From an uncultured Nitrospiraceae bacterium (GTDB taxonomy: Bacteria > Nitrospirota > Thermodesulfovibrionia > Thermodesulfovibrionales > UBA6898), in contig CAWEQH010000010.1 in NCBI GenBank assembly GCA_963811165.1, positions 576,001-640,000 on the forward strand: a stretch of DNA of 64,000 nt. Direction: 5' to 3'. This document shows positions 1-64,000 of the stretch, piece by piece. A program made the translations under genes and the position numbers. Positions within the stretch are counted from its first letter, which is position 1. The number at the start of each line of letters is the position of its first letter. The notes beneath the pieces are model-generated. The model was not told where the DNA came from, did not search any database, and saw nothing but the letters and a program-made list of their open reading frames with translations.

Positions 1-1035
1 GATGGCATGGAGATAGGTATTTTGCTTCGCAATAAGGTCTTGGGCCTTTAGATCATTCAATACCGCTTTCCTGGCTTCATACCTGTCGAGACCTGCGTAT
101 TTCGACCCTGCATCAGCCGTCATCTTGCCGTCGGGTCCGATCACCGTGATAAAGTCGAGTTGCGGGTTTTGTCTCTTTGCGATCGCTTCGTCATTGAAGT
201 CATGCGCGGGTGTCACTTTGACCGCACCCGTTCCGAACTCGGTGTCCACTGCCATGTCGGCAACAATCGGGATCTTTCTGTCGGTAAGGGGCAGCAAGAC
301 CTTTTTCCCGATCATTTCCGCATAACGGGTGTCTTCCGGGTTCACCGCGACCGCGGTATCCCCCAACATTGTCTCGGGGCGGGTCGTGGCGACAATTATA
401 TGCCCGCTGCCGTCCTCAAAGGGATATCTGATAAATGTGAGCTTGCCCTCGAAATCCTCATGCTCCACCTCGATGTCCGAAAGTGCGGTCTGGCACCGCG
501 GGCACCAATTGATCAACCTCTTGTCGCGGTAGATAAGTCCCTGTTCATAAAGACTTACAAAGACCTCCCCCACCGCCTCGGACAGGCCCGAGTCGAGGGT
601 AAATCGTTCCCTAGTCCAATCGCAGGAAGCACCGAGCCTCTTGAGCTGATGGATGATCCTCCCGCCGTATTCGGCCTTCCATTTCCAGACACGTTCGATA
701 AAAGGGTCCCTGCCAAGCTGATGTCTGTCGACTTTCTCGGCAGCCAGCTGGCGCTCGACCACATTTTGGGTAGCGATACCCGCATGGTCCATGCCGGGGA
801 CCCAAAGCGCATCAAAACCCGACATCCTCTTCCATCGAATCAATATGTCCTGGAGGGTCGTGTTAAGGGCATGGCCCATATGAAGCGAACCGGTAACGTT
901 GGGCGGAGGGATAACGATCGAATAGGGCTCCTTGTCGGACGACGGGTCAGCAACAAAAAAACTCCCTGCGGTCCAATACTCGTACCACTTTTCCTCGACG
1001 CCTTCTGGATTATAACTTTTATTTAATTCTGCCAT
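1..1035 (-). CDS. valS: Valyl-tRNA synthetase, N-terminal part (runs off the window edge)
   Basis: Minus-strand translation from ATG at 1035 gives MAELNKSYNPEGVEEKWY...PPPNVTGSLHMGHAL (class I HIGH-type motif of ValRS). Not listed in the ORF track because it is open at the edge. Confidence 0.95.
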   Translation of the reverse strand, partial: MAELNKSYNPEGVEEKWYEYWTAGSFFVADPSSDKEPYSIVIPPPNVTGSLHMGHALNTTLQDILIRWKRMSGFDALWVPGMDHAGIATQNVVERQLAAEKVDRHQLGRDPFIERVWKWKAEYGGRIIHQLKRLGASCDWTRERFTLDSGLSEAVGEVFVSLYEQGLIYRDKRLINWCPRCQTALSDIEVEHEDFEGKLTFIRYPFEDGSGHIIVATTRPETMLGDTAVAVNPEDTRYAEMIGKKVLLPLTDRKIPIVADMAVDTEFGTGAVKVTPAHDFNDEAIAKRQNPQLDFITVIGPDGKMTADAGSKYAGLDRYEARKAVLNDLKAQDLIAKQNTYLHAI

Positions 1036-1097
1036 AACAAAGAAAGACGGGGAATCGGCACCGCCTTTTCCCCGCCCTCACATTAAGGAATTTATCT

Positions 1098-2096
1098 TTA
1101 TAACTCGGATTTTATTCTTTCAATCTCTTTCAAAATCATCGTGCTGGCAAGATCAGGTACGGTTTCCCAGATAACTTTTTCAACCTCTTTCGTCAGAGAT
1201 GCCATAGAGTTCTTCAGGCTCTCCCGGAGCATCTTTTCGACAAGTTCGGGAGCGATTTCCCAAAGGACCTTATCTATCGAATCTCTAAGAGAAGGCATCA
1301 GGGCGGCAAAAAGCGATTCCTTTATATCAAGGGACGCAAGAGAAGCCAACACCTTTTCCTGTATCGTCTTTTCGAATATGGCAATCAGTTCATCTTTTGA
1401 GGGCATCGAGATCTGAGGAACAACCTGAGGCATGACGGTCTCCGTGCGGAGTTGGGGGGCGATGACCGGTTCGATAACTGCTTTTTGGACGCCGATCTCT
1501 TCGCCGGGTAATTCGAACTCGGCCACTGTTGCAGACAGTTCTTCCTCCGCAAAGGCCTCCTCGGCCAACTCCCCGGAAACAGCAGGAACTTCCTCCATGG
1601 CCCAGAGGTCTTCTTCCAGTCCTGCAATATTCACACCCTCTTTTTCACCTATTTCCTCCGCCTCTTCGGCAATTTCGAACACTTCCTCGCCCTCATCGGC
1701 AACACTCGCCTCCCGGCTGTCCGCGGCAACCATAGTCAACACCGCATTGATCTTGCTTATAAGTTCCTGCGACTCAAACGGTTTTATAACGGAATCATCA
1801 GCGCCGACCGTCCGTAAAAGTTCCTCGTCTATCGGCTCGAATGCGCCGGCGAGCAAAATTACCGGTATGCCTGAGGTCTTGGGGTTTTGCTTGATTTTCT
1901 CGCAAAGCTGATAGCCATTGATCTTCGGCATCTCGATATCGGCAAGGACGATCTCCGGTCTGAAGCTATCCATAGCATTAAGGGCATCCTCACCATTGCT
2001 TACAGACTTGATCTCAAAATCTTCTTCAGCGAGAACAAGCTCTACTACCTTCTGAATCGTGATGCTGTCGTCCGCAAGCAAAAGCCTATGAGCCAT
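1098..2096 (-). CDS. Response regulator, RomR-like (receiver, acidic linker, Glu-rich C-terminal helices)
   Basis: N-terminal receiver (LLADDS...LADIEMP...KPF), acidic linker, C-terminal EKVIWETVPDLASTMILKEIERI; directly upstream of valS. Confidence 0.75.
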   Translation of the reverse strand: MAHRLLLADDSITIQKVVELVLAEEDFEIKSVSNGEDALNAMDSFRPEIVLADIEMPKINGYQLCEKIKQNPKTSGIPVILLAGAFEPIDEELLRTVGADDSVIKPFESQELISKINAVLTMVAADSREASVADEGEEVFEIAEEAEEIGEKEGVNIAGLEEDLWAMEEVPAVSGELAEEAFAEEELSATVAEFELPGEEIGVQKAVIEPVIAPQLRTETVMPQVVPQISMPSKDELIAIFEKTIQEKVLASLASLDIKESLFAALMPSLRDSIDKVLWEIAPELVEKMLRESLKNSMASLTKEVEKVIWETVPDLASTMILKEIERIKSEL

Positions 2097-2209
2097 CCTA
2101 CACCTCTTAAAGGTATTTCAAGAATTTTATTGTTATGTGCTGAAAAAGTCAAGACTTTTTCGTATGCGGTGCGTCCGGCTGAGCACCCGGCTCAGCATGA
2201 AGAGACGCC

Positions 2210-2413
2210 TCAGCCGCCCCCGCCAAATCCACCAGATGGGCCCGGGGAAGAAAAGCCGGCATCAGCGCTTGAGCAACAGAAAGAAGACATGAGCTTTTTC
2301 ACCTCTGTGGAAGAGCATTTCGGACAATCCGTATCTTTTTCCGTAGAGCTCACCTTCTGAAGAAGCGAGAATCTTTCTCCGCAGGATTTGCAGATGTATT
2401 CATAAATAGGCAT
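2210..2413 (-). CDS. FmdB-family zinc-ribbon protein
   Basis: MPIYEYICKSCG...CPKCSS...KKLMS signature; GGAGG RBS upstream. Confidence 0.85.
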   Translation of the reverse strand: MPIYEYICKSCGERFSLLQKVSSTEKDTDCPKCSSTEVKKLMSSFCCSSADAGFSSPGPSGGFGGGG

Positions 2414-2628
2414 ATGCCACCTCCCGAAAGTTTCTACTGTTACTCAATATTTTAATGATCCGACCTGCTTCAAGTCAATGAGTGTTAACCGCCTCTTCAG
2501 ATTAATAGTCTCCCCTCACCCCTCTTTGCCGAAGAGGAGAAAAGATATCTCCAGTTCACGTACAGTAATTGAAGGATACGTTGACATACGATTTACATCC
2601 CTTTTAATTTTGATATACTTTAGCTGAC

Positions 2629-3642
2629 ATGAAGGAGGCCATGATATATGAAAGGCTGAAAGGCGGCGATGTCAGATGCCACCTGTGCGGCCACAACTGC
2701 CTTATCAAGGAAGACCAAAGAGGGATATGCGCAGTACGGGAGAACCGCGAGGGAACTCTGTACAGCCTCGTGTACGGTAAGGTTATCTCGATGAACATCG
2801 ACCCTGTCGAAAAGAAGCCCCTTTTTCATTTCCTCCCTTCTTCAAGCTCTCTGTCCATAGCCACCGTGGGATGTAATTTTCGCTGCAAACACTGCCAAAA
2901 CTACGAGATATCACAATTTCCCAGGGAACGGAAATTTTCGATTCCGGGTAAAGACGTTTCCGTTGAGGACATTGTAGACACTGCTCAACAGAACCATTGC
3001 AAAAGCATATCCTATACCTATACGGAGCCTACTATCTTTTTTGAATTCGCCTACGACTGCTCACGGACAGCCCGGGAAAAGGGGATCATGAACGTCTTTG
3101 TGAGTAACGGATACACCGGGCCTGAGGCGGCCCGACTCATCGCCCCTTATCTGAGTGCAAATAACATCGACCTAAAGGGAAGCGACAAATTCTACAGGGA
3201 GATTTGCGGTGCAAGGCTCGGGCCGGTAAAAGAGACTATCAGGCTTATGAAAGAACTGGGCGTTTGGGTTGAAGTGACGACACTTATCATACCGGACCTA
3301 AATGATTCAGAAAAAGACCTGACGGACATAGCCGAGTTCATCTGTTCCGTCGACCCTGCCATCCCCTGGCACGTAAGTCAGTTCTACCCGACATACCAGC
3401 TTCTCGACAAACCCCGCACTCCGATAGAAAAGCTGAGACTGGCAAAAGAAATCGGACAGAAATCAGGACTCAAGTTTATCTATGAGGGCAATGTCCCCGG
3501 CGGAGGAGGAGAAAATACCTCCTGTCCTGTCTGTGCGGAGGTACTGATCACGAGGTTCGGGTACAGGGTCACCGAAAACAAGATCAAAGAGAACAAATGC
3601 CCTAAGTGCGGAAGCCTGATCGAGGGAGTCTGGGCCGTTTAA
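2629..3642 (+). CDS. AmmeMemoRadiSam-system radical SAM enzyme (PflA-like)
   Basis: CHLCGHNC...GICAVR, DPVEKKPLFHF, CNFRCKHC (CxxxCxxC), C-terminal CPVC/CPKC. Confidence 0.85.
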   Translation: MKEAMIYERLKGGDVRCHLCGHNCLIKEDQRGICAVRENREGTLYSLVYGKVISMNIDPVEKKPLFHFLPSSSSLSIATVGCNFRCKHCQNYEISQFPRERKFSIPGKDVSVEDIVDTAQQNHCKSISYTYTEPTIFFEFAYDCSRTAREKGIMNVFVSNGYTGPEAARLIAPYLSANNIDLKGSDKFYREICGARLGPVKETIRLMKELGVWVEVTTLIIPDLNDSEKDLTDIAEFICSVDPAIPWHVSQFYPTYQLLDKPRTPIEKLRLAKEIGQKSGLKFIYEGNVPGGGGENTSCPVCAEVLITRFGYRVTENKIKENKCPKCGSLIEGVWAV

Positions 3643-4010
3643 GCTTCGGAGTTGCCGCCTTCCAAGATCATCGCTATCTCCTCCTGCAGCACTTTGTAGT
3701 TAAGGGGCTTCCCCAGAAACATATTCGCCCCCGCCTCGATAAACAGCATGCCGACATCCATTGCGCTCATCGCGATCACGGGAAGGAGGGCCCACCTCTT
3801 CCTGACTTGCCTGACAAATTCGATCCCGTCCATCCCGGGCATCTGATAGTCAACGATTATGAGACTATATATTTCTTCTTCAAGGCGAAGTAACGCACCC
3901 ATGCCGTTATCGGCGCAGTTTACCGAGTAGCCGTTTATCTCGCAAACCTCCGCCAGCATTTCTCTAATACCGGCTTCGTCATCTACTATAAGGATTCTCC
4001 CCGTCCCCAT
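3639..4010 (-). CDS. Single-domain response regulator
   Basis: ILIVDDE...IVDYQMPGMDG...KP receiver motifs. Confidence 0.85.
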   Translation of the reverse strand: MGTGRILIVDDEAGIREMLAEVCEINGYSVNCADNGMGALLRLEEEIYSLIIVDYQMPGMDGIEFVRQVRKRWALLPVIAMSAMDVGMLFIEAGANMFLGKPLNYKVLQEEIAMILEGGNSEA

Positions 4011-4111
4011 AACAAAAATAATATACTACCCTTAGTTGTGTTTGTCAACCCATGCACTACTTTAGGTTTATAGACTTTTGACCCGCCGCCAAGCAAAATG
4101 AAAGGCAATAA

Positions 4112-4486
4112 TTGACCACGATGAAAACGCCGAAACTTAAACAATATATCGGGCAGGTAATCAGGGATGCGCGTCTCTCCTCCGGCATGTCCCAGATGCG
4201 GCTTGCGGAAAAAATCGGCATCTCCTACCAACAGGTGCAGAAGTATGAAAGGGGAACAAGCGAGCTGACGCTTACGAGACTTCATCAGATGGCGGAAGCC
4301 CTCCAAATTCCGATCAGCTCATTTTTGCATAGCGACAATCTCGTCGTTTCGGAAGTGAGGGCCGTTTATGGGAAATTAAGCGGCGACGAAGAGACCCTCT
4401 TAAGACTGTTCAGAAAAATCAAAGGCGATAAAGCGAAAAAAATCGCACTTTCAATAATTAAGGCCATTGGGGAACAGGGGAGCTGA
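4112..4486 (+). CDS. XRE-family HTH transcriptional regulator
   Basis: MSQMRLAEKIGISYQQVQKYERG helix-turn-helix. Start may be ATG at 4121. Confidence 0.85.
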   Translation: MTTMKTPKLKQYIGQVIRDARLSSGMSQMRLAEKIGISYQQVQKYERGTSELTLTRLHQMAEALQIPISSFLHSDNLVVSEVRAVYGKLSGDEETLLRLFRKIKGDKAKKIALSIIKAIGEQGS

Positions 4487-4539
4487 TCGGATACGTTTCC
4501 TCCCGAAAGTGGCCAATACGTTCCGAAAGGTTGAACCCT

Positions 4540-5016
4540 TCACCCTGCAGACTTTAGTACCATAATTACTGCATCTTCGGAAGGGGAAACATAATAATTT
4601 TTCCTTGTTCCCAAGACCTCAAAACCGAATTTAGCGTACATTTTTTTTGCAGGTCCGTTTGAGTCCCTCACTTCAAGAAAGATAAACCTGCAGCCCTCCT
4701 CTTTAAGGCGCTCAATTGCCAGGGAAACAAGCGTTGACGCTATGCCGAGCATTCTGTATTGGGGATGTACGGCCACATCCAGGACATGTCCTTCATCGAT
4801 TATCCAGCCAAAACATATGTAGCCCACGACTCTCCCGCCCTTTTTCGCAACCTTCAGCGATGACCTCGGGTTCTTCAACTCGTTGAAAAAAGAGGTCTCG
4901 GACCATGGTGTGGTGAACGATACTCTCTCTATTTCAATGACAGCCGGAAGATCGCCCGGCTTCATGTCTTCAATACTAATATCCTCCCCGATACGGTTCA
5001 GGCCTTCTCCGACCAT
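4540..5016 (-). CDS. rimI: Ribosomal-protein-alanine N-acetyltransferase
   Basis: GNAT fold: PWS...VAVHPQYR..GIA...LEVRDSN..A..MY.KFGF...RKNYY; follows tsaB. Confidence 0.9.
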   Translation of the reverse strand: MVGEGLNRIGEDISIEDMKPGDLPAVIEIERVSFTTPWSETSFFNELKNPRSSLKVAKKGGRVVGYICFGWIIDEGHVLDVAVHPQYRMLGIASTLVSLAIERLKEEGCRFIFLEVRDSNGPAKKMYAKFGFEVLGTRKNYYVSPSEDAVIMVLKSAG

Positions 5017-5690
5017 TTCACCTCTGCCTCGGATTTTCTTATGTAATAGGGTACCTGATCTGAGGCATCCGCATAATCCCCTTTTTCCGCCTTCTTAAGG
5101 CCGAGCATCGCCACATTTGCAGGCGAAGGCACCATCGTCTGGGGAGAACCCATCAGTGCCCTTTCCCTCATGATATCAGCGATCTTCATTGCATAGAGCG
5201 GGACCCCTTCACCGGCAAACAAGACAACACCCTCAAGCGACCTAAGCAGGTCCTCCGGTTTTATCGATGTCTCGGGGACCAAACGGCGAAACCCGCCATT
5301 TTCCCATTTAAAGACCGCCGTATAGACCTCGCCCTTTCTCGCGTCGAGCATAAGGCATACCGGATACGGGCAGTATTGGAAATTCCATGCAAAAGCCTCA
5401 AGCGTAGGCACGGTCACGATTTCTTTTCCAGTGGCGTACGAGAGTCCCTTGACCGTGCTTAGCCCTATCCTGAGACCGGTAAATGAACCGGGGCCTATCG
5501 CGACCGCAAAGGCATCGATGCCGTCCAGGTCAAGTTCGGACTGTTTTAAAAGGTTGTCGATGGCCGTCATAAGCCTCTCGGAATGCGTGGTCTTCACATT
5601 AAGCCTCGTCTCTGCGACAAGCCCCTTCTCACTGTCAACCACCGCTACACCGCCGAGCATCGTTGACGTTTCTACCGCAAGCACTCTCAT
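4998..5690 (-). CDS. tsaB: tRNA t6A biosynthesis protein TsaB
   Basis: MRVLAVETST...HSERL...GPGSFTGLRIG...DARKGEVY...PYYIRKSEAE; start placed at ATG 5690. Confidence 0.95.
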   Translation of the reverse strand: MRVLAVETSTMLGGVAVVDSEKGLVAETRLNVKTTHSERLMTAIDNLLKQSELDLDGIDAFAVAIGPGSFTGLRIGLSTVKGLSYATGKEIVTVPTLEAFAWNFQYCPYPVCLMLDARKGEVYTAVFKWENGGFRRLVPETSIKPEDLLRSLEGVVLFAGEGVPLYAMKIADIMRERALMGSPQTMVPSPANVAMLGLKKAEKGDYADASDQVPYYIRKSEAEVKWSEKA

Positions 5691-5721
5691 ACTATAGCTA
5701 TTATAGCCGAACCGGCAGGCA

Positions 5722-6948
5722 TCAGGCGCGTTTTCCCGCTCCAATTTCCTTTGTTCCCAGGTGTCCTTTCGCAAATATCGCAGAAGCAAGAATGCATATT
5801 AGACCGCCCACCATCACCGCATTGGCTGTTCCGATCATGTGCGCGGCAACACCCATTAATGAATTTCCTACGGGTACAAACCCCAGGAAGACGAACGAAT
5901 ACACACTCATCACCCTTCCCCTCAGTTCATCCGGCACCGAGACCTGGATAAAACTGTTAGCCGCGGCAAGATAACTGACCATTCCCCAGCCGCCAACCAT
6001 TATCACCACTATGGATATCCAAAAAATCCTCGTAAAGGAAAAAACAAAAAGCGCGGTTGAAAAGAGAAGCGCAGCGATCGACATGAACCTTGTTTTATTT
6101 TCAATGTTTCCCATCACCGCAATGCCCAAGGCCGCAGTAAGAGCGCCTATCCCCGAAGCGCCGACAAGAAAGCCGAGCCCTTTCGCGCCCCTATGGAAAA
6201 CCTCAACGGCAAAGACAGGCAGCAGGTTAATATAAGGAAGCCCGACTATGCTGAAAATCGCGATGAGGACCATCGCGCGTTTGATCTCTTTCTTACTCCT
6301 GATAAAAGCTATGCCCTTCATAAAATCGCTGACGACCCCCTCCGAACTCCCCAGTATCTCTCCCCGTGCGTCCATTTTAGAGAGGGCGAAGATCACTGCG
6401 ACAAAGCTCGCGGCGTTGATGAAAAAGCAGGCAGGCAGGCCGAAGTATTCAATCGACAGACCGGCGATCATCGGCCCTATTATCCGCGCGCCGTTGAAGG
6501 CGGCGGAATTCAGCCCTATCGCGTTTACGACATGGCCCCTCCCCACCATCTCGATCAGAAAAGATTGTCTCGTCGGCACATCGACCGCGTTGATCGTACC
6601 CAGAAATGCGGCAAGAAGGGCCACCTCCCATACCTTGATGGCACCCATGCTGGTAAGTATGCCAAGAAGAAGTGCAGGGATTATCGAAAGCGCCTGGGTC
6701 ACCAATAGCAGGTTGCGTTTGGGGAACCTGTCGGCGATCATTCCGCCGATAAGCGTAAAAAGAAGGATTGGAAACGCCGCCGAGGCCGCCACTATCCCCA
6801 AATACAAAGGAGACTTTGTCAGACTGTAGACAAGCCATCCCTGGGCGACAGACTGCATCCAGGTCCCGGATAGCGAGATCAGCTGCCCGAACCAAAAGAG
6901 CCTGAAGTCCCTGTAGCTTAACGCGGAAAACCTTCCCACATTCGACAT
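5722..6948 (-). CDS. MFS transporter (MFS_3/DHA3-like)
   Basis: RDFRLFWFGQLISLSGTWMQ...ADRFPKR...RGRVMS; about 12 hydrophobic segments. Confidence 0.9.
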   Translation of the reverse strand: MSNVGRFSALSYRDFRLFWFGQLISLSGTWMQSVAQGWLVYSLTKSPLYLGIVAASAAFPILLFTLIGGMIADRFPKRNLLLVTQALSIIPALLLGILTSMGAIKVWEVALLAAFLGTINAVDVPTRQSFLIEMVGRGHVVNAIGLNSAAFNGARIIGPMIAGLSIEYFGLPACFFINAASFVAVIFALSKMDARGEILGSSEGVVSDFMKGIAFIRSKKEIKRAMVLIAIFSIVGLPYINLLPVFAVEVFHRGAKGLGFLVGASGIGALTAALGIAVMGNIENKTRFMSIAALLFSTALFVFSFTRIFWISIVVIMVGGWGMVSYLAAANSFIQVSVPDELRGRVMSVYSFVFLGFVPVGNSLMGVAAHMIGTANAVMVGGLICILASAIFAKGHLGTKEIGAGKRA

Positions 6949-7211
6949 GATGATATTGTAACCCAAAATCAGGACGCAGTCCGCCCACTTTCAGACCGGC
7001 GCCATTATAAAAAACAGGGGACTCCCCTTTCGAAAAAGGCCCGGCGCAATGGCAGTCATTACCCGGTGATGCCGTTTTTTTTCCATCCTTTTGAAAAAAA
7101 AGACCTGCGACATTTATAATGGGGAGGACGCTCCGCACGGGCGGGTCCGCGGTAGTCACCTTCCCGGAGAAGATTGCGAGGCTTACAAAATTATATCCTA
7201 AAGGAGTTATT

Positions 7212-7619
7212 ATGACAGATCTGATAAAACCGTCGCTGAACTTTACCATAATCTGCGACGACGTGCGGCAGGAGATGGGCGGAAAATTAAGCCTCATGGG
7301 ACTTTTTGAAAACATATACGCCGAGAAATTCCCTGCGGTCCACCCGAGGGTCGCGATAATTTCCGAATGGGCGGGCGGCAAGGGAGAATTTGGTATTCGA
7401 ATGCGTATCCTCACCCCCGACGGAAAGACGGTGATCAGGGAAACGCATTCAAAGATGTCCCTAAACGGCGTCAATTACAGACACCGGGACGTCTCTGTCC
7501 ACCTGAATGTGGAACTCCAGACCCCCGGCACTTACTGGGTCGAGAATTATCTCGATGACGAGCTGATAAACTCCATACCGCTCAACGTCGTACAAGTCAA
7601 GGGTCAGCAGGTCCATTAA
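7212..7619 (+). CDS. Conserved hypothetical protein (DUF6941-like beta-sandwich)
   Basis: AAGGAG RBS, then MTDL...ICDDVRQEMGGKLSLMGLF...PGTYWVE. Confidence 0.6.
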   Translation: MTDLIKPSLNFTIICDDVRQEMGGKLSLMGLFENIYAEKFPAVHPRVAIISEWAGGKGEFGIRMRILTPDGKTVIRETHSKMSLNGVNYRHRDVSVHLNVELQTPGTYWVENYLDDELINSIPLNVVQVKGQQVH

Positions 7620-7990
7620 TGGACATCTTTTCGAAGATCGCGGAGCAGAGGATCAGGGAGGCGATCGAAAACGGTGAGTTTGAAGACCTTGAAAATGCAG
7701 GCAGACCGATCGCCTTCGAGGACGAGACCTGGATACCTGAAGACCTCAGGACCGCTTACAGGGTGCTGAAGAATGCCGGCTGTATTCCGCAAGAGCTCCA
7801 GTTGAGAAAAGAGGTCCTGAGTCTTCGGGACCTCATACACACCATAGACGACGATAGCGAACGGTTGAGGAAGATCAGGGAACTCAATTTCAAGCTGATA
7901 AAACTGGGTGAGATTCGAAAGGGTCCGTTGAACATCGAGCGCTTCCCGGAGTATGAAAAGAAGATATTCGAGAAGTTGACGGAATCGTAA
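7619..7990 (+). CDS. DUF1992 / DnaJ-family-domain protein
   Basis: IAEQRIREAIENGEFEDL..AGRP...PEDLRTAYRVLKNAG..P.EL. Confidence 0.8.
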   Translation: MDIFSKIAEQRIREAIENGEFEDLENAGRPIAFEDETWIPEDLRTAYRVLKNAGCIPQELQLRKEVLSLRDLIHTIDDDSERLRKIRELNFKLIKLGEIRKGPLNIERFPEYEKKIFEKLTES

Positions 7991-8095
7991 TCACCAGCGA
8001 CCATTCCTACAAGCACGCATCATTTTTCAAGTGTGGTGAGAGAGTTTATACATAAAAAGAGTCGGTCATCTTTGCCCGAGTGTTCGCACGAAAAG

Positions 8096-8125
8096 TTGTC
8101 AATGTCGGATCGCTTGAATTATAAT
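8096..8125 (+). promoter_or_regulatory. Sigma70 promoter originally driving tRNA-Ser, now upstream of the attL stub
   Basis: TTGTCA (8096-8101), 18 nt, TATAAT (8120-8125), then 10 nt to the tRNA G1 equivalent at 8136. Confidence 0.8.
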
Positions 8126-8134
8126 GAGAGTCCG

Positions 8135-8156
8135 CGGAGAGGTGCCAGAGCGGTTG
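8135..8156 (+). repeat. attL core: 22-bp copy of the tRNA-Ser 5' end
   Basis: CGGAGAGGTGCCAGAGCGGTTG is identical to 25272-25293. Confidence 0.9.
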
Positions 8157-8274
8157 GCGCAATTTGGGACTTTGCAAAGGCTTGAAAATACCTTAAAAAG
8201 CCTTGCCAGACAAGGATTCACAGGTTATCTTAGTTATTTATAGATAGATATATTTCTACCACTTTTGATGTAAC

Positions 8275-8301
8275 ATTTTCACGTTTTTTTCACGGTGGCG
8301 A
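8275..8301 (+). repeat. Left-arm tandem TTCACG motif (putative integrase arm-type sites)
   Basis: ATTTTCACGTTTTTTTCACGGTGGCGA versus ATTTTCACGTTTTTTTCACGTTGGCGA at 25204-25230. Confidence 0.65.
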
Positions 8302-8733
8302 TTATGGTGTAGGCGATATCTGAAATTGACCTGAAAATGATACGGCCCAGGCCCACTCCAATTTGTCGGCATTTTCCACAACATTCTTGCCAACTTTCAG
8401 GAGAAGCGTCGGGTTCGCCCCGAAATACGCACGGAGATGTACTTCCTCCGCACAAATTTCGATTTGCTGAAACTATTTCTTTCCGTTCAAACTCCGTAAA
8501 ATAGAGGGGGCTCAGCGGACGAGAAGTACTCCCTAAAATTCGCGCCGACAGCCTCTTCTCTAAATTGACAACTTTCAATCCGAAAGAATCGGGCCGGATT
8601 GGATTATGTTTATTCAGAAAGTGGAAGTACCGTTTTTTTTCGACGCCTTAGCTCAGTCTGAATATTTAAGACCGTTCCAAAAATCTCTTTTTTCTAAGGT
8701 TCTGCTTTTTTTCTTAAAAGCGATTTGCATGCA

Positions 8734-10149
8734 TTATCCTGTTTCCTCGCTGACATCACCGGCGGAACCTTCTCCGTCGCTTTGGGCGGACTTACCCTTT
8801 GAGGTGAGATAGAACAGCACGGCCAGTCCGATCATCCCCGAGACGGTGGATCCTGTCAGTATCCCCAGTTTGGCATGATCAAGCAGCAAGGGCTCTCTGA
8901 ATGAGAGGCCGCTGATGAACAGCGACATGGTGAATCCTATTCCCCCCAGGATACTCACGCCAAAGATTTGGGGCCAAGAAACACCACGAGGCAGAGAAGC
9001 GCATCCGGTTCTCACAAAGAGATAAGAAAAGGCGCTGATCCCGATCGGCTTTCCGATGAGCAGGCCGGCGGCGATTCCGAGTGTCAGCGGCGACAGCAGT
9101 GTTTGTGAGAGATTCAGATCGACTATCGTCAGGCCCATATTCGCGAGGGCGAACAATGGGACTACAAGAAAAGCGACCCACGGGTGAAGGGCGTGCTCAA
9201 GCCGCTGCAAGGGGGTCTCCACATGGTGACAGGCGAGCTCGATCGAGTGGACTGAACTCAAATGTTTGGCGTCCTGGAGAATTGAAGGTCCGCATCCCCC
9301 TGGGGGGCAGGAGAACTCGCCCAGATGCTTGCTCACATTCCGGAGAAACTTGTCGGTATCGTACCTTCCTTTAGCCGGTATGAAGAGAGCGACCAAGACG
9401 CCTGCAATCGTTGCGTGGAGCCCCGATCCAAGTACAGCAACCCATAGGCAAGCACCGAGAATAGCATAGATAAGGGTAACACGTATCCAGAGAAGGTTTG
9501 CGACGGCAAGGAGCAGTAAGATGAGAAGAGAAATGAAGAGGTAATGCAGGGAAATCCCGCTGGAATAAAATAGTGCGATCACAATGACGGCTCCAAGGTC
9601 GTCCGCTATGGCGAGCGCAGAAAGGAATACGCGCAGACCGAGAGGAACGCGTTTCCCGAGTATAAATAGCGCGCCGAGGGCAAAGGCAATATCGGTTGCC
9701 ATTGGGATACCCCATCCCTGGCTCGTCGGCAACCCTCTGTTGATGACTGCATATATCGCTGCCGGGAGGAGCATACCGCCGAGAGCCGCGCCGACTGGCA
9801 ATAGGGCCTTTTTCACGGATGAAAGTTCGCCAACGAGGATTTCCCGCTTTATCTCGAGGCCCATGGCAAAGAAGAAGACCGCCATGAGGCCCTCATCGAT
9901 CCACTGCCGGAGGGTCCGGGTGATCGAGGAGTCCCCTATGGAGAAAGAGAGCTGTGTCTCCCAGAACCGATGGTAGGTGTGACCGAAAGGAGAATTAATC
10001 CAGGCAAGGGCAAGGAGGGTCGCCCCGATCAGGAGGATGCTGCTCGATGCTTCATTCCCGAAAAAAATCAGGAAAGGACGAACTAACTCCAAAGCGATTT
10101 TGTCAGGAGACGTCGCATAATGTTTTATCTTCTCGAATAGATTCTTCAT
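8734..10149 (-). CDS. nhaA: Na+/H+ antiporter NhaA
   Basis: LMAVFFF..GLEIKRE, GWGIPMATDIAFA, ALAIADDLGA, LHPWV...PLFALAN, GIGFTMSLFI. Confidence 0.95.
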   Translation of the reverse strand: MKNLFEKIKHYATSPDKIALELVRPFLIFFGNEASSSILLIGATLLALAWINSPFGHTYHRFWETQLSFSIGDSSITRTLRQWIDEGLMAVFFFAMGLEIKREILVGELSSVKKALLPVGAALGGMLLPAAIYAVINRGLPTSQGWGIPMATDIAFALGALFILGKRVPLGLRVFLSALAIADDLGAVIVIALFYSSGISLHYLFISLLILLLLAVANLLWIRVTLIYAILGACLWVAVLGSGLHATIAGVLVALFIPAKGRYDTDKFLRNVSKHLGEFSCPPGGCGPSILQDAKHLSSVHSIELACHHVETPLQRLEHALHPWVAFLVVPLFALANMGLTIVDLNLSQTLLSPLTLGIAAGLLIGKPIGISAFSYLFVRTGCASLPRGVSWPQIFGVSILGGIGFTMSLFISGLSFREPLLLDHAKLGILTGSTVSGMIGLAVLFYLTSKGKSAQSDGEGSAGDVSEETG

Positions 10150-10619
10150 TAGTACGCCCTTACCCTGCTCTTCCCTCTAAACTCACCTCGGCGTGGGACG
10201 AATTCCTGGCAAAAATTATATCTGTCGATTGTATAACCGTCTTTCATGAGGGGAAGTCCTCAATAATTTTTGGAATTGGCATCAACTTTTTCACTTCAAT
10301 TCACTTCAAATGGAAAGAACTTTTCCATCACGAAACGCCCTGATTCATAATAGCGTATAATTCGATGACTTTATAGGAGATTACGTAATGGCGTCAACTT
10401 CATTTTAGATTAATATCCATCAATCTGAGTCATGTGCTTTTTCAGCCTAAATTGTCGTTTTTGCTGTGATTCCGTTGATATATGGGCAAAATTGATATTA
10501 TAACTGCTACTGTCCAAATCCCCTCGAAGGCCTGCGCATTGTACCTTATGCTTGTGAGGTGTGGGAAGCTTATCGGCCTTTCGCAGGTGTCTAAAGATCA
10601 ATAGAAATCTCATCAATTT

Positions 10620-10636
10620 TTTACGAAATCTTTATA
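10620..10636 (+). promoter_or_regulatory. Putative KdpE box
   Basis: TTTACG-N5-TTTATA direct repeat resembling the E. coli kdpFABC site TTTATA-N5-TTTACA, about 65 nt upstream of the first kdp-cluster ORF. Confidence 0.55.
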
Positions 10637-10701
10637 CTGCCGGGCCCCTTATTTAGACCTATTTTATTCGCTTTAGTGATACCCTGAAAACATGGAGGCA
10701 G

Positions 10702-10806
10702 ATGAAAATGGATGGCTTATATTTTTTTGTGGTTATTTGGTGTTTGACTGTGGTCATTGGATGTTTGACTCTCACCGGATTGATGGTGAAGTACTTGAAC
10801 GCATAA
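10702..10806 (+). CDS. Small single-TM peptide (34 aa)
   Basis: GGAGG RBS; MKMDGLYFFVVIWCLTVVIGCLTLTGLMVKYLNA. Below the ORF-track cutoff. Confidence 0.55.
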   Translation: MKMDGLYFFVVIWCLTVVIGCLTLTGLMVKYLNA

Positions 10807-10815
10807 ATAACGGAA

Positions 10816-11361
10816 ATGAATAAAATGATTCACTCACAATCTTTGCAGTTACTTTGCAGTGGAGATGGCTCATCTCAAACAGCCGTTTTGGAAATTCCGT
10901 TAATTGATGCGCAGGCCTTGGATGCCAGGGGAAATCATTTTGTGGTAATCCCTGTCGCGGAGGTGAACAAGGTGTCGATGAACGCAATTAGTTATGCAAA
11001 AGTTCTTAACGGCGAAATTGTTGCGGTCCACATACTTCTTAAGCCTTCAGACAGGGTAGGGCTCGAATGCATGTGGAAAATGCAGAATATGGATATTCCC
11101 CTTATTATTCTTGAATCTCCATACGGTTCTCTGATTGGGCCGCTCATGGCATATGTGGACGAAATACATCGTTGCAATAAGGAGAGTGTCGTCACTATCG
11201 TATTGCCGGTGCTTATCGGCCTGAAACGCCGGCATCGTTTTTTGCATAACCAAACAGCTCGTTTAATTGAAAGGGCTTTTCAGTCTAAGGCAGGAGTGGT
11301 GACCGTACGCGTTCCGTTTTCTTTAACAGATGCTTCTTCTAAACAAAGTTGTGTTCTTTAA
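10816..11361 (+). CDS. Stand-alone cytosolic C-terminal domain of a KimA/YdaO-type APC K+ transporter
   Basis: VVIPVAEVNKVSMNAISYAK...LIILESPYGSLIGPL..YVD...VTIVLP...LHNQTARLI...VVTVRVPF matches the KimA/YdaO C-terminal pattern; no TM domain. Confidence 0.7.
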   Translation: MNKMIHSQSLQLLCSGDGSSQTAVLEIPLIDAQALDARGNHFVVIPVAEVNKVSMNAISYAKVLNGEIVAVHILLKPSDRVGLECMWKMQNMDIPLIILESPYGSLIGPLMAYVDEIHRCNKESVVTIVLPVLIGLKRRHRFLHNQTARLIERAFQSKAGVVTVRVPFSLTDASSKQSCVL

Positions 11362-11438
11362 CACAATGAGAGACGATTTTGATAACTCCCATGATGATCG
11401 TAAAAAATGAATAAGTATTTTCGCAAAGGAGGTGCGTT

Positions 11439-11519
11439 ATGGACATTGTCTATATCGGTATAGTGGTCGCGTTATTTATCCTCAGCCTGCTCTTCGTGAA
11501 ACTGGCTGAGAAAGTATAG
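11439..11519 (+). CDS. Small hydrophobic peptide upstream of kdpF (26 aa)
   Basis: AAGGAGGT RBS; MDIVYIGIVVALFILSLLFVKLAEKV. Confidence 0.65.
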   Translation: MDIVYIGIVVALFILSLLFVKLAEKV

Positions 11520-11542
11520 GAGAAAAACTTAGGAGGAAAACT

Positions 11543-11635
11543 ATGGAACTGTTCTACTGGATCGGCGGTATTGTAGCGTTCGGTCTTCTCGTGTATCTTT
11601 TTGTGGCTTTACTAAAGCCGGAGGTGTTGTCATGA
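11543..11635 (+). CDS. kdpF: K+-transporting ATPase subunit F
   Basis: [39 protein letters not shown] (YL..AL..PE motif); ATGA overlap with kdpA. Confidence 0.9.
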
Positions 11636-13434
11636 CAGGGAATGACATATTCCAAATTGTCCTATATTTTGGCGTCCTGCTGCTTCTTGCGAAGCCGCTG
11701 GGCGGTTATATGGCGAGGGTTTACGAAAACCGGCCATGCGGTCTTGACCGGGTGTTTGGGCCGGTGGAGCGTATTTTTTACAGGCTTTGCGGCATCAGGC
11801 CAGAAGAGGAAATGGACTGGAAACAATATACGATCGCCGTGCTTGTATTCAGCGTGGCCGGATTCGTCGCGGTATATATGTTGCAGCGCATGCAAGGCAT
11901 ATTGCCGCTAAATCCTCAGAAGTTCCCGGCTGTATCGCCTGATTCGTCTTTCAATACGGCTGTAAGCTTCATAACTAATACGAACTGGCAGGGGTACGGC
12001 GGTGAATCGACGATGAGCTACCTTTCACAGATGGTTGGGCTCGGGGTCCAGAATTTTCTTTCTGCGGCGGCGGGCATGGCTGTTTTAGTGGCGCTGATCC
12101 GTGGGTTCAGCCGACATTCTTCAAAGACGATCGGCAACTTCTGGGTCGATCTCACCCGCACGACTCTGTACATCTTGATGCCTCTTGCGCTGATCTATTC
12201 TCTGCTTCTCGTTTCTCAGGGCGTGGTGCAGACCTTCAGCGAATATAAGAATGTGGCCCTTACGCAGACTATCACCTATGATAATCCGAAGCTCGATGCC
12301 CAGGGCAATCCGATCAAGGACGAAAAGGGAACTCCGGTGACGGAGAAAGCTCAGATGAAGGAGCAGGTCATACCCCTTGGCCCTGCCGCTTCACAGATTG
12401 CGATCAAACAGCTCGGCACGAACGGCGGCGGTTTTTTCAATGTGAATTCCGCACATCCCTTCGAAAACCCGACTCCGTTTTCAAATTTTCTTGAGGTATT
12501 GGCGATCCTGCTGATACCGGCGGCACTCTGCATCACATTCGGGAAGATGGTCGGCGACAGGCGACAGGGCCGGGCTCTGCTGGCCGCGATGACGATCGTT
12601 CTCGTCGTTCTGATGACGGTGTGCGTATGGACCGAACGACAGGGCAATCCGCATTTCGCCTCGCTTGGCATTGATCAAACGGCAGGCACATTGCAGCCTG
12701 GCGGAAACATGGAGGGCAAGGAGGCGCGATTTGGGATAGTAAATTCCGCGATCTGGGCGTCCGCCACTACCGCCGCATCGAACGGTTCTGTGAATGCCAT
12801 GCATGATTCCTTCACCCCGATAGGCGGTCTTATCCCGATGTGGCTGATGATGTTGGGAGAGGTCATATTCGGAGGCGTCGGCTCCGGTCTTTACGGTATG
12901 CTGATATTCGCTATCCTCACCGTATTCATCGCCGGCCTGATGGTCGGCCGAACACCGGAATATCTGGGCAAAAAGATCGAGATGTTCGAGATGAAGATGA
13001 CCATTCTTCTGATGCTGATTATCAATGCCCTTGTCAAGGTCGGAACGGCGGTTGCTGTTTCTATGAAGGCCGGGGTTGCGGGCATCGCCAATCCCGGGCC
13101 GCACGGTTTTTCTGAGATACTGTATGCCTTTACGTCGGCCTCGAACAACAACGGCAGTGCTTTTGCGGGTTTGAGCGCCAATACTGTTTTCTATAATACG
13201 GCCCTCGGCATCGTGATGTTCATCGGCCGCTTTTGGGCTATAATTCCCGTGCTGGCAATCGCCGGCTCTCTGGCGAAAAAGAAAAAGGTGCCGGTCGGAT
13301 TAGGGACTCTGCCGACCCATACCCCTTTGTTCGTGACCTTTTTGATTGGTGTCATCCTGATCGTCGGAGCTTTGTCGTTCGTGCCTGGCCTGGCGCTCGG
13401 ACCGATAGCCGAACAGTTGATGTCCGGCAGATAA
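11632..13434 (+). CDS. kdpA: K+-transporting ATPase subunit A
   Basis: [60 protein letters not shown]. Confidence 0.97.
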
Positions 13435-13458
13435 CAAAATACGGATTGTGAGGAAATT

Positions 13459-15531
13459 ATGACCAGAAAAACTAATAAAAGATCTCTTTTTGAACCGACA
13501 ATTGTACGTCGGGCCTTGTGGGATTCGGTCAGGAAACTGAATCCGGTACATCAGATAAAGAACCCGGTGATGTTCGTGGTGGAGGTGGGCAGCGTTCTCA
13601 CGACCCTCCTTTTCTTCCGCGCACTTACCGGCAAAGGTGAGGCGTCTCCGGGCTTCATACTTCTGATTTCGATCTGGCTCTGGGTAACAGTGCTCTTTGC
13701 TAACTTTGCCGAGGCGATGGCGGAAGGCAGGGGTAAGGCCCAGGCTGAATCATTGCGTAAGACGCGAAGCGACGTCACAGCAAAACGCCTTGCCAAGGAG
13801 GACCGGAATTCCGAAATCACCAAAGTGTCTTCTGCCCAGCTCAAGAAAGGCGATATCGTGCTTGTAGAGGCCGGCGATACGATTCCTATGGACGGCGAGG
13901 TGATCGATGGCGTTGCCTCGGTGAATGAAAGCGCTATTACTGGCGAGAGCGCTCCTGTGATCAGGGAAAGCGGCGGAGACTTCAGTTCCGTGACCGGCGG
14001 CACGAAGGTGCTGTCCGACTGGATTGTGGTGAGAATCACCGTAAATCCCGGTGAGACGTTCCTCGATAGGATGATTGCCATGGTTGAAGGCTCAAAGCGG
14101 CAGAAGACGCCGAATGAGATCGCCCTGGACATACTGCTTGCAGGTCTGACGATCATCTTTCTGCTGGTGACCGTGACCTTGCTTCCATTTTCGATCTTCA
14201 GCGTTCAGGCGGCAGGCCAGGGAAGCCCTGTCACCATAACCGTGCTTGTCTCGCTTCTGGTCTGCCTGATCCCGACCACAATCGGCGGACTTCTTTCGGC
14301 TATCGGCATCGCAGGTATGGACCGGATGATCCAGGCCAATGTGATCGCCATGTCCGGCCGTGCGGTGGAAGCGGCAGGAGATGTTGACGTGCTGCTTCTC
14401 GACAAGACCGGGACGATTACACTCGGCGACCGACAGGCCACCGCGTTTTTTCCCGTTGCGGGAGTAGATGCGCGAGCCCTCGCCGATGCGGCCCAGCTTG
14501 CGTCCTTAGCAGACGAAACTCCTGAAGGGAGAAGCGTCGTTATTCTGGCAAAAGAAAAATACGGGATTCGCGAAAGGGACATCCATTCCCTCGGCGCGGA
14601 ATTTGTTCCTTTCACTGCACAGACAAGGATGAGCGGCGTAAATCTCAACGGTCGTCAGATCCGCAAAGGCGCGGCGGACGCGGTCGAAAAATATGTCCAG
14701 TCACAGGGAGGAACGTTTCCGTCTGATATCCGCGCAATCGTCGACGATATCGCAAAACAAGGTTCAACACCGCTCGTCGTGGCCGAAGGACAGAAAGTGC
14801 TCGGTGTTATTCAGCTGAAAGATATTGTCAAGGGCGGAATTAAAGAGAGATTCGCTGAGTTGCGGAATATGGGGATCAAGACGATCATGATCACCGGAGA
14901 CAACCCGCTCACTGCCTCGGCGATTGCTGCCGAAGCCGGGGTCGATGATTTTTTGGCGGAGGCAACGCCCGAGGCCAAACTGAAGCTCATCCGTGAGCAC
15001 CAGGCTGGAGGTAGACTCGTGGCCATGACCGGAGACGGCACAAACGACGCGCCGGCGCTGGCACAGGCCGATGTGGCCGTTGCGATGAACACGGGCACTC
15101 AGGCAGCAAAAGAGGCGGGCAATCTCGTTGACCTCGACTCCAACCCAACGAAGCTGATAGAGATCGTGGAGATCGGAAAGCAGCTACTGATGACGCGCGG
15201 CACGCTCACGACCTTCAGCATCGCAAACGACGTGGCGAAATATTTCGCGATCCTGCCGGCGGCGTTTCTTTCGATCTATCCGGCGCTTGGTGCGCTTAAC
15301 ATTATGCACCTGGCCACGCCGCAGAGCGCAGTGCTTTCAGCCGTGATCTTTAACGCGCTGATTATAATTTTTCTGATCCCGTTGGCGCTTCGCGGTGTGA
15401 AATATCGGCCTCTCGGCGCGCATGTGGTCTTACGCAATAACGCCCTGATTTATGGGGTCGGCGGGCTGGTTGTTCCGTTTATCGGCATCAAGCTGATCGA
15501 CATGCTCATAACAGCCCTGCATATAGTATGA
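13459..15531 (+). CDS. kdpB: K+-transporting ATPase subunit B (P-type ATPase)
   Basis: [32 protein letters not shown]. Confidence 0.97.
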
Positions 15532-15544
15532 AACGGAGGAAATC

Positions 15545-16123
15545 ATGATAAGAATGATTCGCAACACACTCATGTCTCTGTTACTCTTCACAGTTATCAC
15601 CGGGTTTATTTACCCCCTGGCGGTGACAGGCCTGGCCCAAGTGATATTTCCTGGCCAGGCAAACGGGAGCATCATAACGAAGAACGGCAAGCCCGTGGGC
15701 TCCGAACTGCTTGGACAGCAGTTCGAAGACCCGAAATATTTCTGGGGAAGGCTTTCCGCGACAACCCCCTATCCCTATAACGGAGGTTCGTCATCCGGCT
15801 CTAATCTCGGCCCGAACAACCCTGACCTTATGAAGGCCGTGCAAGCAAGGATTCAGGCCCTGCGCGAGGCTGATCCGGGCAATACAACGAAGATACCGGT
15901 TGACCTGGCTACTGCCTCAGGCAGCGGACTTGATCCCCACATCAGCCCTGTGGCTGCTGCGTATCAGGTGCAAAGGATCGCAAAGCTTCGCGGCGTCGAT
16001 GAGGCAAAAGTCAGCGCATTAGTGGCTGCCAATACCGAAGGCCGGCAGTTCGGGTTTCTGGGCGAGCCTGTGGTGAATGTGCTCAAACTGAATCTGGCAC
16101 TTGATGACCTCGGTCAGAAGTGA
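15545..16123 (+). CDS. kdpC: K+-transporting ATPase subunit C
   Basis: QANGS...GSELLGQQF...YFWGRLSA...[10 protein letters not shown]...[11 protein letters not shown]. Confidence 0.97.
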
Positions 16124-16150
16124 GAGGTGAAAATACTGAAGGGCAAACCT

Positions 16151-16540
16151 ATGACAAAAGACAGAATTGAAAAAATAATTGCATTTCTGCTCTTGGTGGC
16201 TATCAGCGCGCCCTTGACTGCGTTTGCCGTAGACTATCCGGTCCAGCTTTATCATCGGGAGGTGAGGCACGACAAGTTTGTCAAAGGCGACACAGTGTAC
16301 ATGTTTCATAGCGGCACTGAAGACGTAAAGAAGACCATTCACGTTAACGATACGCTCGCTGTTTATCGGGTGTCCCCGACTTGCGAAGTAGCGCCAATTG
16401 GAATAGTCAAGATAGTCTCCTTTGTCGGAGAAACATATATCAAGGGAGAGGTCTTTGCCGGCGAGATTAAGCCTGATGATATAGCGAAAAAGGATAATGT
16501 TTCGTGTCTTATCATCTCGGCAGGTGTATGTGAACATTAA
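16151..16540 (+). CDS. Hypothetical exported protein
   Basis: Signal peptide ending AFA; beta-rich body; co-oriented directly after kdpC. Confidence 0.6.
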   Translation: MTKDRIEKIIAFLLLVAISAPLTAFAVDYPVQLYHREVRHDKFVKGDTVYMFHSGTEDVKKTIHVNDTLAVYRVSPTCEVAPIGIVKIVSFVGETYIKGEVFAGEIKPDDIAKKDNVSCLIISAGVCEH

Positions 16541-16739
16541 TCTGATAATGAAGCATTGGCGGTGCGGGGTGCCGTCGTCATGCCCCACACAGTCGGCGAA
16601 AAGTTTGGACACCGCGGGGCAATTGCCCTGCAGGTCACGGTCAACTGCCGTTAGATGGAGACCATAATTATTAATTCTAATTCAAAAAAGGGGCTTTTCA
16701 GCTTTCTCAGGAGGCCCCCTTTTAAAAAAGGATGGAGCA

Positions 16740-16961
16740 ATGGAATCCCTTAAACAAAAATTAAAGGAAATTGAGAAAGACGAAATCATTCACGCGCTAA
16801 AAGAATGTAACTGCGTGAGGACCAGAGCCGCCAGAAGGCTGGGCATTACTGCAAGGATGATCGGATACAAGATCAAGAAATACGGCTTAAGGATAAAGGA
16901 GGTGGGCTCTGTCGAGGATGGCGACGCAGAGCAACACGGACACCAGGAATACATGGGATAG
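16740..16961 (+). CDS. Stand-alone Fis-type HTH (HTH_8), NifA C-terminal-like, copy 1
   Basis: EKDEIIHALKECNCVRTRAARRLGITARMIGYKIKKYGL; GGAG RBS; no AAA+ domain. Confidence 0.75.
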   Translation: MESLKQKLKEIEKDEIIHALKECNCVRTRAARRLGITARMIGYKIKKYGLRIKEVGSVEDGDAEQHGHQEYMG

Positions 16962-17009
16962 AGAGAAGTGGTTTTCCAACCACAAACTCAGAAAGAAAAA
17001 AGGAGCATC

Positions 17010-17321
17010 ATGAAACTAATAGAAGCAGTGATAAGGCCTTTAAATTTGGAAGAGGTGGAAACAGCCCTTAAAGAAATGGGAGTGGAGGAAATAGGGGTTG
17101 AGGAAATATTGGTTAGCCGACTCTCAAGTAACGGCTTCGGGAAAGGGGTGTTGTACCGTGGGGCGGAGTATGTGGCAGACTTCATGACAAAAATGAAAGT
17201 CGAGATTATCGTTGAGGATGGTCTTGTGGACAAGGTTGTCGGAACAATCCGCAAGATTGCCAGGACGGACCGGAAGGAAGATTGCCGGATATTTATCCTC
17301 CCTCTCGTTGAAGCATTTTAG
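17010..17321 (+). CDS. Divergent P-II family signal transduction protein
   Basis: MKLIEAVIRPLNLEEV..AL...GFG...YRGAEY..DF..K.KVEIIVED..VDKVV..I; B-loop and C-terminus are degenerate. Confidence 0.8.
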   Translation: MKLIEAVIRPLNLEEVETALKEMGVEEIGVEEILVSRLSSNGFGKGVLYRGAEYVADFMTKMKVEIIVEDGLVDKVVGTIRKIARTDRKEDCRIFILPLVEAF

Positions 17322-17421
17322 GCATGCACTCTCTTAGCCGCGGGGCAGTAGAAGAGCTCTAGTTAAGAGCCGAGCGTTGCATACGCTCGCATCAGCACGT
17401 GCATAACCCTGGAGAGAATAA

Positions 17422-17622
17422 ATGGTAACACTAAAAGATAGACTGAAGGATGTGGAGAAACAGGAGATAATAAGCGCCCTCAAAGAATGTAACTACGTGA
17501 GAGCCAGAGCCGCGAGAATGCTGGGCATTACTGAAAGGATGATCTGTTACAAGATCAAAAAATATGGCTTAAAGATAAAGGAGGTGGGCTCAGTCGAGGA
17601 TAACGGAGCAGAGGAACGCTGA
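17422..17622 (+). CDS. Stand-alone Fis-type HTH (HTH_8), NifA C-terminal-like, copy 2
   Basis: EKQEIISALKECNYVRARAARMLGITERMICYKIKKYGL; DNA closely similar to copy 1. Confidence 0.75.
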   Translation: MVTLKDRLKDVEKQEIISALKECNYVRARAARMLGITERMICYKIKKYGLKIKEVGSVEDNGAEER

Positions 17623-17676
17623 CAGCAGAAATGGCAATACAGGCTTTATTTTTTTGAAATGAAAAAGGAGGAGACG

Positions 17677-18831
17677 ATGAAAAAGATTATTTTTGGAATC
17701 GCTTTTGCGATTCTGATGACATTCACAGTAGCTGGAGGGGTATGGGCCGACGAAGCGAAGCCGGCGGACACTACTGCTGCAAAGCCGGCAGGCACAAGCC
17801 TGGACGACATCAAGAACATGCTCGGCCTGAGCATTTATCTTCAGGGCGGATACAATTATAATTTTACCAACCCCGATTCGCAGGAAAACAGACTCAGGGT
17901 CTTCGACCATAAGGCGAACAACTTTACCCTCGACCTGGCTCAGATTGTTTTCAACAAGGATGCCGCTGTCGGGGGTGTCGGCTACAGGCTGAAACTCTCG
18001 GCCGGCGAGACGGCGAAGTTCATTCACGCTGCCGGTCTCGGCAATACCGGTGATGCGTTTGACCTGACAGAGGCGTATATCGCCTATGTCGCTCCGCTGG
18101 GCAAAGGCCTCAAGTTTCAGTTAGGGAAGTTCGCCACTTTTACCGGTGCGGAGGTGATCGAGGCAAGGGACAACATGAACTACTCGCGCGGCCTCCTTTT
18201 CAACTGGGCTATACCCTTTACCCATACCGGCCTTATGATCGGCTATCCGTTTAGCGACAAGGTGAGCGCGAATTTCTATGTGGTCAACGGCTGGGACAAC
18301 TTCAGCGAAGATACCGGCAGCAGCAAGACCCTCGGGCTGAATTTCAACTGGACCCCTGCAGAACAGTTTTCGCTTGCGGTGAACTTTCTGAACGGCCGGG
18401 AGGTCATTGCCGGCGGAAGCGATGTGCGCACGAACAGGTTCCTTTCGGATACGGTGATCACGATAAAACCGATGAAGAACCTCACCTTTGTGATAAACCC
18501 CGACTGGGCGTCGCAGACCGGTGCAGCGTCCGACGGCTCAAGGGCAGAATGGTATGGAGTGGCGGGATATGTGAAATATGACTTCAGCGATATGATCAGC
18601 GGAACAGTCAGGGCCGAATACTTCGACGACAAGGACGGCTTCAGGACAGGCATCGCGCAGAAGGCGAAAGAGGTAACCTTTACGCCTGAGTTCAGGGTTG
18701 CGAAGAACCTCATCGTGAGGCCGGAATACCGTCACGACTGGTCCGACATGAACGCATTCGATTCAGAACATGGCACGTTTGACAAGAAAAGCCAGGATAC
18801 CATTGCGCTCGGCGTGATGTATACGTGGTAA
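17677..18831 (+). CDS. Outer-membrane beta-barrel porin (putative porin-2/OmpL-like)
   Basis: Signal peptide, GKFATFTGAEVIE...NYSR..LF..AIPFTHTG, NGWD, RPEYRHDWSD, C-terminal aromatic YTW. Confidence 0.8.
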   Translation: MKKIIFGIAFAILMTFTVAGGVWADEAKPADTTAAKPAGTSLDDIKNMLGLSIYLQGGYNYNFTNPDSQENRLRVFDHKANNFTLDLAQIVFNKDAAVGGVGYRLKLSAGETAKFIHAAGLGNTGDAFDLTEAYIAYVAPLGKGLKFQLGKFATFTGAEVIEARDNMNYSRGLLFNWAIPFTHTGLMIGYPFSDKVSANFYVVNGWDNFSEDTGSSKTLGLNFNWTPAEQFSLAVNFLNGREVIAGGSDVRTNRFLSDTVITIKPMKNLTFVINPDWASQTGAASDGSRAEWYGVAGYVKYDFSDMISGTVRAEYFDDKDGFRTGIAQKAKEVTFTPEFRVAKNLIVRPEYRHDWSDMNAFDSEHGTFDKKSQDTIALGVMYTW

Positions 18832-19050
18832 TTGTTTCAAACAAGGAATAAGAAAGTAAAAGAGAAAGTTCTTGAGTCTCTTTGCGATTTTGTGGTTTTA
18901 CTATCGGCAAGCCTTTTGTTTGCCGAGGAACAGGTGTGGACTAACCCTCCTTCTCAGGCTGGACAGGATGCGCCCTGTTCAGCCTGCACCTGCAGCTTTT
19001 GACGACAAAGAGGAACGGACAATGAAAGAATGGAAAGGAGAAGGGTCACC

Positions 19051-19320
19051 ATGGGACTCACCCAGGCTCAAATAGAAAGAATAACATCGCTGGCGAGATC
19101 CTACGGGGCGAACCGGCTCATACTTTTCGGCAGTGCCGTCGAAGATCCGGAAAGGGCACGCGATATTGACCTGGCATTTGACGGGGTTCAGGGATGGAAG
19201 CTTTTTGAATTGGCAGCTAAAATCGAAGAAGAGCTGCATATGCCCCTGGATCTGGTACCGTTAAATCCTCCCTCACGGTTTACAAAGCATATTGAAGGCA
19301 ATTGCAAGGTGTTGTTATGA
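19051..19320 (+). CDS. Minimal nucleotidyltransferase (MNT) antitoxin
   Basis: ILFGSA...RDIDL (GS..DxD) motif; overlaps the HEPN gene. Confidence 0.85.
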   Translation: MGLTQAQIERITSLARSYGANRLILFGSAVEDPERARDIDLAFDGVQGWKLFELAAKIEEELHMPLDLVPLNPPSRFTKHIEGNCKVLL

Positions 19321-19775
19321 TAGCCGATGACCTCAAGGCCGAAATCGATATTGGCATAGAATCGATTGAAACCGCACTGGAAAAGCTTGCCGCTTTGTAC
19401 GTTGATGTGGGAACACGCAGACCTACCGTCCGGGAGAAGACCGCTGCCGCGACTTTCTTGGCCCAGTTCTATGGTGGCATAGAAAACATCCTTAAGCGCA
19501 TCAGTTTATTCCATAACATGCCTATTCCGACCGGCAAGACTTGGCAAATGGACTTATTTAAACGATTTTGCATTCCTTCTTACCGCTCGCTTCCAGAGTT
19601 GATTGATGAATTTCTTGCATCAGGTTTGTCTCCCTACCGCAGGTTCAGACACGTTTTTCACCATAGTTACAGCTTTGAGTTGGAGTGGGAAAGGATGAAA
19701 GAGGGCATAGAAAGGGCCCCTCATCTATTTGTTTGTTTTAAAGAGACGGTGTTGAAGTATGCACAAGACTTATAA
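19317..19775 (+). CDS. HEPN-domain RNase toxin (HepT-like)
   Basis: FYGGIENILKRI...RFRHVFHHSY (Rx4H-x-Y); paired with the MNT gene. Confidence 0.8.
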   Translation: MIADDLKAEIDIGIESIETALEKLAALYVDVGTRRPTVREKTAAATFLAQFYGGIENILKRISLFHNMPIPTGKTWQMDLFKRFCIPSYRSLPELIDEFLASGLSPYRRFRHVFHHSYSFELEWERMKEGIERAPHLFVCFKETVLKYAQDL

Positions 19776-19854
19776 AGAGACATAGCAGAGATGGCAAGAA
19801 ATAAAGTTGGGCGACTATTGAGCTTCGATCCCTTTACTAAAAAAAAGTACGACA

Positions 19855-19881
19855 GTGAAACTCCCCGCTTACAAAGCGGGG
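19855..19881. repeat. REP-like / IS200-IS605-end-like hairpin
   Basis: GTGAAACT followed by the perfect stem CCCCGCTT-ACA-AAGCGGGG. Confidence 0.4.
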
Positions 19882-20066
19882 TATTCTGCAGGAATTTCAT
19901 AAAAAACTTACCTTTTTATAAATCTTTTCGGAGCCATTAATAGTGGAAGAACGACGTCATGAACGTGATCTGATTCTTGATCTCATATCGGTGAATATCC
20001 TTATTTGCTTAAGATCGAGGAGAAAGCTTGAAACGAAACATTTTACCCGAATGGTAAAAGAATGGC

Positions 20067-20771
20067 ATGTTACATGATAACGGACTAATTCTGTTGATCG
20101 AAGATGAGCCGCAGATTCGGCGCTTTCTTCGCGTTACCTTGCCAGCCCACGGTTATCGGTTAATTGAGTCTGACACAGGAGAAGAGGGACTGCAGCGGGC
20201 GACAAACCGCAATCCCGATATCGTCCTTCTCGATCTTGGGTTATCAGATATGGACGGGATCGAGGTGACGAAAAGGTTTCGCGAGTGGAGTGAGGTGCCG
20301 ATCATAGTCATTTCGGCGCGGGAGCAGGAAGAGGACAAGATCAAAGCGCTTGATGCGGGTGCTGACGACTATCTCACCATACCATTTGGAGCCGGAGAAC
20401 TGCTCGCTCGAATACGAGTAGCCCTCCGCCACAGGGCCATACTCCAGTCAGGACAAAAAAAAGCTGAATTCACTCTGGGTGACCTCAGGGTGGATCTTGC
20501 AAACAAACAGGTATTTCTGAAGAATGGGGAGATTCATTTGACACCCACAGAATATCGGCTCTTGCTAGTTTTGATTAAAAACGCCGGCAAAGTTGTACCC
20601 CATATTCAGTTTCTGGAGGAAGTGTGGGGGCCATCTTGTGCTGGTCGGACTGAGTTCGTTCGTGTATACATGGCGGGACTTCGGCACAAGCTCGAGGAAG
20701 ACCCTGCGCACCCAAAGTTTTTGATAACCGAACCGGGTATTGGCTACAAGCTGAAGTTGGTGTTGATGTAG
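20067..20771 (+). CDS. kdpE: KdpE-type OmpR-family response regulator (conserved receiver Lys replaced by Ile)
   Basis: IEDEPQIRRFLR...PDIVLLDLGL.DMDG...FREWSEVPIIVISAREQEEDKIKALDAGADDYLTIPF...LRHKLEEDPAHP.FLITEPGIGY. Confidence 0.85.
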   Translation: MLHDNGLILLIEDEPQIRRFLRVTLPAHGYRLIESDTGEEGLQRATNRNPDIVLLDLGLSDMDGIEVTKRFREWSEVPIIVISAREQEEDKIKALDAGADDYLTIPFGAGELLARIRVALRHRAILQSGQKKAEFTLGDLRVDLANKQVFLKNGEIHLTPTEYRLLLVLIKNAGKVVPHIQFLEEVWGPSCAGRTEFVRVYMAGLRHKLEEDPAHPKFLITEPGIGYKLKLVLM

Positions 20772-21321
20772 CACATGTTTAGTTGATTATAGTAAACGAT
20801 GTTAATCTGAAGGACCAGAAGACGTGCATGGTTAAGTCGCAGGTCAGCGCTTGCTCGATGATGAGAACATGGAGGGAAACAAACATTCGGGGTTAACCCT
20901 TCATTCCGTAATCGTGACCCATCGGCCAACATGCAAAAACAAGACTTGTGGCTGTAAGTAAGATTTTGAAATCGTACCCGCTGGCGTTTCTTTCTGGATG
21001 TACATCGCAAATTTCATCTCAATGCAGGTATGCATGTTTGTATGAGCTATCGTGTGTCAGCTAAAAGCAAGCCGGTGAGAGTTAGCCGGGTGGAACAGAC
21101 AAAGGGACGGTGCATGGTACGAGGAAAAACGTGGACGCTGGCCTTGTTAACTGCTGCGGTCTGTTCCCTTGCCACCCCTGGCAATCTAACGCTGGAATAG
21201 GTGGCCGGATTCGCCGGAATCTCCAGCAATTACTGAGAGTCAGACCATCCAGGAGAAAAGTGTCTCTAAAAGAAATGTTTTTGAGACAAATAGCACATGG
21301 AGGTTAAGTCAAAAGGTGTTA

Positions 21322-21594
21322 TTACTGACGAAAAAGGTCTGAATGGCTTCCGGTCCTCTCAAAGTAAATTGTATCTCCTGCTACTCGATAGATCAAAACC
21401 CAATCAGGTTCTATGTGGCAATCCCGTGAGTCTTTAAACTCCCCTGTTAAAGGGTGGTCATTGTGCTTCGGGTCAAGTGACTCCTGCTTTTGGAGCTTCC
21501 GCATGATTTTGCGGAGTTTCTCAATTTCCTTATGCCGCTTTTGCATCCTTTTGTAGTCTCTCTCAAATTTGGTAGTAGTTTGGATTTTGAGCAC
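21322..21594 (-). CDS. yafQ: YafQ-family mRNA interferase toxin
   Basis: FERDYKR...DHPLTG.FKD.RDCHIEPDWVLIY...RTGSHSDLF. Confidence 0.9.
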   Translation of the reverse strand: MLKIQTTTKFERDYKRMQKRHKEIEKLRKIMRKLQKQESLDPKHNDHPLTGEFKDSRDCHIEPDWVLIYRVAGDTIYFERTGSHSDLFRQ

Positions 21595-21854
21595 TACTTC
21601 CCCATTTTATCGAAGAACTCATCAAGGTTATTGTGGGAATGCATTTCTTTCCCCTGGCGAGACTTCCGAAGCGTTTCCGCTGTCTCTTTATTCGGCAGCT
21701 CGACATTGAAGGGAAGCCCCCTTCTCAAAATAACCTGTCTGTAGAAAAGGGTGATCGCTTCTGTGCTGGACAATCCCAGCTTTTTTAAAATACCCTCCGC
21801 TCCTTCCTTTAAGACCGGCTCTACTCTTGCCCTTATAGTTTCTGTCTTCGCCAT
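21594..21854 (-). CDS. dinJ: RelB/DinJ-family antitoxin
   Basis: MAKTETIRARVEP.LK..AE.IL..LGLS..EAI.LF..QV....GLPF...PNKET. Confidence 0.85.
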   Translation of the reverse strand: MAKTETIRARVEPVLKEGAEGILKKLGLSSTEAITLFYRQVILRRGLPFNVELPNKETAETLRKSRQGKEMHSHNNLDEFFDKMGK

Positions 21855-22155
21855 GCCTATTATCTCCTTTCTTGTTCTATTGTACCCCATATGAGGAGCA
21901 AAATAAAAATTATTTTACGTGCACTTTCTGTACTCCTCATTAAGAGCCCTTGCCCTCGAAGGGAAAGCCGTTCGGTTAAAGGCGGGGCCTTCTTCTTTGA
22001 CAGCATCTCACACACCTCGGACATCTCACTAAGCGTGTTGAATGCCTATAGAAACTGTTTAAAAAGTACCACCCCAAGAAAGTAGAAAGCGAGAAGTCAC
22101 TGGAAAGGAATTTCCGGAGACTTTAAAAAAACGAATAGATCTCTGCCACTGAGTT

Positions 22156-22290
22156 TTAACTTGCCTCCGCGATCTGTATTTCTTCATCACTGAGCCTGTA
22201 GAGCTCATAGACAAGTGTATCAATCTTCCTCCTGATAATGACACACCTACTCTCATAATAAGTTCGATCTTTATCAGTTACGGATTCCCT
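22156..22290 (-). pseudogene. 3' remnant of a type IIG/IIC (Eco57I/TaqI-like) restriction-modification gene
   Basis: Minus frame reads DKDRTYYESRCVIIRRKIDTLVYELYRLSDEEIQIAEAS*, matching the ID.LVYELYGL..EEI.I.E tail of these enzymes. Confidence 0.6.
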
Positions 22291-23144
22291 CTTTTGACGA
22301 TTGCTCCCACAGGCGCAACCAGTCTTCTCCGGGGGAACATCTCCTCGGGGGTCTAGCCGATCCTTTACCTGACAGTGCAGCGTGAGATCAGGGAGACCGA
22401 CGACAAAAAGAGGAAGGTAATTATAGACGACTACGCCTACAGGGTATGGAAGAGCGCAAACGGCAAGGGGAAGGAACCTGAAGTGCTCATCTCCTCACAG
22501 ATACCCGCCAAAGGCCATATCGACATTATGGCTGCCTTCCAGGAATTCTTCGACGCGTCGATCTCGAAAACGATTGTCTTTGACCCCAACACGAGCTTCG
22601 AGGACTTCAGGGACACCTACCTCTACGCCTATGAAAAAGGACTCAAGGGGTGCACGGTTTACCGCGACTCCGGAAAACTCGGCGCCGTGGTAAAGGCCAA
22701 AGACGACGGCTACATCAAGCCGATGGAACTGCCCGGAGAGAGGGTAAAGCGCGCCATCCATGTGGAGATCCCCAACGAGGGCGCGTACGAGGTAGAGGTA
22801 AACGTCGTTGATAACAAGCCTCGCGAGGTCTGGCTGCACGCCCCTGTGGAGCAGAGCGCCGCCGCGCTGATCGAGGCCGTCGTCCGGCTGTCGAGCATCA
22901 TGCTGCGCTGCAACATCAACCCCAGGGACGTCATGAAGCAGCTGAGAAAAGCGAACATGAGTTACGGGAGTGTCAGTAATCCTCTGGCATACATCGAAAG
23001 AGCGCTTCTTAGGGTGATGGGGGCCGTCGGCGTTAAGGATGCTCAGGTGAGCGCGGCATCGAGGTGCCCTTATGCGGAGGAGTGGTCGTCATGGAGGAGA
23101 GTTGCCTGAAGTGTTCCTCCTGCGACTGGAATAAGTGCAGTTGA
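22291..23144 (+). pseudogene. nrdJ: 3' remnant of a class II (B12-dependent) ribonucleotide reductase
   Basis: LLTIAPTGATSLL.GNISSGV*P (stop at 22354 replacing E of the IEP motif), HI...AAFQ...D.SISKT, GLKGCTVYRD; terminal Zn ribbon CP.CGG...EESCLKCSSCDWNKCS* is out of frame by 1 nt near 23071. Confidence 0.8.
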
Positions 23145-23301
23145 CAGTGTGAAGACGAGAAGGTATTGGCCGAGGCGACCTGGTACTGCCAAGCTCGCCT
23201 CGGCGTTGCACCCAGAACGCGGCGGGACAACCCATCACAAAGAAGGTTTTGACAAGTGACGTATAAAGAAGTATTCTATATACGTACAAAGGAGGTGCGG
23301 A

Positions 23302-23550
23302 ATGCATACGAAACTTACACTTCGTCTGGACGAGAGACTGATCGAAAAAACCAAGAAAATCGCCAAGGCCCGTAATTTGAGCCTGTCGGAAATGGTTGCC
23401 GGCTTCTTTAAGTCTATTACAGGCAGCTATGGAGAAGAGGATATCTCATCACCCGTTTTGTCCGAGATATCAGGGATTTTGACTGGCAAGCATGGCGCCA
23501 AGACCCTGCGCGGCACATACAAACGGCATATTGAGGAGAAATACCTTTGA
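23302..23550 (+). CDS. DUF6364-family antitoxin
   Basis: MHTKLTLRLDERLIEK.K..AK....SLSEMV..FF...ISGIL...Y..HIEEKYL. Confidence 0.8.
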   Translation: MHTKLTLRLDERLIEKTKKIAKARNLSLSEMVAGFFKSITGSYGEEDISSPVLSEISGILTGKHGAKTLRGTYKRHIEEKYL

Positions 23551-23960
23551 AATCAGCTCTCTGCGACGTCAACTTTTTCCTCGACATCTTCCTGAAGCGT
23601 ACGCCCTTTTATTCCCCTGCCGCCAAGCTCTTCGCTAAAATGGAAAGAGGGGAAGTGAAAGGGTATATATGCTCGTTGACCTTTCCAATTCTGTTTTATC
23701 TGCTTTCGAAAGAGATTGGGCGTGTGCAGGCCGCAAAAACCCTTGAGAAGATCAGAATTGTTTTTAGAGTGGCTGCTGTTGATGAAAAGGTTATCGACTT
23801 GTCCCTTGCTTCCGATTTTCAGGACTTTGAAGACGCAGTGCAATACTATGCCGCCATGCAGGCGGGCGTGGTCTGCCTGATCTCGCGCGATAGGGGCGAC
23901 TTTACCGACAAAAGAATTCCCGTGTTGACCCCTGAGGAGTTCCTCGCTATTAAGAGCTGA
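23547..23960 (+). CDS. PIN-domain (VapC-like) toxin
   Basis: DVNFFLD...DFEDAVQY..A...ISRDRGDF...TPEEF. Confidence 0.85.
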   Translation: MKSALCDVNFFLDIFLKRTPFYSPAAKLFAKMERGEVKGYICSLTFPILFYLLSKEIGRVQAAKTLEKIRIVFRVAAVDEKVIDLSLASDFQDFEDAVQYYAAMQAGVVCLISRDRGDFTDKRIPVLTPEEFLAIKS

Positions 23961-24034
23961 AAGGGATCGGCGCTGTTTTAAGATGAGATTGTGAGAGAAG
24001 ATAGATTAAAATGGACGTATAACAGGAGGCGCAA

Positions 24035-24172
24035 ATGATCTCACAGAAAGCCGACTCCAGCCACCATAAGCCTGTGCCGACCATGACGGAATGGGCGATG
24101 ATAGTGTTCGTGATGTTTGCCGGAGTCGGGGCGATTTATTATCTGAGGAGACAAAAAAGAGCCCGAGGATAA
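24035..24172 (+). CDS. Orphan IPTL-CTERM sorting-signal peptide (45 aa)
   Basis: AGGAGG RBS; MISQKADSSHHKPVPTMTEWAMIVFVMFAGVGAIYYLRRQKRARG (VPTxxEW, TM helix, basic tail). Confidence 0.6.
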   Translation: MISQKADSSHHKPVPTMTEWAMIVFVMFAGVGAIYYLRRQKRARG

Positions 24173-25031
24173 ACAAACTTTATAAAATAATCTCTTCAGG
24201 GCTGGGAATAGGACTCGCCCTTTTTTCCCGCGGTGCGCCTAATTATTTCTTTTTTTCGTCGAAAGTCCATAATACATTTCCGGTGAAACCACAATAAACT
24301 TTCTGCTCTTTGTTATGGCTGCTTTATGATGGAAGAGCCACTATGTTCGCGTTGATTTCAGGAGGCAATTTCGTTGGCAGTGGAGCTTCTTCTTTCGTCT
24401 TGATTACGACATGAAGTCTGTTCATAGGAGTTGGAACGTTTGGACCTGATTTTGTGAATGTCTCAAAGTCCTGGTAGGAAGGAGTGTCGGTGCCTTCCGA
24501 CATTCTCAGCAGGTTGCGGGGTAAAGCCTTACAGACTTTTCCAAGGATTGTATAATTGCAGTCTAAGATATAAAAGCGTGTGCCAAGAAAATTGCCAGAG
24601 GATTTTGAAGGAAACGATCTCTCACATTTGTGCCATTCTTCTCAGTTCAACGAAAGAACGGGACAACTCCTATGTAAAATTTGAGAGGTGGTTCGAAGTT
24701 GATTAATCAATCAATTTTCAATTACGGCAGTCCAAGCATCTCCTTTCAGACCGTAGCCTTCGAAGATTGCCCGCCGCCTGTCTCGAGTTCCAAAAAAGGT
24801 GTGTCCGTCCGGGACCGAGCCCCGATCTCGCTCGATCAGGTTTAGAGCGCGTGACGGAATCGTCCCTTACTGGTTATCCTTTAGTAATTCAAGTAATAAG
24901 CTTGCCCCTCGCCCCACCCGATTTGGATACACTATTCCTCGCCGGTCCTGAGGTCCGCATTTTTCGGGTAGATATTCTGGACACCTGAACGCCAGGATCA
25001 CGGCAAAGGAGTGAGAAATCAGACCCGATTG

Positions 25032-25293
25032 TCACGTTTTCTTCACGTTAGTAAGGTTGTTAATACATAAGGGCCGTGATTCATAATAACCAATTACACG
25101 GAGGTGCCAGAGTGGTATTTCACGTTTTGTTCACGTTGGTGAGGTTGTTAATACATAAGTCCTTGATTTATAATAACCAATTGCACAGAGGTGCCAGAGC
25201 GGTATTTTCACGTTTTTTTCACGTTGGCGAGGTTGTCAATACGTAAGCCTTTAATTTATAATAACAATTCACGGAGAGGTGCCAGAGCGGTTG
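25032..25293 (+). repeat. Three tandem ~88-bp att/promoter units (starts 25032, 25120, 25208)
   Basis: Each unit is TCACGTTTTNTTCACGTT, GGTTGT(T/C)AATAC, (T/C)ATAATAAC, then GAGGTGCCAGAG(C/T)GGT (tRNA 5' stub). The third runs into the intact tRNA. Confidence 0.9.
25233..25262 (+). promoter_or_regulatory. Island-supplied sigma70 promoter for tRNA-Ser
   Basis: TTGTCA (25233-25238), 18 nt, TATAAT (25257-25262), then 10 nt to tRNA G1. Confidence 0.8.
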
Positions 25294-25362
25294 AATGGGA
25301 CGGTCTCGAAAATCGTTGTGGGGGCAACCCCACCCAGGGTTCGAATCCCTGCCTCTCCGCCA
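25273..25362 (+). tRNA. tRNA-Ser(CGA)
   Basis: GGAGAGG/CCTCTCC acceptor stem, anticodon arm ACGGT-CT-CGA-AA-ATCGT, long variable arm, GGTTCGAATCC, encoded CCA. Confidence 0.97.
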
Positions 25363-25470
25363 GTCCTCAGCCGGCTCCCCGCAAATATGACAACCCGTAA
25401 TCAAAGACTCCTTTTTTGAGGCGTGCTTCATATTTCAGCGGCCGACAGCAAGAAGAATGCTGTGAGATTA

Positions 25471-25499
25471 TTGACAACGCGACAGTGTTGCATTAAGAT
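25471..25499 (+). promoter_or_regulatory. Promoter of zur-znu with an overlapping Zur-like box
   Basis: TTGACA-17 nt-TAAGAT; the 17-nt spacer ACGCGAC-AGT-GTTGCAT is near the palindrome ATGCAAC-N3-GTTGCAT. Confidence 0.7.
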
Positions 25500-25505
25500 A
25501 CTGTA

Positions 25506-25940
25506 ATGCATGATAAGGAAAAAATCCTGCAGACATTAAAGGGCGGTGGACACCGCATTACCAAAGCCCGCTCTGCAATAATCGATTTATTGCTGCACGC
25601 CAAACAGCCCTTATCCTCCCCGGGCATCTGCACCGCGCTTAACGGTGAGGGTCTTACCTGTAACCGTGCGACGGTGTATCGCGAATTGATCTTTCTTGCT
25701 TCACATAATGTAGTTCGCCGGGTACTCTTTGCCGGGAAGGCCACCCATTACGAAATCAATTCCGGTCACCACCACCACCTTGTCTGCATAAAGTGCAACT
25801 CCGTGAAAGATGTGCTCCTGGGGAAACATTTGGAAAATCACGAGAGGCGTATTTATGAAAAGGAAAGATTCAAGGTATTTTCTCATTCCCTCGAATTTTA
25901 CGGGGTCTGTAATGCGTGCAGCGGGAAGCAGGGAATATGA
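25506..25940 (+). CDS. zur: Fur-family regulator, zinc uptake regulator
   Basis: G.RIT..R...ATVYR.L...HHHHLVCIKC...LEFYGVCNAC; heads the Zn ABC operon. Confidence 0.8.
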   Translation: MHDKEKILQTLKGGGHRITKARSAIIDLLLHAKQPLSSPGICTALNGEGLTCNRATVYRELIFLASHNVVRRVLFAGKATHYEINSGHHHHLVCIKCNSVKDVLLGKHLENHERRIYEKERFKVFSHSLEFYGVCNACSGKQGI

Positions 25941-26698
25941 ACAGTGCAGCTCCTATCGTATCCGTAAGAAATCTGTACTTCAGCTATGGGCCGGTCGAGG
26001 TGCTCTCCGATGTAGGGTTTGACATTGAAAAGGGTGACTATATCGGTCTGGCCGGACCCAATGGGGCGGGCAAAACAACGCTGGTCAAAACGGTTCTCGG
26101 ACTATCGGAAAAATTCAGGGGGAATATAAAACTGTTCGGTCGGGACCTGAAATCTTTTCACGCCTGGGGACGCATCGGATATCTTTCTCAGAGAGTGACC
26201 GCTTTCAATCCGCTTTTTCCCGCGGCCGTAAAAGAAGTGGTCGGGTTGGGATTGCTGTCTCAAAAGGAATTTCCAAGAAGATTTACCCAAACAGACGGCG
26301 CTAAAATCAGACAGTCGCTTGCGTTAATGGGAATCTCCGATCTCGAAGATAAGCCGGTCAGCGATCTTTCCGGTGGTCAGCAACAGAGGGTTTTCCTCGC
26401 CAGGGCACTGGTTTCCAATCCCGAACTTCTCATCCTTGATGAACCCGGCACCGCCCTGGACCCGCAATCACGAGAAGATTTTTTCGAGTTTATAAAAAAA
26501 CTCAACCGCGACAAGGGGATCACGATTATACTGATCACCCATGACACCGCCCAAATCGGCCAGTATGCAAATAAGCTCCTCTACATGGATAAGAAGGTCG
26601 TCTTCTATGGAAGTTTTTCAGACTTCTGCCGGTCGACCGAAATGCACCAATACTTCGGCCATTTTTCCCAACACTTAATTTGCCATCAGCACCAGTGA
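25937..26698 (+). CDS. znuC: Zn/Mn ABC transporter ATP-binding protein
   Basis: GPNGAGKTT, LSGGQQQRV.LARAL, LDEP, His-rich tail. Confidence 0.85.
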   Translation: MNSAAPIVSVRNLYFSYGPVEVLSDVGFDIEKGDYIGLAGPNGAGKTTLVKTVLGLSEKFRGNIKLFGRDLKSFHAWGRIGYLSQRVTAFNPLFPAAVKEVVGLGLLSQKEFPRRFTQTDGAKIRQSLALMGISDLEDKPVSDLSGGQQQRVFLARALVSNPELLILDEPGTALDPQSREDFFEFIKKLNRDKGITIILITHDTAQIGQYANKLLYMDKKVVFYGSFSDFCRSTEMHQYFGHFSQHLICHQHQ

Positions 26699-26699
26699 T

Positions 26700-27509
26700 A
26701 TGAGCCTACTTCATTATCTTAGCTATACATTTATCCAGAGGGCTTATCTGGCCGGCTCGTTCATAGCGGTGCTATGTGCGATGCTCGGACTGTTTCTGGT
26801 CCTGAGAAAATTATCTTTGATCGGCGACGGCCTTTCCCATGTGAGTTTCGGCGCTATTGCACTTGGCCTATTTTTAGGTCTTTATCCTTTCTATGTTGCC
26901 GTTCCCTTGGTTCTGATCGCATCGTATTTCATCCTAAAGCTGACTGAAAAGGCGAAGATGTACGGCGACGCTGCCATAGGCGTCGTCTCGTCTCTGAGTA
27001 TTGCAGGCGGTGTCATCCTGGCCAGCCTGTCAAAGGGTTTTAATGCTGATCTGTTCAGTTATTTGTTCGGCAATATTCTTTCTATCAGCAAACAGGAAGT
27101 GTACTTATCGCTGGGGATGTCTCTGGCAGTGTTAGTGGTCATTGTCTTGCTCTATAACGATTTATTTTCGGCCACCTTTGATGAGGAATACGCCAGGATT
27201 ACCGGCATTCAAACCGAACGCCTGCATCTCATACTGACCTCTCTGACCGCTGTTACGGTAGTGCTTGCGGTGAAAGTGGTAGGCATTATGCTGGTGTCGG
27301 CCCTTCTCATATTGCCGGCTGTTACCGCCTTACAGATTGCCAAGGGATTTAAGGCCGCGATGTTGATCGCAATTTCGGTTTCGGTTATTTCCGTCCTGAT
27401 AGGGATTACCACGTCATTTTTTTTGGATCTGCCGGCCGGTGCAACCATAGTCATGATCAATGTGATGCTATTTATCGTCACTTTGGCAATTAAGAAATTT
27501 TTTTTATGA
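26700..27509 (+). CDS. znuB: Zn/Mn ABC transporter permease
   Basis: SLIGDGLSHVSFG...YLFGNIL...VVGIMLVSALLILPA. Confidence 0.85.
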   Translation: MSLLHYLSYTFIQRAYLAGSFIAVLCAMLGLFLVLRKLSLIGDGLSHVSFGAIALGLFLGLYPFYVAVPLVLIASYFILKLTEKAKMYGDAAIGVVSSLSIAGGVILASLSKGFNADLFSYLFGNILSISKQEVYLSLGMSLAVLVVIVLLYNDLFSATFDEEYARITGIQTERLHLILTSLTAVTVVLAVKVVGIMLVSALLILPAVTALQIAKGFKAAMLIAISVSVISVLIGITTSFFLDLPAGATIVMINVMLFIVTLAIKKFFL

Positions 27510-28522
27510 GTTCTGCCACGTCAATAATGCAGACGAAATTAACTAAAAGTAATAAATTGTGCAACAAAAAAGTTATGAAAACTAAACCGGCTGTGAGGGT
27601 TTTAATCGTTGTTGTATGTGTAATCGGCGTCTTGGTCGCATCCAGTTCCTGCAGGCCTGTCGGCAAATCAACCGGTGACGGATATTATAAAGTAAGGGTT
27701 ATCACGACGCTTTTTCCCCTGTACGATATGGCCAAAAATATCGGAGCAGAGAAAGCGGAAGTGTCTTTGCTCCTGCCTCCTGGTGTGGAGCCCCATTCGT
27801 TCGAACCAACGCCCGGAGATATTGTAAAAATCAACGAAGCCGATGTTTTCGTCTATACCGGAAAATTCATGGAGCCGTGGGCGGAAGGGATCATAAAGGG
27901 GGTTGTAAGCAAGGATCTTATCGTGGTGGATGCCAGCCGCGGTACGAAAATGATTCCCGGGGTGTTTCATGACGAAGACGAGGCGGCAGGATCGCCGGAC
28001 CCGCACATATGGCTGGACTTTGACAACGCCAAAATCATGCTCGGAAACATCTTAAAGGCCTTTCAGACAAAAGACAGCGCCGACAAGGGCTTTTATGAAC
28101 GGACGGCCAACGCCTACCTGGGCACATTGACTGAACTGGATTCTGCATATAAGTCCGCCCTGGCCTCATGCAAAAAGAAAGAAATCATCTACGCCGGGCA
28201 CTATGCCTTCGGTTATCTGGCGAATCGTTACGGCATCAAATATCTCGCCGCTCAAGGCGTATCACCTGACGCCGAGCCCACAGCCAAAGACTTAGGCATG
28301 CTGGTAGAACAAATCAAGAAAGACAAGGTCAAATATATTTATTATGAGGAATTGACCAGCCCCAAGATTGCGGAAACCATTGCAGGTGAAACTCACGCCA
28401 AACTGCTGCTGCTTAACGCGGCCCATAATTTGACCAGGGACCAGTTTGAAAGGGGCATCTCTTTCTTCGAGATACTCAGGAACGACCTCGACAACCTGAA
28501 GATCGGACTTGAATGCCGCTAG
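27506..28522 (+). CDS. znuA: Zn/Mn ABC transporter substrate-binding lipoprotein
   Basis: EPHSFEP, DPHIWLD, HYAFGYLA.RYG, EPTAKD. True start may be ATG at 27575. Confidence 0.85.
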   Translation: MSSATSIMQTKLTKSNKLCNKKVMKTKPAVRVLIVVVCVIGVLVASSSCRPVGKSTGDGYYKVRVITTLFPLYDMAKNIGAEKAEVSLLLPPGVEPHSFEPTPGDIVKINEADVFVYTGKFMEPWAEGIIKGVVSKDLIVVDASRGTKMIPGVFHDEDEAAGSPDPHIWLDFDNAKIMLGNILKAFQTKDSADKGFYERTANAYLGTLTELDSAYKSALASCKKKEIIYAGHYAFGYLANRYGIKYLAAQGVSPDAEPTAKDLGMLVEQIKKDKVKYIYYEELTSPKIAETIAGETHAKLLLLNAAHNLTRDQFERGISFFEILRNDLDNLKIGLECR

Positions 28523-28550
28523 GCGCCTGGAGAGTCTTACCAACGCTGAA

Positions 28551-29012
28551 TCATCTGCGGTCCTGAAAAAACCTCTTGAGCAGCGAGGCGCATTCGTCCT
28601 CGAACAGACCCGACATAACCTCAACCTGATGGTTCAATCTGGCGTCGCCCAAAATCCCATAGAGACTATCGACCCCTCCGGCCTTCGGGTCCCTGCACCC
28701 ATATACCAGTCTCGTTATCCTTGCATTCACGATCGCTCCGGCACACATGATGCAAGGCTCCTTCGTGACGTACAGCGTTGTGCCCGATAGTCTCCAGCTG
28801 TCGGAATCCTTCGTGCCCGACCTAAGGGCAAGGATTTCCGCATGCGCCGAGGGGTCCTTCATACATTCCCTGAGGTTATGCGCGCGGTGAATCACTTTCC
28901 CCTCTTTAACGAGTACCGCACCTACAGGGACCTCGCCTTTTTCGAAGGCCACCTGCGCCTCCCTAAGGGCCATCCTCATAAAATTCAGATCTTCATCGAG
29001 TCCACTTCTCAT
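28551..29012 (-). CDS. tadA: tRNA adenosine(34) deaminase
   Basis: GEVPVGAV...HAEILAL...WRL...LYVTKEPCIMCAGA. Confidence 0.92.
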   Translation of the reverse strand: MRSGLDEDLNFMRMALREAQVAFEKGEVPVGAVLVKEGKVIHRAHNLRECMKDPSAHAEILALRSGTKDSDSWRLSGTTLYVTKEPCIMCAGAIVNARITRLVYGCRDPKAGGVDSLYGILGDARLNHQVEVMSGLFEDECASLLKRFFQDRR

Positions 29013-29137
29013 CAGCAGGGAATTATACCATTTTTTATGCGTGCCCAAAGGGATAGATACCCGGTAAAAATAACGGTTGAGAACTGCGCCCGGATAGAGG
29101 ACAATTGAACCATACCATTTTACGGGGGATTTCACTT

Positions 29138-29518
29138 ATGACGCTTAAGTACTTATTTTTCGGCCAGTACCTTCATAAGAAAGGGCTCATAACCATTGAA
29201 CAGATCTTTCAGGCAAGGATGCTGCAGAAGAAAACCAACCTGAAGATCGGAGAACTTGCCGTAAATAAGGGCTGGCTCACCGCCGATGACATCGAAAAAA
29301 TCCTCATCGTTCAGGAAGAGACCTTAGAGAAATTCGGAGAGGTAGCAGTCAAGACCGGTCATCTGAGTGAAACACAAGTCGAAGATCTCCTTGCAGACCA
29401 AAAGGAAAAATACGTTTCTTTTGGGGAAGCGCTCGTCGAACTCGGCCTTATTACCGAAAAGCTGCTTATCGAGAACATAAAGGAATTCAACACCTTGCGG
29501 GCAAAAAATTTCATCTAG
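29138..29518 (+). CDS. Stand-alone protein of tandem MshEN-like repeats
   Basis: Four repeats of (F/I)Gxx(L/A)xxxG(L/W/H)(I/L)..., three ending in Q. Confidence 0.55.
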   Translation: MTLKYLFFGQYLHKKGLITIEQIFQARMLQKKTNLKIGELAVNKGWLTADDIEKILIVQEETLEKFGEVAVKTGHLSETQVEDLLADQKEKYVSFGEALVELGLITEKLLIENIKEFNTLRAKNFI

Positions 29519-29526
29519 GCGGATTA

Positions 29527-30498
29527 TTATCTGACAAAAAATAATGTTTTTGCAGCGAAAAGAACATCACTGACCTCTACGGCATTTAGACAACGGACGT
29601 CCGAACACTGTCGACGGTCCCTGTCGGAGCAAGGAACGCATGGATAATCCGGCATAACAATCTTCACATGCCTTCCCACAGGCCCCCAAATCTTCGGGTC
29701 GGTAGGGCCGAAGACCGCTATCGTCGGCGTTCCAAGCACCGAAGCCAGATGCGTGATCCCTGAATCATTGCCTATATGAAGGGACGATGCCTTCAGGAGC
29801 GTAGCGATATACGAAACCGGCCTGCCCTCGATAATCACGGCATCCAAGTTATTGGCGGAAATGAACCGATCGGTCGTTTCGTGCAGTTCACGGCCTTCGG
29901 CAGGGCCGAGTATGCAGTAAAAATAAAACCTCTTTTCCTTATCAAGCAATTTCATCAATTCCAGAAACTTCTCTAAAGGCCAGCACTTCTTTTTTCCGCC
30001 ACTTCCCGGGTGGATTGTTATGACCGGCTTTTCACCATGAACACCCGAAAGAAAGGGACTTGCCTTAAGAAGCGGCATTTCTTTTCCATACGTCCCTGAT
30101 TGCGTTAGTTGTTTCATCTGTGAAGCCGATACATGCATCACCCGACCGACCGGCGCGGCTGTCGAGATAAAAAAACATTCCCGGATATGTTTCCCGAGAT
30201 TTTCCGCAAAAACCTCATCCGTCTTCTTCATGAAGATAAAGGCGTTACTGAATTTTTCGAGAAAGTCCGCAGCCCGGGGCGATACAGGACCACTGACGAA
30301 GAAATCGGCGAAGAGTCCATGATCGATGGAGGATACTTCATCGGCCAACCGGTTTTCAATGAGGATATCGGCTATGTCCGTCCTCGATATGAGATGAAGG
30401 TAGGCTGCCCTTCCGCCCGCTTTGAGAGCCTTGAGGACAGGCAGCGACAGAATGAGGTCGCCGAGTGCACCCTGGTGCCAAACGAGGGAACGTGTCAT
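29527..30498 (-). CDS. Glycosyltransferase family 9 (heptosyltransferase-like)
   Basis: GALGDLILSLP, HPGSGGKKKCWP, GNDSGITHLA..LGTPTIAVFGPT. Confidence 0.88.
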   Translation of the reverse strand: MTRSLVWHQGALGDLILSLPVLKALKAGGRAAYLHLISRTDIADILIENRLADEVSSIDHGLFADFFVSGPVSPRAADFLEKFSNAFIFMKKTDEVFAENLGKHIRECFFISTAAPVGRVMHVSASQMKQLTQSGTYGKEMPLLKASPFLSGVHGEKPVITIHPGSGGKKKCWPLEKFLELMKLLDKEKRFYFYCILGPAEGRELHETTDRFISANNLDAVIIEGRPVSYIATLLKASSLHIGNDSGITHLASVLGTPTIAVFGPTDPKIWGPVGRHVKIVMPDYPCVPCSDRDRRQCSDVRCLNAVEVSDVLFAAKTLFFVR

Positions 30499-30530
30499 GG
30501 CGGGCTGTTCCTTTAGGCCGGACAAAAAAA

Positions 30531-31520
30531 TTATAGTATTTCGAGCATCCTGTCGAGGGCCCTCTTCGCAGGAACTCTGATATGCTCCGGGACCTTGACT
30601 AAGTAAGTATTTTCCTGAAAAGCCCTCAGGACACTCTTTAAGGTAGTTTTTTTCATGTTAGGACATATCATGTCCTTCCTGATAGGATAAAACAATTTTT
30701 CAGGGTTTTCCTTCCTCAACCTGTGCATAAGCCCTATCTCGGTCCCAACGATAAATTCACCCGCGGGGGAAGCCTTCGCGAACCTGAGCATCCCGGAGGT
30801 ACTTGTGACATGGTCCGCTTTTTCAAGAACTTCTATCCGGCATTCGGGATGTGCCATGATAAGCGCCTTGGGATATGCGGCCCTGGCCATATCCACGTCG
30901 TTCGGAGTTACCCTTTCGTGCACATTACAGTAGCCGTCCCATGCGATCACCCTCTTTTTCGTGTTTTTTTGCGCCCATACCGAAAGGTTCTTGTCCGGTA
31001 TGCAGATGACCTCGTCGCCGGGAAGGGACTCCACCACCCTGACGACGTTTGCAGACGTGCAGCATATATCGCTTTCGGCCTTTATGTCGGCGGTAGTATT
31101 TACGTAGGCTACGACCGGGACGCCCGGATATTTCTTTTTTATGTCCCGCAGGGAAAATTCCGGAGGATACACGTAGGGAGGCGGGTTGTCAAAACCCGGG
31201 AAGCCCTTTCTCACAGGCCTCGGCGAATCCACATGGATCATGTCCGCCATGGGACAGAGCGCAGCACGCTCCGGCAGCAGCACCACCTTGTCCGGTGATA
31301 GGATGGAAGCGCTTTCTGCCATGAAGTTGACCCCGCAAAAAACGATCATGCCGCAGTCGATCGTCGCCGCCGTTTTAGAAAGCTCCAGCGAATCGCCGAC
31401 AAAATCGGCAATGTCCTGCACCTCTTCCCTCTGGTAATTATGCGCGAGGATGATCGCGCGTTTCTCTTCCTTTAGCTTCAGAATCTGTTCCTGAAGAGCC
31501 GACATATCCGGAGACATCAA
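30531..31520 (-). CDS. nadA: Quinolinate synthase
   Basis: ILAHNYQ, FCGVNFMAE, YVNT...KAESDICCTSAN, AHPEC, CPNMK. Confidence 0.95.
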   Translation of the reverse strand: MMSPDMSALQEQILKLKEEKRAIILAHNYQREEVQDIADFVGDSLELSKTAATIDCGMIVFCGVNFMAESASILSPDKVVLLPERAALCPMADMIHVDSPRPVRKGFPGFDNPPPYVYPPEFSLRDIKKKYPGVPVVAYVNTTADIKAESDICCTSANVVRVVESLPGDEVICIPDKNLSVWAQKNTKKRVIAWDGYCNVHERVTPNDVDMARAAYPKALIMAHPECRIEVLEKADHVTSTSGMLRFAKASPAGEFIVGTEIGLMHRLRKENPEKLFYPIRKDMICPNMKKTTLKSVLRAFQENTYLVKVPEHIRVPAKRALDRMLEIL

Positions 31521-32257
31521 AATCTGGCTTTGCCTGTTTTCGTAAAGGATGAATTTGTGAAAAGGACGGTACCGTCGTCGAGGACGACTTTATAGATCCG
31601 TACCGGTTCGGGGACCGCGCTCGCCTGTTTAGTGGAGTCCGAAAAACTATAGCTGCCTTTCCCCTTGAAAAGAGAAATAATCTTTTTCACGTACTGCCTC
31701 GTCTCGGAGATCGGCGGGACGTTGCCGTATTTCTCGACGGTCTTTGGCCCGGCATTATATGCGGCAAGTGCGAGGGTGAGGTCCCCGTTAAACTTTTCGA
31801 GCAGCTGTTTGAGATATTTTGTGCCACCCTCGATGTTTTCTTCGGGGTTAAAGGGGTTTACCACGTTCATGTCATACGCAGTGGAAGGCATAAGCTGCAT
31901 AAGTCCCATTGCGCCCTTCTTCGATACGGCGCGGTGGTTCCCGTTAGACTCCGTCTTGATTACCGCATGGATCAGGTCCGGTTCGATCTCGTACTTCGCG
32001 GCGGCCCGCTGCACATAGCCGCTGTAATCCTGGCTCGTCACAGAAGAAGTCGCACCGTCGTCGGCCTTCACCGGTTTAGCGGCAGCCTTTTGCTCCTTGA
32101 TAATCCTTACTGTCTTTTTGCTCACGGGGGCGTCGGTATAACAGGCGACACCATTTTCATCGACGTATTTATACACATCTGAAGAAGCCGGAACGGCGTA
32201 AAAAACTAACAAAAAAGCCGATACGGTAATTATCGCACGCATAAAAAATCTTAACAT
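31517..32257 (-). CDS. Lytic transglycosylase (DUF4124 + SLT domain)
   Basis: YKYVDENG..YTD, AVIKTESNG...AVSKKGAMGLMQLMP, ALAAYNAGP, ETRQYV. Confidence 0.9.
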   Translation of the reverse strand: MLRFFMRAIITVSAFLLVFYAVPASSDVYKYVDENGVACYTDAPVSKKTVRIIKEQKAAAKPVKADDGATSSVTSQDYSGYVQRAAAKYEIEPDLIHAVIKTESNGNHRAVSKKGAMGLMQLMPSTAYDMNVVNPFNPEENIEGGTKYLKQLLEKFNGDLTLALAAYNAGPKTVEKYGNVPPISETRQYVKKIISLFKGKGSYSFSDSTKQASAVPEPVRIYKVVLDDGTVLFTNSSFTKTGKARF

Positions 32258-32342
32258 TTAAAGCCCCAAGTGTCAATATTATTGGCCAAATATGCCGCAA
32301 ATATTGACAAAAAGAGCCTAATTATAGTATAAAAGTATCTTC

Positions 32343-32418
32343 GGGCGGATAGCTCAGCTGGGAGAGCACAGCCCTTACAAGGCTGGGGTCACAGGTTCGA
32401 TCCCTGTTCCGCCTACCA
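32343..32418 (+). tRNA. tRNA-Val(TAC)
   Basis: 76-nt cloverleaf, CAGCC-CT-TAC-AA-GGCTG anticodon arm, CCA end; TTGACA at 32304. Confidence 0.97.
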
Positions 32419-32495
32419 TTTCATTTTGGTGACAAAAAATGGAATGGAGAGATGATTCGGATCTCTTCAATTGCAGAGTTTTTCAGAAGTTCGCG

Positions 32496-32572
<77 letters not shown>

Positions 32573-33022
32573 TTTCGTGTCACTTATCGGGAAACAATAA
32601 AGTTCTTAATTTTTGAAGTCAGAAGACTTTTTGGCAAACAACAAAATTTTCGTTAAAATCGTAGTTTCTAATATGTGGAACTGTCCCGACTAAGTTCCTA
32701 CATTGCTGCACAAAATAATTCTGACTTTTTAGTTTTCTTGCCTACCATATTACTCACAGTACGCCGCAAAAGTCGCGAGTTCTTATAACTGAGTCTTACG
32801 CGCCGAATTATGCCAGCCCTGTCGACACCGATGTCGTGACCACGTTAGATCAGCCAGCAATGGGTCCCATTTTATCGGCGTGAAATACTGGTCGTAACAT
32901 GCTGTCAAAGAGATCCGACGAAGTAACGGAGCATTTGATGTAGGATTTTGTACGGGTTCCACCGACTTAATCACAAGTATCAGGCGCTGCAACTACTGAG
33001 GGTTAACGAAAGAAACTGCCAG

Positions 33023-33113
33023 GCTCAACGCTGGCCATGAGGCGCCGGACCACAGACCTTTGTGCAAAAAGATCCAGCGTTATTCCCGGGCTGCCTCGAT
33101 GCCATTGATGAGT
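33023..33113 (-). repeat. attC site (degenerate R'')
   Basis: Minus strand: ACTCATC-aatg-GCATCGAGGC...GCCTCATGGC-cagc-GTTGAGC. Confidence 0.65.
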
Positions 33114-33119
33114 TGCTTT

Positions 33120-33535
33120 TTAAATGACATCTGTATACCGAAAATCATTAAAATCCAGGTCTGTTTTTCCGAGTAAATCTTTACGCATGGCTAAAACGAT
33201 CTCGCCAACAGCCTTGCGTCCTGCCTCCGGATTCGGCTGCTGTCCCCGAGATTCGATAACATGGACAATCATCCTATTTATGGCTCTTACGACATCATCG
33301 GAACAATAAAGCCACAATTTATATTGTTCTCCAAAAAATTGTCTTTTTCTTTCAGCAGAAGTTGTGCTGCCGACAAAGCCTCGCAAGAGGATCAAAAGAT
33401 TTGAATACTTTTCTTCTTTAAATTTTAGAATTGCTTCCTTTCGTTTTGATTGGATAGCGAAGTAATAAGCAAGGTAAGAGCTTGCCAATCCCGAAAGACC
33501 GGCCCAATGAAAAGGAATATGTCTTTAATATTCAT
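33120..33535 (-). pseudogene. Cassette gene (N-terminal TM hypothetical) with a 1-nt frameshift
   Basis: GAGGAG RBS and ATG at 33535 give MNIKDIFLFIGPV; the frame shifts near 33497 into SGLASSYLAYYF... (span 416 nt, not a multiple of 3). Confidence 0.6.
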
Positions 33536-33544
33536 ATTTTCTCC

Positions 33545-33615
33545 TCACAACGACCTGCATAAGGGGCTGACAGCACGTACAGTGCTGGCAGTATCTCTTA
33601 ATGCAATTGTTCTAC
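33545..33615 (-). repeat. attC site
   Basis: Minus strand: GTAGAAC-aat-TGCATTAAG...AGCACTGTACGTGCT...CTTATGCA-ggtc-GTTGTGA, with one extra base in L''. Confidence 0.75.
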
Positions 33616-33630
33616 CCTTCTATCTGCTAT

Positions 33631-33774
33631 TTATTTCAGCTTTTTCTTGCATAATGGGCATGTATCACGCCAATTGCCGTGGCAGCTTGAGCAAATGAAA
33701 TGGCCCTTTTCGCAGGTTTTAGCCCTATCTACTTGTTTCTTTTTTCCACAAGCATCGCATACGCGTTCTGACAT
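33631..33774 (-). CDS. 47-aa C3HC4 RING-finger protein
   Basis: AAGGAGGT RBS; MSERVCDACGKKKQVDRAKTCEKGHFICSSCHGNWRDTCPLCKKKLK = Cx2Cx11Cx3Hx2Cx2Cx7Cx2C. Confidence 0.75.
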   Translation of the reverse strand: MSERVCDACGKKKQVDRAKTCEKGHFICSSCHGNWRDTCPLCKKKLK

Positions 33775-33790
33775 TTTTACTACCTCCTTT

Positions 33791-34492
33791 TTATTTAGTT
33801 GATGATTGAGCAGGGTACAAATAGCTCAGAATATTTATTAGTGGCTTAAGAAAGAGAAAACGTGTCAAAGTCTTCAATACAATTGACTTTGAGATAGCCC
33901 TTGCTATCGGTGGGGATATCATATAATAGGCATTAATAAATGTGCGCCCAGGTTTAGACATACTAAGGACAGAATTACGATACTGTTGCAAATATAATAC
34001 TTCAGGAGCCATTGATGTCCCAAATGCGGCTGTTGCGATAAAGCAACCGCCAGACTTTGTGTCCTTTTTCTCAACGTGACTTAGTTTTGAGCCATCTTCA
34101 TTAATCTGGCTTAGTTGCGAACTTACTTCCGCAATTAAGCGTTTTGGTTCTTCTTCTGTCGGCTTCTGTTTTTCTGCGCGTTTAAAGAAAGCAACAGCCT
34201 CGCTGTATTCAACCCTCGCTTTTTCATTATTCCCTTTCATTTTAGCCATTTCGCCTTGCATTCTGTGCACATGTCCTTCTGTGAGAAGCTCCGTATAGTA
34301 AGAATCCCAAATATCTTCTCCGTCATTATCTTTTGGCATTGCACAACTCTCTAATTTGCCGATTTGCCTACGAATTTGGTCGATAGAATACATACATCTA
34401 CAATTTGGACAGTACTCATATCCTTGAATTTCCGGGACGTCAAATTCTTTACCACAATGGCACTTTGCGGGTACTGACGAAGTGTTGGTCAT
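33791..34492 (-). CDS. Zn-ribbon + TPR-like + CFI-box-CTERM protein (cassette)
   Basis: CHCG...CPNC at the N-terminus; helical TPR-like middle; GGCFIATAAFG...APEV..L..YR..VL...GRTFINAYY.ISPPIA. Confidence 0.75.
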   Translation of the reverse strand: MTNTSSVPAKCHCGKEFDVPEIQGYEYCPNCRCMYSIDQIRRQIGKLESCAMPKDNDGEDIWDSYYTELLTEGHVHRMQGEMAKMKGNNEKARVEYSEAVAFFKRAEKQKPTEEEPKRLIAEVSSQLSQINEDGSKLSHVEKKDTKSGGCFIATAAFGTSMAPEVLYLQQYRNSVLSMSKPGRTFINAYYMISPPIARAISKSIVLKTLTRFLFLKPLINILSYLYPAQSSTK

Positions 34493-34537
34493 TTTATCCT
34501 CCTCTGAGTAAGATTGTTAAATGCTTTACTCGCTCTT

Positions 34538-34627
34538 TTATAACGAGATGGCTCACTTGCCGGGGCAACCAACCTTTGCTGCAAACCGCAGAGGCTATTC
34601 CCGGTCAAGTGGAGCCGGTTGTTAAGG
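34538..34627 (-). repeat. attC site
   Basis: Minus strand: CCTTAAC (contains the upstream gene's stop)-aacc-GGCTCCACTTG...CAAGTGAGCC-atctc-GTTATAA, with an extra C in L''. Confidence 0.85.
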
Positions 34628-35224
34628 CATTTCTCTATTCAGTAATTTCATCTTATCAAGCATTTTGATAGATAATTTTTTTTTGTTTGCCAAAAGCGCA
34701 ATTTGCAGGGCTGAAAGCATAGCGAGAGCATTTCCAGTATTAAGTAGCTCCACTATTTCGTCGTCTGTATAATTTGGTTCGAGGGTTTCGGCCTTAATTC
34801 TGCGGACAGCCTGCAAATATCCGCTATGAGTAAAGCTATTCATAGCAGCGTAGTTTTCCTTTTTTGCAGAAGAAAGTATTCCTTCTTCGAATCCTTTACA
34901 GCTTTCGATTTCCGTAATTAATGCTCCAAAGCTCTTCTCTAATTTATCTTGTTTGTATCTTGATATTTCTGTGTCAGTCGCGCACAGCTGCAGCCAAACG
35001 CCTCGGACGTAAGATTCAAACTCCAGCCGAATGAGGGAAAACGCGGATCCAAATAATTTATTGGCTATGAGAAGCAATATTGCTTTTTGATGTTCAAGTG
35101 CCACGAGCAAACAGGCAACTGCAAGTCGTCGTCTTTCATCAGATGGAACTGCAAGACCATCAAGTTCCTCGTCAAGCCACTGAATTAGCGTTTCGGAATT
35201 ATTAATAATTTCGGTTATATTCAT
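34622..35224 (-). CDS. Cassette hypothetical protein (DUF6988/DUF5677-like, all-alpha)
   Basis: ALEHQKAI..L......GSAFSLIR..FESYVRGVW...MNSFTHSG. Confidence 0.55.
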   Translation of the reverse strand: MNITEIINNSETLIQWLDEELDGLAVPSDERRRLAVACLLVALEHQKAILLLIANKLFGSAFSLIRLEFESYVRGVWLQLCATDTEISRYKQDKLEKSFGALITEIESCKGFEEGILSSAKKENYAAMNSFTHSGYLQAVRRIKAETLEPNYTDDEIVELLNTGNALAMLSALQIALLANKKKLSIKMLDKMKLLNREMP

Positions 35225-35228
35225 TTGG

Positions 35229-35319
35229 CGTTAACGGGTGAATAAGTAGCGGGGGGCACCAACCATGAATGAAAAAAGGAAGAGGCCAATCCCCCGTCTG
35301 CTTGATGCTTTTGTTAGGA
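35229..35319 (-). repeat. attC site
   Basis: Minus strand: TCCTAAC-aaaa-GCATCAAGCAG-ACGGGGG...CCCCCG-CTACTTATTC-accc-GTTAACG, then the ATG of the next cassette. Confidence 0.8.
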
Positions 35320-35333
35320 GATTTTTCATGTCT

Positions 35334-35789
35334 CTATTTAATGTAATAAAATACGATTTTCGGACAACCGTTAGGACAAACCAAGCTGACATTTCTTTGA
35401 GGCTCTATGGATTGTTGAAGGGTGGATCTGATATTTTTGTTGTCGAAGCAATTGCAACAAAGCTTATGTGCTTTTTCAGCCATACCCACATAATTCTTCT
35501 CTATATACGCAAAAACACCATTCCCAATTTCACGCCGTTCATAGTTTGCTTTTTCTGTACTCCAGTCTTTAAGGCGCATACATTCTTTTTCAAGTTCCTG
35601 TATTTTCGTCGTCAAAGAAGAATGTTCATTTTGTGCAGAGATAATCAGGCTGTTTGCTTGGATAATGTGGCCTTGAAGTTGTGCGATCTCGCCAGCATGC
35701 TTAGTAAAATCGCGGAGGTTGAGAAAAGATGATAATACACTTGTTGCGGCGTTTAAACTGGAAAGGGCTTGTGGTAGATATTCAATCAT
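35334..35789 (-). CDS. Cassette hypothetical protein (coiled coil + C-terminal Zn ribbon)
   Basis: GGAGG RBS; KIQELEKE...W..EK.NY...LCCNCFD...CPNGC. Confidence 0.7.
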   Translation of the reverse strand: MIEYLPQALSSLNAATSVLSSFLNLRDFTKHAGEIAQLQGHIIQANSLIISAQNEHSSLTTKIQELEKECMRLKDWSTEKANYERREIGNGVFAYIEKNYVGMAEKAHKLCCNCFDNKNIRSTLQQSIEPQRNVSLVCPNGCPKIVFYYIK

Positions 35790-35846
35790 AATTTATTCCC
35801 TCCTTTTGGGAAATAGAAAGGTTGCTGGTATGAATAATTTACTGAC

Positions 35847-35865
35847 TCCTAACATGTAATATGCC
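35847..35865 (-). other. attI-like simple site 3
   Basis: Minus strand GGCATAT-TACAT-GTTAGGA; GTTAGGA is the exact complement of this cassette's R'' TCCTAAC. Confidence 0.55.
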
Positions 35866-36214
35866 AAGTTGGTTTTTTGTGATCCCTTGCAGGATGATAG
35901 CATATTCATTACCTCTTGTGAAGAAAAAAAGTCTATAGATCAGTAAGTGAATAATTTACTACTTGGCATTTACTGTTAATATGGACTAAAAGCCAACTTG
36001 GTAAAATCCGGTATTGTTCTTATCGTCGATTTCCGAGAGCAACTGAGAGGAGTTGAAGCAAGCGCTCAGATGCGATGTACAGGAAGAAATCGCACCCCCT
36101 TATAGTTTAACTAGGTGGGTGCAAAATGCAAAGGGCTTTGTTTAATATATACATATCTCACCGGGGTAATGTTGTTTTGTTCTTAAAGGCGGCGAGGTTT
36201 ACTTATTAATGTTT

Positions 36215-36553
36215 TCAGACACCATCGGATTTTGTTTCGATTGCGGTAAGATTTTTTGCATATTGAAGCATCTGTTCGAGTTCCTTGTGGGTAAGACCCT
36301 CAGCCTGAATGACCTTATCGTCTTTAGTTGTTATGATGACTTTTCGGCCATGACTAACTTTAAGGTATGCAATGATGACTGATGCGAGACCGCCCCACAT
36401 GGCGGCAGATTGCAATATTTCAATAACCCCGGAGGATGCCATCGGTACGCCAGCACGTTGTTCTCGCATAGTGTAGGGCACTTGTTTTTCGTTGAGCAGC
36501 GCGAGAAAAGGACCGAAGCCATCCTTGAAGAGATGAACAGGTAATGATTTCAT
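36215..36553 (-). CDS. Cassette hypothetical protein (EACC1-like)
   Basis: AAGGAG RBS; central hydrophobic helix followed by RKVIITTKDDKVIQAEG. Confidence 0.5.
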   Translation of the reverse strand: MKSLPVHLFKDGFGPFLALLNEKQVPYTMREQRAGVPMASSGVIEILQSAAMWGGLASVIIAYLKVSHGRKVIITTKDDKVIQAEGLTHKELEQMLQYAKNLTAIETKSDGV

Positions 36554-36561
36554 TTGCGCTC

Positions 36562-36580
36562 CTTTAACCAGTAATTAGAC
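36562..36580 (-). other. attI-like simple site 2
   Basis: Minus strand GTCTAAT-TACTG-GTTAAAG (L box, 5 nt, GTT core), the same geometry as attI1 CCCTAAA-ACAAA-GTTAGGC. Confidence 0.6.
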
Positions 36581-36627
36581 CGTTAATAGTACTAACACCG
36601 GTAATCCGATGTTAGTCAACCAGTTAC

Positions 36628-36673
36628 CAGCCGGAAGCCGCCCGGAGCAGTTCGCTGCAGCGCATGGTTAGAC
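36628..36673 (-). repeat. Truncated attC (R''-L'' half only)
   Basis: Minus strand GTCTAAC-catgc-GCTGCAGCGAAC with no L' partner; fused to attI-like site 2. Confidence 0.6.
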
Positions 36674-37342
36674 GTTTCTAATCGCTTCATCGAGAACTGC
36701 CTTCCAGTAAAGTTCTGAAATGATAATAGGCTTGCGACGCTGAAGCTTGAGAATCATCGCGTCGGAAATCTTGTTGCCATAACTACCATGCGCCCAATTC
36801 GGATTTGGGTCGTTGCCGATAACTAGGACGTCGGTCTTGTTGGTGATGTTGTCAGTTGTGGTGCCTCCCCGCGACGTGACAGCCACCTGACATTCCTTGC
36901 GTGTTCCGAACTCGAACTGGCCAGTGAAGCAAAACGTTGTGCCTGCAATGGCAACTTCCGGCAAAGGGTCGTCGAATGGCGAACCGTCCTTGAGAACATT
37001 CTCGATTACCTGCTCAAGTGCCTTGCGAGTCTTGGAGGGGGTGATTGGGCCTCGCTTAGGGTGCCAGTCGGCGGGGATCTCCGTGCGAGCAAGAACGGCT
37101 TTATCATGAGGGAGGAGGTCTGTGGAAACGTGCTCCTCGTCGCCAGTCGTATAAACATATGCTGTCCAGAGATGCTTGTTGGTGGGGTCGGAAAAAAGTC
37201 TGCCAATCATGCCGGAACAAAAGCCCTTAGTTAGTGGGCGACTAATGTCGATATCGAAAAAACGCAGCACCTTGAGTTGGCCGAATGTGGCAGGGTCGAA
37301 GTGCCAAGCTGGGTGGACTGATTTTAGTTGGTATGTTCTCAT
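36668..37342 (-). CDS. BRCT-domain cassette protein
   Basis: FCFTGQFEFGTRKEC...V.SRGG...ITNKTDVLVIG...W.HGSYGNKI..A...IISE.YW. Confidence 0.75.
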   Translation of the reverse strand: MRTYQLKSVHPAWHFDPATFGQLKVLRFFDIDISRPLTKGFCSGMIGRLFSDPTNKHLWTAYVYTTGDEEHVSTDLLPHDKAVLARTEIPADWHPKRGPITPSKTRKALEQVIENVLKDGSPFDDPLPEVAIAGTTFCFTGQFEFGTRKECQVAVTSRGGTTTDNITNKTDVLVIGNDPNPNWAHGSYGNKISDAMILKLQRRKPIIISELYWKAVLDEAIRNV

Positions 37343-37357
37343 TGTGCGCTAGGAAAC

Positions 37358-37376
37358 GACTACCCCGTTATTAGAC
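37358..37376 (-). other. attI-like simple site 1 (core GTT changed to GGT) at the head of the array
   Basis: Minus strand GTCTAAT-AACGG-GGTAGTC; GGTAGTCGTTTC matches the complement of the cassette end (GTTAGACGTTTC) at 10/12. Confidence 0.6.
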
Positions 37377-37712
37377 GGAAACCGCCCCGATAATATCGAA
37401 ATTTGCATATTCGTCAGATCAAGCTCGACTTTCCCCATAGTTGATTACTTGTAATAACTTACACCATTTTGAAGATTTTGAAAAGCGAGGATTTCAGGAA
37501 GGAAGGTTGCGCCTGGTCTCCCTTCTTTAGCCCTCGGCGTGCTTCGCCCCGAACTCTAAACGGTTTTTTTGTCAGATCCAGCGAATGACAGGTATGCCGA
37601 ATCGAAACTATTGCGGATTTACGGAAGCAATGCGGAGTAATGAGGATAAATGAGGCGCAGGGGCAACCAGACATCATTGAAGAAAACCACAGGGGTTAGG
37701 GATATTTAGCTA

Positions 37713-38108
37713 TTGTTCCATGACTATTTTCTGAAGAATGTGCCGATCATCACAGTTGGTGACCAAGTCAGAAATAAATTGGATCCGATAGTTGAAAAAG
37801 CAGATATGATTCTCACTATGTTTCCCGGGAAATTGAAGTTCACCATTCTACTTCTAGATAAAGTTACCGATGTTAGGGCAAGCTGGAAACAAAAATATAG
37901 GACCAGAACTGATTATGTCGCTTTCTATTCTCGTCAAAATAAAACTATATATATTTCCGTCAATGAGATCTCTCTAAGAATTTTGGCGCATGAGTTGGCC
38001 CATGCTATAATTGACCAATATTACTGTACCTACAATTCCTGTACGCTTATTCTTGAAAATGAACATGAGGTGCTTGCGCATCTGGTGGAACTCCGAATCG
38101 AGTTTTGA
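37713..38108 (+). CDS. Hypothetical protein with HExxH motif (possibly 5'-truncated)
   Basis: AFYS....TIYIS...ILAHELAHAIID...HEVLA. Confidence 0.5.
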   Translation: MFHDYFLKNVPIITVGDQVRNKLDPIVEKADMILTMFPGKLKFTILLLDKVTDVRASWKQKYRTRTDYVAFYSRQNKTIYISVNEISLRILAHELAHAIIDQYYCTYNSCTLILENEHEVLAHLVELRIEF

Positions 38109-38262
38109 CAATCCCGTATATTTTGGGATTCTTTTCTATAAAATGATAAAATATTAGAGTCACCAAAGAGGTATCTGGCGTCGAAGCAGCACACGGCTTT
38201 CAAACGGGCATACCTATCCGGAGGCGTTTTTTTATTCTGGTGATAGTAGAGGTAATTACGTA

Positions 38263-41007
38263 ATGATTTGGGCAGAAAAGAGTATTAAAAACTTCCTCAT
38301 GAGAACCGCAGGAAAAATTAATGCCGGCCGATCTTCCAAGACCGGGAAGAAAAGCTCACCTACGGCTAGTGATATAGAACAAAAATATCAGGCATTATTC
38401 GAACAGTCCCCTTACGGCATCTTACTTATCGACCCGGAAGGAAAGATTCTGGATTTCAATGAGACGGCCCATCGCGATCTCGGATATACGAGGGAGGAGT
38501 TCGCCAATATCACAATTGCCGATATCGATCCTGTTGAGTCCTCTGTCGACGTAAAGGCCCGCATAAGTCGCATATTGGAAAAAGGCAGTGCGGAATTCGA
38601 AGTCAGACACCGGACCAAGCAGGGAGAGTTAAGGGATGTTCACGTCATCACAAAGGCGCTTACTTTATCAGGAAAGGCTCTTCTTCACTCTATCTGGCGC
38701 GATATTACCGAGCGAAAGAGGGCAGAAAATGCGGTGGAACTTTTCAGGAATCTGCTTAACGGGTCAAACGAAGCCATATTCGTCAATGACCCCCAAACCG
38801 GCCGCTTCCTGGACGTCAATGACAGGGCATGCGCCAGTTTGGGATATGACCGTGAAGAACTCCTTAGAATGGGAGTCATGGATATTGAAGCGTCCCTTCC
38901 CGACAATTTTTTATGGCAAGGACATGTGAGCAAAGTCAGACAAAAAGGCTCTCTCCTGTTAGAAGGTATACATAGGAGAAAAGACGGTACCACCTTTCCC
39001 GTCGAAACCAATGTGAGTTATGTATCTTTGGACAACGGAGAATACATGATCGCGACAGTGCGCGACATCTCCGAGCGCAGGCGGGCGGAAGAGGCACTAA
39101 AGGAAAGCGAGGAGCGATTGCGGCAGGCCATCCGCGTTTCTCAGGGCGGCATCTTCGATCACGACCACCTCACAAACTCCATCTACTGGTCGCCACGGCA
39201 AAGGGAAATACACGGGTGGGGTCCTGATGAACCGATAACGCTATCGGATTTTCTCACTCTCGTACACCCCGAGGATATCGAGAGCATTTCGGCGGCTGTC
39301 CGGCGAGCGCACGACCCGGCTAGTGACGGAGTGTGGGACGTTGAGCACCGGATCATACGCCGAGACGGTACCATCCGCTGGCTGATGGCGCGGTCCCAGA
39401 CCTTCTTTGAGGGTGAAGGTGACGCGCGCCATCCGGTACGCACCGTCGGCGCCGTCCTCGACATCACCGATCGCAAGCAGGTCGAGGAAAAGGTCCGTCA
39501 AAGCGAACGGTTCATTAGAAACATCCTCGATACGGTGGACGAGGGGTTCATCGTCTTGGACCGCGACTTCCGCATACTGACCGCAAACAAGGCCTACTGC
39601 AGTCAGGTTGGCAAGTCATGCGATTCGGTCATCGGCCGGCACTGTTACGAGATCTCACATAACACGTTAAGGCCGTGCTATGAGGAAGGTGAAGATTGTG
39701 CGGTTCGTCATGTCTTTGAAAAAGGAGAGCCCCATACTGCGCTCCATAAACATCCGGATGCGAAAGGGTCCATTCTCTATTATGAGATGAAGGCCTTTCC
39801 GATAAAGGACAGCACAGGCGCGGTGACGTCAGCGATCGAGACGATCAACAACATAACCGGAAAACACCTCCTTGAAGCGGAACAACTGAAGACCCAGAAG
39901 CTTGAGGCGATCGGGACCCTGGCAGGGGGGATTGCCCACGATTTCAACAACTTGCTGCAGGGAGTGTTCGGGTATATATCCATGGCAAAGATGACCCTGG
40001 ACCAAAAGGAGCAAGCCCACACGATGCTTGAGCAGGCTGAAAAGGCCCTCCATATGTCCGTGAACCTTACCACACAGCTGCTGACCTTCTCCAAGGGCGG
40101 CAAGCCGATGAAGAAGAAGATACAACTCAAGGGCGTAATCGAGAATTCGGTAAGGTTCGCCCTGAGCGGTTCGAATGTCGACTTCCGAATCGAGTTTGAC
40201 GATAACCTTTGGGCAGTGGATGCGGACGAGGGGCAGATCGGCCAGGTAATCCAGAACATCGTGCTCAATGCCGACCAGGCGATGCCTGTGGGCGGTACGA
40301 TTGTGATCGCCGTGAGGAATGTCAGTGCTCCTCATAAAGGGCTTACCAGCCTTCTGGCAGAAGGGCAGTATATAGAGATTTCCGTTAAGGATAACGGTAT
40401 CGGAATCCCGGAACAGTACCTTCCCCGGCTATTCGACCCTTATTTCACGACAAAGGAAAAGGGCAGCGGCCTGGGGCTTGCTACGTCGTATTCCATTATA
40501 AAAAACCATGGCGGGCTGATCGACGTGAAGTCTGACTTGGGTGAAGGCAGCACTTTTTTTGTATATCTTCCCGCTATTGAGGCAAAGGAAGAGAGAGTCG
40601 GAACTATTCCGGCAACAGGTAAAGATGTTCGAAGAGGCAGGATCCTTGTCATGGACGATGAAGAACTGATCAGAAATATCATGGGAATAATGCTGAGGGC
40701 ACTGGGCCATGAGGCGGAATTCGCTGAAAATAGCGAAGAGGCGATAGCCAAATACCGTGAAGCTCTGTCCTCCGGCAGACGGTTTGACATCGTGATCCTG
40801 GACCTCACAATCCGTGGCGGCATAGGGGGGGAGGAAACCTTGCGGGAGCTCATTTCACTTGACCCTGAGGTCAAGGCTGTGGTGTCGAGTGGTTATAGCG
40901 ATAGTGCGGCGATATCCGAATACGAGTCCCGCGGATTCAGTGCATGTCTGGTAAAACCCTATGAGGTGGGTGAGCTGAGAGACATTCTTAATGTCCTGCT
41001 GAAGTGA
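38263..41007 (+). CDS. Hybrid multi-PAS sensor histidine kinase/response regulator
   Basis: Four PAS/PAC repeats, AGGIAHDFNNLL, DNGIGI...FTTKEKGSGLGL, C-terminal receiver. Confidence 0.93.
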   Translation: MIWAEKSIKNFLMRTAGKINAGRSSKTGKKSSPTASDIEQKYQALFEQSPYGILLIDPEGKILDFNETAHRDLGYTREEFANITIADIDPVESSVDVKARISRILEKGSAEFEVRHRTKQGELRDVHVITKALTLSGKALLHSIWRDITERKRAENAVELFRNLLNGSNEAIFVNDPQTGRFLDVNDRACASLGYDREELLRMGVMDIEASLPDNFLWQGHVSKVRQKGSLLLEGIHRRKDGTTFPVETNVSYVSLDNGEYMIATVRDISERRRAEEALKESEERLRQAIRVSQGGIFDHDHLTNSIYWSPRQREIHGWGPDEPITLSDFLTLVHPEDIESISAAVRRAHDPASDGVWDVEHRIIRRDGTIRWLMARSQTFFEGEGDARHPVRTVGAVLDITDRKQVEEKVRQSERFIRNILDTVDEGFIVLDRDFRILTANKAYCSQVGKSCDSVIGRHCYEISHNTLRPCYEEGEDCAVRHVFEKGEPHTALHKHPDAKGSILYYEMKAFPIKDSTGAVTSAIETINNITGKHLLEAEQLKTQKLEAIGTLAGGIAHDFNNLLQGVFGYISMAKMTLDQKEQAHTMLEQAEKALHMSVNLTTQLLTFSKGGKPMKKKIQLKGVIENSVRFALSGSNVDFRIEFDDNLWAVDADEGQIGQVIQNIVLNADQAMPVGGTIVIAVRNVSAPHKGLTSLLAEGQYIEISVKDNGIGIPEQYLPRLFDPYFTTKEKGSGLGLATSYSIIKNHGGLIDVKSDLGEGSTFFVYLPAIEAKEERVGTIPATGKDVRRGRILVMDDEELIRNIMGIMLRALGHEAEFAENSEEAIAKYREALSSGRRFDIVILDLTIRGGIGGEETLRELISLDPEVKAVVSSGYSDSAAISEYESRGFSACLVKPYEVGELRDILNVLLK

Positions 41008-41072
41008 TGCGGCAATCTTCTTACGATAGATGAAATCACATATTTTGTTCCTCTGTCCGGAAAAAAACGAAA

Positions 41073-42317
41073 ATGAGTTTTTCTAAAGACCAACAAGGCA
41101 CCAGCTTCAAAGTGCTCGGCGCGATCAGTTTTTCGCACTTTCTGAACGACACGATCCAGTCGCTGATATTTGCGATCTATCCGCTTCTGAAACAAAAGTT
41201 CGCACTGAGCTTCACGCAGATCGGATTCATAACTCTCAGCTATCAGGTGGTCGCATCCCTGCTTCAGCCGATCGTCGGGCTTTACACCGACCGTCACCCA
41301 AAACCTTATTCGCTTTCCTTCGGCATGGGATGCACGCTGACAGGACTCCTTGTGCTTGCGACCGCTCCGAACTATGCCGTCCTGCTTTTTGCTGCGGCGC
41401 TGGTCGGTACCGGTTCGTCGATCTTCCATCCCGAATCCTCACGCGTGGCCCGCATGGCATCGGGCGGCCGATACGGGCTGGCACAGTCGATTTTCCAGGT
41501 GGGGGGCAACATGGGCACCTCAATGGGGCCGCTCCTGGCGGCATGGATCATAATCCCCCGCGGACAGCAGAGCGTCGCCTGGTTTTCGCTCGCTGCGCTG
41601 GCTGCGATCTCGGTCCTTTTGAAGGTAGGGGGCTGGTACAAACGGCGTCAGGCGCTCACGGGCGTGAAAGGGAAGACACATAGGGGATTGCATCCGGTCC
41701 TGCCGACACGCAAAGTGGTGATGTCGCTGCTGGTCCTTATGGTCCTTATATTCTCCAAATTCTTTTACCTGGCGAGTCTCAGCAGTTATTACATTTTTTA
41801 TCTCATGCACCGGTTTCACGTCCCGGTACAGTCGGCGCAGGTGCATCTCTTTGCCTTTCTCTTCGCCGTTGCTGCCGGCACAATCATAGGCGGTCCTGTG
41901 GGGGACCGCATTGGCAGGAAACGCGTGATCTGGCTCTCGATTCTTGGCTCTGCCCCTTTTGCCCTCGCAATGCCCTATGCAGATCTGGGATGGACCGGCA
42001 TTCTCGCCTTCGTGATCGGGTTCATCCTTGCCTCCGCATTCTCGGCCATCTTAGTGTTCGCCCAAGAGCTTATCCCAGGCAAGGTGGGCGCCGTCTCCGG
42101 CCTTTTCTTTGGTTTTGCCTTCGGCATGGGAGGGATCGGCGCAGCAGTGCTCGGAAAACTGGCCGATTTAAAGGGGATCGAGTTCGTCTATCACGTCTGC
42201 TCCTATCTGCCTTTGCTGGGTATATTGACCGTATTTCTCCCCGACATAGGGGGCCGTTCTTTTTCAGCCTCAACCGTGGCCCGGGGGGCTTCGCCATCCG
42301 ACGTTTCGGGCCAATAA
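41073..42317 (+). CDS. fsr: MFS transporter, Fsr (fosmidomycin resistance) family
   Basis: SHFLNDTIQS, SSIFHPESSRVARMASGGRYGLAQSIFQVGGN, SGLFFGFAFGMGG. Confidence 0.85.
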   Translation: MSFSKDQQGTSFKVLGAISFSHFLNDTIQSLIFAIYPLLKQKFALSFTQIGFITLSYQVVASLLQPIVGLYTDRHPKPYSLSFGMGCTLTGLLVLATAPNYAVLLFAAALVGTGSSIFHPESSRVARMASGGRYGLAQSIFQVGGNMGTSMGPLLAAWIIIPRGQQSVAWFSLAALAAISVLLKVGGWYKRRQALTGVKGKTHRGLHPVLPTRKVVMSLLVLMVLIFSKFFYLASLSSYYIFYLMHRFHVPVQSAQVHLFAFLFAVAAGTIIGGPVGDRIGRKRVIWLSILGSAPFALAMPYADLGWTGILAFVIGFILASAFSAILVFAQELIPGKVGAVSGLFFGFAFGMGGIGAAVLGKLADLKGIEFVYHVCSYLPLLGILTVFLPDIGGRSFSASTVARGASPSDVSGQ

Positions 42318-42397
42318 ATTCAAGCCGCTAGAGAATTATGAATTTCAGAAGGGAAAAGACGGAACAGACCCAAAGGCTATTCCTCTAAGACTGACCC

Positions 42398-42670
42398 TTA
42401 TCCAAGTCTGATCTTTAGGACCAGGACCGTAAACGCCAGGATCAGCGTAACGACATTGGTGATAATAATCGGTAACGAATAGATGGAGAACCCATAAAAA
42501 ACCCACAGCAGAAGTCCGACGCTGAGCGTAACATACATCCCCGTCGAAATATCGTGAGTAGACCTGGTTTTCCAGGTTTTAATCAGCTGCGGCAAAAAAG
42601 ACAAGGTTGTACAGGCGCCGGCCATCAATCCTAATAAAGTCGTCTTATTCACTGTCGTATATTCTACCAT
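42398..42670 (-). CDS. SemiSWEET transporter
   Basis: AGACTTLSFLPQ..KTWKTRSTHDIS...LLWV.YG...PIIITN. Confidence 0.88.
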   Translation of the reverse strand: MVEYTTVNKTTLLGLMAGACTTLSFLPQLIKTWKTRSTHDISTGMYVTLSVGLLLWVFYGFSIYSLPIIITNVVTLILAFTVLVLKIRLG

Positions 42671-42830
42671 TTAGGGAGGGAGGTCGGGTGACCGACATCG
42701 GCGACAAGGAAAATCACGGAGGTCTTTCGGTACGCAAGAATAAGGTACGGGAATTCCCTGACCATAATAAAAGTGTTAAAGCGGCCGCAGAACCGTTATA
42801 ATAACCATATTAAACGCAGGAGGTAAGACA

Positions 42831-43091
42831 ATGTTCAGAGGATTGCTTCAGCCGATGCATTTGGTCGTTATCCTGGTGATCGTCCTGATCATCTTCGGGC
42901 CCGGAAGACTGCCGGAAATCGGCAAAGGACTCGGCGAGAGCATCAGGGGTTTCAAAAAGGCCATGTCGGGGGATGACAATGACGATGTGAAGGAACCACC
43001 GAAGGAGATCACATCCCCGAAAGCGGTAGAGATGAAACAAGAGGCGGCCCAGGAGGAACCCGCGGAGCAAAAGAACAAAACTGCGGTATAA
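42831..43091 (+). CDS. tatA: Twin-arginine translocase TatA/TatE
   Basis: [35 protein letters not shown]. Confidence 0.92.
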
Positions 43092-43163
43092 GACACACGC
43101 GTTGCAGGCTGGACCGTGTTTCAGAGCAGATTCTGAGAAAATAACTGCCGGAGGCAAAACCCG

Positions 43164-43334
43164 ATGAAGGTAACGATGGAATTGTCGGACAGCGAAGTCA
43201 GGTTCCTAAACAAGATGGTGAACGATATGACGAGCTATGAGAAAATAGGCAGCATCGAAGATGCAGTCAAAGAATGCATGAGGATGGCCATGTTCGATGA
43301 AAGTGAACCCATGGCTGCCGACGAGGGTGCATAG
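43164..43334 (+). CDS. Small hypothetical protein (56 aa, RHH-like pattern)
   Basis: GGAGG RBS; MKVTMELSDSEVRFLNKMVNDMTSYEKIGSIEDAVKECMRMAMFDESEPMAADEGA. Confidence 0.55.
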   Translation: MKVTMELSDSEVRFLNKMVNDMTSYEKIGSIEDAVKECMRMAMFDESEPMAADEGA

Positions 43335-43436
43335 TCCTTATGTAAAGTGATCCTCCGATCTCCCGGCATCCGCCATGAATTACGTTAGTTTGCTAAAATA
43401 TCCCTAGTATATCTGCTGTCGCACGAAGGACCTGTA

Positions 43437-43886
43437 TTGGACAAATTTTTTGACAAGAAAACGGCCGAATTTGAGGAAGGCCAAAGCGTGGATTTGGTGA
43501 TCGGCGACCGGACCGAGATCGGGTATAAGGCCGTCATCAACAGCGTCGGGGAAGGCATGCTTTACCGAAACGAGATATTCCAGCCCTTAAAAAAAGGACA
43601 GCGTATTGCAGGATTTATTAAAAAAGTGCGGGACGACGGCAAGATAGACCTCTGCCTTCAAAAACCCGGCCCCGAAAAGGTTGATACGGTATCCGGAAAG
43701 ATTATCGACAAGCTGGCGGCGCAGGGCGGATTTATTTCCGTCGGCGACGATAGCCCGCCCGAACTTATCTACCGCCTCTTTGGGGTAAGCAAAAAGACAT
43801 TCAAAAAGGCCGTAGGCGCCCTTTATAAAAAGCGGCTTATCCTCATTGAAAGTAATGGGATAAGACTGATCAAAAAAGGGAGGTAA
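43437..43886 (+). CDS. CvfB/YitL C-terminal half (S1 + winged helix)
   Basis: RTEIGYKAVIN...GMLY.NEIF...GFIKKVRDDGKIDL...DDSPPELIY.LFGVSKKTFKKAVGALYK. Confidence 0.7.
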   Translation: MDKFFDKKTAEFEEGQSVDLVIGDRTEIGYKAVINSVGEGMLYRNEIFQPLKKGQRIAGFIKKVRDDGKIDLCLQKPGPEKVDTVSGKIIDKLAAQGGFISVGDDSPPELIYRLFGVSKKTFKKAVGALYKKRLILIESNGIRLIKKGR

Positions 43887-43906
43887 GGTAATCGCGACTT
43901 CCGGCC

Positions 43907-44080
43907 TTATTCGTCTTCGCTGCTAAAACCAGGGCAGTGTTCGGCAAGGACCTCAAAGGACCTCGGAAGGGTATTCGCCGGCAACTCTTTCTTTAACTTG
44001 CCGATCGGCGATATGCACTTAACTTTATTGTTTGGGATGCGGATGAGATTAAAACACTCAAGACACGTTTTCTTTTCCAA
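43907..44080 (-). CDS. Small four-Cys protein (57 aa)
   Basis: GGAG RBS and TTG start; MEKKTCLECFN...KVKC...AEHCPGF. Confidence 0.45.
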   Translation of the reverse strand: MEKKTCLECFNLIRIPNNKVKCISPIGKLKKELPANTLPRSFEVLAEHCPGFSSEDE

Positions 44081-44371
44081 GTATATTTCTCCAATCAGTG
44101 ATTTAATTATCGCTATGTTAATTGTAGACCATTTTTAGCATTTTACGCATCTTTTTTGATGCGGCAACCGTTATGCCAATGGGTCCATATGAAAACGGGT
44201 CTCAGCCTGCCCCCCCTCTTAGTGTCAAGACAGATACAATCACGAGTTCCCCTTTTAACCGAATATGCTTCTGATGGAAGGGTCCGGGATGATAACAACA
44301 AGACAATTACCGGTCGGGAATGGTATTTTAATGAGTATGCGGAAAGCAGGACACTTCAACCAATGGTATCG

Positions 44372-45115
44372 ATGAATAAGATTTCGACAAACCGGACAAG
44401 CTGTATAAGGTGTGCTACTTGTTGCGCAAAAGGGGGGCCGGCCCTTCATGCGAAGGACATCCGGATTATCCGTGAGGGGCACATAGGAACCCGCCATCTC
44501 ATCACCCTCAGAAAGGGTGAACTCGCTTATGCCCCCACCGGCGAGGCACTGCAGCCGCTACAGGAGGAACTCATCAAGATTGCGGGTAACGGCAAGAGCT
44601 GGGAATGCATTTTCCTGAAAAAAGAGGGCTCATCGTGCACGATATATTCTCACAGGCCGTTAGAATGCCGTATTCTGAAATGCTGGGACACCAGGGAACT
44701 TTTATCCGTCATAGGCAAAGACACTCTGAAACGCCCGGATATCATCGATCCCGATGACCCGATATTGAAGTTGATCGAGGAACACGAAAAGACATGTTCT
44801 GTCCTCGAAATGGAAGCCGTACTTTCTACCTTCTCTGAGGAATCCGACAACGCAACGCCCCTCAATAAACTGGCGGAACTTGTCCGGAAGGACCTCTATA
44901 TCCGATCCAAAGCCGTTTCCATTTTTGTGCTGCCTCTTGCGGTTGAACTGTTTGTTTTGGGCCGCCCGCTCTTTGCCCTTCTTGGCCGCAGGGGGATATC
45001 GGTCAGGGAAGAACACGGCAGGATTCACCTAGAGGAAGGGTCGCGAAATGACGAAACGCATGATACAATTGACCCAAGGTCACCGCATAAGAGCAAAGAA
45101 AATGATTCGTTATAA
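44372..45115 (+). CDS. YkgJ-family cysteine-cluster protein
   Basis: CIRCATCC...CIFL...CTIYSHRPLECRIL.C; start uncertain. Confidence 0.8.
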   Translation: MNKISTNRTSCIRCATCCAKGGPALHAKDIRIIREGHIGTRHLITLRKGELAYAPTGEALQPLQEELIKIAGNGKSWECIFLKKEGSSCTIYSHRPLECRILKCWDTRELLSVIGKDTLKRPDIIDPDDPILKLIEEHEKTCSVLEMEAVLSTFSEESDNATPLNKLAELVRKDLYIRSKAVSIFVLPLAVELFVLGRPLFALLGRRGISVREEHGRIHLEEGSRNDETHDTIDPRSPHKSKENDSL

Positions 45116-45641
45116 AGAACTGTCGGTCATCTTTAAAGACACGGGCTTCACCGAGGGAGAGCTTAAGAAGTTTTACTATTCGGTGAAAAAGTCGGTAATC
45201 CTCCGTCACCTCGGGAAGCGGTCCTGGCCTGAGCTTTTCAAGTTAGAGGAAGAATGCCAGTGGCCCTTTCTTCGGAGGATCGACGACCCGAAACTGCCGA
45301 TCTATCGGGGCGCCGACAAGACACTGCTTCAAAGGTTCATGAAGTCAATTTCTACAGAAAAAGATATGAGGAGATACAGGTCCTCGATGCCCAAAGTCCG
45401 TTACTGGTCTTTACTTCAGGAGGTGATCGCAGAGAGGATAGATCTCCTCGTCTCCATATTCGGCTTCTCTGAAGAGGATGTGCGACATTGCGAACTGGTT
45501 GCTGAGAGATATGGAAAGATAGTCGAGAGAAAGACAAAGGAGAAGAAAAAATTATGGCAGATAGGCATCGGCGCCGGGGCCGCCGCAACCCTGGCAGGCG
45601 CTGCGGCGATATGGTATATGTCGAAGAAGGATAAAAAATAA
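45048..45641 (+). CDS. Hypothetical protein with C-terminal membrane anchor
   Basis: Long ORF ending in a hydrophobic helix plus basic tail. Confidence 0.55.
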   Translation: MTKRMIQLTQGHRIRAKKMIRYKELSVIFKDTGFTEGELKKFYYSVKKSVILRHLGKRSWPELFKLEEECQWPFLRRIDDPKLPIYRGADKTLLQRFMKSISTEKDMRRYRSSMPKVRYWSLLQEVIAERIDLLVSIFGFSEEDVRHCELVAERYGKIVERKTKEKKKLWQIGIGAGAAATLAGAAAIWYMSKKDKK

Positions 45642-45746
45642 TCGTAACTTCCGCTTTATTCCATATTGAGGCTTGGCCCCGAGCCCCAGGCACTTTTCTA
45701 TGACTAACGCTTCACGATTTACGCTTCGCGTTTGACATTTTTCGTA

Positions 45747-46520
45747 TTATCTGCCCCTGAATTTCGGCGGCCTTTTTTCAAGAAAGGCATTTATGCCTTC
45801 TTCATGATCTTCAGTCGCAAAACACTTTGAAAAAGAGGCAATTTCGGTCTGAAGCCGCCTTTGCAAGTCCTCATCTTCGTTTATCAACATCTTTGCCGAC
45901 GCCAAGGCATAAGGACTCATCTTCGCAAGGGCCGCCGCCATCTCATCGGCCTTCTGAAGCAGTTCATCGTTTTTAACCACGCTGTTGGCAAGAGATATTT
46001 TTTCGGCTTCTTTGGAGTCAATGATGCGCCCCATCAGTATCAACTCCTTCGCCCTCCCGATGCCCACCAACCTCGTCAGCCGCTGCGTCCCGCCGAATCC
46101 TGGAATAAGACCGAGATTGATTTCAGGCTGCCCGAACTTCGCATCTTCGGCGGCCAGTCTGATATCACAGGCGAGTGCCAGCTCACATCCGCCGCCAAGG
46201 CAATAGCCGCTGATCGCAGCTATCACCGGCTTTGTCATCTCCTCGATCAAACCGCATACTTCGTGTCCCAGCCTTGCAAATGACTCTGCCTCTTTCTGAT
46301 TCTTGTCTTTCATCTCTTTGATGTCCGCACCTGCGCAAAAATGCCTCACGCCGGTTATTATTACCACGCGTATCGCCTGGTCTCCCCCGAGGTCCCTCAG
46401 TGCCTCCAGTAGGGCCTTCAGTGCGGGCGTGCCAAGGACATTCAAAGTATCAGGGTTCGAAAGGATAATTTTTCCGACCCGGTCTTTCTTTTCGACAATT
46501 ATCGAACTAGCGGTATACAT
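45747..46520 (-). CDS. crt: Enoyl-CoA hydratase (crotonase)
   Basis: FCAGADIKEM, KPVIAAISGYCLGGGCELALACD, FGQPEINLGLIPGFGGTQRL. Confidence 0.9.
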   Translation of the reverse strand: MYTASSIIVEKKDRVGKIILSNPDTLNVLGTPALKALLEALRDLGGDQAIRVVIITGVRHFCAGADIKEMKDKNQKEAESFARLGHEVCGLIEEMTKPVIAAISGYCLGGGCELALACDIRLAAEDAKFGQPEINLGLIPGFGGTQRLTRLVGIGRAKELILMGRIIDSKEAEKISLANSVVKNDELLQKADEMAAALAKMSPYALASAKMLINEDEDLQRRLQTEIASFSKCFATEDHEEGINAFLEKRPPKFRGR

Positions 46521-47355
46521 AAAATCCCTCACCGCACTTCCTCCCGCATCTTCCCGCGTCAACCATCTTCCTAAGCAGCGGACAGGGCTTGAACTTCTCC
46601 CCCAACTCGGCCTCGAGTATCTCCAGAATTTCAAGACACGTGTCCAACCCTATGAAGTCCGCGAGTTCGAGCGGCCCCATCGGATGGTTTGCCCCGAGCT
46701 TCATGACGGTATCGATATCCTCCTTTGCGGCAATACCCTCCTGCAAGCAAAATATCGCCTCGTTTATCATAGGCATCAGCACCCGGTTTGATACAAAACC
46801 CGGGGAGTCCAGGACTGTAACCGGTATCTTCCCCATTTTCCCGGAAACGGTCTTTATGGTATGTATCGTTTTTTCCGAAGTGCCCGCGCCTCTAATCACC
46901 TCCACAAGCCGCATGATATATGCCGGGTTCATAAAGTGCATACCGATAAAGCGTTCGGGCCTCCCCGTTGCTCCGGCCAGTCTCGTGATCGGGATGGTCG
47001 AAGTATTGGTCGCAAAAATCGTTTCAGATGGACAGAGTCTATCCATCTCTTTGAATATCTCCTTCTTTACGTCCTCTCTCTCCGTCACCGCCTCGATGAT
47101 AAGGTCTGCCTTGCGACAATCTTCCAGGCGAGCCGATATTTCTATGAGTGAGAGTATCTTCTCTTTCTCCTCGAAACCGATTTTGCCTTCTGCTGCCCGC
47201 TTTTCGAGCCTGTCCTTTATCTTCGAGAGGCCCGCGGCGGCATGTTCCTCCGACATATCCATGAGTAACACGTTGAAGCCGCTCTGGGCCGCTGCCTGGG
47301 CAATGCCCCCGCCCATAATCCCTGCGCCTATTACCGCAATCCTATGTACGTCCAT
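46507..47355 (-). CDS. hbd: 3-hydroxybutyryl-CoA dehydrogenase
   Basis: GAGIMGGGIAQ, ATNTS, GMHFMNP, PGFVSNR, GANHPMGPL.LADFIGLD. Confidence 0.92.
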   Translation of the reverse strand: MDVHRIAVIGAGIMGGGIAQAAAQSGFNVLLMDMSEEHAAAGLSKIKDRLEKRAAEGKIGFEEKEKILSLIEISARLEDCRKADLIIEAVTEREDVKKEIFKEMDRLCPSETIFATNTSTIPITRLAGATGRPERFIGMHFMNPAYIMRLVEVIRGAGTSEKTIHTIKTVSGKMGKIPVTVLDSPGFVSNRVLMPMINEAIFCLQEGIAAKEDIDTVMKLGANHPMGPLELADFIGLDTCLEILEILEAELGEKFKPCPLLRKMVDAGRCGRKCGEGFYVYR

Positions 47356-47399
47356 GAGTTCACCCCGGTTTAACTACGATATTCTTAGACTACGAGAAA

Positions 47400-47513
47400 A
47401 AGGCGGGCATAGTATTGGAGCGGCTTCTTTTGTCCCGATGAATATCGGGAGAAAAGCCCTCGGAGATCTGCCATGGGCAGATCGAGAATGAGCGACAATA
47501 TTGTGTCCGCCTT
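47400..47513 (+). repeat. Structured dispersed repeat, copy A
   Basis: 18-bp closing stem (three G-U pairs) enclosing GAGCGG..TTCTTTT-hairpin-GAAAAGCC-CTCGGA-hairpin-GAG-AATGAGCGA. Confidence 0.7.
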
Positions 47514-47552
47514 GTTGTAAATAAGGGTCAGAAGAGACAGAGTCCATATGTT

Positions 47553-48722
47553 CTACCCTTCCTTAAGCGCCAGATGCGCAATCAAAAGCCTGAGCATGTC
47601 CGAAGTGCCTTCCCCTATCGTAAGGAGCCTGGCGTCCCGCCAGTGCCTGTGGATATCGTACGTGTCCGTGTACCCATACCCGCCGTGTATCTGTATCGCA
47701 TGATCGCAGGCATTTATGGCCGCCTCGGAAGAAAAAAGTTTTGCCTGAGCGGCCTCACGCGCAATGTCCCCGCCTTTTTCTTTCATGAAGGCGGCGTGGC
47801 AGGTGAGAAGCCTTGCGGCGCTAATCCCGGTTGCCATGTCCGACAATTTTCCCTGAACAAGCTGAAAGTGTGAGATGCTTTCACCAAAGGCCTTCCTTTT
47901 TTTAGTATACATAAGCGCCTTCTCGAATGCCGCCTGGGCAATGCCCACGCCTATCGCGGCAATAGTCATCCTTCCGCAATTGAGGATATGCTTTGCGTAT
48001 TCGAGTCCCCTGCCCTCTTCCCCGAGCAGGTCTTCCCTTGCGATTTCGCACCCCTCAAGATGAAGGGCGGCCAACTGGTTTCCCCTGAATCCTAACTTGG
48101 GGATCGTCCTCATTACGTTGAAGCCCCGTGACCGGGCAGATACTAAAAAGGCCGATATCCCTTTATCGGTCCTCGCAAATACCAGGGCAAAATCCGATTC
48201 ACCGGCGTTCGTTATCATCATCTTGCTGCCGCTGAGGACATATCTGTCTCCTGTAAGGACCGCCTTCGTCTGGATCGCCTTAGCGTCAGAGCCGCAGCAC
48301 GGCTCGGTGAGTGCAAAGGCTATGAGGCCCTTTCCCTCGACAAGCCCCTTCTCTTTGAGGAACCTCATCTTCTGCGCATCATCGCCAAAAAGCCGTATGC
48401 CCTCGCAGACCATCCCCTGTATGGAGACATGCAAGGCCGTGTTTGCACAAGCCTTCGCAAGCATTTCAAGCGCCGCAATATAGACAGGAAACGGCTTTCC
48501 TCTGCCGTGGTATTTTGTCGGAAAAGGGAGGGCAAAAATCCCCCGTTCCCCGGCCTTCGCGAGGTTTTTTCTCGGAAATATCTCCTCCTGATCGGTCCGC
48601 TTCGCATCCGGCAGGATTTCCTTTTCACAGAAATCACCTATCGACTCAAGCAGCCGGTGGTAATCCCCTGCGCCGGCATAAAGCATTTCGATGGTATCCC
48701 TCTGCTCCTTTATATAAAACAT
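47553..48722 (-). CDS. Acyl-CoA dehydrogenase
   Basis: FALTEPCCGSDA, GSKMMITNA, GR..IAA..VGIAQAA, AIQIHGGYGY, RDARLLTIGEGTS. Confidence 0.9.
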   Translation of the reverse strand: MFYIKEQRDTIEMLYAGAGDYHRLLESIGDFCEKEILPDAKRTDQEEIFPRKNLAKAGERGIFALPFPTKYHGRGKPFPVYIAALEMLAKACANTALHVSIQGMVCEGIRLFGDDAQKMRFLKEKGLVEGKGLIAFALTEPCCGSDAKAIQTKAVLTGDRYVLSGSKMMITNAGESDFALVFARTDKGISAFLVSARSRGFNVMRTIPKLGFRGNQLAALHLEGCEIAREDLLGEEGRGLEYAKHILNCGRMTIAAIGVGIAQAAFEKALMYTKKRKAFGESISHFQLVQGKLSDMATGISAARLLTCHAAFMKEKGGDIAREAAQAKLFSSEAAINACDHAIQIHGGYGYTDTYDIHRHWRDARLLTIGEGTSDMLRLLIAHLALKEG

Positions 48723-48724
48723 CT

Positions 48725-49891
48725 CTATCGCTCCACGATCATCGCCAGGGCGTTTCCGCCGCCCAGGCACAGAGTTGCAAGTCCTCTTTTTAGGCCCCTG
48801 TATTTCAAGGCATAGAGGAGCGTGACAAGTATCCTTGCGCCGCTGCACCCTATGGGATGCCCCATCGCAACCGCGCCGCCGTTGACATTCATCTTTTCCC
48901 GCGGGATACCGAGTTCTCTTTCCACAACGATCGAGGCGGGGGAATACGCCTCGTTGTGTTCGACGAGGTCGATGTCGGAGATTGCAAAGGCCGTCTTTTG
49001 AAGCAATTTTCTCACCGTAGGAATCGGCGCTTCCATCACGTCCTCGGGCCTCGTCCCGCCGATCGCATAATCGATTATTCCGGCGAGCGGGGTGATACCA
49101 AGGTCCCGCGCCTTCCTTGCGGACATAACGACAACCGCGGCGGCGCCGTCGCTCAGCTTCGAACAATTTCCCGCGGTAAGGATGCCGTCTTTCTTGAATA
49201 CCGGTGCAAGTGCGGCAAGCCTTTCGGGTGTCGTGTCCCCTCTGACGCATTCGTCCTTGTCGACAAAAAAACCCTGTACCTCAACCGGGATGATCTCCTC
49301 CCCAAACCTTCCCTCTTTTGCCGCCTCAAAGGCCCTCTGATTACTCAGGAGGCTGAATTCATCCGCCTCCCTTCTCGTTATTCCGTATTTCATGGCGACC
49401 CTCTCGCCCGTCATCGCCATATGAAAATCATTATAGACATCCCATAGCCCGTCGTGAAGCATCGCGTCGACGGCGGATGTATGCCCTAACCTCGCGCCCC
49501 ACCTCAGGCTCCTTATCACAAATGGGGAGGCACTCATGTTCTCCATTCCTCCAGCAACGATCACATCCGCATCTCCGGCCTTAACCGCCTGGGCGGCCAG
49601 CATTACCGACTTCAGCCCGGAGCCGCAGACCTTATTCACCGTAAAGGACCCTATCTCTACCGGAAGCCCCGCGAATATCGCCGCCTGCCTCGCAGGGTTC
49701 TGTCCAAGGCCTGCGGATATTACGTTTCCCATTATCACTTCGTCGACTTCCCCAGTGCCTATACCGGCCCTTTTGAGCGCCTCTTGGATGACAACCGCTC
49801 CCAGACGCGGAGCAGGCACGTCCTTAAACCCCCGGCCAAACCTGCCGATGGCTGTCCTCGCCCCACTTGCGATAACGACTTCTTCAGCCAT
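48725..49891 (-). CDS. Acetyl-CoA acetyltransferase (thiolase)
   Basis: GQNPARQA, NKVCGSGL, EHNEAY, GHPIGCSG, CLGGG. Confidence 0.93.
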   Translation of the reverse strand: MAEEVVIASGARTAIGRFGRGFKDVPAPRLGAVVIQEALKRAGIGTGEVDEVIMGNVISAGLGQNPARQAAIFAGLPVEIGSFTVNKVCGSGLKSVMLAAQAVKAGDADVIVAGGMENMSASPFVIRSLRWGARLGHTSAVDAMLHDGLWDVYNDFHMAMTGERVAMKYGITRREADEFSLLSNQRAFEAAKEGRFGEEIIPVEVQGFFVDKDECVRGDTTPERLAALAPVFKKDGILTAGNCSKLSDGAAAVVVMSARKARDLGITPLAGIIDYAIGGTRPEDVMEAPIPTVRKLLQKTAFAISDIDLVEHNEAYSPASIVVERELGIPREKMNVNGGAVAMGHPIGCSGARILVTLLYALKYRGLKRGLATLCLGGGNALAMIVER

Positions 49892-50005
49892 GTCCTCCCC
49901 CTAAAAATATTCTTTTTTCCGTGATATAGTGTTATCAGTCAAAGTATATCAGGATTTTTGAGGCTTTCCAGCCTGATGATTCCTCATGAGAGATTGCATC
50001 CGGCC

Positions 50006-50139
50006 GGAGGGAGTGTGTGGTGTCAGAGCGGGTTCTTTTTCCCCGATGAATATCGTGAGAAAAGCCCTCGGAGGTCCGTCTTGGACCGACCTGCCTGCCG
50101 GTAGGCAGGGAATGAACGACGACACTAGGCTCTCCCTCC
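50006..50139 (+). repeat. Structured dispersed repeat, copy B, carrying a 20-bp palindromic insertion (50090-50109)
   Basis: Same core as copy A with different closing and third stems; CCTGCCTGCCGGTAGGCAGG inserted in CGA^G. Confidence 0.7.
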
Positions 50140-50175
50140 TGAAAACAGTATAGATACGCAAACATTAGTAACGGG

Positions 50176-51384
50176 GTGAACGAGATGGATTTCGCATTTT
50201 CAGAAGAAGAGGAGCTTTTCAGACGGTCCATCAGAGATTTCTGTGACGAAAAGATCGCACCGCTCAGCCGCCAGATCGATGAAGGGGCATCGATCCCTCC
50301 TGAGATCATCAGTGCGATGGCCGGCGCCGGCCTGCTGGGGATAACGGTCTCTCCCAAATACGGCGGCCCTGCCGCAAATTTTATGAAGGCGGCGATTGCG
50401 GCCGAAGAGATCGCCAGGGCGGACACGAGCATGGCCCTCGCCGTCTACTATCTCGTTGAGGCGGGATGGGGATTTCTCCTTGAAAGGTACGGGACGGAAA
50501 GGGGAAAAGAAGAGATCCTTCCAGGCGTTGTAAAAGGGAGGACCTTCCTCGGCATTGCGTCGACCGAGGCCACCGGCGGCTCTGACATCGCCTCCACGTC
50601 TACGTCTATGCTCAGGAAAGAGGGCAAGCTTATCGTAAACGGCACAAAGACTTTCATAAGCGGGGTGCGGGAGGCCGCCGAATATGGAGGAGGTTTTGTG
50701 ACGATCGTAAAGACAGGTCCTTCCTCGGGGCATGGAGGCCTTTCGCTTTGCTACCTCCCGATAAAAAACACTCCGGGAGTTACCGTCAGCGCTTCGCGGC
50801 AGATGGGCCGGGAGGGTATATCAAACGGTTTCATTAAGATCAGTGACGCCTCGATACCAGAACATTATCTAATCGGCGAGTGGAACAAGGGGTTCTCCCA
50901 TGCGATGGAGGGTTTCAATTGTGCGCGCACGCTCGTCGCGGCCGCCTGCATGGGAGCTGCGGAAAAAACGCTGGAATCCGGGATCGATCATATAAAGCGA
51001 AGAAAGGTCTTCGGGATGCCGATAGGAAAGTTCGAGGGGATACAATTCCAGTTGGCGGAGGACTACGCAAGACTTGAGTCGGCAAAGATGCATGTGTACA
51101 AGGCCGCATGGATGCTCGACCGCTTTTACCGCGACAACAGGTTCAGTCATAGTGAGATAAACAAAGCGGTGGCGGTCGCGAAGCTGACGGCGCCGCCGAC
51201 CGCCTTCGAGATAATCAGGGACGTAATGGTGTGGCACGGCGCTTACGGCTATACAAAAGAGGCCGGCCTCGAAAAGGGCCTTCGGGGGGTGACCTCATAT
51301 CTGGTCGGGGCCGAAGGCACAATGAATATCATGAAGATCATTATCGGAAAGGAGTTGCTTGGGAAGGAATTCTGGCCGATATGA
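50176..51384 (+). CDS. Acyl-CoA dehydrogenase (divergent subfamily)
   Basis: MDFAFSEEEELFR, IASTEATGGSD, NGTKTFISG, FEGIQFQLA, WHGAYGY, VGAEGTMNIM. Confidence 0.88.
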   Translation: MNEMDFAFSEEEELFRRSIRDFCDEKIAPLSRQIDEGASIPPEIISAMAGAGLLGITVSPKYGGPAANFMKAAIAAEEIARADTSMALAVYYLVEAGWGFLLERYGTERGKEEILPGVVKGRTFLGIASTEATGGSDIASTSTSMLRKEGKLIVNGTKTFISGVREAAEYGGGFVTIVKTGPSSGHGGLSLCYLPIKNTPGVTVSASRQMGREGISNGFIKISDASIPEHYLIGEWNKGFSHAMEGFNCARTLVAAACMGAAEKTLESGIDHIKRRKVFGMPIGKFEGIQFQLAEDYARLESAKMHVYKAAWMLDRFYRDNRFSHSEINKAVAVAKLTAPPTAFEIIRDVMVWHGAYGYTKEAGLEKGLRGVTSYLVGAEGTMNIMKIIIGKELLGKEFWPI

Positions 51385-51403
51385 TATTTGGCCCGGGAAC
51401 TGC

Positions 51404-52897
51404 TCACTTCTTTGCTTCCCCCGTTGCCGGCAAAGTGAAATAAAACGCGGCCCCTTCCCCGACCTTCCCCTCGGCCCATAGGCGGCCGCCGTGACGTGTG
51501 ATAATGCGATGTACTATCGAAAGCCCTATGCCCGTCCCTTCGAAATCATGCGGACTGTGGGCACGCTGAAATACATCGAATAGCTTTTCTGCAAGTTTCA
51601 TGTCGAACCCAACGCCGTTGTCTTTTACGCAATATTCGACCCATTCCCCTTCGCTTCTGCTTTGGACCTCTATCAGGGCCTTTTCTTTCGGCCGTGTGAA
51701 CTTCATCGCATTGGAAAGAAGGTTTACGATGACCTGCCTTATCAGGACACGGTCGACATATACGCGGAGAAGTCGCGTCATTTTCAACTCCACAATGCGC
51801 CCACGGGTCCCGGCCTTGAGCTCCTCGAACACGGCCTCCACCAGACCCCCCATGTCCACTTCTTCGAACTTCATCGCTTGGCGGCCAAATCGCGAGAAGG
51901 CGAGAAGGTCATTTATGAGGTCCTCCATCTTCCCTACGTTCGTCTGTATTGACTCCAGCATCTCCCTTCCCCTTGTGTCGAGGACGCCGGAATAATTCTT
52001 TATAAGTCTCCCGGCAAAACCACCTATCGTAATAAGCGGCGCCCTAAGGTCATGGGAAACAGAATGGCCGAAGGCGTCAAGTTCTTTGTTCGCCCCTATG
52101 AGCTCCTTCACCCGCTGTTGAAGTTCCATGTTGAGTTTTTTTATCTCCTCCCCGGCGCGCTTCCGCTCGGTGATGTCCCGCGTGATGTTGATGACGCAGG
52201 TCTCACCATCGAGTTCTATCAATTCGGCGGACCTTAGAAATATGCGGACCTCCCCGGACTTCAGACGAAACTTCGCTTCGTGGTTTCTCAGCTCTCTCTT
52301 TTCGCGCATCAACTCGACCACCCGTCTTCTTTCCCCCGGATCGACCCAGAGGCCGAGTTCGGCCGATGTCTTGCCGATGACCTCGTTGCGGGAATATCCG
52401 GTGATCTTAAGGAATGCATCGTTCACTTCGATAAGACGGCCGTCTTCAAGCGCGCTTATCGCGATCCAGTCAGGGCTCGATCTGAAGATCTTCGAAAACT
52501 TCTCCTCTGACCGGCGTAACGACTCTTCTGCCTTCTTGTAGGCGGTAACGTCCCTTATGATGCCCTGATATCCGATTATCCCCCCTTCGGACGACCTTCT
52601 CGCTGTCGAGGTGATGATGCAGATTATTCTGGTCCCGTCTTTTCTCAGAAGCGGTACCTCAAAATCCTTCACGGCGCCGGTGGCTTCTATCTCACGCTGG
52701 AACCTCTCCCGATCATACGGGGCCGCATAGAGCGCGCGAATATCCATCCCCATTATTTCTTCGCGCGGATAGCCGAAAAGCTCGACCCCGGCTTTGTTGA
52801 TAGAAAGGATATTACCTTCAAAAGAGGATACATAAACCGCGTCCATCGAATCCTCGAAGAGATCGCGGTAACAGGTATCTCCGAACTGCTCCTGCAT
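51404..52897 (-). CDS. PAS-domain sensor histidine kinase
   Basis: Two PAS domains, SVSHDLRAPL, NLLSNAMKFT, DNGVGF, GTGIGL. Confidence 0.92.
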   Translation of the reverse strand: MQEQFGDTCYRDLFEDSMDAVYVSSFEGNILSINKAGVELFGYPREEIMGMDIRALYAAPYDRERFQREIEATGAVKDFEVPLLRKDGTRIICIITSTARRSSEGGIIGYQGIIRDVTAYKKAEESLRRSEEKFSKIFRSSPDWIAISALEDGRLIEVNDAFLKITGYSRNEVIGKTSAELGLWVDPGERRRVVELMREKRELRNHEAKFRLKSGEVRIFLRSAELIELDGETCVINITRDITERKRAGEEIKKLNMELQQRVKELIGANKELDAFGHSVSHDLRAPLITIGGFAGRLIKNYSGVLDTRGREMLESIQTNVGKMEDLINDLLAFSRFGRQAMKFEEVDMGGLVEAVFEELKAGTRGRIVELKMTRLLRVYVDRVLIRQVIVNLLSNAMKFTRPKEKALIEVQSRSEGEWVEYCVKDNGVGFDMKLAEKLFDVFQRAHSPHDFEGTGIGLSIVHRIITRHGGRLWAEGKVGEGAAFYFTLPATGEAKK

Positions 52898-52911
52898 GCC
52901 GTTAGTGCGGG

Positions 52912-53160
52912 CTAATACCCGTCGCTCTCTTCCTCCGGGACTGCCGGGGATGCCGTCTCTTCCTCTATCTCAGAGAGCGCCTTTTTCACCTCTTCCTCGG
53001 TGCTTCTCAACCGGCTCCTGCAAAACTTGACCAACTGCGCGGCCCTTTTGACCTTTTCCGAGAGGACATCAAGGTCGGCATCCTCCGACTCTATCTCGCT
53101 TATGATCTTTTCAAGCTCACTCAAGGCCCGGGAGTAAGATATCTGTTTGCCTTTGCTCAC
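52912..53160 (-). CDS. xseB: Exodeoxyribonuclease VII small subunit
   Basis: YSRALSELEKIISEIE...LD.LSEKVKRAAQLVKFCRSRL; follows xseA. Confidence 0.9.
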   Translation of the reverse strand: MSKGKQISYSRALSELEKIISEIESEDADLDVLSEKVKRAAQLVKFCRSRLRSTEEEVKKALSEIEEETASPAVPEEESDGY

Positions 53161-54424
53161 CTTTGACTGTCTCCTTTCTGTCCTGGACTATACTGGTGAC
53201 GTCCCCGTTTGAGAGTTGCGTCTCTATGACCGCCCACTTCTTAAGGGCCTCGGCGCTCTTGAGGACCTTACCCTTATGCCGCGTAATACTGTAGCCTCTC
53301 TTAAGCACATTCGCCGGATCGAGGTGCTTCAACGCCTGCTGCATCGCGCTTGTCCTGTGTTCCCCTTTCACAAGTAGCCGCAGCGCCCTGCTCTCAAGGT
53401 CACTCCGCACCGCCGCGAGTTTATTCTTATGGGCCGCCGCGATCCGAAGCGAAATATAAGATACGCTCTTCATAAGGGAATCGAATGTATGTCTCCCATC
53501 TTTCACCAACCTCTCGGCCTGTTTGCGGACCCGGTCGAGCACGTTCATGACATTCTCCTCGTAACTCCTCAGTCCCGATATCAGGAATTCGGCCACTGCC
53601 GTCGGCGTCTTTAATTTCGTATGTGCGACCATATCTACGACCGTATCATCCTTTTCATGTCCTATACCCGTGATTACAGGCAGGGGAAACCTGGCGGTCT
53701 GAGAAGCGAGTTCATAGCCGTCGAAGCAGTTGAGGTCTATGACCGACCCCCCTCCCCTTATGATTACGACTACGTCGAAGAGTCCCTTCTTTTTTCTTAT
53801 CTGATCAAGGGCAGAAATGATCGAGCTTTCGGCCTCCTGTCCCTGCATCATAGCGGGAAAAAGCATATGAGTGAACTTATAGCCGTAGAGGTTATTGTCG
53901 AGCTGTGTAAAAAAGTCGCCGTATCCCGCGGCCGTGGGAGACGAGATCACCGCGGCCCTCTGCGGAACAAGCGGCAGGGGCAACGACTTATTGAACTCCA
54001 TCACCCCCTCTTTCCTGAGGCGGTCGATGACCTCCTTCTTCTTCCTTGCCATTTCGCCCATCGTGTAGGCAGGATCGATGTCCCTGATGTTGAGGCTTAG
54101 CCCATAGACCTCGTGGAAAGTAACTTCAACCATCAGGAGCACCTTCATCCCGGCTTTCAGCGGCTCTTGAGCGGTCTTTTCGAATTTATTGCCGAGCTTC
54201 CTGTACTCGTAGGCCCATATCGTGGCCTTTATCTGGGCAGTGGTTTTTGTGTCCTCTTTCTCGACGAGTTCGAGATAACAGTGGCCCTTCTGGTTGCACT
54301 TAAGTTCGGCGATCTCCGCAGCCACCCAGCAGGCCCCGGGAAAGACATCGCTGATCGCGGACTTTATGACGGAATTCAGTTCAAAGAGGGTAAAATAGGT
54401 TCTTTCGGCAGACTTTTTCTCCAT
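53117..54424 (-). CDS. xseA: Exodeoxyribonuclease VII large subunit
   Basis: WVAAEI...GHCYLEL, IIRGGGS..DL.CF, TGIGHEKD, TPTAVAE, VLKRGYS. Confidence 0.95.
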   Translation of the reverse strand: MEKKSAERTYFTLFELNSVIKSAISDVFPGACWVAAEIAELKCNQKGHCYLELVEKEDTKTTAQIKATIWAYEYRKLGNKFEKTAQEPLKAGMKVLLMVEVTFHEVYGLSLNIRDIDPAYTMGEMARKKKEVIDRLRKEGVMEFNKSLPLPLVPQRAAVISSPTAAGYGDFFTQLDNNLYGYKFTHMLFPAMMQGQEAESSIISALDQIRKKKGLFDVVVIIRGGGSVIDLNCFDGYELASQTARFPLPVITGIGHEKDDTVVDMVAHTKLKTPTAVAEFLISGLRSYEENVMNVLDRVRKQAERLVKDGRHTFDSLMKSVSYISLRIAAAHKNKLAAVRSDLESRALRLLVKGEHRTSAMQQALKHLDPANVLKRGYSITRHKGKVLKSAEALKKWAVIETQLSNGDVTSIVQDRKETVKGEQRQTDILLPGLE

Positions 54425-54488
54425 CTGTCTCCAATTATACCCGAAATTAGTTTGCGTTTTTCAAAAAGTCGTATAAGATATTCGCATT

Positions 54489-55274
54489 ATGGTTTTTCCG
54501 GTTAAGAAATTGCGCTCTATCTGTTTCTCACTCCTGTGCGCGTCAGTCGTGCTCGCAGCTTCTCAATCCGCGGGAAGCGATGGCGCGGTCTCCGGCAGAG
54601 ACGGCGCAAAGATGGTCCTTGTGCCGGAAGGCGAGTTCACCATGGGACTGAAAAAAAGCGAACCGCTGAGCGAAAAAAACCCGTTAAAGAAAGTCTATCT
54701 CAAGTCATTTTATATTGACCTGTATGAGGTCACGAACGTCCTTTATCACGGTTGCGTGAATGCCGGAGGTTGCAGTGACCCCTCCTGGAACACCGATTAT
54801 CCCGCTACGGTCCATGAAGAGGGCAAGAGATGGTATACCGCAAAGGAGATGGCCGACTATCCGGTAGTGGGGCTGACCTGGAGGCAGTCGGTTGAATACT
54901 GCAGATGGGCGGGAAAGAGATTGCCTTCGAATGCCGAATGGGAAAAGGCGGCGCGCGGTACAGACGGCCGGATGTATCCGTGGGGAGACGAATGGGACGG
55001 CAAAAAGGCCAACTGGGATGAAGGCGGGAAGATCGACGGCTTCAAAAAAATTGCGCCTGTCGGGAGCTTCCCGGAAGGAAGATCACCATATGGCGTAATG
55101 GACATGGCGGGCAACGTGAGGGAATGGACCGACGATCTCGTCCTTAAAGGAGGTTCATGGTATAGCCGGCCCTTAAGCCTTCGCGCGGGCGACCCGGGGC
55201 ACGAATATATTGTTGAACGGGATGACGACATGGGCTTCAGATGCGCAATGGACGCGGAACAGACCCGAAGGTAA
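54489..55274 (+). CDS. FGE-sulfatase (SUMF1) domain exported protein
   Basis: YEVTN..Y, PVVGLTW, GKRLPSNAEWEKAARG, DMAGNVREW, GFRCA. Confidence 0.88.
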   Translation: MVFPVKKLRSICFSLLCASVVLAASQSAGSDGAVSGRDGAKMVLVPEGEFTMGLKKSEPLSEKNPLKKVYLKSFYIDLYEVTNVLYHGCVNAGGCSDPSWNTDYPATVHEEGKRWYTAKEMADYPVVGLTWRQSVEYCRWAGKRLPSNAEWEKAARGTDGRMYPWGDEWDGKKANWDEGGKIDGFKKIAPVGSFPEGRSPYGVMDMAGNVREWTDDLVLKGGSWYSRPLSLRAGDPGHEYIVERDDDMGFRCAMDAEQTRR

Positions 55275-55366
55275 AATTTTCCTTGCTCCGGAGGAAAAAG
55301 TTTCAGTGAGTTCAAGAAGAGGGAGAAGCCCTGCTTCTTCTCCCTCTTCTCAGTCATTTCTTTTTT

Positions 55367-55885
55367 TTAATGCGCCTTTTTTCCGTGAAAGCGGGGATGC
55401 TTTCTCAGGTTTGTTTTAAATTTCTGCCGCTGCTCAGGAGTCAATGTTGCTTTGATCTCCTCCATCGCTTTGATGCGGGACATGTGGAGATCTGTTCTTA
55501 GAGATTCCATCTGTTTGAGTTTGGCCTCAACAGCACCCATATCAACCGGGTCCTTATCAAGGACCTCCCTGAGTTCTATCCTTGCGATCTTGATGTCCGC
55601 CGCTTTTCTAATCGCGTCTTTCCGTGCGTTGTTCCTTATGTCTTTGATAGTCTTTTTCTGGTTTTCATCGAGGCCCAGATCGGAAAGAGCCTTCCATATG
55701 CGGCGATCGGCCTTCATCATCCACATCCCGTGATGCCCCATCTGTCCCATCATGGGCATGCCTTCTTCATGCCAGGCCTTCTCACCCTTTACGCCCCCGC
55801 ACCCCTTCGCGGCATATGAATGGCCTGACGTAAAACCAATTAACAATAAGCCCAACAACATCCCAACCACAACTCTTTTCATCAC
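55367..55885 (-). CDS. Spy/CpxP-like periplasmic protein
   Basis: Signal peptide, Met/His-rich segment, LGLDENQ...LTPEQR motifs. Confidence 0.8.
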   Translation of the reverse strand: MMKRVVVGMLLGLLLIGFTSGHSYAAKGCGGVKGEKAWHEEGMPMMGQMGHHGMWMMKADRRIWKALSDLGLDENQKKTIKDIRNNARKDAIRKAADIKIARIELREVLDKDPVDMGAVEAKLKQMESLRTDLHMSRIKAMEEIKATLTPEQRQKFKTNLRKHPRFHGKKAH

Positions 55886-55965
55886 AACCTCCGTTTACTT
55901 TTATTAGGGCCGACATCCCGAAACGCGTTCCCGCGTCGGTAACTATGAGGCTCCTTACCCCTAGA

Positions 55966-55992
55966 GACGATTTCGTCAAAGATATGGTTACA
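55966..55992 (-). promoter_or_regulatory. ECF-sigma-type promoter upstream of the Spy/CpxP-like gene
   Basis: Minus strand TGTAAC-17 nt-CGTC (AAC/CGT pattern), next to an ECF sigma operon. Confidence 0.6.
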
Positions 55993-56169
55993 GAAAAGAA
56001 ATGCGCAACGGTACGGGATTTTATTTAGCGGTATGAATGATTATTAATGAGGGCAAGGCAAAGTGCTGATGCCGAAATTTTCGTGAGAAATCAGAATAAT
56101 GATTCCTGATGCCGTCCGGTCCCCAAAGGGCAGAAGCCGGACATCATGGCGTCACAGATCTTATGCATG

Positions 56170-56574
56170 TCATCTCTCTTTTTCCTCGTTCTCATGTCTC
56201 TTCCTGCGTTCCAAAATGATCTGGTCGTATTTCTCCAACTGGTCCGGTCTGAGGATCTGCCGTATTTTGGCCTGAGACCTGGAGAGGACCTCTTCGATCT
56301 CCGGCCTGATCTTCTTGCGAACGGCCTTCATTTCAGCATGGGTCTCCCTTGCTATTGCCCGTATCTGCTGCAGCTGGGCATCGTCAAGATGAAGTTTGCT
56401 GTTTAACCTCTGGATCATGAACTCCCTCATCGCCTTTGGTTCATCCCTGATTATGTTTTCCATTTTCTGCCGGTATATGGTGTGAGTAACGATGGCGCCC
56501 GACAATGCACCGAGCACAAAAACCAGGAGCACGCTAATAATCGTTTTCCATTGTTTCATCTCATTCACCCGCAA
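56170..56574 (-). CDS. Membrane-anchored periplasmic helical protein of the ECF operon
   Basis: TM helix, then L.L...Q...I...LRPDQ repeat. Confidence 0.65.
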   Translation of the reverse strand: MRVNEMKQWKTIISVLLVFVLGALSGAIVTHTIYRQKMENIIRDEPKAMREFMIQRLNSKLHLDDAQLQQIRAIARETHAEMKAVRKKIRPEIEEVLSRSQAKIRQILRPDQLEKYDQIILERRKRHENEEKER

Positions 56575-56872
56575 GATACGTCACAATCACCGCATCATCA
56601 TTGCCGATGCCCGCACCCGAAATCATATCACCGGCATGCGGGGGCTCAAAAGAGGAAATCCATAGAGCCAGGCATATTACTATCGAGACAAAAAAAGGCA
56701 TCAGCCTCCAGGCCCATAACAGAAACAAACTGTTTTCCCTGCGCTTTTCCAGAATCCTGGCAATAACTCTCGTCTCAAAGCCGTACTCTCTTTTTTCTTT
56801 ATAAAGCTCGGCCTTTCGGGCGGCAGCAAACAAGTCGTCAAGGTTATCGTCTTTCGGATCGGCCCTCATCAC
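56561..56872 (-). CDS. Putative anti-sigma factor
   Basis: LDDLFAAAR...GFETRV.ARI plus one TM helix; directly after the ECF sigma gene. Confidence 0.6.
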   Translation of the reverse strand: MMRADPKDDNLDDLFAAARKAELYKEKREYGFETRVIARILEKRRENSLFLLWAWRLMPFFVSIVICLALWISSFEPPHAGDMISGAGIGNDDAVIVTYLAGE

Positions 56873-57461
56873 TGTCCTCCAATATTTTTTTGAGTTCTTT
56901 TCTTGCTCTGAATGCCCGCACTTTCACCTTCGCCTCACTCCATCCTGTCAGCGCTGATACTTCACGTACTGATTTTTCTTCCAGGTTAAGCAAGGTAATT
57001 ACCAGACGGTCCTCCGGACGAAGCCCCGTCATTGCACGCCGCAGTATGTCCCAGGCCTCGCTGCTTCGCCTTTCCTGAGTTTCGGGGCTGCTCAGCGAAA
57101 ATTCAACCGTCTCAAGCGGGACCTTATCGGCATCCCGCTGCCTTTTCCTAAGCATGTCATAGCATGCGTTGACGGCCAGCTTTGACAGCCAGTGTTCCAG
57201 GGGGGCCTCTCCCCGATACTTGTGTAAGCCCTGATACATCTTGACAAATATCTCCTGGCTGATATCGTCCAATTCATCTTCGTTCCTTGCAAATTTTGCC
57301 ACAATCGAAAAAATTTTTCGCTTATGCCGCCTGACCAGTTCAGTGAATGCCTCATCGTCGCCCGAAAGGACCGCTTTTATAAGACGCCCGTCGCCCGATG
57401 TTTCTTCCGCGTCAATCATCTCACCCAAATCCGCCGCCTCTTTTTCTTGGTCCGATATCAT
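56844..57461 (-). CDS. ECF RNA polymerase sigma factor
   Basis: GDDEAFTELVRRH, DDISQEIF, WLSKLAVNACYD, SVREVS..TGWS..KVKVRAFRAR. Confidence 0.9.
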   Translation of the reverse strand: MISDQEKEAADLGEMIDAEETSGDGRLIKAVLSGDDEAFTELVRRHKRKIFSIVAKFARNEDELDDISQEIFVKMYQGLHKYRGEAPLEHWLSKLAVNACYDMLRKRQRDADKVPLETVEFSLSSPETQERRSSEAWDILRRAMTGLRPEDRLVITLLNLEEKSVREVSALTGWSEAKVKVRAFRARKELKKILEDSDEGRSERR

Positions 57462-57697
57462 GGTCGGAAAACGCGCAATAGCACTTTTTATTATGTCATA
57501 TTCCCCTGCCCTAAAGTGCCATGCTGGGTCCAAAGTCAATAGATAGCGCATCTTGTCATACCTTCTCCGGGATGTGTTATTATTTCAATAGACGACTTAA
57601 GAGGGCCGCTGGTTACAGGAATCGCAGCAGGGTGATTTCACCCAAACGGCAATAGGGCCGCCCCCAAGGAAGCAGGCCGTACAGATACGCCCTTAGC

Positions 57698-58885
57698 TCA
57701 TTCGAAATCAGCATAGATTTCTCCGAAATTTATCCCGGCGATGTTTGCCCGGCCGTACCTGTTTTTGAATTCCACCTTCGCCTCCTGGAACTGCTGACTG
57801 CGGCTGCCGTTTCTGATCGCGGCATGGGCTTCTATAAACGCTCCAAGGCTGTCGGCCGCCTTGACGATCTCTCCGTCGCGCGGATTAAAGCGGTCTTTGT
57901 TGTATTTTCCATTAATATCGTCGCTCGATACCTTCTTACGTCTTCCGTTGACATAAATAACGCCGGAGAACTCGTCTTCGGTAAACATCCTGATCTCTCT
58001 ATGCCAGGCACGGGGGATCAGTCCGTATACCTCCTTATTCATCTGTTCTTTTTCATACTCCTTGATAAGCTCGTCCAGCCCCTCTACTGAGACCTTCACC
58101 GGAGAGATGATGTCACGGGTAAGGACTTCCGGGAGGTCGTGGAACAATCCCGTAAAATAATTATTGATGCTGCGTCTCCCGCACGCTCCTATCTGGGTCG
58201 AAAACAGATAGGAAAGCAGAGCAACAAAAAGTGAATGCCCGATCACCGAAGTCTTGGGAATCCGGTGCAGGTTCGACCACCGGGTCTGAAACCTGAGCTG
58301 TCCGCAGAGATCGAGAAAGTCTCTGTAACGAGCATTCTCCTTTAGTTTGGTCATCCCCTTCAGGTCGGAGTACTCTTCATATTTACGGTCCAGGCCCTGT
58401 TTTATCGAGGCGATCTCATAGCCCCCGGGGTTCGCACGTTCAATAATGCCGAATTCCCATTTCGTCGCAAAATAATGCGCCGCCTCCAATATTCGTCTGT
58501 TGAGGTTTTTGCGGGAGGAGGTAAAGTAATCCCTGAACCTTTTTGAAAAATCCCCTCCCATAGGAGATATGACGGGCTCAATCTCCTTAAAAATCCAATC
58601 ATTAAGCCTCCTGTATTTTTCCTTGTCGGCCTTGATCTTATAAAAAATAGGCGGCTTTAAGTCGGTGATTACAAGACGCTGCAGAAGCTCAAAGAGGCCC
58701 CCCTCGATTACTTCTATCCAGTCAAAGCCCGGGTTCCCTTCCTCGAACTTCCCCAAAAAATAGGCGATGATCATCTTGTGGGCCTGCTTGTCCAGTTCGA
58801 CAAGTTCCACGGGCCGCACCTTGTCGTTCCATCGCTGCATGTACGCCGCATTGAAGATTTTGAGGAGCAATGCCTTTCTTATCAT
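57698..58885 (-). CDS. HD-domain protein (tandem YfbR-like domains)
   Basis: MQRWND...ELDKQAHK; second domain RW...TSVIGH...LFHDLPE.LTRDIISPVK...KAAD. Confidence 0.8.
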   Translation of the reverse strand: MIRKALLLKIFNAAYMQRWNDKVRPVELVELDKQAHKMIIAYFLGKFEEGNPGFDWIEVIEGGLFELLQRLVITDLKPPIFYKIKADKEKYRRLNDWIFKEIEPVISPMGGDFSKRFRDYFTSSRKNLNRRILEAAHYFATKWEFGIIERANPGGYEIASIKQGLDRKYEEYSDLKGMTKLKENARYRDFLDLCGQLRFQTRWSNLHRIPKTSVIGHSLFVALLSYLFSTQIGACGRRSINNYFTGLFHDLPEVLTRDIISPVKVSVEGLDELIKEYEKEQMNKEVYGLIPRAWHREIRMFTEDEFSGVIYVNGRRKKVSSDDINGKYNKDRFNPRDGEIVKAADSLGAFIEAHAAIRNGSRSQQFQEAKVEFKNRYGRANIAGINFGEIYADFE

Positions 58886-59151
58886 TGTAATGTCCCCTTT
58901 TATGAGCCGGTTCTTTTGAATACTATTATCGGATTTTGCGCTCTTTTCTTCAAGACAGCGTTCATATGATGGAGAAGATGCAGTTGGCGTTACTCCCGAA
59001 AACGCATAGGGCCCTTTCTATCCGGTAGGCTGAGACCGGGATGAGTCCCGACCCGTATGGTCACCGTTAAGGTAAGCCATTGCCTTTCAAATCGGGACGG
59101 TCGATAGGATTGACAGCATTGAAATCGGGAATTTAAAATCAATGAAAGGTC

Positions 59152-59793
59152 ATGGGCATCATATCATATCGTGAATTCATCGAGACGTTCCAGGCGCTCC
59201 GTAATGCGCCGGAGCGAATCGTTGAGAACATTCTTTCTAAGGCCACGGTAAGGTCGTTTCCGGCGGGAATGCTTATCTACTCCGAGGGCGATGCCTGTGC
59301 GGCCATCGCCTTTGTCCTGACCGGGGAAATCCGGGTTTACAAGGCGGCGGAAGGGGGACGGGAGATCACCCTCTATGAGATCGGCAGAGGGGAGACCTGC
59401 ATTCTCAATGCATCCTGTGTCCTCGCAAACACTTCCTATCCTGCGAATGCCGTCTCGGTAAAAGAGGGGGCGATGCTCCTTTTGCCTGCCGATGATTTTC
59501 GCAGGCTGATGGAGACGAGTGAGGACGTCAGACACTTTGTATTCGGGATTATGAGCACGCGCCTTACGACGGTTATGGCCCTTGTCGAAGAGGTGGCATT
59601 CGGCCGGATGGACATCAGGCTCAGGGAATACCTTTCAGAAAAGGCCGAACACGGGATTCTCAGGTCCACGCACCAAAAGATCGCCGGTGACCTGGGGACC
59701 TCAAGGGAAGTAATAAGCAGGCTGCTCAAGGACCTCGAACGAAAGGGAATCGTCGCCCTTTCCCGGAGCGAAATTACTCTCCTTAAGTCCTAG
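59152..59793 (+). CDS. Crp/Fnr-family transcriptional regulator
   Basis: EGDAC...GEIRVYK...GREITLY...GETCIL; THQKIAGDLGTSREVISRLLK helix-turn-helix. Confidence 0.9.
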   Translation: MGIISYREFIETFQALRNAPERIVENILSKATVRSFPAGMLIYSEGDACAAIAFVLTGEIRVYKAAEGGREITLYEIGRGETCILNASCVLANTSYPANAVSVKEGAMLLLPADDFRRLMETSEDVRHFVFGIMSTRLTTVMALVEEVAFGRMDIRLREYLSEKAEHGILRSTHQKIAGDLGTSREVISRLLKDLERKGIVALSRSEITLLKS

Positions 59794-59808
59794 GCCTCTT
59801 TCCCTATT

Positions 59809-59823
59809 TGTAACTTTGTCACA
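59809..59823. promoter_or_regulatory. Putative operator for the adjacent Crp/Fnr regulator
   Basis: Near-palindrome TGTAAC-TTT-GTCACA upstream of the DUF2892 gene. Confidence 0.5.
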
Positions 59824-59887
59824 TACATGCCTCCTGCCCGGTGATTAACATAACACATTAAAGAATTTCATTTAGGAGGCAAAGACA

Positions 59888-60079
59888 ATGAAGAAGAACA
59901 TCGGGTCAACTGAGAGAGCGGTAAGGGTGCTTGCGGGCCTCGGCATTATCTCAATGGCAATAGTCGGTCCACATTCACCCTGGGCATACCTCGGGATAAT
60001 CCCTGTGGCCACTGGTCTCATCGGATGGTGTCCCCCTTATGCCCTTTTAGGGATCTCGACCTGTAAGAGCTGCAGGTAG
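59888..60079 (+). CDS. DUF2892 (YgaP-like) membrane protein
   Basis: MKKNIGSTERAVRVLAG...TGLIGWCPPYALLGISTC. Confidence 0.88.
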   Translation: MKKNIGSTERAVRVLAGLGIISMAIVGPHSPWAYLGIIPVATGLIGWCPPYALLGISTCKSCR

Positions 60080-60109
60080 AGCGCCACTGTTAAGGGAGAT
60101 ATCTCCCAA

Positions 60110-60190
60110 CCGGGACTATTCATGCGCGCAGGAGGGCACCGCCCTCCTGCAATTTCAATCAACTGAAAAACAGCTTATGAATAATGCGGG
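60110..60190. mobile_element. Possible MITE (81 bp)
   Basis: Imperfect 14-bp terminal inverted repeats CCGGGACTATTCAT / ATGAATAATGCGGG and internal hairpin GCAGGAGGGC-ACC-GCCCTCCTGC. Confidence 0.4.
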
Positions 60191-60387
60191 GCAAGACTGA
60201 TATGAGTCATCAAAAGAGGAAACTTATCAAAAAAAGAAGAGAGGTGTAGTGTTTCTCTTATCAACAAATCAACAGGCGTGGCGGTCTGCGGCAGGCGCAC
60301 CATCACCCATAAATTTATTTTATTTGCTAAACATTAATTGATATGCCTCCTGTTTAGCGGTATTATTTGTTTAGGAGGGAGTGGATA

Positions 60388-60672
60388 ATGCCATCCAAAG
60401 ATGGTAGAGAAAGAAGGAAACATCCACGAAAACCTTACAGTAATGTCATAAAGTTTTGCGTAAATCCCCGTTCCCTGAATAAAACCTTCATTGGTGTAAG
60501 TGTTAACATAAGTGATTCAGGAATATGCCTATATACCTCTGATAATCTTCATCCTGACGAAGAGATATTAATTCAAGAAAAACTCCCTGTCAAATACCGA
60601 AAGGCAACCGTAATATGGGTCAAGCATTACCATCGGGAGTTCTACAAAGTTGGGCTCATGTTTCATGAATGA
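60388..60672 (+). CDS. PilZ-domain protein
   Basis: ERRKHPR (RxxxR) and NISDSG (D/NxSxxG) c-di-GMP motifs. Confidence 0.8.
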   Translation: MPSKDGRERRKHPRKPYSNVIKFCVNPRSLNKTFIGVSVNISDSGICLYTSDNLHPDEEILIQEKLPVKYRKATVIWVKHYHREFYKVGLMFHE

Positions 60673-60985
60673 CTGCCAAGGCTTTTCGCTAATCGGAGAC
60701 ACCCATTTTGACTGACCGGTAGTCTTCTTGACCCGCCCTTAATTCTGCATGATAATGAGCCTAATGGCAGACACTAAAACTGTCCTTTGTCTCACATACG
60801 CACACCCCATAACAAAGAGAAAAAATGGATGAATAAAGTTTATATCAGAATTTTCGAAAAAGTGAGCTACACTTAAATAAAAGGCTTGAAAGAGGCCCGA
60901 AGATCGCTGCAGGGCGTCTGGTGTAAATTGGAGGGGGCATCGTAACACCCTCTTTGAAACAAAGCATGCAAAGGTGGGAGAAGAA

Positions 60986-61642
60986 ATGGCCGAAACTTTC
61001 ATATTCAGGGAATGCGTAAACCTCGTCAAATCAACAGGGAGGACTGCGGACCGCCTGCGTGAATTTAAGGATATGTTGGCAGTTGTGCCCGACGAATCCA
61101 TATTCCATCATACCTGCCAGTATTTTTTGAGAAGTCCGGGTCTTGAGTACACTAATGATTTCGCGCATTGGGCCGGCGAAAGCCTTGGCGAAAGGGTGCT
61201 TGCGGAGTACCTCTCGAACATAGACCCGTACGGCTACGCGACAATTGCAGATCTGAGGAAAGGGCTGGTCGGTGTCATAGATGTCTACCTCGAAAAATTT
61301 CCCGAACCGAGGGAGGCATTACCAGGCGAAGAATTCTATTTCAACGAGGCGGTGACTATGATATTCCCGGCAGGGATCAGGGCCCGGAATCTCGCCGAAT
61401 TCCTCACGGGTATCAAGTATGTAGACTCAAACTCCATTTATTATCACTTTTATGAAGCGAGGATGCGCCTCGGGAGTGCCGTCGATGATTTTTCGAAGTG
61501 GCTTGAAGAGAGTCTGGGCAAGAAAGAACTGGCCGCAAAGTTAAGGTCCATAGACCCCTTCATGCATAGCGTAGAGGGGATCAGGGAACACCTGGTCGAA
61601 GAGATGGAGAAAGAACTCAGAAGAGACATGGAGGAGGTTTAA
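60986..61642 (+). CDS. DUF5752-family protein (associated with treT)
   Basis: Two repeats: SIFHH...NDFAHW and SIYYHF...DDFSKW...IDP. Confidence 0.7.
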   Translation: MAETFIFRECVNLVKSTGRTADRLREFKDMLAVVPDESIFHHTCQYFLRSPGLEYTNDFAHWAGESLGERVLAEYLSNIDPYGYATIADLRKGLVGVIDVYLEKFPEPREALPGEEFYFNEAVTMIFPAGIRARNLAEFLTGIKYVDSNSIYYHFYEARMRLGSAVDDFSKWLEESLGKKELAAKLRSIDPFMHSVEGIREHLVEEMEKELRRDMEEV

Positions 61643-61644
61643 CC

Positions 61645-62856
61645 ATGCTGTCCAGTTACTCAGGAATATCTCCCAAGAGTGATCTCACTCTCTTAAAAAG
61701 GCTTGCAGATAAACTGAACGGCAGGACCTTCCTTCATGTAAATTCTACTCGTGCAGGCGGCGGCGTAGCCGAAATACTCCAGCGAATGGTCCCGATATTG
61801 GAGAACATCGGCATCAATGTCAGATGGGAGGTCCTCGAAGGTGACGAGAGGTTCTTTGATATCACAAAGAAGATACATAATGCACTTCAGGGCAACGCGG
61901 AGACGATCACGCGTGATATGTGGGATTACCATTTCGATGTGAATAAGAGGAACGCCGGGAGGCTGAACCTGGAGGCGGATGCGGTGCTTATCCATGATCC
62001 CCAACCCGCTCCCCTCATCGAGTACAGAAAAGCCGGGACCTGGATGTGGCGCTGCCATATAGATCTTTCGAGTCCGGCCCGCGAAGTTTTCGATTTTATC
62101 AGACGGTATTGCGAGAGGTATGATGCAGCCATCTTCTCGGTGGCACGTTTTGCAAAGTCGATGCCGCTTGATGAATTTATTATCACCCCATCTATAGACC
62201 CTCTCAGCGACAAAAACAGGGACCTAACAGAGAGCGAGATACGAGAGACAGTCGAAAGGCTTAATATTCCCCTGGACAAGCCGGTCATCCTTCAGGTCTC
62301 CCGGTTCGACAGGTTCAAGGACCCGCTCGGCGTTCTGCAGGCTTACCGGATCATCAAAAAATACAACGACTGCATCCTCGTCCTTGCAGGGAGCCCCGCA
62401 AGCGATGACCCCGAAGGGGAAGCGGTGCTGAAGGAAGTGCGGGAGCAGGCAGCCGATGATCCGGACATTTACATATTGCTTTTGCCGCCTTACAGCGATA
62501 AGGACATAAATGCCCTGCAGCGCATTGCAGCCGTAGTATTCCAGAAATCCATCAAGGAGGGCTTCGGACTTACCGTATCCGAGGCGATGTGGAAAGGAAA
62601 GGCGGTTGTTGCAGGAGCCGCCGGCGGTATCCCTGTCCAGATCACCCATGGCGTAAACGGATTTCTCGTCAATTCCGTGGAGGGCGCGGCGTTCAGGGCC
62701 AGGCAGCTCCTTAACAATCCCGAAATGGTGAAGAAGATGGGGGAAAATGCGAGAGAATATGTGAGAAAGAATTTCCTGATTACAAGGCAGACCAGGGATT
62801 ACCTGTCCGTGTGGTACGCCGCCGAGAATAAAGGCAGGAGCGTCCTGGAGCTTTAG
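61645..62856 (+). CDS. treT: Trehalose glycosyltransferring synthase (GT4)
   Basis: HVNSTRAGGGVAEIL, IHDPQP, WRCHID, PSIDPLSDKN, QVSRFDRFKDP, EGFGLTVSEAMWK. Confidence 0.88.
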   Translation: MLSSYSGISPKSDLTLLKRLADKLNGRTFLHVNSTRAGGGVAEILQRMVPILENIGINVRWEVLEGDERFFDITKKIHNALQGNAETITRDMWDYHFDVNKRNAGRLNLEADAVLIHDPQPAPLIEYRKAGTWMWRCHIDLSSPAREVFDFIRRYCERYDAAIFSVARFAKSMPLDEFIITPSIDPLSDKNRDLTESEIRETVERLNIPLDKPVILQVSRFDRFKDPLGVLQAYRIIKKYNDCILVLAGSPASDDPEGEAVLKEVREQAADDPDIYILLLPPYSDKDINALQRIAAVVFQKSIKEGFGLTVSEAMWKGKAVVAGAAGGIPVQITHGVNGFLVNSVEGAAFRARQLLNNPEMVKKMGENAREYVRKNFLITRQTRDYLSVWYAAENKGRSVLEL

Positions 62857-62860
62857 TCCG

Positions 62861-64000
62861 ATGCGGACAAGCGAAAAGATCCGGCGGACAGACCTGGGAG
62901 CGACGATGATCGACCCGGCAGGCGTCTCCTTCAGGGTATGGTCGCCGGGGCAGGAGGAAGTCTCCGTAGAGGTCTTGTCACCCGAAGGGTCCCGCTTTAT
63001 ACCGCTTACCAAGGGGGCAAGTGGGTATTTTACAGGAACCGCGGAAGATGTTCGCCCCGGCGACCTCTACTTCTACGTCCTTGGCCGTAAAGACCGCTAC
63101 CCCGATCCTGCATCGCGATTTCAGCCGAAAGGCGTTCACGGCCCCTCACAGGTAGTCGATCCTGAGGAATTCTTGTGGGACGATAATGAATGGAGAGGGA
63201 TATCCCTGAGGGACCTGATTATTTACGAACTGCACACGGGCACGTTCACGCACGAAGGGACATTCGAGTCTGTCATCCCGCGCCTTGATTATCTCGCCGA
63301 CCTCGGAATCACTGCGATAGAACTTATGCCGGTCGTCCAATTTCCGGGAAACAGGAACTGGGGATATGACGGGGTTTATCCCTTCGCTCCCCAGAATACT
63401 TACGGCGGCCCCGCGGGGTTGAAAAAGTTGATCAACTCGGCCCATAAAAAAGAACTCGCGGTGGTCCTTGATGTGGTGTATAACCATCTCGGCCCGGAGG
63501 GAAACTATCTAGGCCGGTATGGACCCTACTTCACAGACCGGTATAAAACGCCATGGGGCGATGCGATCAACTTCGACGGCCCCTACAGCGACGAGGTGAG
63601 GCGTTTTTTTATCGAGAATGCGCTTTACTGGATCGGCGAGTTCCACGTCGACGGCCTCAGGCTCGATGCGGTGCATGGAATATTTGACTTCAGCGCAAGA
63701 CATTTTCTGAAGGAGCTCTGTGATGAGGTACGCTCCTATGCAAAGATACTCGGCAGGAAAGTCCTGGTCATCGCGGAAAGCGACCTGAACGACGCAAGGA
63801 TCATTGCCCCTCAGGAGATCGGCGGACATGGTGTTGACGCGCAATGGGACGACGATTTCCATCACTCCCTCCATGCGCTTGTCACGGGCGAAAAGAACGG
63901 ATATTATGAAGACTTCGGAAAGATAGCGCATCTCGAAAAGGCCTTCAGGGACGGCTTCGTATACGCAGGTCAGTATTCCCACTACCGAAAACGGCGGCAC
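62861..64000 (+). CDS. treZ: Malto-oligosyltrehalose trehalohydrolase, N-terminal part (runs off the window edge)
   Basis: FRVWSP, PDPASRFQP.GVHGPS, YELHTGTFT, ELMPV.QFPGNRNWGYDGV, DVVYNHLGPEGNY, DGLRLDAVH. Confidence 0.92.
   Translation, partial: MRTSEKIRRTDLGATMIDPAGVSFRVWSPGQEEVSVEVLSPEGSRFIPLTKGASGYFTGTAEDVRPGDLYFYVLGRKDRYPDPASRFQPKGVHGPSQVVDPEEFLWDDNEWRGISLRDLIIYELHTGTFTHEGTFESVIPRLDYLADLGITAIELMPVVQFPGNRNWGYDGVYPFAPQNTYGGPAGLKKLINSAHKKELAVVLDVVYNHLGPEGNYLGRYGPYFTDRYKTPWGDAINFDGPYSDEVRRFFIENALYWIGEFHVDGLRLDAVHGIFDFSARHFLKELCDEVRSYAKILGRKVLVIAESDLNDARIIAPQEIGGHGVDAQWDDDFHHSLHALVTGEKNGYYEDFGKIAHLEKAFRDGFVYAGQYSHYRKRRH

Follow-up and report, generated by a model that had tools for sequence, protein, structure and literature searches.

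The window analyzed here (64,000 nucleotides from the genome of an uncultured Nitrospiraceae bacterium) carries a 17.1-kb island, without an integrase, in the D-loop of the single tRNA-Ser(CGA) gene; very probably a tyrosine integrase of a clade frequently found at tRNA 5′ ends inserted it there, and its right arm likely supplies the tRNA promoter. Both element arms are in place, each with arm repeats, the integrase is absent, and the empty site is present in relatives. The 22-mer spanning tRNA nucleotides -1 to 21, which the preliminary description had reported as duplicated, does start at 8135 and again at 25272, 17,137 bp apart, and these are its only two copies in the 3.66-Mb genome searched, where Ser(CGA) is single-copy among 47 tRNA calls. 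The left copy lies behind TTGTCA-18-TATAAT and 10 nt (hexamer span 8096-8125) and the intact tRNA on the right behind identical hexamers at identical spacing, 10 nt before position 1 (25233-25262), just as had been described; the exact pattern occurs four times in the genome, two of them being these sites.

The same description had expected that relatives with an unoccupied site would hold a DUF1992 gene, the promoter, tRNA-Ser and zur side by side. Two genomes of the same genus (G001 and G002, which are other species at about 80% nucleotide identity, not sister strains) do have such a site: a DUF1992-like gene, a left-type promoter, the intact tRNA-Ser(CGA) and znu genes. The first three are contiguous as expected, but the tRNA is followed there by znuC without zur. 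The flanks of the 17.1-kb segment are colinear with G002, and the left promoter is 89% identical over 46 nt to the empty-site promoter of that genome. Because these two relatives hold the site empty, the left promoter is the host's own and the 17.1 kb are an insertion in the tRNA D-loop; the idea that the host promoter was orphaned thus stands, since at the empty sites it is the left-type promoter that stands before the intact tRNA. To judge by its match to the consensus, the orphan may fire into the left arm.

Table 1. Features of the island and its flanks, by position in the window.
Feature	Position	Strand	Remarks
Host flank: DUF1992-like gene (Pfam DJC28_CD)	7619..7990	+	Syntenic in G001, G002
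Original host tRNA-Ser promoter, now orphaned	8096..8125	+	TTGTCA-18-TATAAT
attL core: displaced 5′ tRNA fragment	8135..8156	+	nt -1 to 21
Left element arm (P′)	8157..8300	+
Cargo: NhaA Na+/H+ antiporter	8734..10149	-	Converging on attL
Cargo: kdpABC potassium pump	11632..16123	+
Cargo: two Fis-type HTH genes, P-II protein, BBP2 porin	16740..18831	+
Cargo: three toxin-antitoxin-type pairs, KdpE-like response regulator, ribonucleotide-reductase fragment	19030..23960	.
Right-arm unit 1, most decayed	25028..25116	+	19-nt spacer, CATAAT, ends at tRNA nt 19
Right-arm unit 2	25116..25203	+	Arm repeats, TTGTTA-18-TATAAT at 25145-25174, tRNA start to nt 19
Right-arm unit 3 (attR)	25204..25293	+	Arm repeats 25206-25223, TTGTCA-18-TATAAT 25233-25262, core
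Intact tRNA-Ser(CGA)	25273..25362	+	ARAGORN
Host flank: Fur-family (zur-like) gene and znu-type ABC genes	25506..28522	+	znu syntenic at empty sites

We place the crossover in the D-loop, probably within tRNA nt 13-21. In five other attL- or attP-type junctions the identity ends at nt 21 (three cases), nt 23 and nt 26. Judged by eye, register 13-19 for a putative 7-bp overlap has inverted repeats that are perfect (6 bp) in G190, match at 5/6 in the island and are poor in G227, G252 and G318; register 15-21, likewise by eye, has the D-stem at its centre.

Besides the missing integrase, two features go beyond the preliminary description: the right end of the island consists of three tandem 88-bp units (25028-25291), each with a doubled TCACG repeat, a promoter-like site and a tRNA start, and the left arm carries the same doubled motif at 8277-8294, along with a minus-strand terminator-like hairpin at 8201-8215. 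(The 88-bp units are not CRISPR-like repeats, as there are no spacers.) Matches to the doubled repeat number four in the window against 0.10 expected, and none of 100 shuffles reaches four. Doubled arm-like repeats stand at 8277 on one arm and at 25030, 25118 and 25206 on the other; relatives place them alike, and in all six attL-type arms aligned the doubled repeat lies 120-140 bp into the arm. Aligned with the attL arm of G190, the left arm shows 69% identity (shuffled mean 47%, maximum 56%). Repeats on both arms fit a lambda-like tyrosine-integrase att system, in which they would be the putative arm-type sites.

It had also been claimed that the attP of the element encodes a promoter mimic that rescues the tRNA. 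The best reading is that the element integrated at the 5′ end and brought a promoter-like site with it, because of the empty sites and the matches to attP arms described below; that the site is a mimic is unproven, as capture or conversion of the host copy could give the same hexamers. We consider it possible, though less likely than not, that insertion took place as in the main reading but the promoter on the right derives from the host, by capture or gene conversion, and was not evolved by the element (a view that varies the origin of the promoter alone and is compatible with the main reading). Units 2 and 3, with TTGTTA- or TTGTCA-18-TATAAT and 10 nt to +1, are of the host type (which recurs in 8 of 20 further family members; G001-G005), Ser-type arms from other families differ in the -35 region, unit 3 shares 66% identity with the host promoter (46 nt) versus 57% with the G190 arm, and in G013 one TCACG motif lies directly before a host-type promoter. 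The IHF-like spacer and the AT-rich stretch before tRNA +1 in unit 3, however, follow the pattern of the elements in G190, G227, G252 and L098 and not that of the host, in which the 10-nt stretch is GC-rich; relative to what we take to be the IHF consensus, the host promoter has three mismatches, unit 3 has one and unit 2, with a perfect IHF-like site in its spacer, has none.

In four other genomes, elements with an integrase occupy this tRNA site; the right end of the island matches their attP arm, and its units align with the attR of such elements. Together with the empty sites, this supports the original proposal of integration at the 5′ end. G227, G252 and G190 have an intact xis and tyrosine-integrase module directly upstream of tRNA-Ser(CGA), ending 30-70 bp before it, with a matching 5′ stub elsewhere; G318 has an integrase and a 5′ stub, and also a triplet similar to the tandem arms of the island. 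Inside the G227 attL, a NikA/MobC-like gene alongside unassigned ORFs suggests that the family includes mobilisable elements. Ten genomes besides that of the window have at least two matches, and among the nine examined only G227 and G252 have true 5′-stub elements, the rest being short hairpin-type duplications (G047, G271), whole-gene duplicates (G133, G115) and other Ser tRNAs or second copies (G260, G200, G295). Across the phylum, the stub pattern was found in 2 of 401 genomes: that of the window and, as a hairpin-type case, G126. Among 56 loci from a scan of viral contigs, no free attP of the integrase clade was seen; one locus came from a scan of metagenomes, and it combines an integrase remnant with the matching arm layout. 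The genome of the window has a second case, where an integrase remnant, arm repeats and TTGACC-18-TAATAT precede tRNA-Leu(TAG).

Within the island itself, neither a PF00589 search across the interval nor tblastn gave a match to an integrase. No replication, capsid or conjugation genes are among the 30 ORFs scanned, and on these ORFs the island does not qualify as a PICI, prophage or ICE. The toxin-antitoxin-type pairs are nucleotidyltransferase/HepT-like, RelB/YafQ and DUF6364/PIN, and the response regulator is called KdpE-like as an interpretation of its Response_reg plus Trans_reg_C match and its context. The island shows no sign of distant origin, because its GC content matches that of the host and its kdp genes are closely related to a paralogue elsewhere in the genome (a second kdpABC copy on contig C8, 87% identical over 4.6 kb).

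Almost every element that targets a tRNA gene restores its 3′ end, the usual explanation being that reversal needs a promoter to be brought along. Our survey of the integrase clade covered 80 distinct members, with 33 on the 5′ side of the adjacent tRNA, 37 on the 3′ side and 10 without a called tRNA; the 5′ share (33/70, about half) may be inflated by the survey query, itself a 5′-type integrase. Displaced 5′ fragments were located for 14 of the 33 5′-side loci, and in the DNA covered for the other 19 (limited by contig ends or distance) no stub was found. A quick tree gives at least five switches of orientation, and tRNA-Arg(CCT) is used from either side by close relatives. A proximal sigma-70 promoter (a consensus match of at least 9/12, at least 4/6 in each hexamer, -10 ending 4-13 nt before the tRNA) is present at 19 of the 33 5′-side loci versus none of the 37 on the 3′ side; by a looser total-of-9 criterion the 5′-side count is 20/33 (shuffled mean 0.97, maximum 5). 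One subclade holds 17 of the 19 promoter-positive loci, and the contrast therefore rests on about three lineages. A first version of the test (28/33 versus 3/37) was dropped, as its “extended -10” matches were often the arm repeat itself.

These counts bear on another account, which we judge improbable: that most transcription of the tRNA reads through from a gene of the island, in the manner reported for archaeal pTN3-like integrase promoters, the arm hexamers being by-products of an AT-rich IHF site. The 5′-side integrases do share the orientation of the tRNA, three of five Ser-type relatives score just 0-7 of 12 in the proximal-promoter test, and an IHF-like site is found at the matching place in 32 of the 37 3′-side arms, which need no promoter. 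However, the island has no integrase gene to read from, its nearest Pfam-matched co-oriented gene stops 1.3 kb upstream, the promoter score is best in the unit adjacent to the tRNA (11/12) and drops with distance (10, then 9), and the proximal promoter is missing from every 3′-side arm. In the main reading, it is the right-arm promoter that likely drives tRNA-Ser(CGA) now.

Less probable still is that no integrase acted at all (a local duplication of promoter and tRNA start split by unrelated insertions, or a left copy that is an assembly artefact): the missing integrase and host-like GC would suit it, as would the contigs listed from four DNA runs of one study, short and low-depth, some identical to pieces of island and flanks and none with an att joint or a bridged junction, but homology links the left arm to an attL that accompanies an integrase in another family, the stub-plus-arm layout is shared with four other genomes, the empty-site promoter is matched by the left promoter and not the right, and the flanks are colinear with G002.

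Under the main reading, a circular element would have carried, in order, arm repeats, an IHF-like site inside a sigma-70 promoter, tRNA nt 1-21 and the P′ arm, and its recombination with the tRNA in the D-loop would have left the host promoter on a 21-nt stub. The xis-int module would have been lost later and the promoter-bearing arm kept, because the tRNA would need a promoter. The three tandem arm copies may reflect later insertions of related elements with their bodies deleted, or duplication, and today the island could move only if a related integrase acted in trans.

Precedents are in print, each separately, for 5′-end islands, D-loop sites and island-supplied promoters (tRNA or dusA); the comparisons that follow are with the relevant portions of those sources. 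In the Islander collection (PMC4383910), a 5′ fragment is found in 159 of 3,919 islands; a further reference on tDNA islands with a displaced 5′ fragment is Zhao and Williams (2002, as cited in PMC6563490 and PMC1635311). Like these islands, ours is bounded by an intact tRNA gene and an upstream 5′ fragment in the same orientation, within the 2-200 kb that Islander allows, with an uninterrupted target in relatives (G001, G002) and a tyrosine integrase in its intact relatives. It differs in that Islander demands an on-board integrase, a filter that an island without one would fail though working alike, and in its D-loop crossover, the subsites given in that portion of the paper being only anticodon, T-loop and junction. 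That 5′-end targeting is rare, as had been stated, holds for Islander (about 4%), but not for the sampled Nitrospirota clade (33/70). The Klebsiella arg2 islands (tRNA-Arg 5′ end, integrase clade I.d; bioRxiv 10.1101/2020.11.02.365908) likewise lie upstream of the tRNA, and their recombination site takes in the 5′ acceptor half, D-stem and D-loop, the last termed a novel sublocation by the authors; our island is in another tRNA and another phylum, and a replacement promoter or tandem arms go without mention in the matching text of that study. Islands of the dusA-associated integrases (PMC4482086) also replace the 5′ end of their target, and putative -10/-35 sites have been described for the uninterrupted target and, as replacements, for the integrated state; dusA, however, is a protein-coding target, and PCR has shown that its islands excise. 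For the archaeal pTN3-like integrases, attB is the tRNA 5′ half and element DNA drives expression of the restored gene, an arrangement seldom met in bacteria according to the portion of the review consulted (PMC8371274). In those elements the integrase gene itself contains the att site, is split on integration and has the promoter that drives the tRNA; a split integrase of this kind is ruled out here, since the Ser-type relatives have whole integrase ORFs (351-364 aa) that end before the tRNA and before a separate promoter-like site in the arm.

Taken by itself, then, the window locus is a neat, not an unprecedented, example; the reversed layout is known but rare elsewhere, and about half of the related integrases sampled from the class of this bacterium use it. 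A literature search, with most subscription papers outside its reach, found no published description of the clade or of tandem arm-promoter scars. We tentatively suggest that this clade flips repeatedly on tRNA genes, each flip making the IHF-site region of attP a sigma-70 promoter, and that the arms persist as tandem promoter scars which pass transcription of a single-copy tRNA to mobile DNA (possibly under Int/IHF control, and without the host's GC-rich discriminator), with integrase-less islands mobilisable in trans. D-loop islands without an integrase escape the tools that require one. In the genome of the window, a single-copy tRNA would depend on island DNA; the right end could therefore not be lost by imprecise deletion, which would explain why the arms were retained and multiplied. 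Because tRNA-Arg(CCT) is used from both sides, 3′-form arms contain an IHF-like site and 5′-form arms often a promoter, and orientation switched at least five times, the clade is a natural test set for how elements reverse the 3′-end rule.

Re-analysis recovered both copies of the 22-mer from the start of tRNA-Ser that the preliminary description had placed at the ends of the island, and these are its only two occurrences genome-wide. The identical promoters reported with them are also there: TTGTCA-18-TATAAT precedes each copy with the same 10-nt spacing; the hexamer pair with its 18-nt spacer occurs four times in the 3.66-Mb genome. Among 47 tRNA calls, the intact tRNA-Ser(CGA) is the sole gene with that anticodon. 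In a search of 40 relatives for an empty site, the DUF1992-like gene was present in 19, and two members of the window genome's genus (G001 and G002) have the expected order of DUF1992-like gene, left-type promoter and intact tRNA-Ser(CGA), followed by znuC; the zur-like gene that had been predicted next to the tRNA, and that separates it from znuC in the window, is missing at both. G002 is colinear with the window on both sides of the island, and over 46 nt its promoter is 89% identical to the left promoter and 63% identical to the right one. Of 20 further family members, 8 also have the left-type promoter ahead of this tRNA, none with an integrase match within ~1.5 kb upstream. Taken together, the empty sites, the G002 identities and the promoter type in the family identify the left promoter as the host's and the right one as island-borne; the original observation is real, and its interpretation as an island in the 5' end of the tRNA gene that brought a putative replacement promoter is supported. 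At one locus (L199, in the related genome G013), a single TCACG arm-like motif lies 48 nt upstream of tRNA-Ser(CGA), spaced as in the element arms, beside a host-type promoter and without an integrase nearby; it is possibly the scar of an element.

On the right side of the island, a repeat search found three tandem 88-bp units abutting the tRNA, numbered from the farthest (unit 1) to the nearest (unit 3, the right junction attR). They are 84% (1-2), 83% (2-3) and 76% (1-3) identical, units 1, 2 and 3 have promoter scores of 9, 10 and 11 of 12, respectively, and in units 1 and 2 the tRNA start is matched up to nt 19, after which the next arm repeat follows. Their doubled TCACG repeat recurs in the left arm (four matches across the window vs. 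0.10 expected). TTGTTA and similar states, common to units 1 and 2 and absent from unit 3, hint faintly at a later-arriving arm. The related genome G318 has three tandem arm-promoter-tRNA-start units ahead of an attL (left junction), with a repeat that differs from the window's, a junction at nt 15 and decay that grows with distance; it is an independent parallel, so the window's triplet is no one-off. At four other loci, the tRNA-Ser start is duplicated in units of ~110-330 bp broken by a GC-rich hairpin, the longer of which contain a short ORF, putatively GIY-YIG nuclease-like by eye.

Coordinates of features in the window, elsewhere in its genome (G000) and at related loci
Feature	Sequence	Positions
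22-mer of tRNA start, left copy	window	8135
22-mer of tRNA start, right copy	window	25272
Doubled TCACG repeat, left arm	window	8277
Intact tRNA-Ser(CGA)	window	25273-25362
zur-like gene	window	25506-25940
Colinear with G002	window	3843-7984; 25910-28547
kdp region	window	10930-16530
kdp counterpart	G000, C8	550762-556517
212-bp direct repeat	window	16739-16950; 17421-17632
Tyrosine-recombinase clusters	G000, C1	479486-480833
	G000, C8	72129-73477; 546336-547682
	G000, C10	462088-463421
tRNA-Leu(TAG) locus (L214)	G000, C8	610576-610969
Tandem triplet	L195 (G318)	1273-1515
Duplicated tRNA-Ser starts	L027 (G047)	11858-12609
	L098	294-706
	L209 (G126)	1206-1522
	L028 (G271)	1605-1803
Viral sites	L109	1043-1930
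	L125	4148-5070

Pfam annotation of 30 of the 101 listed ORFs identified nhaA, kdpABC, P-II, a porin, a response regulator, a ribonucleotide-reductase fragment, two Fis-type HTH genes and three toxin-antitoxin-type pairs as cargo, and the island's GC content resembles the host's. All 20 PF00589 matches in the genome lie outside the island, and tblastn with two related integrases found no integrase homologue in the window. The kdp region has a counterpart (87% identical over 4.6 kb) on contig C8 of the same genome, which neighbours a group of tyrosine-recombinase matches; the genome holds four clusters of adjacent matches of this kind, resembling recombinase-in-trio elements. A 212-bp direct repeat (80% identical) lies on either side of the P-II gene, each copy coding for a stand-alone Fis-type HTH.

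Intact relatives at tRNA-Ser(CGA) came from a pattern search over 301 genomes of the order (G252 and G227) and from an integrase search (G190 and G318). G252 has a tandem pair of elements; there and in G227 a tyrosine integrase, accompanied by an excisionase-like gene (HTH_17), ends 50-70 bp upstream of the tRNA, and the 5' stub is present. The window's left arm is 69% identical to the attL arm of G190 (shuffles: mean 47%, maximum 56%), a doubled repeat lies 120-140 bp into all six attL-type arms, and the right units align with the relatives' attR arms (doubled repeat, ~48 nt that include an IHF-like site as well as a -10-like hexamer, and finally the tRNA). Identity to the tRNA stops at nt 21 in the window, G190, G227 and the left G252 site, at nt 23 in G318 and at nt 26 in the middle G252 site, endpoints that would place the crossover within the D-loop, with 13-19 or 15-21 as candidate 7-bp registers. 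On two viral contigs, a distantly related integrase precedes a tRNA-Ser cut short to its 5' part, without a full tRNA; these are candidates for free 5'-type attP sites in other lineages.

With the G227 integrase as query (E <= 1e-60), matches were found in 81 of the 390 genomes of the class. We surveyed 30 returned loci, 40 more listed matches, 11 from another search and the window genome's own copy, leaving out the weakest listed matches. Among 80 distinct integrases, 33 are co-oriented upstream of a tRNA (5'-side; Leu 14, Arg 7, Ser 5, Sec 3, Gly 2, Thr 2); for 37 the integrase and a tRNA are arranged tail to tail (3'-side), and for 10 no tRNA was called. The displaced 5' fragment was located for 14 of the 33, and the non-Ser fragments end at nt 38-42, in the anticodon arm. 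A quick, unrooted maximum-likelihood tree of 69 rows (excluding the 10 without a tRNA and one short row) requires five changes of orientation, each imposed by well-supported branches, vs. ~23 with shuffled labels; tRNA-Arg(CCT) is targeted from either side within the clade. Named records with clade integrases are mostly Nitrospirota. At three loci (L155, L055 and L063), clade integrases end beside the 3' terminus of a protein-coding gene instead of a tRNA, a placement that suggests a further target switch.

A proximal promoter (at least 9 of 12, with the -10 ending 4-13 nt upstream of the tRNA) is present at 19 of 33 5'-side vs. 0 of 37 3'-side loci, one subclade accounting for 17 of the 19. 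Three of the five Ser-type arms score low. At six more 5'-side loci, an extended -10-like site lies 20-41 nt ahead of the tRNA. IHF-like sites (at most one mismatch to an IHF-like consensus) occur in 32 of 37 3'-side and 8 of 33 5'-side arms. The window's genome holds a second such case on C8, where an integrase 3' remnant, a doubled arm repeat and TTGACC-18-TAATAT lie directly upstream of the single-copy tRNA-Leu(TAG); a search for its 5' stub found none, and the promoter is apparently a domesticated element promoter.

Every ingredient of the window's arrangement has precedent. Islander records a 5' fragment in 159 of 3,919 islands and crossover subsites at the anticodon, T-loop and junction (PMC4383910); Klebsiella arg2 islands lie upstream of the tRNA with a D-loop site (bioRxiv 10.1101/2020.11.02.365908); dusA islands bring a putative replacement -10/-35 (PMC4482086); and archaeal pTN3-like integrases target the 5' half, as bacterial ones "seldomly" do (PMC8371274). 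Our literature search found no description of this integrase clade or of tandem arm scars, and a single clade that combines a high 5' share with repeated changes of orientation, arms that carry promoters, and tandem scars appears to be undescribed.

The insertion point, arms, repeats, absence of an integrase and layout of intact relatives are demonstrated; around them we propose that an integrase would have catalysed integration in the tRNA D-loop, that the tRNA would now be transcribed from the unit 3 promoter, and that the right arm may have been retained because the tRNA depends on it. The triplet may have grown via repeated insertion and deletion, or via duplication. No plus-strand terminator was found at 7900-8800, so the orphan host promoter could read towards the nhaA 3' end. 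In stable-RNA promoters, the composition of the stretch before +1 bears on stringent control; since this stretch is GC-rich in the host promoter and AT-rich in the arm promoter, the two are predicted to differ in their stringent control.

Follow-up and report, generated by a model that had tools for sequence, protein, structure and literature searches.

Most of what is known about RING fingers concerns E3 ligases. Among the sporadic prokaryotic RINGs, to which the proteins described below can be likened, the Prok-RING_1, Prok-RING_2 and Prok-RING_4 groups attributed to Burroughs 2011 are said to be fused or tied to ubiquitin-like operons, in which they would differ from our family. According to PMC10557695, RING E3 proteins are uncommon in bacteria and are tied to operons for E1, E2 and ubiquitin-like (Ubl) proteins. 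The archaeal protein srfp of Ca. Caldiarchaeum subterraneum is, in PMC5654768, drawn with a RING-H2 consensus, encoded in a ubiquitin/E1/E2 operon and proven to be an E3, with residues I30, W58 and R69 mattering for its E3 activity. In the available parts of PMC7159879, which cover Hsp70/GrpE/DnaJ, vWA and tubulin conflict systems, the sole prokaryotic RING mentioned belongs to a full Ubl/E1/E2/JAB set, that of the FtsH ternary systems. Phage defences of one or two genes are, in turn, frequent in integron cassettes, and Sucellos and Toutatis each keep two genes in a single attC-bounded cassette (10.1101/2024.07.02.601686).

The window analysed here is the whole 64,000-nt stretch of DNA from an uncultured Nitrospiraceae bacterium, and the locus of interest within it is likewise a two-gene, attC-bounded cassette. 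Unlike Sucellos and Toutatis, with which it shares no domain, it is a putative defence cassette, and the terms RING, zinc, TPR and ubiquitin are absent from the accessible text of 10.1101/2024.07.02.601686. Its second gene encodes a 47-aa protein that resembles eukaryotic RING-HC E3 domains (the SINA/SIAH RING PF21362, RNF4, RNF8, TRAF3, TRIM) in its C3HC4 order and spacing, its CxxGH and CPxC motifs and its predicted fold. Unlike these, members of its family are bare domains below every Pfam cut-off, with an incomplete E2-binding triad in 92/92 and a conserved basic N-terminal face; where eukaryotic RINGs have their central helix, the longer members have a Gly-hydrophobic loop (64/92). Like srfp it is a small, free prokaryotic RING; unlike srfp, the family is RING-HC, mostly bacterial, and lies beside E1/E2 genes in 1 of 113 loci. 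Partner classes equal to those of the conflict systems in the available parts of PMC7159879 occur beside relatives in loci L013, L103, L089, L118 and L018, but no GTPase or MoxR core was seen in these loci, and the window has no Hsp70/GrpE/DnaJ, vWA or tubulin genes.

A literature search found no description of this RING family, which the supplement of Burroughs 2011 could nonetheless list. What is new is less the pairing of a CFI-box gene with a RING than the free RING family and the partners it keeps. A cross-phylum family of bare 43–58-residue RINGs is a small, clonable test of RING action without ubiquitin, and bears on how RINGs entered conjugation systems. From its neighbourhoods come hints of a function for the uncharacterised CFI-box-CTERM domain, as well as a second unnamed family, C1, and its members are carried in integron cassettes, from which new phage defences are known to come. 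Our preferred reading, to which we assign a probability of roughly 45%, is that the RING works independently of ubiquitin, as an adaptor or regulator within a mobile module for stress or phage defence, beside a TPR-like/CFI-box gene.

Cassette structure and integron setting

The cassette and its flanking recombination sites are laid out as follows, in transcription order.

34538 to 34627, minus strand: attC site at the end of the upstream cassette; the two-gene cassette starts with its final bases (z −2.75)
33791 to 34492, minus strand: 233-aa gene for a protein with a predicted Zn ribbon, putative TPR-like helices and a C-terminal CFI-box-CTERM domain
33782 to 33789, minus strand: Shine-Dalgarno sequence AAGGAGGT, 7 nt upstream of the small-ORF ATG
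33631 to 33774, minus strand: 47-aa stand-alone RING-HC (C3HC4) ORF, net charge +7
33545 to 33615, minus strand: attC site ending the two-gene cassette, 71 nt, shorter type (z −4.36; 25.3 bits)

The stop codon of the 233-aa gene and the ATG of the 47-aa ORF are 16 nt apart, with AAGGAGGT at 33789–33782 inside the gap. The sequence-only reading had placed the two genes, at these positions, in one cassette between two attC sites; ORF calling, hairpin folding and a covariance model all agree with it. Both flanking sites fold as bottom-strand hairpins (z −2.75 and z −4.36), and 0/200 shuffles of the 33545–33615 site were as stable as the original. The covariance model was built from 13 host-genome sites (10 on the integrase side and 3 from the window); it recovered the 33545–33615 site, which lies outside its training set, with 25.3 bits and E 5e-4. 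The 34538–34627 site is a training member of the model, and it can be aligned to the 10 attC sites next to the host integrase.

That integron integrase (TIGR02249, 396 bits) lies on the same contig, ~95 kb away, in a complete integron (G000:C10:705661-715443, locus L177) in which the integrase is followed by 11 similar attC sites of ~90 nt. The 64-kb window itself has four scored attC sites and no integrase, and the array is therefore of the CALIN type. The two-gene element is thus an integron gene cassette in a CALIN, with R and L boxes, bottom-strand hairpins and attC-bounded ORFs. The array adjoins tRNA-Asp and tRNA-Val genes, its end being ~450 nt from both, and the cassette has a G+C content of 40% versus ~51% for the genome. 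A promoter scan found about as many sites as chance would give (6 versus 5.2 expected), and a search of sequencing runs listed no RNA data set.

The next cassette supplies a defence context, as it encodes a candidate PDC-S52 protein: its gene (window 34622-35224, minus strand; DUF6988), upstream of the two-gene cassette, matches that PADLOC candidate defence with E 7.7e-30. On the downstream side, a cassette for a 122-aa protein (window 33120-33488, minus strand; attC 33023-33113) gave no match in Pfam, NCBIfam and PADLOC searches. Further upstream, window 35334-37342 (minus strand) holds cassette-like genes for a 151-aa coiled-coil protein with cysteine, a 112-aa protein and a 224-aa BRCT protein, and attC-like remnants, unscored by the covariance model, lie near 36600–36680 and 37640–37730.

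A family of stand-alone RING genes

The 47-aa protein arranges its ligands as C6-x2-C9-x11-C21-x3-H25-x2-C28-x2-C31-x7-C39-x2-C42. This C3HC4 spacing had been noticed from the letters of the DNA alone, and all eight ligands proved invariant in 92/92 aligned members; the CPLC with which the pattern was said to end does close the ligand set, and five more residues follow it. Among the 68,665 six-frame segments of the host genome, just one has the pattern, the 47-aa ORF itself.

Substitutions point to a conserved gene. Against its closest relative (L009, 89% identical), the ORF shows 20 synonymous versus 5 replacement codons, and against L089 25 versus 9; a Shine-Dalgarno-like motif precedes 82 of the 100 relatives with upstream DNA. 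Relatives were found as 7 clusters in a protein search, in 203 of 516 metagenome candidates (80 kept), in 32 of 70 genome candidates and in 1 of 21 viral candidates. The genomes belong to Nitrospirota, Bacteroidota, Acidobacteriota, Pseudomonadota, Chloroflexota, Planctomycetota and others, together with one Heimdallarchaeota bin. Its distribution is sporadic: among 301 genomes of the host phylum, a full-length RING of the family was found in the host only, three others giving weak partial matches inside long frames, and a plasmid search returned no RING match. Judged by its synonymous excess, its relatives and its invariant ligands, the small ORF is a genuine gene, as the sequence-only reading had supposed, and one of a conserved, widespread stand-alone family.

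The alignment comprises the window ORF and 91 distinct ATG-started ORFs of 43–58 aa, and omits duplicates, ORFs without a near ATG and ten loci outside the extraction pattern. Along with the eight ligands, M1, R4, G10 and G24 are invariant in all 92 members. Conservation is centred on a basic N-terminal face (R4, D7, G10, K11, K13, G17, G18, K19); the C-D-x-C start has its Asp in 81/92, and net charge across the family ranges from +2 to +8. Being short, such genes can be missed by gene callers, and the exact 47-aa sequence is missing from a 15-billion-protein collection; in the ESM Atlas, the RING query returned three unnamed hypothetical clusters at 0.89–0.90. Seven longer RING-containing proteins were considered as conserved fusions and rejected, as the RING sits at the protein end, starts from its own Met and has unrelated flanks; they are probably start or read-through miscalls.

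Predicted fold

The ligand order C-C-C-H-C-C-C-C assigns the protein to the RING-HC type. It reaches no Pfam or NCBIfam cut-off, its matches remaining below the gathering thresholds for Sina_RING (23.0 of 29.3 bits, E 9e-5), Prok-RING_4 (18.7 of 27, E 0.0016), zf-RING_5 (17.6 of 27.9) and zf-C3HC4 (11.8 of 21). The four commonest Pfam hits over the 92 members are nevertheless all RING models, matched by 61, 45, 45 and 42 members; Prok-RING_4 accounts for weak matches in 42/92 (best E 5.5e-5), and no match to Prok-RING_1 or Prok-RING_2 is among those listed. Searched against the PDB, the family profile found the RINGs of RNF4, TRIM, Pex12 and Bre1 (best E 2e-4).

The AlphaFold2 model of the 47-aa protein has a pLDDT of 86. 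Its Foldseek rows are nearly all RING or U-box domains, with RNF8 first (E 0.019) and SIAH1 at TM 0.68 and rmsd 1.9; the RING matches have probabilities of 0.9–1.0 and E values of 0.02 or worse, none reaching 0.001. The best VIA-align match is chain a of PDB 9fhl, a 71-residue chain of an archaeal (Saccharolobus) 30S subunit (Z 5.8, rmsd 2.3, 47 residues aligned), followed by RING and ZZ domains at Z 3–4.7 (RINGs at 3–4.6, ZZ domains at 3.3–4.3), which are tied. The predicted structure is a binuclear, two-zinc cross-brace fold, and the structure prediction and structural searches proposed at the outset returned a RING-like model.

The ribosomal chain and the ZZ domains among the VIA-align matches would suit a binuclear zinc finger of another kind than a RING, either ZZ-like or ribosome-binding, with N-terminal peptides or RNA as its ligand; so would the conserved C-D-x-C start and the positive charge of the family. 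Against this, both the ligand order and the CxxGHxxCxxC...CPxC motif match RING-HC domains, and the commonest Pfam matches, the profile matches and the Foldseek matches are RINGs. We consider a non-RING finger very improbable.

Relation to ubiquitin conjugation

E1, E2 and JAB genes adjoin the RING in only one of the 113 loci (L104, from a Stygiobacter genome). There, a single run of genes (L104:6001-9655) encodes a RING, a membrane protein, an E2, a JAB protein with a J-like tail and an E1; the RING heads the operon, and no obvious Ubl gene is present in it. The E2 is divergent, being missed by Pfam UQ_con and detected by PADLOC with E 1.7e-12. When the L104 proteins were used as queries against all RING loci, no other such locus was found (the E1 query did detect the host ThiF genes), and neither plasmids nor 400 genomes of the L104 phylum yielded a relative of the E2. 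E2 models match somewhere in 5 of the 32 RING genomes.

The sequence-only reading had seen no E1, E2 or Ubl genes around the cassette. No E2 was found near the RING, and four models plus one protein query detected none elsewhere in the host, whose genome is 95% complete, a search in which Prok-E2_A/B had no positive control and Prok-E2_C/D/E were left out. ThiF and JAB genes are present in the host genome.

Could the RING nevertheless be a true E3, a bacterial counterpart of srfp that borrows E1, E2 and Ubl from elsewhere and uses the TPR/CFI-box protein as substrate receptor? Its predicted fold is RING-like with E3 ligases as the nearest structures, and L104 does unite RING, E2, JAB and E1 in one run. 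Parts of the E2-binding surface are also in place: loop 2 keeps P-[LIV] in 88/92 members, a Lys or Arg follows the last cysteine in 44/92, and the window RING, with Ala8, Trp35 and Lys43, has two of the three triad positions, its Trp being at the canonical helix position. By retaining W35, P40-L41 and K43, it keeps most of the surface and is closer to canonical than most members. On the other hand, at the sites equivalent to those of srfp, loop 1 has Ile, Val or Leu in only 20/92 members, a large hydrophobic helix residue is found in 5/92, and the complete triad in 0/92. In the L104 RING, the sole one with an E2 neighbour, the three E2-binding positions are occupied by Lys, Thr and Ser. Because E2 genes were not found in the host, are adjacent to the RING in just one of the five RING genomes that have them, and the E2-binding surface is incomplete, the E3-ligase role implied at first is weakened, and we now regard it as decidedly unlikely.

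As a separate observation, an Angelobacter genome has an operon for E1, a Ubl ending near GG, E2 and JAB (L127:864-2863) and, on another contig, a RING and CFI-box pair.

The CFI-box protein and its pairing with the RING

The first gene of the cassette encodes a 233-aa protein with the following parts.

34400 to 34462, minus strand: predicted N-terminal zinc ribbon with four cysteines (C11, C13, C28, C31), from the sequence
34112 to 34309, minus strand: putative TPR-like helical region, ~aa 62–127, by homology to the N-terminal part of P0021
33848 to 34045, minus strand: CFI-box-CTERM domain, aa 150–215

The C-terminal domain matches NF041770 (CFI-box-CTERM) at aa 150–215 with 79.5 bits versus a cut-off of 40. 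The ribbon has a weak Pfam match (A2L_zn_ribbon, E 0.0065) and is conserved in P0021, a protein of 399 aa that has TPR hits, the same CFI-box and additional cysteine pairs; the first 127 aa of our protein are 63% identical to the P0021 N-terminus. The 233-aa protein is therefore a shorter form of the P0021 architecture, its TPR-like region having no Pfam match of its own. A literature search found no paper mentioning 'CFI-box-CTERM' or 'CFI-box'. From its label and its basic amphipathic sequence, the domain may have a membrane-anchor or sorting role.

The 113 RING loci fall into 97 non-redundant groups. A CFI-box gene on the same strand, within 2.5 kb of the RING, is present in 15 loci (10/97 groups; 7 within 500 nt), and the remaining 87/97 groups have none in the locus DNA examined; of the three closest relatives, two have other neighbours. 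In L009/L010, too, the RING follows a CFI-box gene as the second gene of one attC-bounded cassette, and the product of that CFI-box gene has an N-terminal domain unrelated to that in the window. Six of the 32 RING genomes have a CFI-box above cut-off, within ~2 kb of the RING in four, which are two related pairs. Across the host phylum, CFI-box genes above cut-off occur in 100/301 genomes versus a full RING in 1/301. In a co-folding run, the CFI-box domain (16-row alignment) and the RING (90 rows used) scored 0.00 against a mark of 0.32, a value that speaks neither for nor against their binding.

These data show that the CFI-box–RING link is real but non-exclusive. The cassette had been read as a candidate two-component system, and a search for co-occurrence had been proposed: the pair does recur, in 10/97 groups and in the second cassette of L009/L010, but strict mutual co-occurrence, as expected of an obligate pair, was not observed. 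Of the outcomes named in advance as refuting that reading, namely an untranslated small ORF, a non-RING zinc finger or a lack of any co-occurrence with CFI-box genes, none was encountered. A fixed two-component system is only partly right, since most CFI-box genes occur without a RING and the RING swaps partners.

Toxin–antitoxin cassettes are common in integrons, and a tightly coupled cassette with one large and one small gene has the layout of such a pair, in which a membrane-tethered CFI-box protein would be toxic and the RING would neutralise it, or the reverse. Neither protein, however, shows a recognisable toxin domain or catalytic motif in Pfam, NCBIfam and PADLOC, and neither has a match at E 0.001 in PADLOC 2.0. 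CFI-box genes without a RING in about one third of host-phylum genomes, together with RING partners that are mutually unrelated, also speak against such a pair, which we judge improbable.

C1 and other exchangeable partners

C1 is an unnamed 115-aa family, with members of 104–130 aa, found beside the RING in 20/97 groups, twice as frequent as the CFI-box (20 versus 10 of 97). The C1 profile and the partner queries come from RING loci, which inflates the enrichment of C1 and of the other partners. Examples are as follows.

L049:3618-3962: C1 gene
L013:1397-1750: C1 gene
L030:3461-3802: C1 gene
21 other RING loci: C1 genes

Eight of the 32 RING genomes have C1, in single copy and beside the RING each time. 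It was found in 0/800 randomly drawn genomes of two phyla, nowhere without a RING among the 832 genomes searched, and not in the host genome. No Pfam or PADLOC match and no usable ESM Atlas match were obtained; the model (pLDDT 90) has no clear structural counterpart (no Foldseek E <0.1; best VIA Z 4.8). A conserved GG near the C-terminus raised the idea that C1 is ubiquitin-like, which was dropped as no beta-grasp row appeared in the Foldseek and VIA lists.

Among the neighbours (700 ORFs called, with 219 protein scans against Pfam), other partners recur in the 97 groups as follows: TPR 15, J-domain 7, vWA 7, TerB 5, Hsp70 3, GrpE 2 and tubulin-like 2. Gene density in the host would lead one to expect ~2.2 for TPR, 0.2 for J, 0 for vWA and TerB, and 0.1 for Hsp70, a rough background from one genome. 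At least one tallied partner class is present in 48/97 groups and none in 49/97, many contigs being short. Partners lie on the same strand as the RING, often ≤50 nt away. Sites resembling attC occur in 13 RING loci (10/97 groups), some with weak scores under a host-specific model, and there the genes found in one cassette with the RING are those for CFI-box, C1, a family of 211 aa, DUF6232, or a J-domain together with vWA.

Partner exchange is also evident on the RING tree, which has 53 columns, weak resolution and unsettled bootstrap and was used for partner turnover only. The CFI-box label changes 9 times on it, with 6 changes forced by well-supported branches, and of the two other members of the window's well-supported clade, one (L011) follows a TPR gene and the other (L089) ends an Hsp70 operon. 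Such turnover would fit a RING that is a self-sufficient mini-effector or a passenger, landing beside variable genes of cassettes and conflict islands, with the CFI-box protein independent of it. Two RING copies in one locus, seen twice (L013, L082), the many CFI-box genes without a RING, and Toutatis, a two-gene cassette in which a 64-aa protein alone protects according to 10.1101/2024.07.02.601686, all lend themselves to this view. It sits poorly with a partner set that is narrow, same-stranded and often ≤50 nt away, with C1 never occurring apart from the RING in 832 genomes, and with a CFI-box-then-RING cassette known with two unrelated N-terminal domains; we think it unlikely.

Proposed function

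Under the preferred reading of the RING as a ubiquitin-independent adaptor or regulator, both cassette genes would be read from one transcript. The CFI-box helices would tether the 233-aa protein to the inner membrane, where its variable N-terminal Zn-ribbon/TPR part may recognise a client, for example a damaged protein or one from a phage. Through its N-terminal face (R4, D7, G10, K11, K13, G17, G18, K19), the small basic RING could then dock and relay or tune the response. Such an adaptor would serve sensors or chaperone-like proteins that can replace one another as partners, and its binding, localisation and role in defence are inferences.

More tentatively, the RING may be the common subunit of an undescribed class of mobile conflict modules, a reading we rate as less likely than not, in which a constant, ubiquitin-free RING, in its fullest form with C1, plugs into TPR, CFI-box, J-domain, vWA or Hsp70 sensors. 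If true, the family would be a living model of RING function before, or apart from, E2 enzymes, and L104 would represent recruitment of the RING into an E1–E2–JAB operon.

Additional RING neighbourhoods

Several loci merit a brief description. In the putative Heimdallarchaeota bin, C1, a RING and a weak attC-like site lie together on a 3.5-kb contig (L100:756-1367). The 211-aa family, which has no Pfam match (L014:1283-1936, L034:1119-1754, L044:4173-4808), is upstream of the RING in one locus and downstream in others. In L013, L103 and L089, the RING lies within a second Hsp70 operon or forms its end (Hsp70–vWA fusion, GrpE, J-TPR, TerB), and in L118:169-5599 and L018:5805-6297, vWA and tubulin-like genes lie downstream of the RING.
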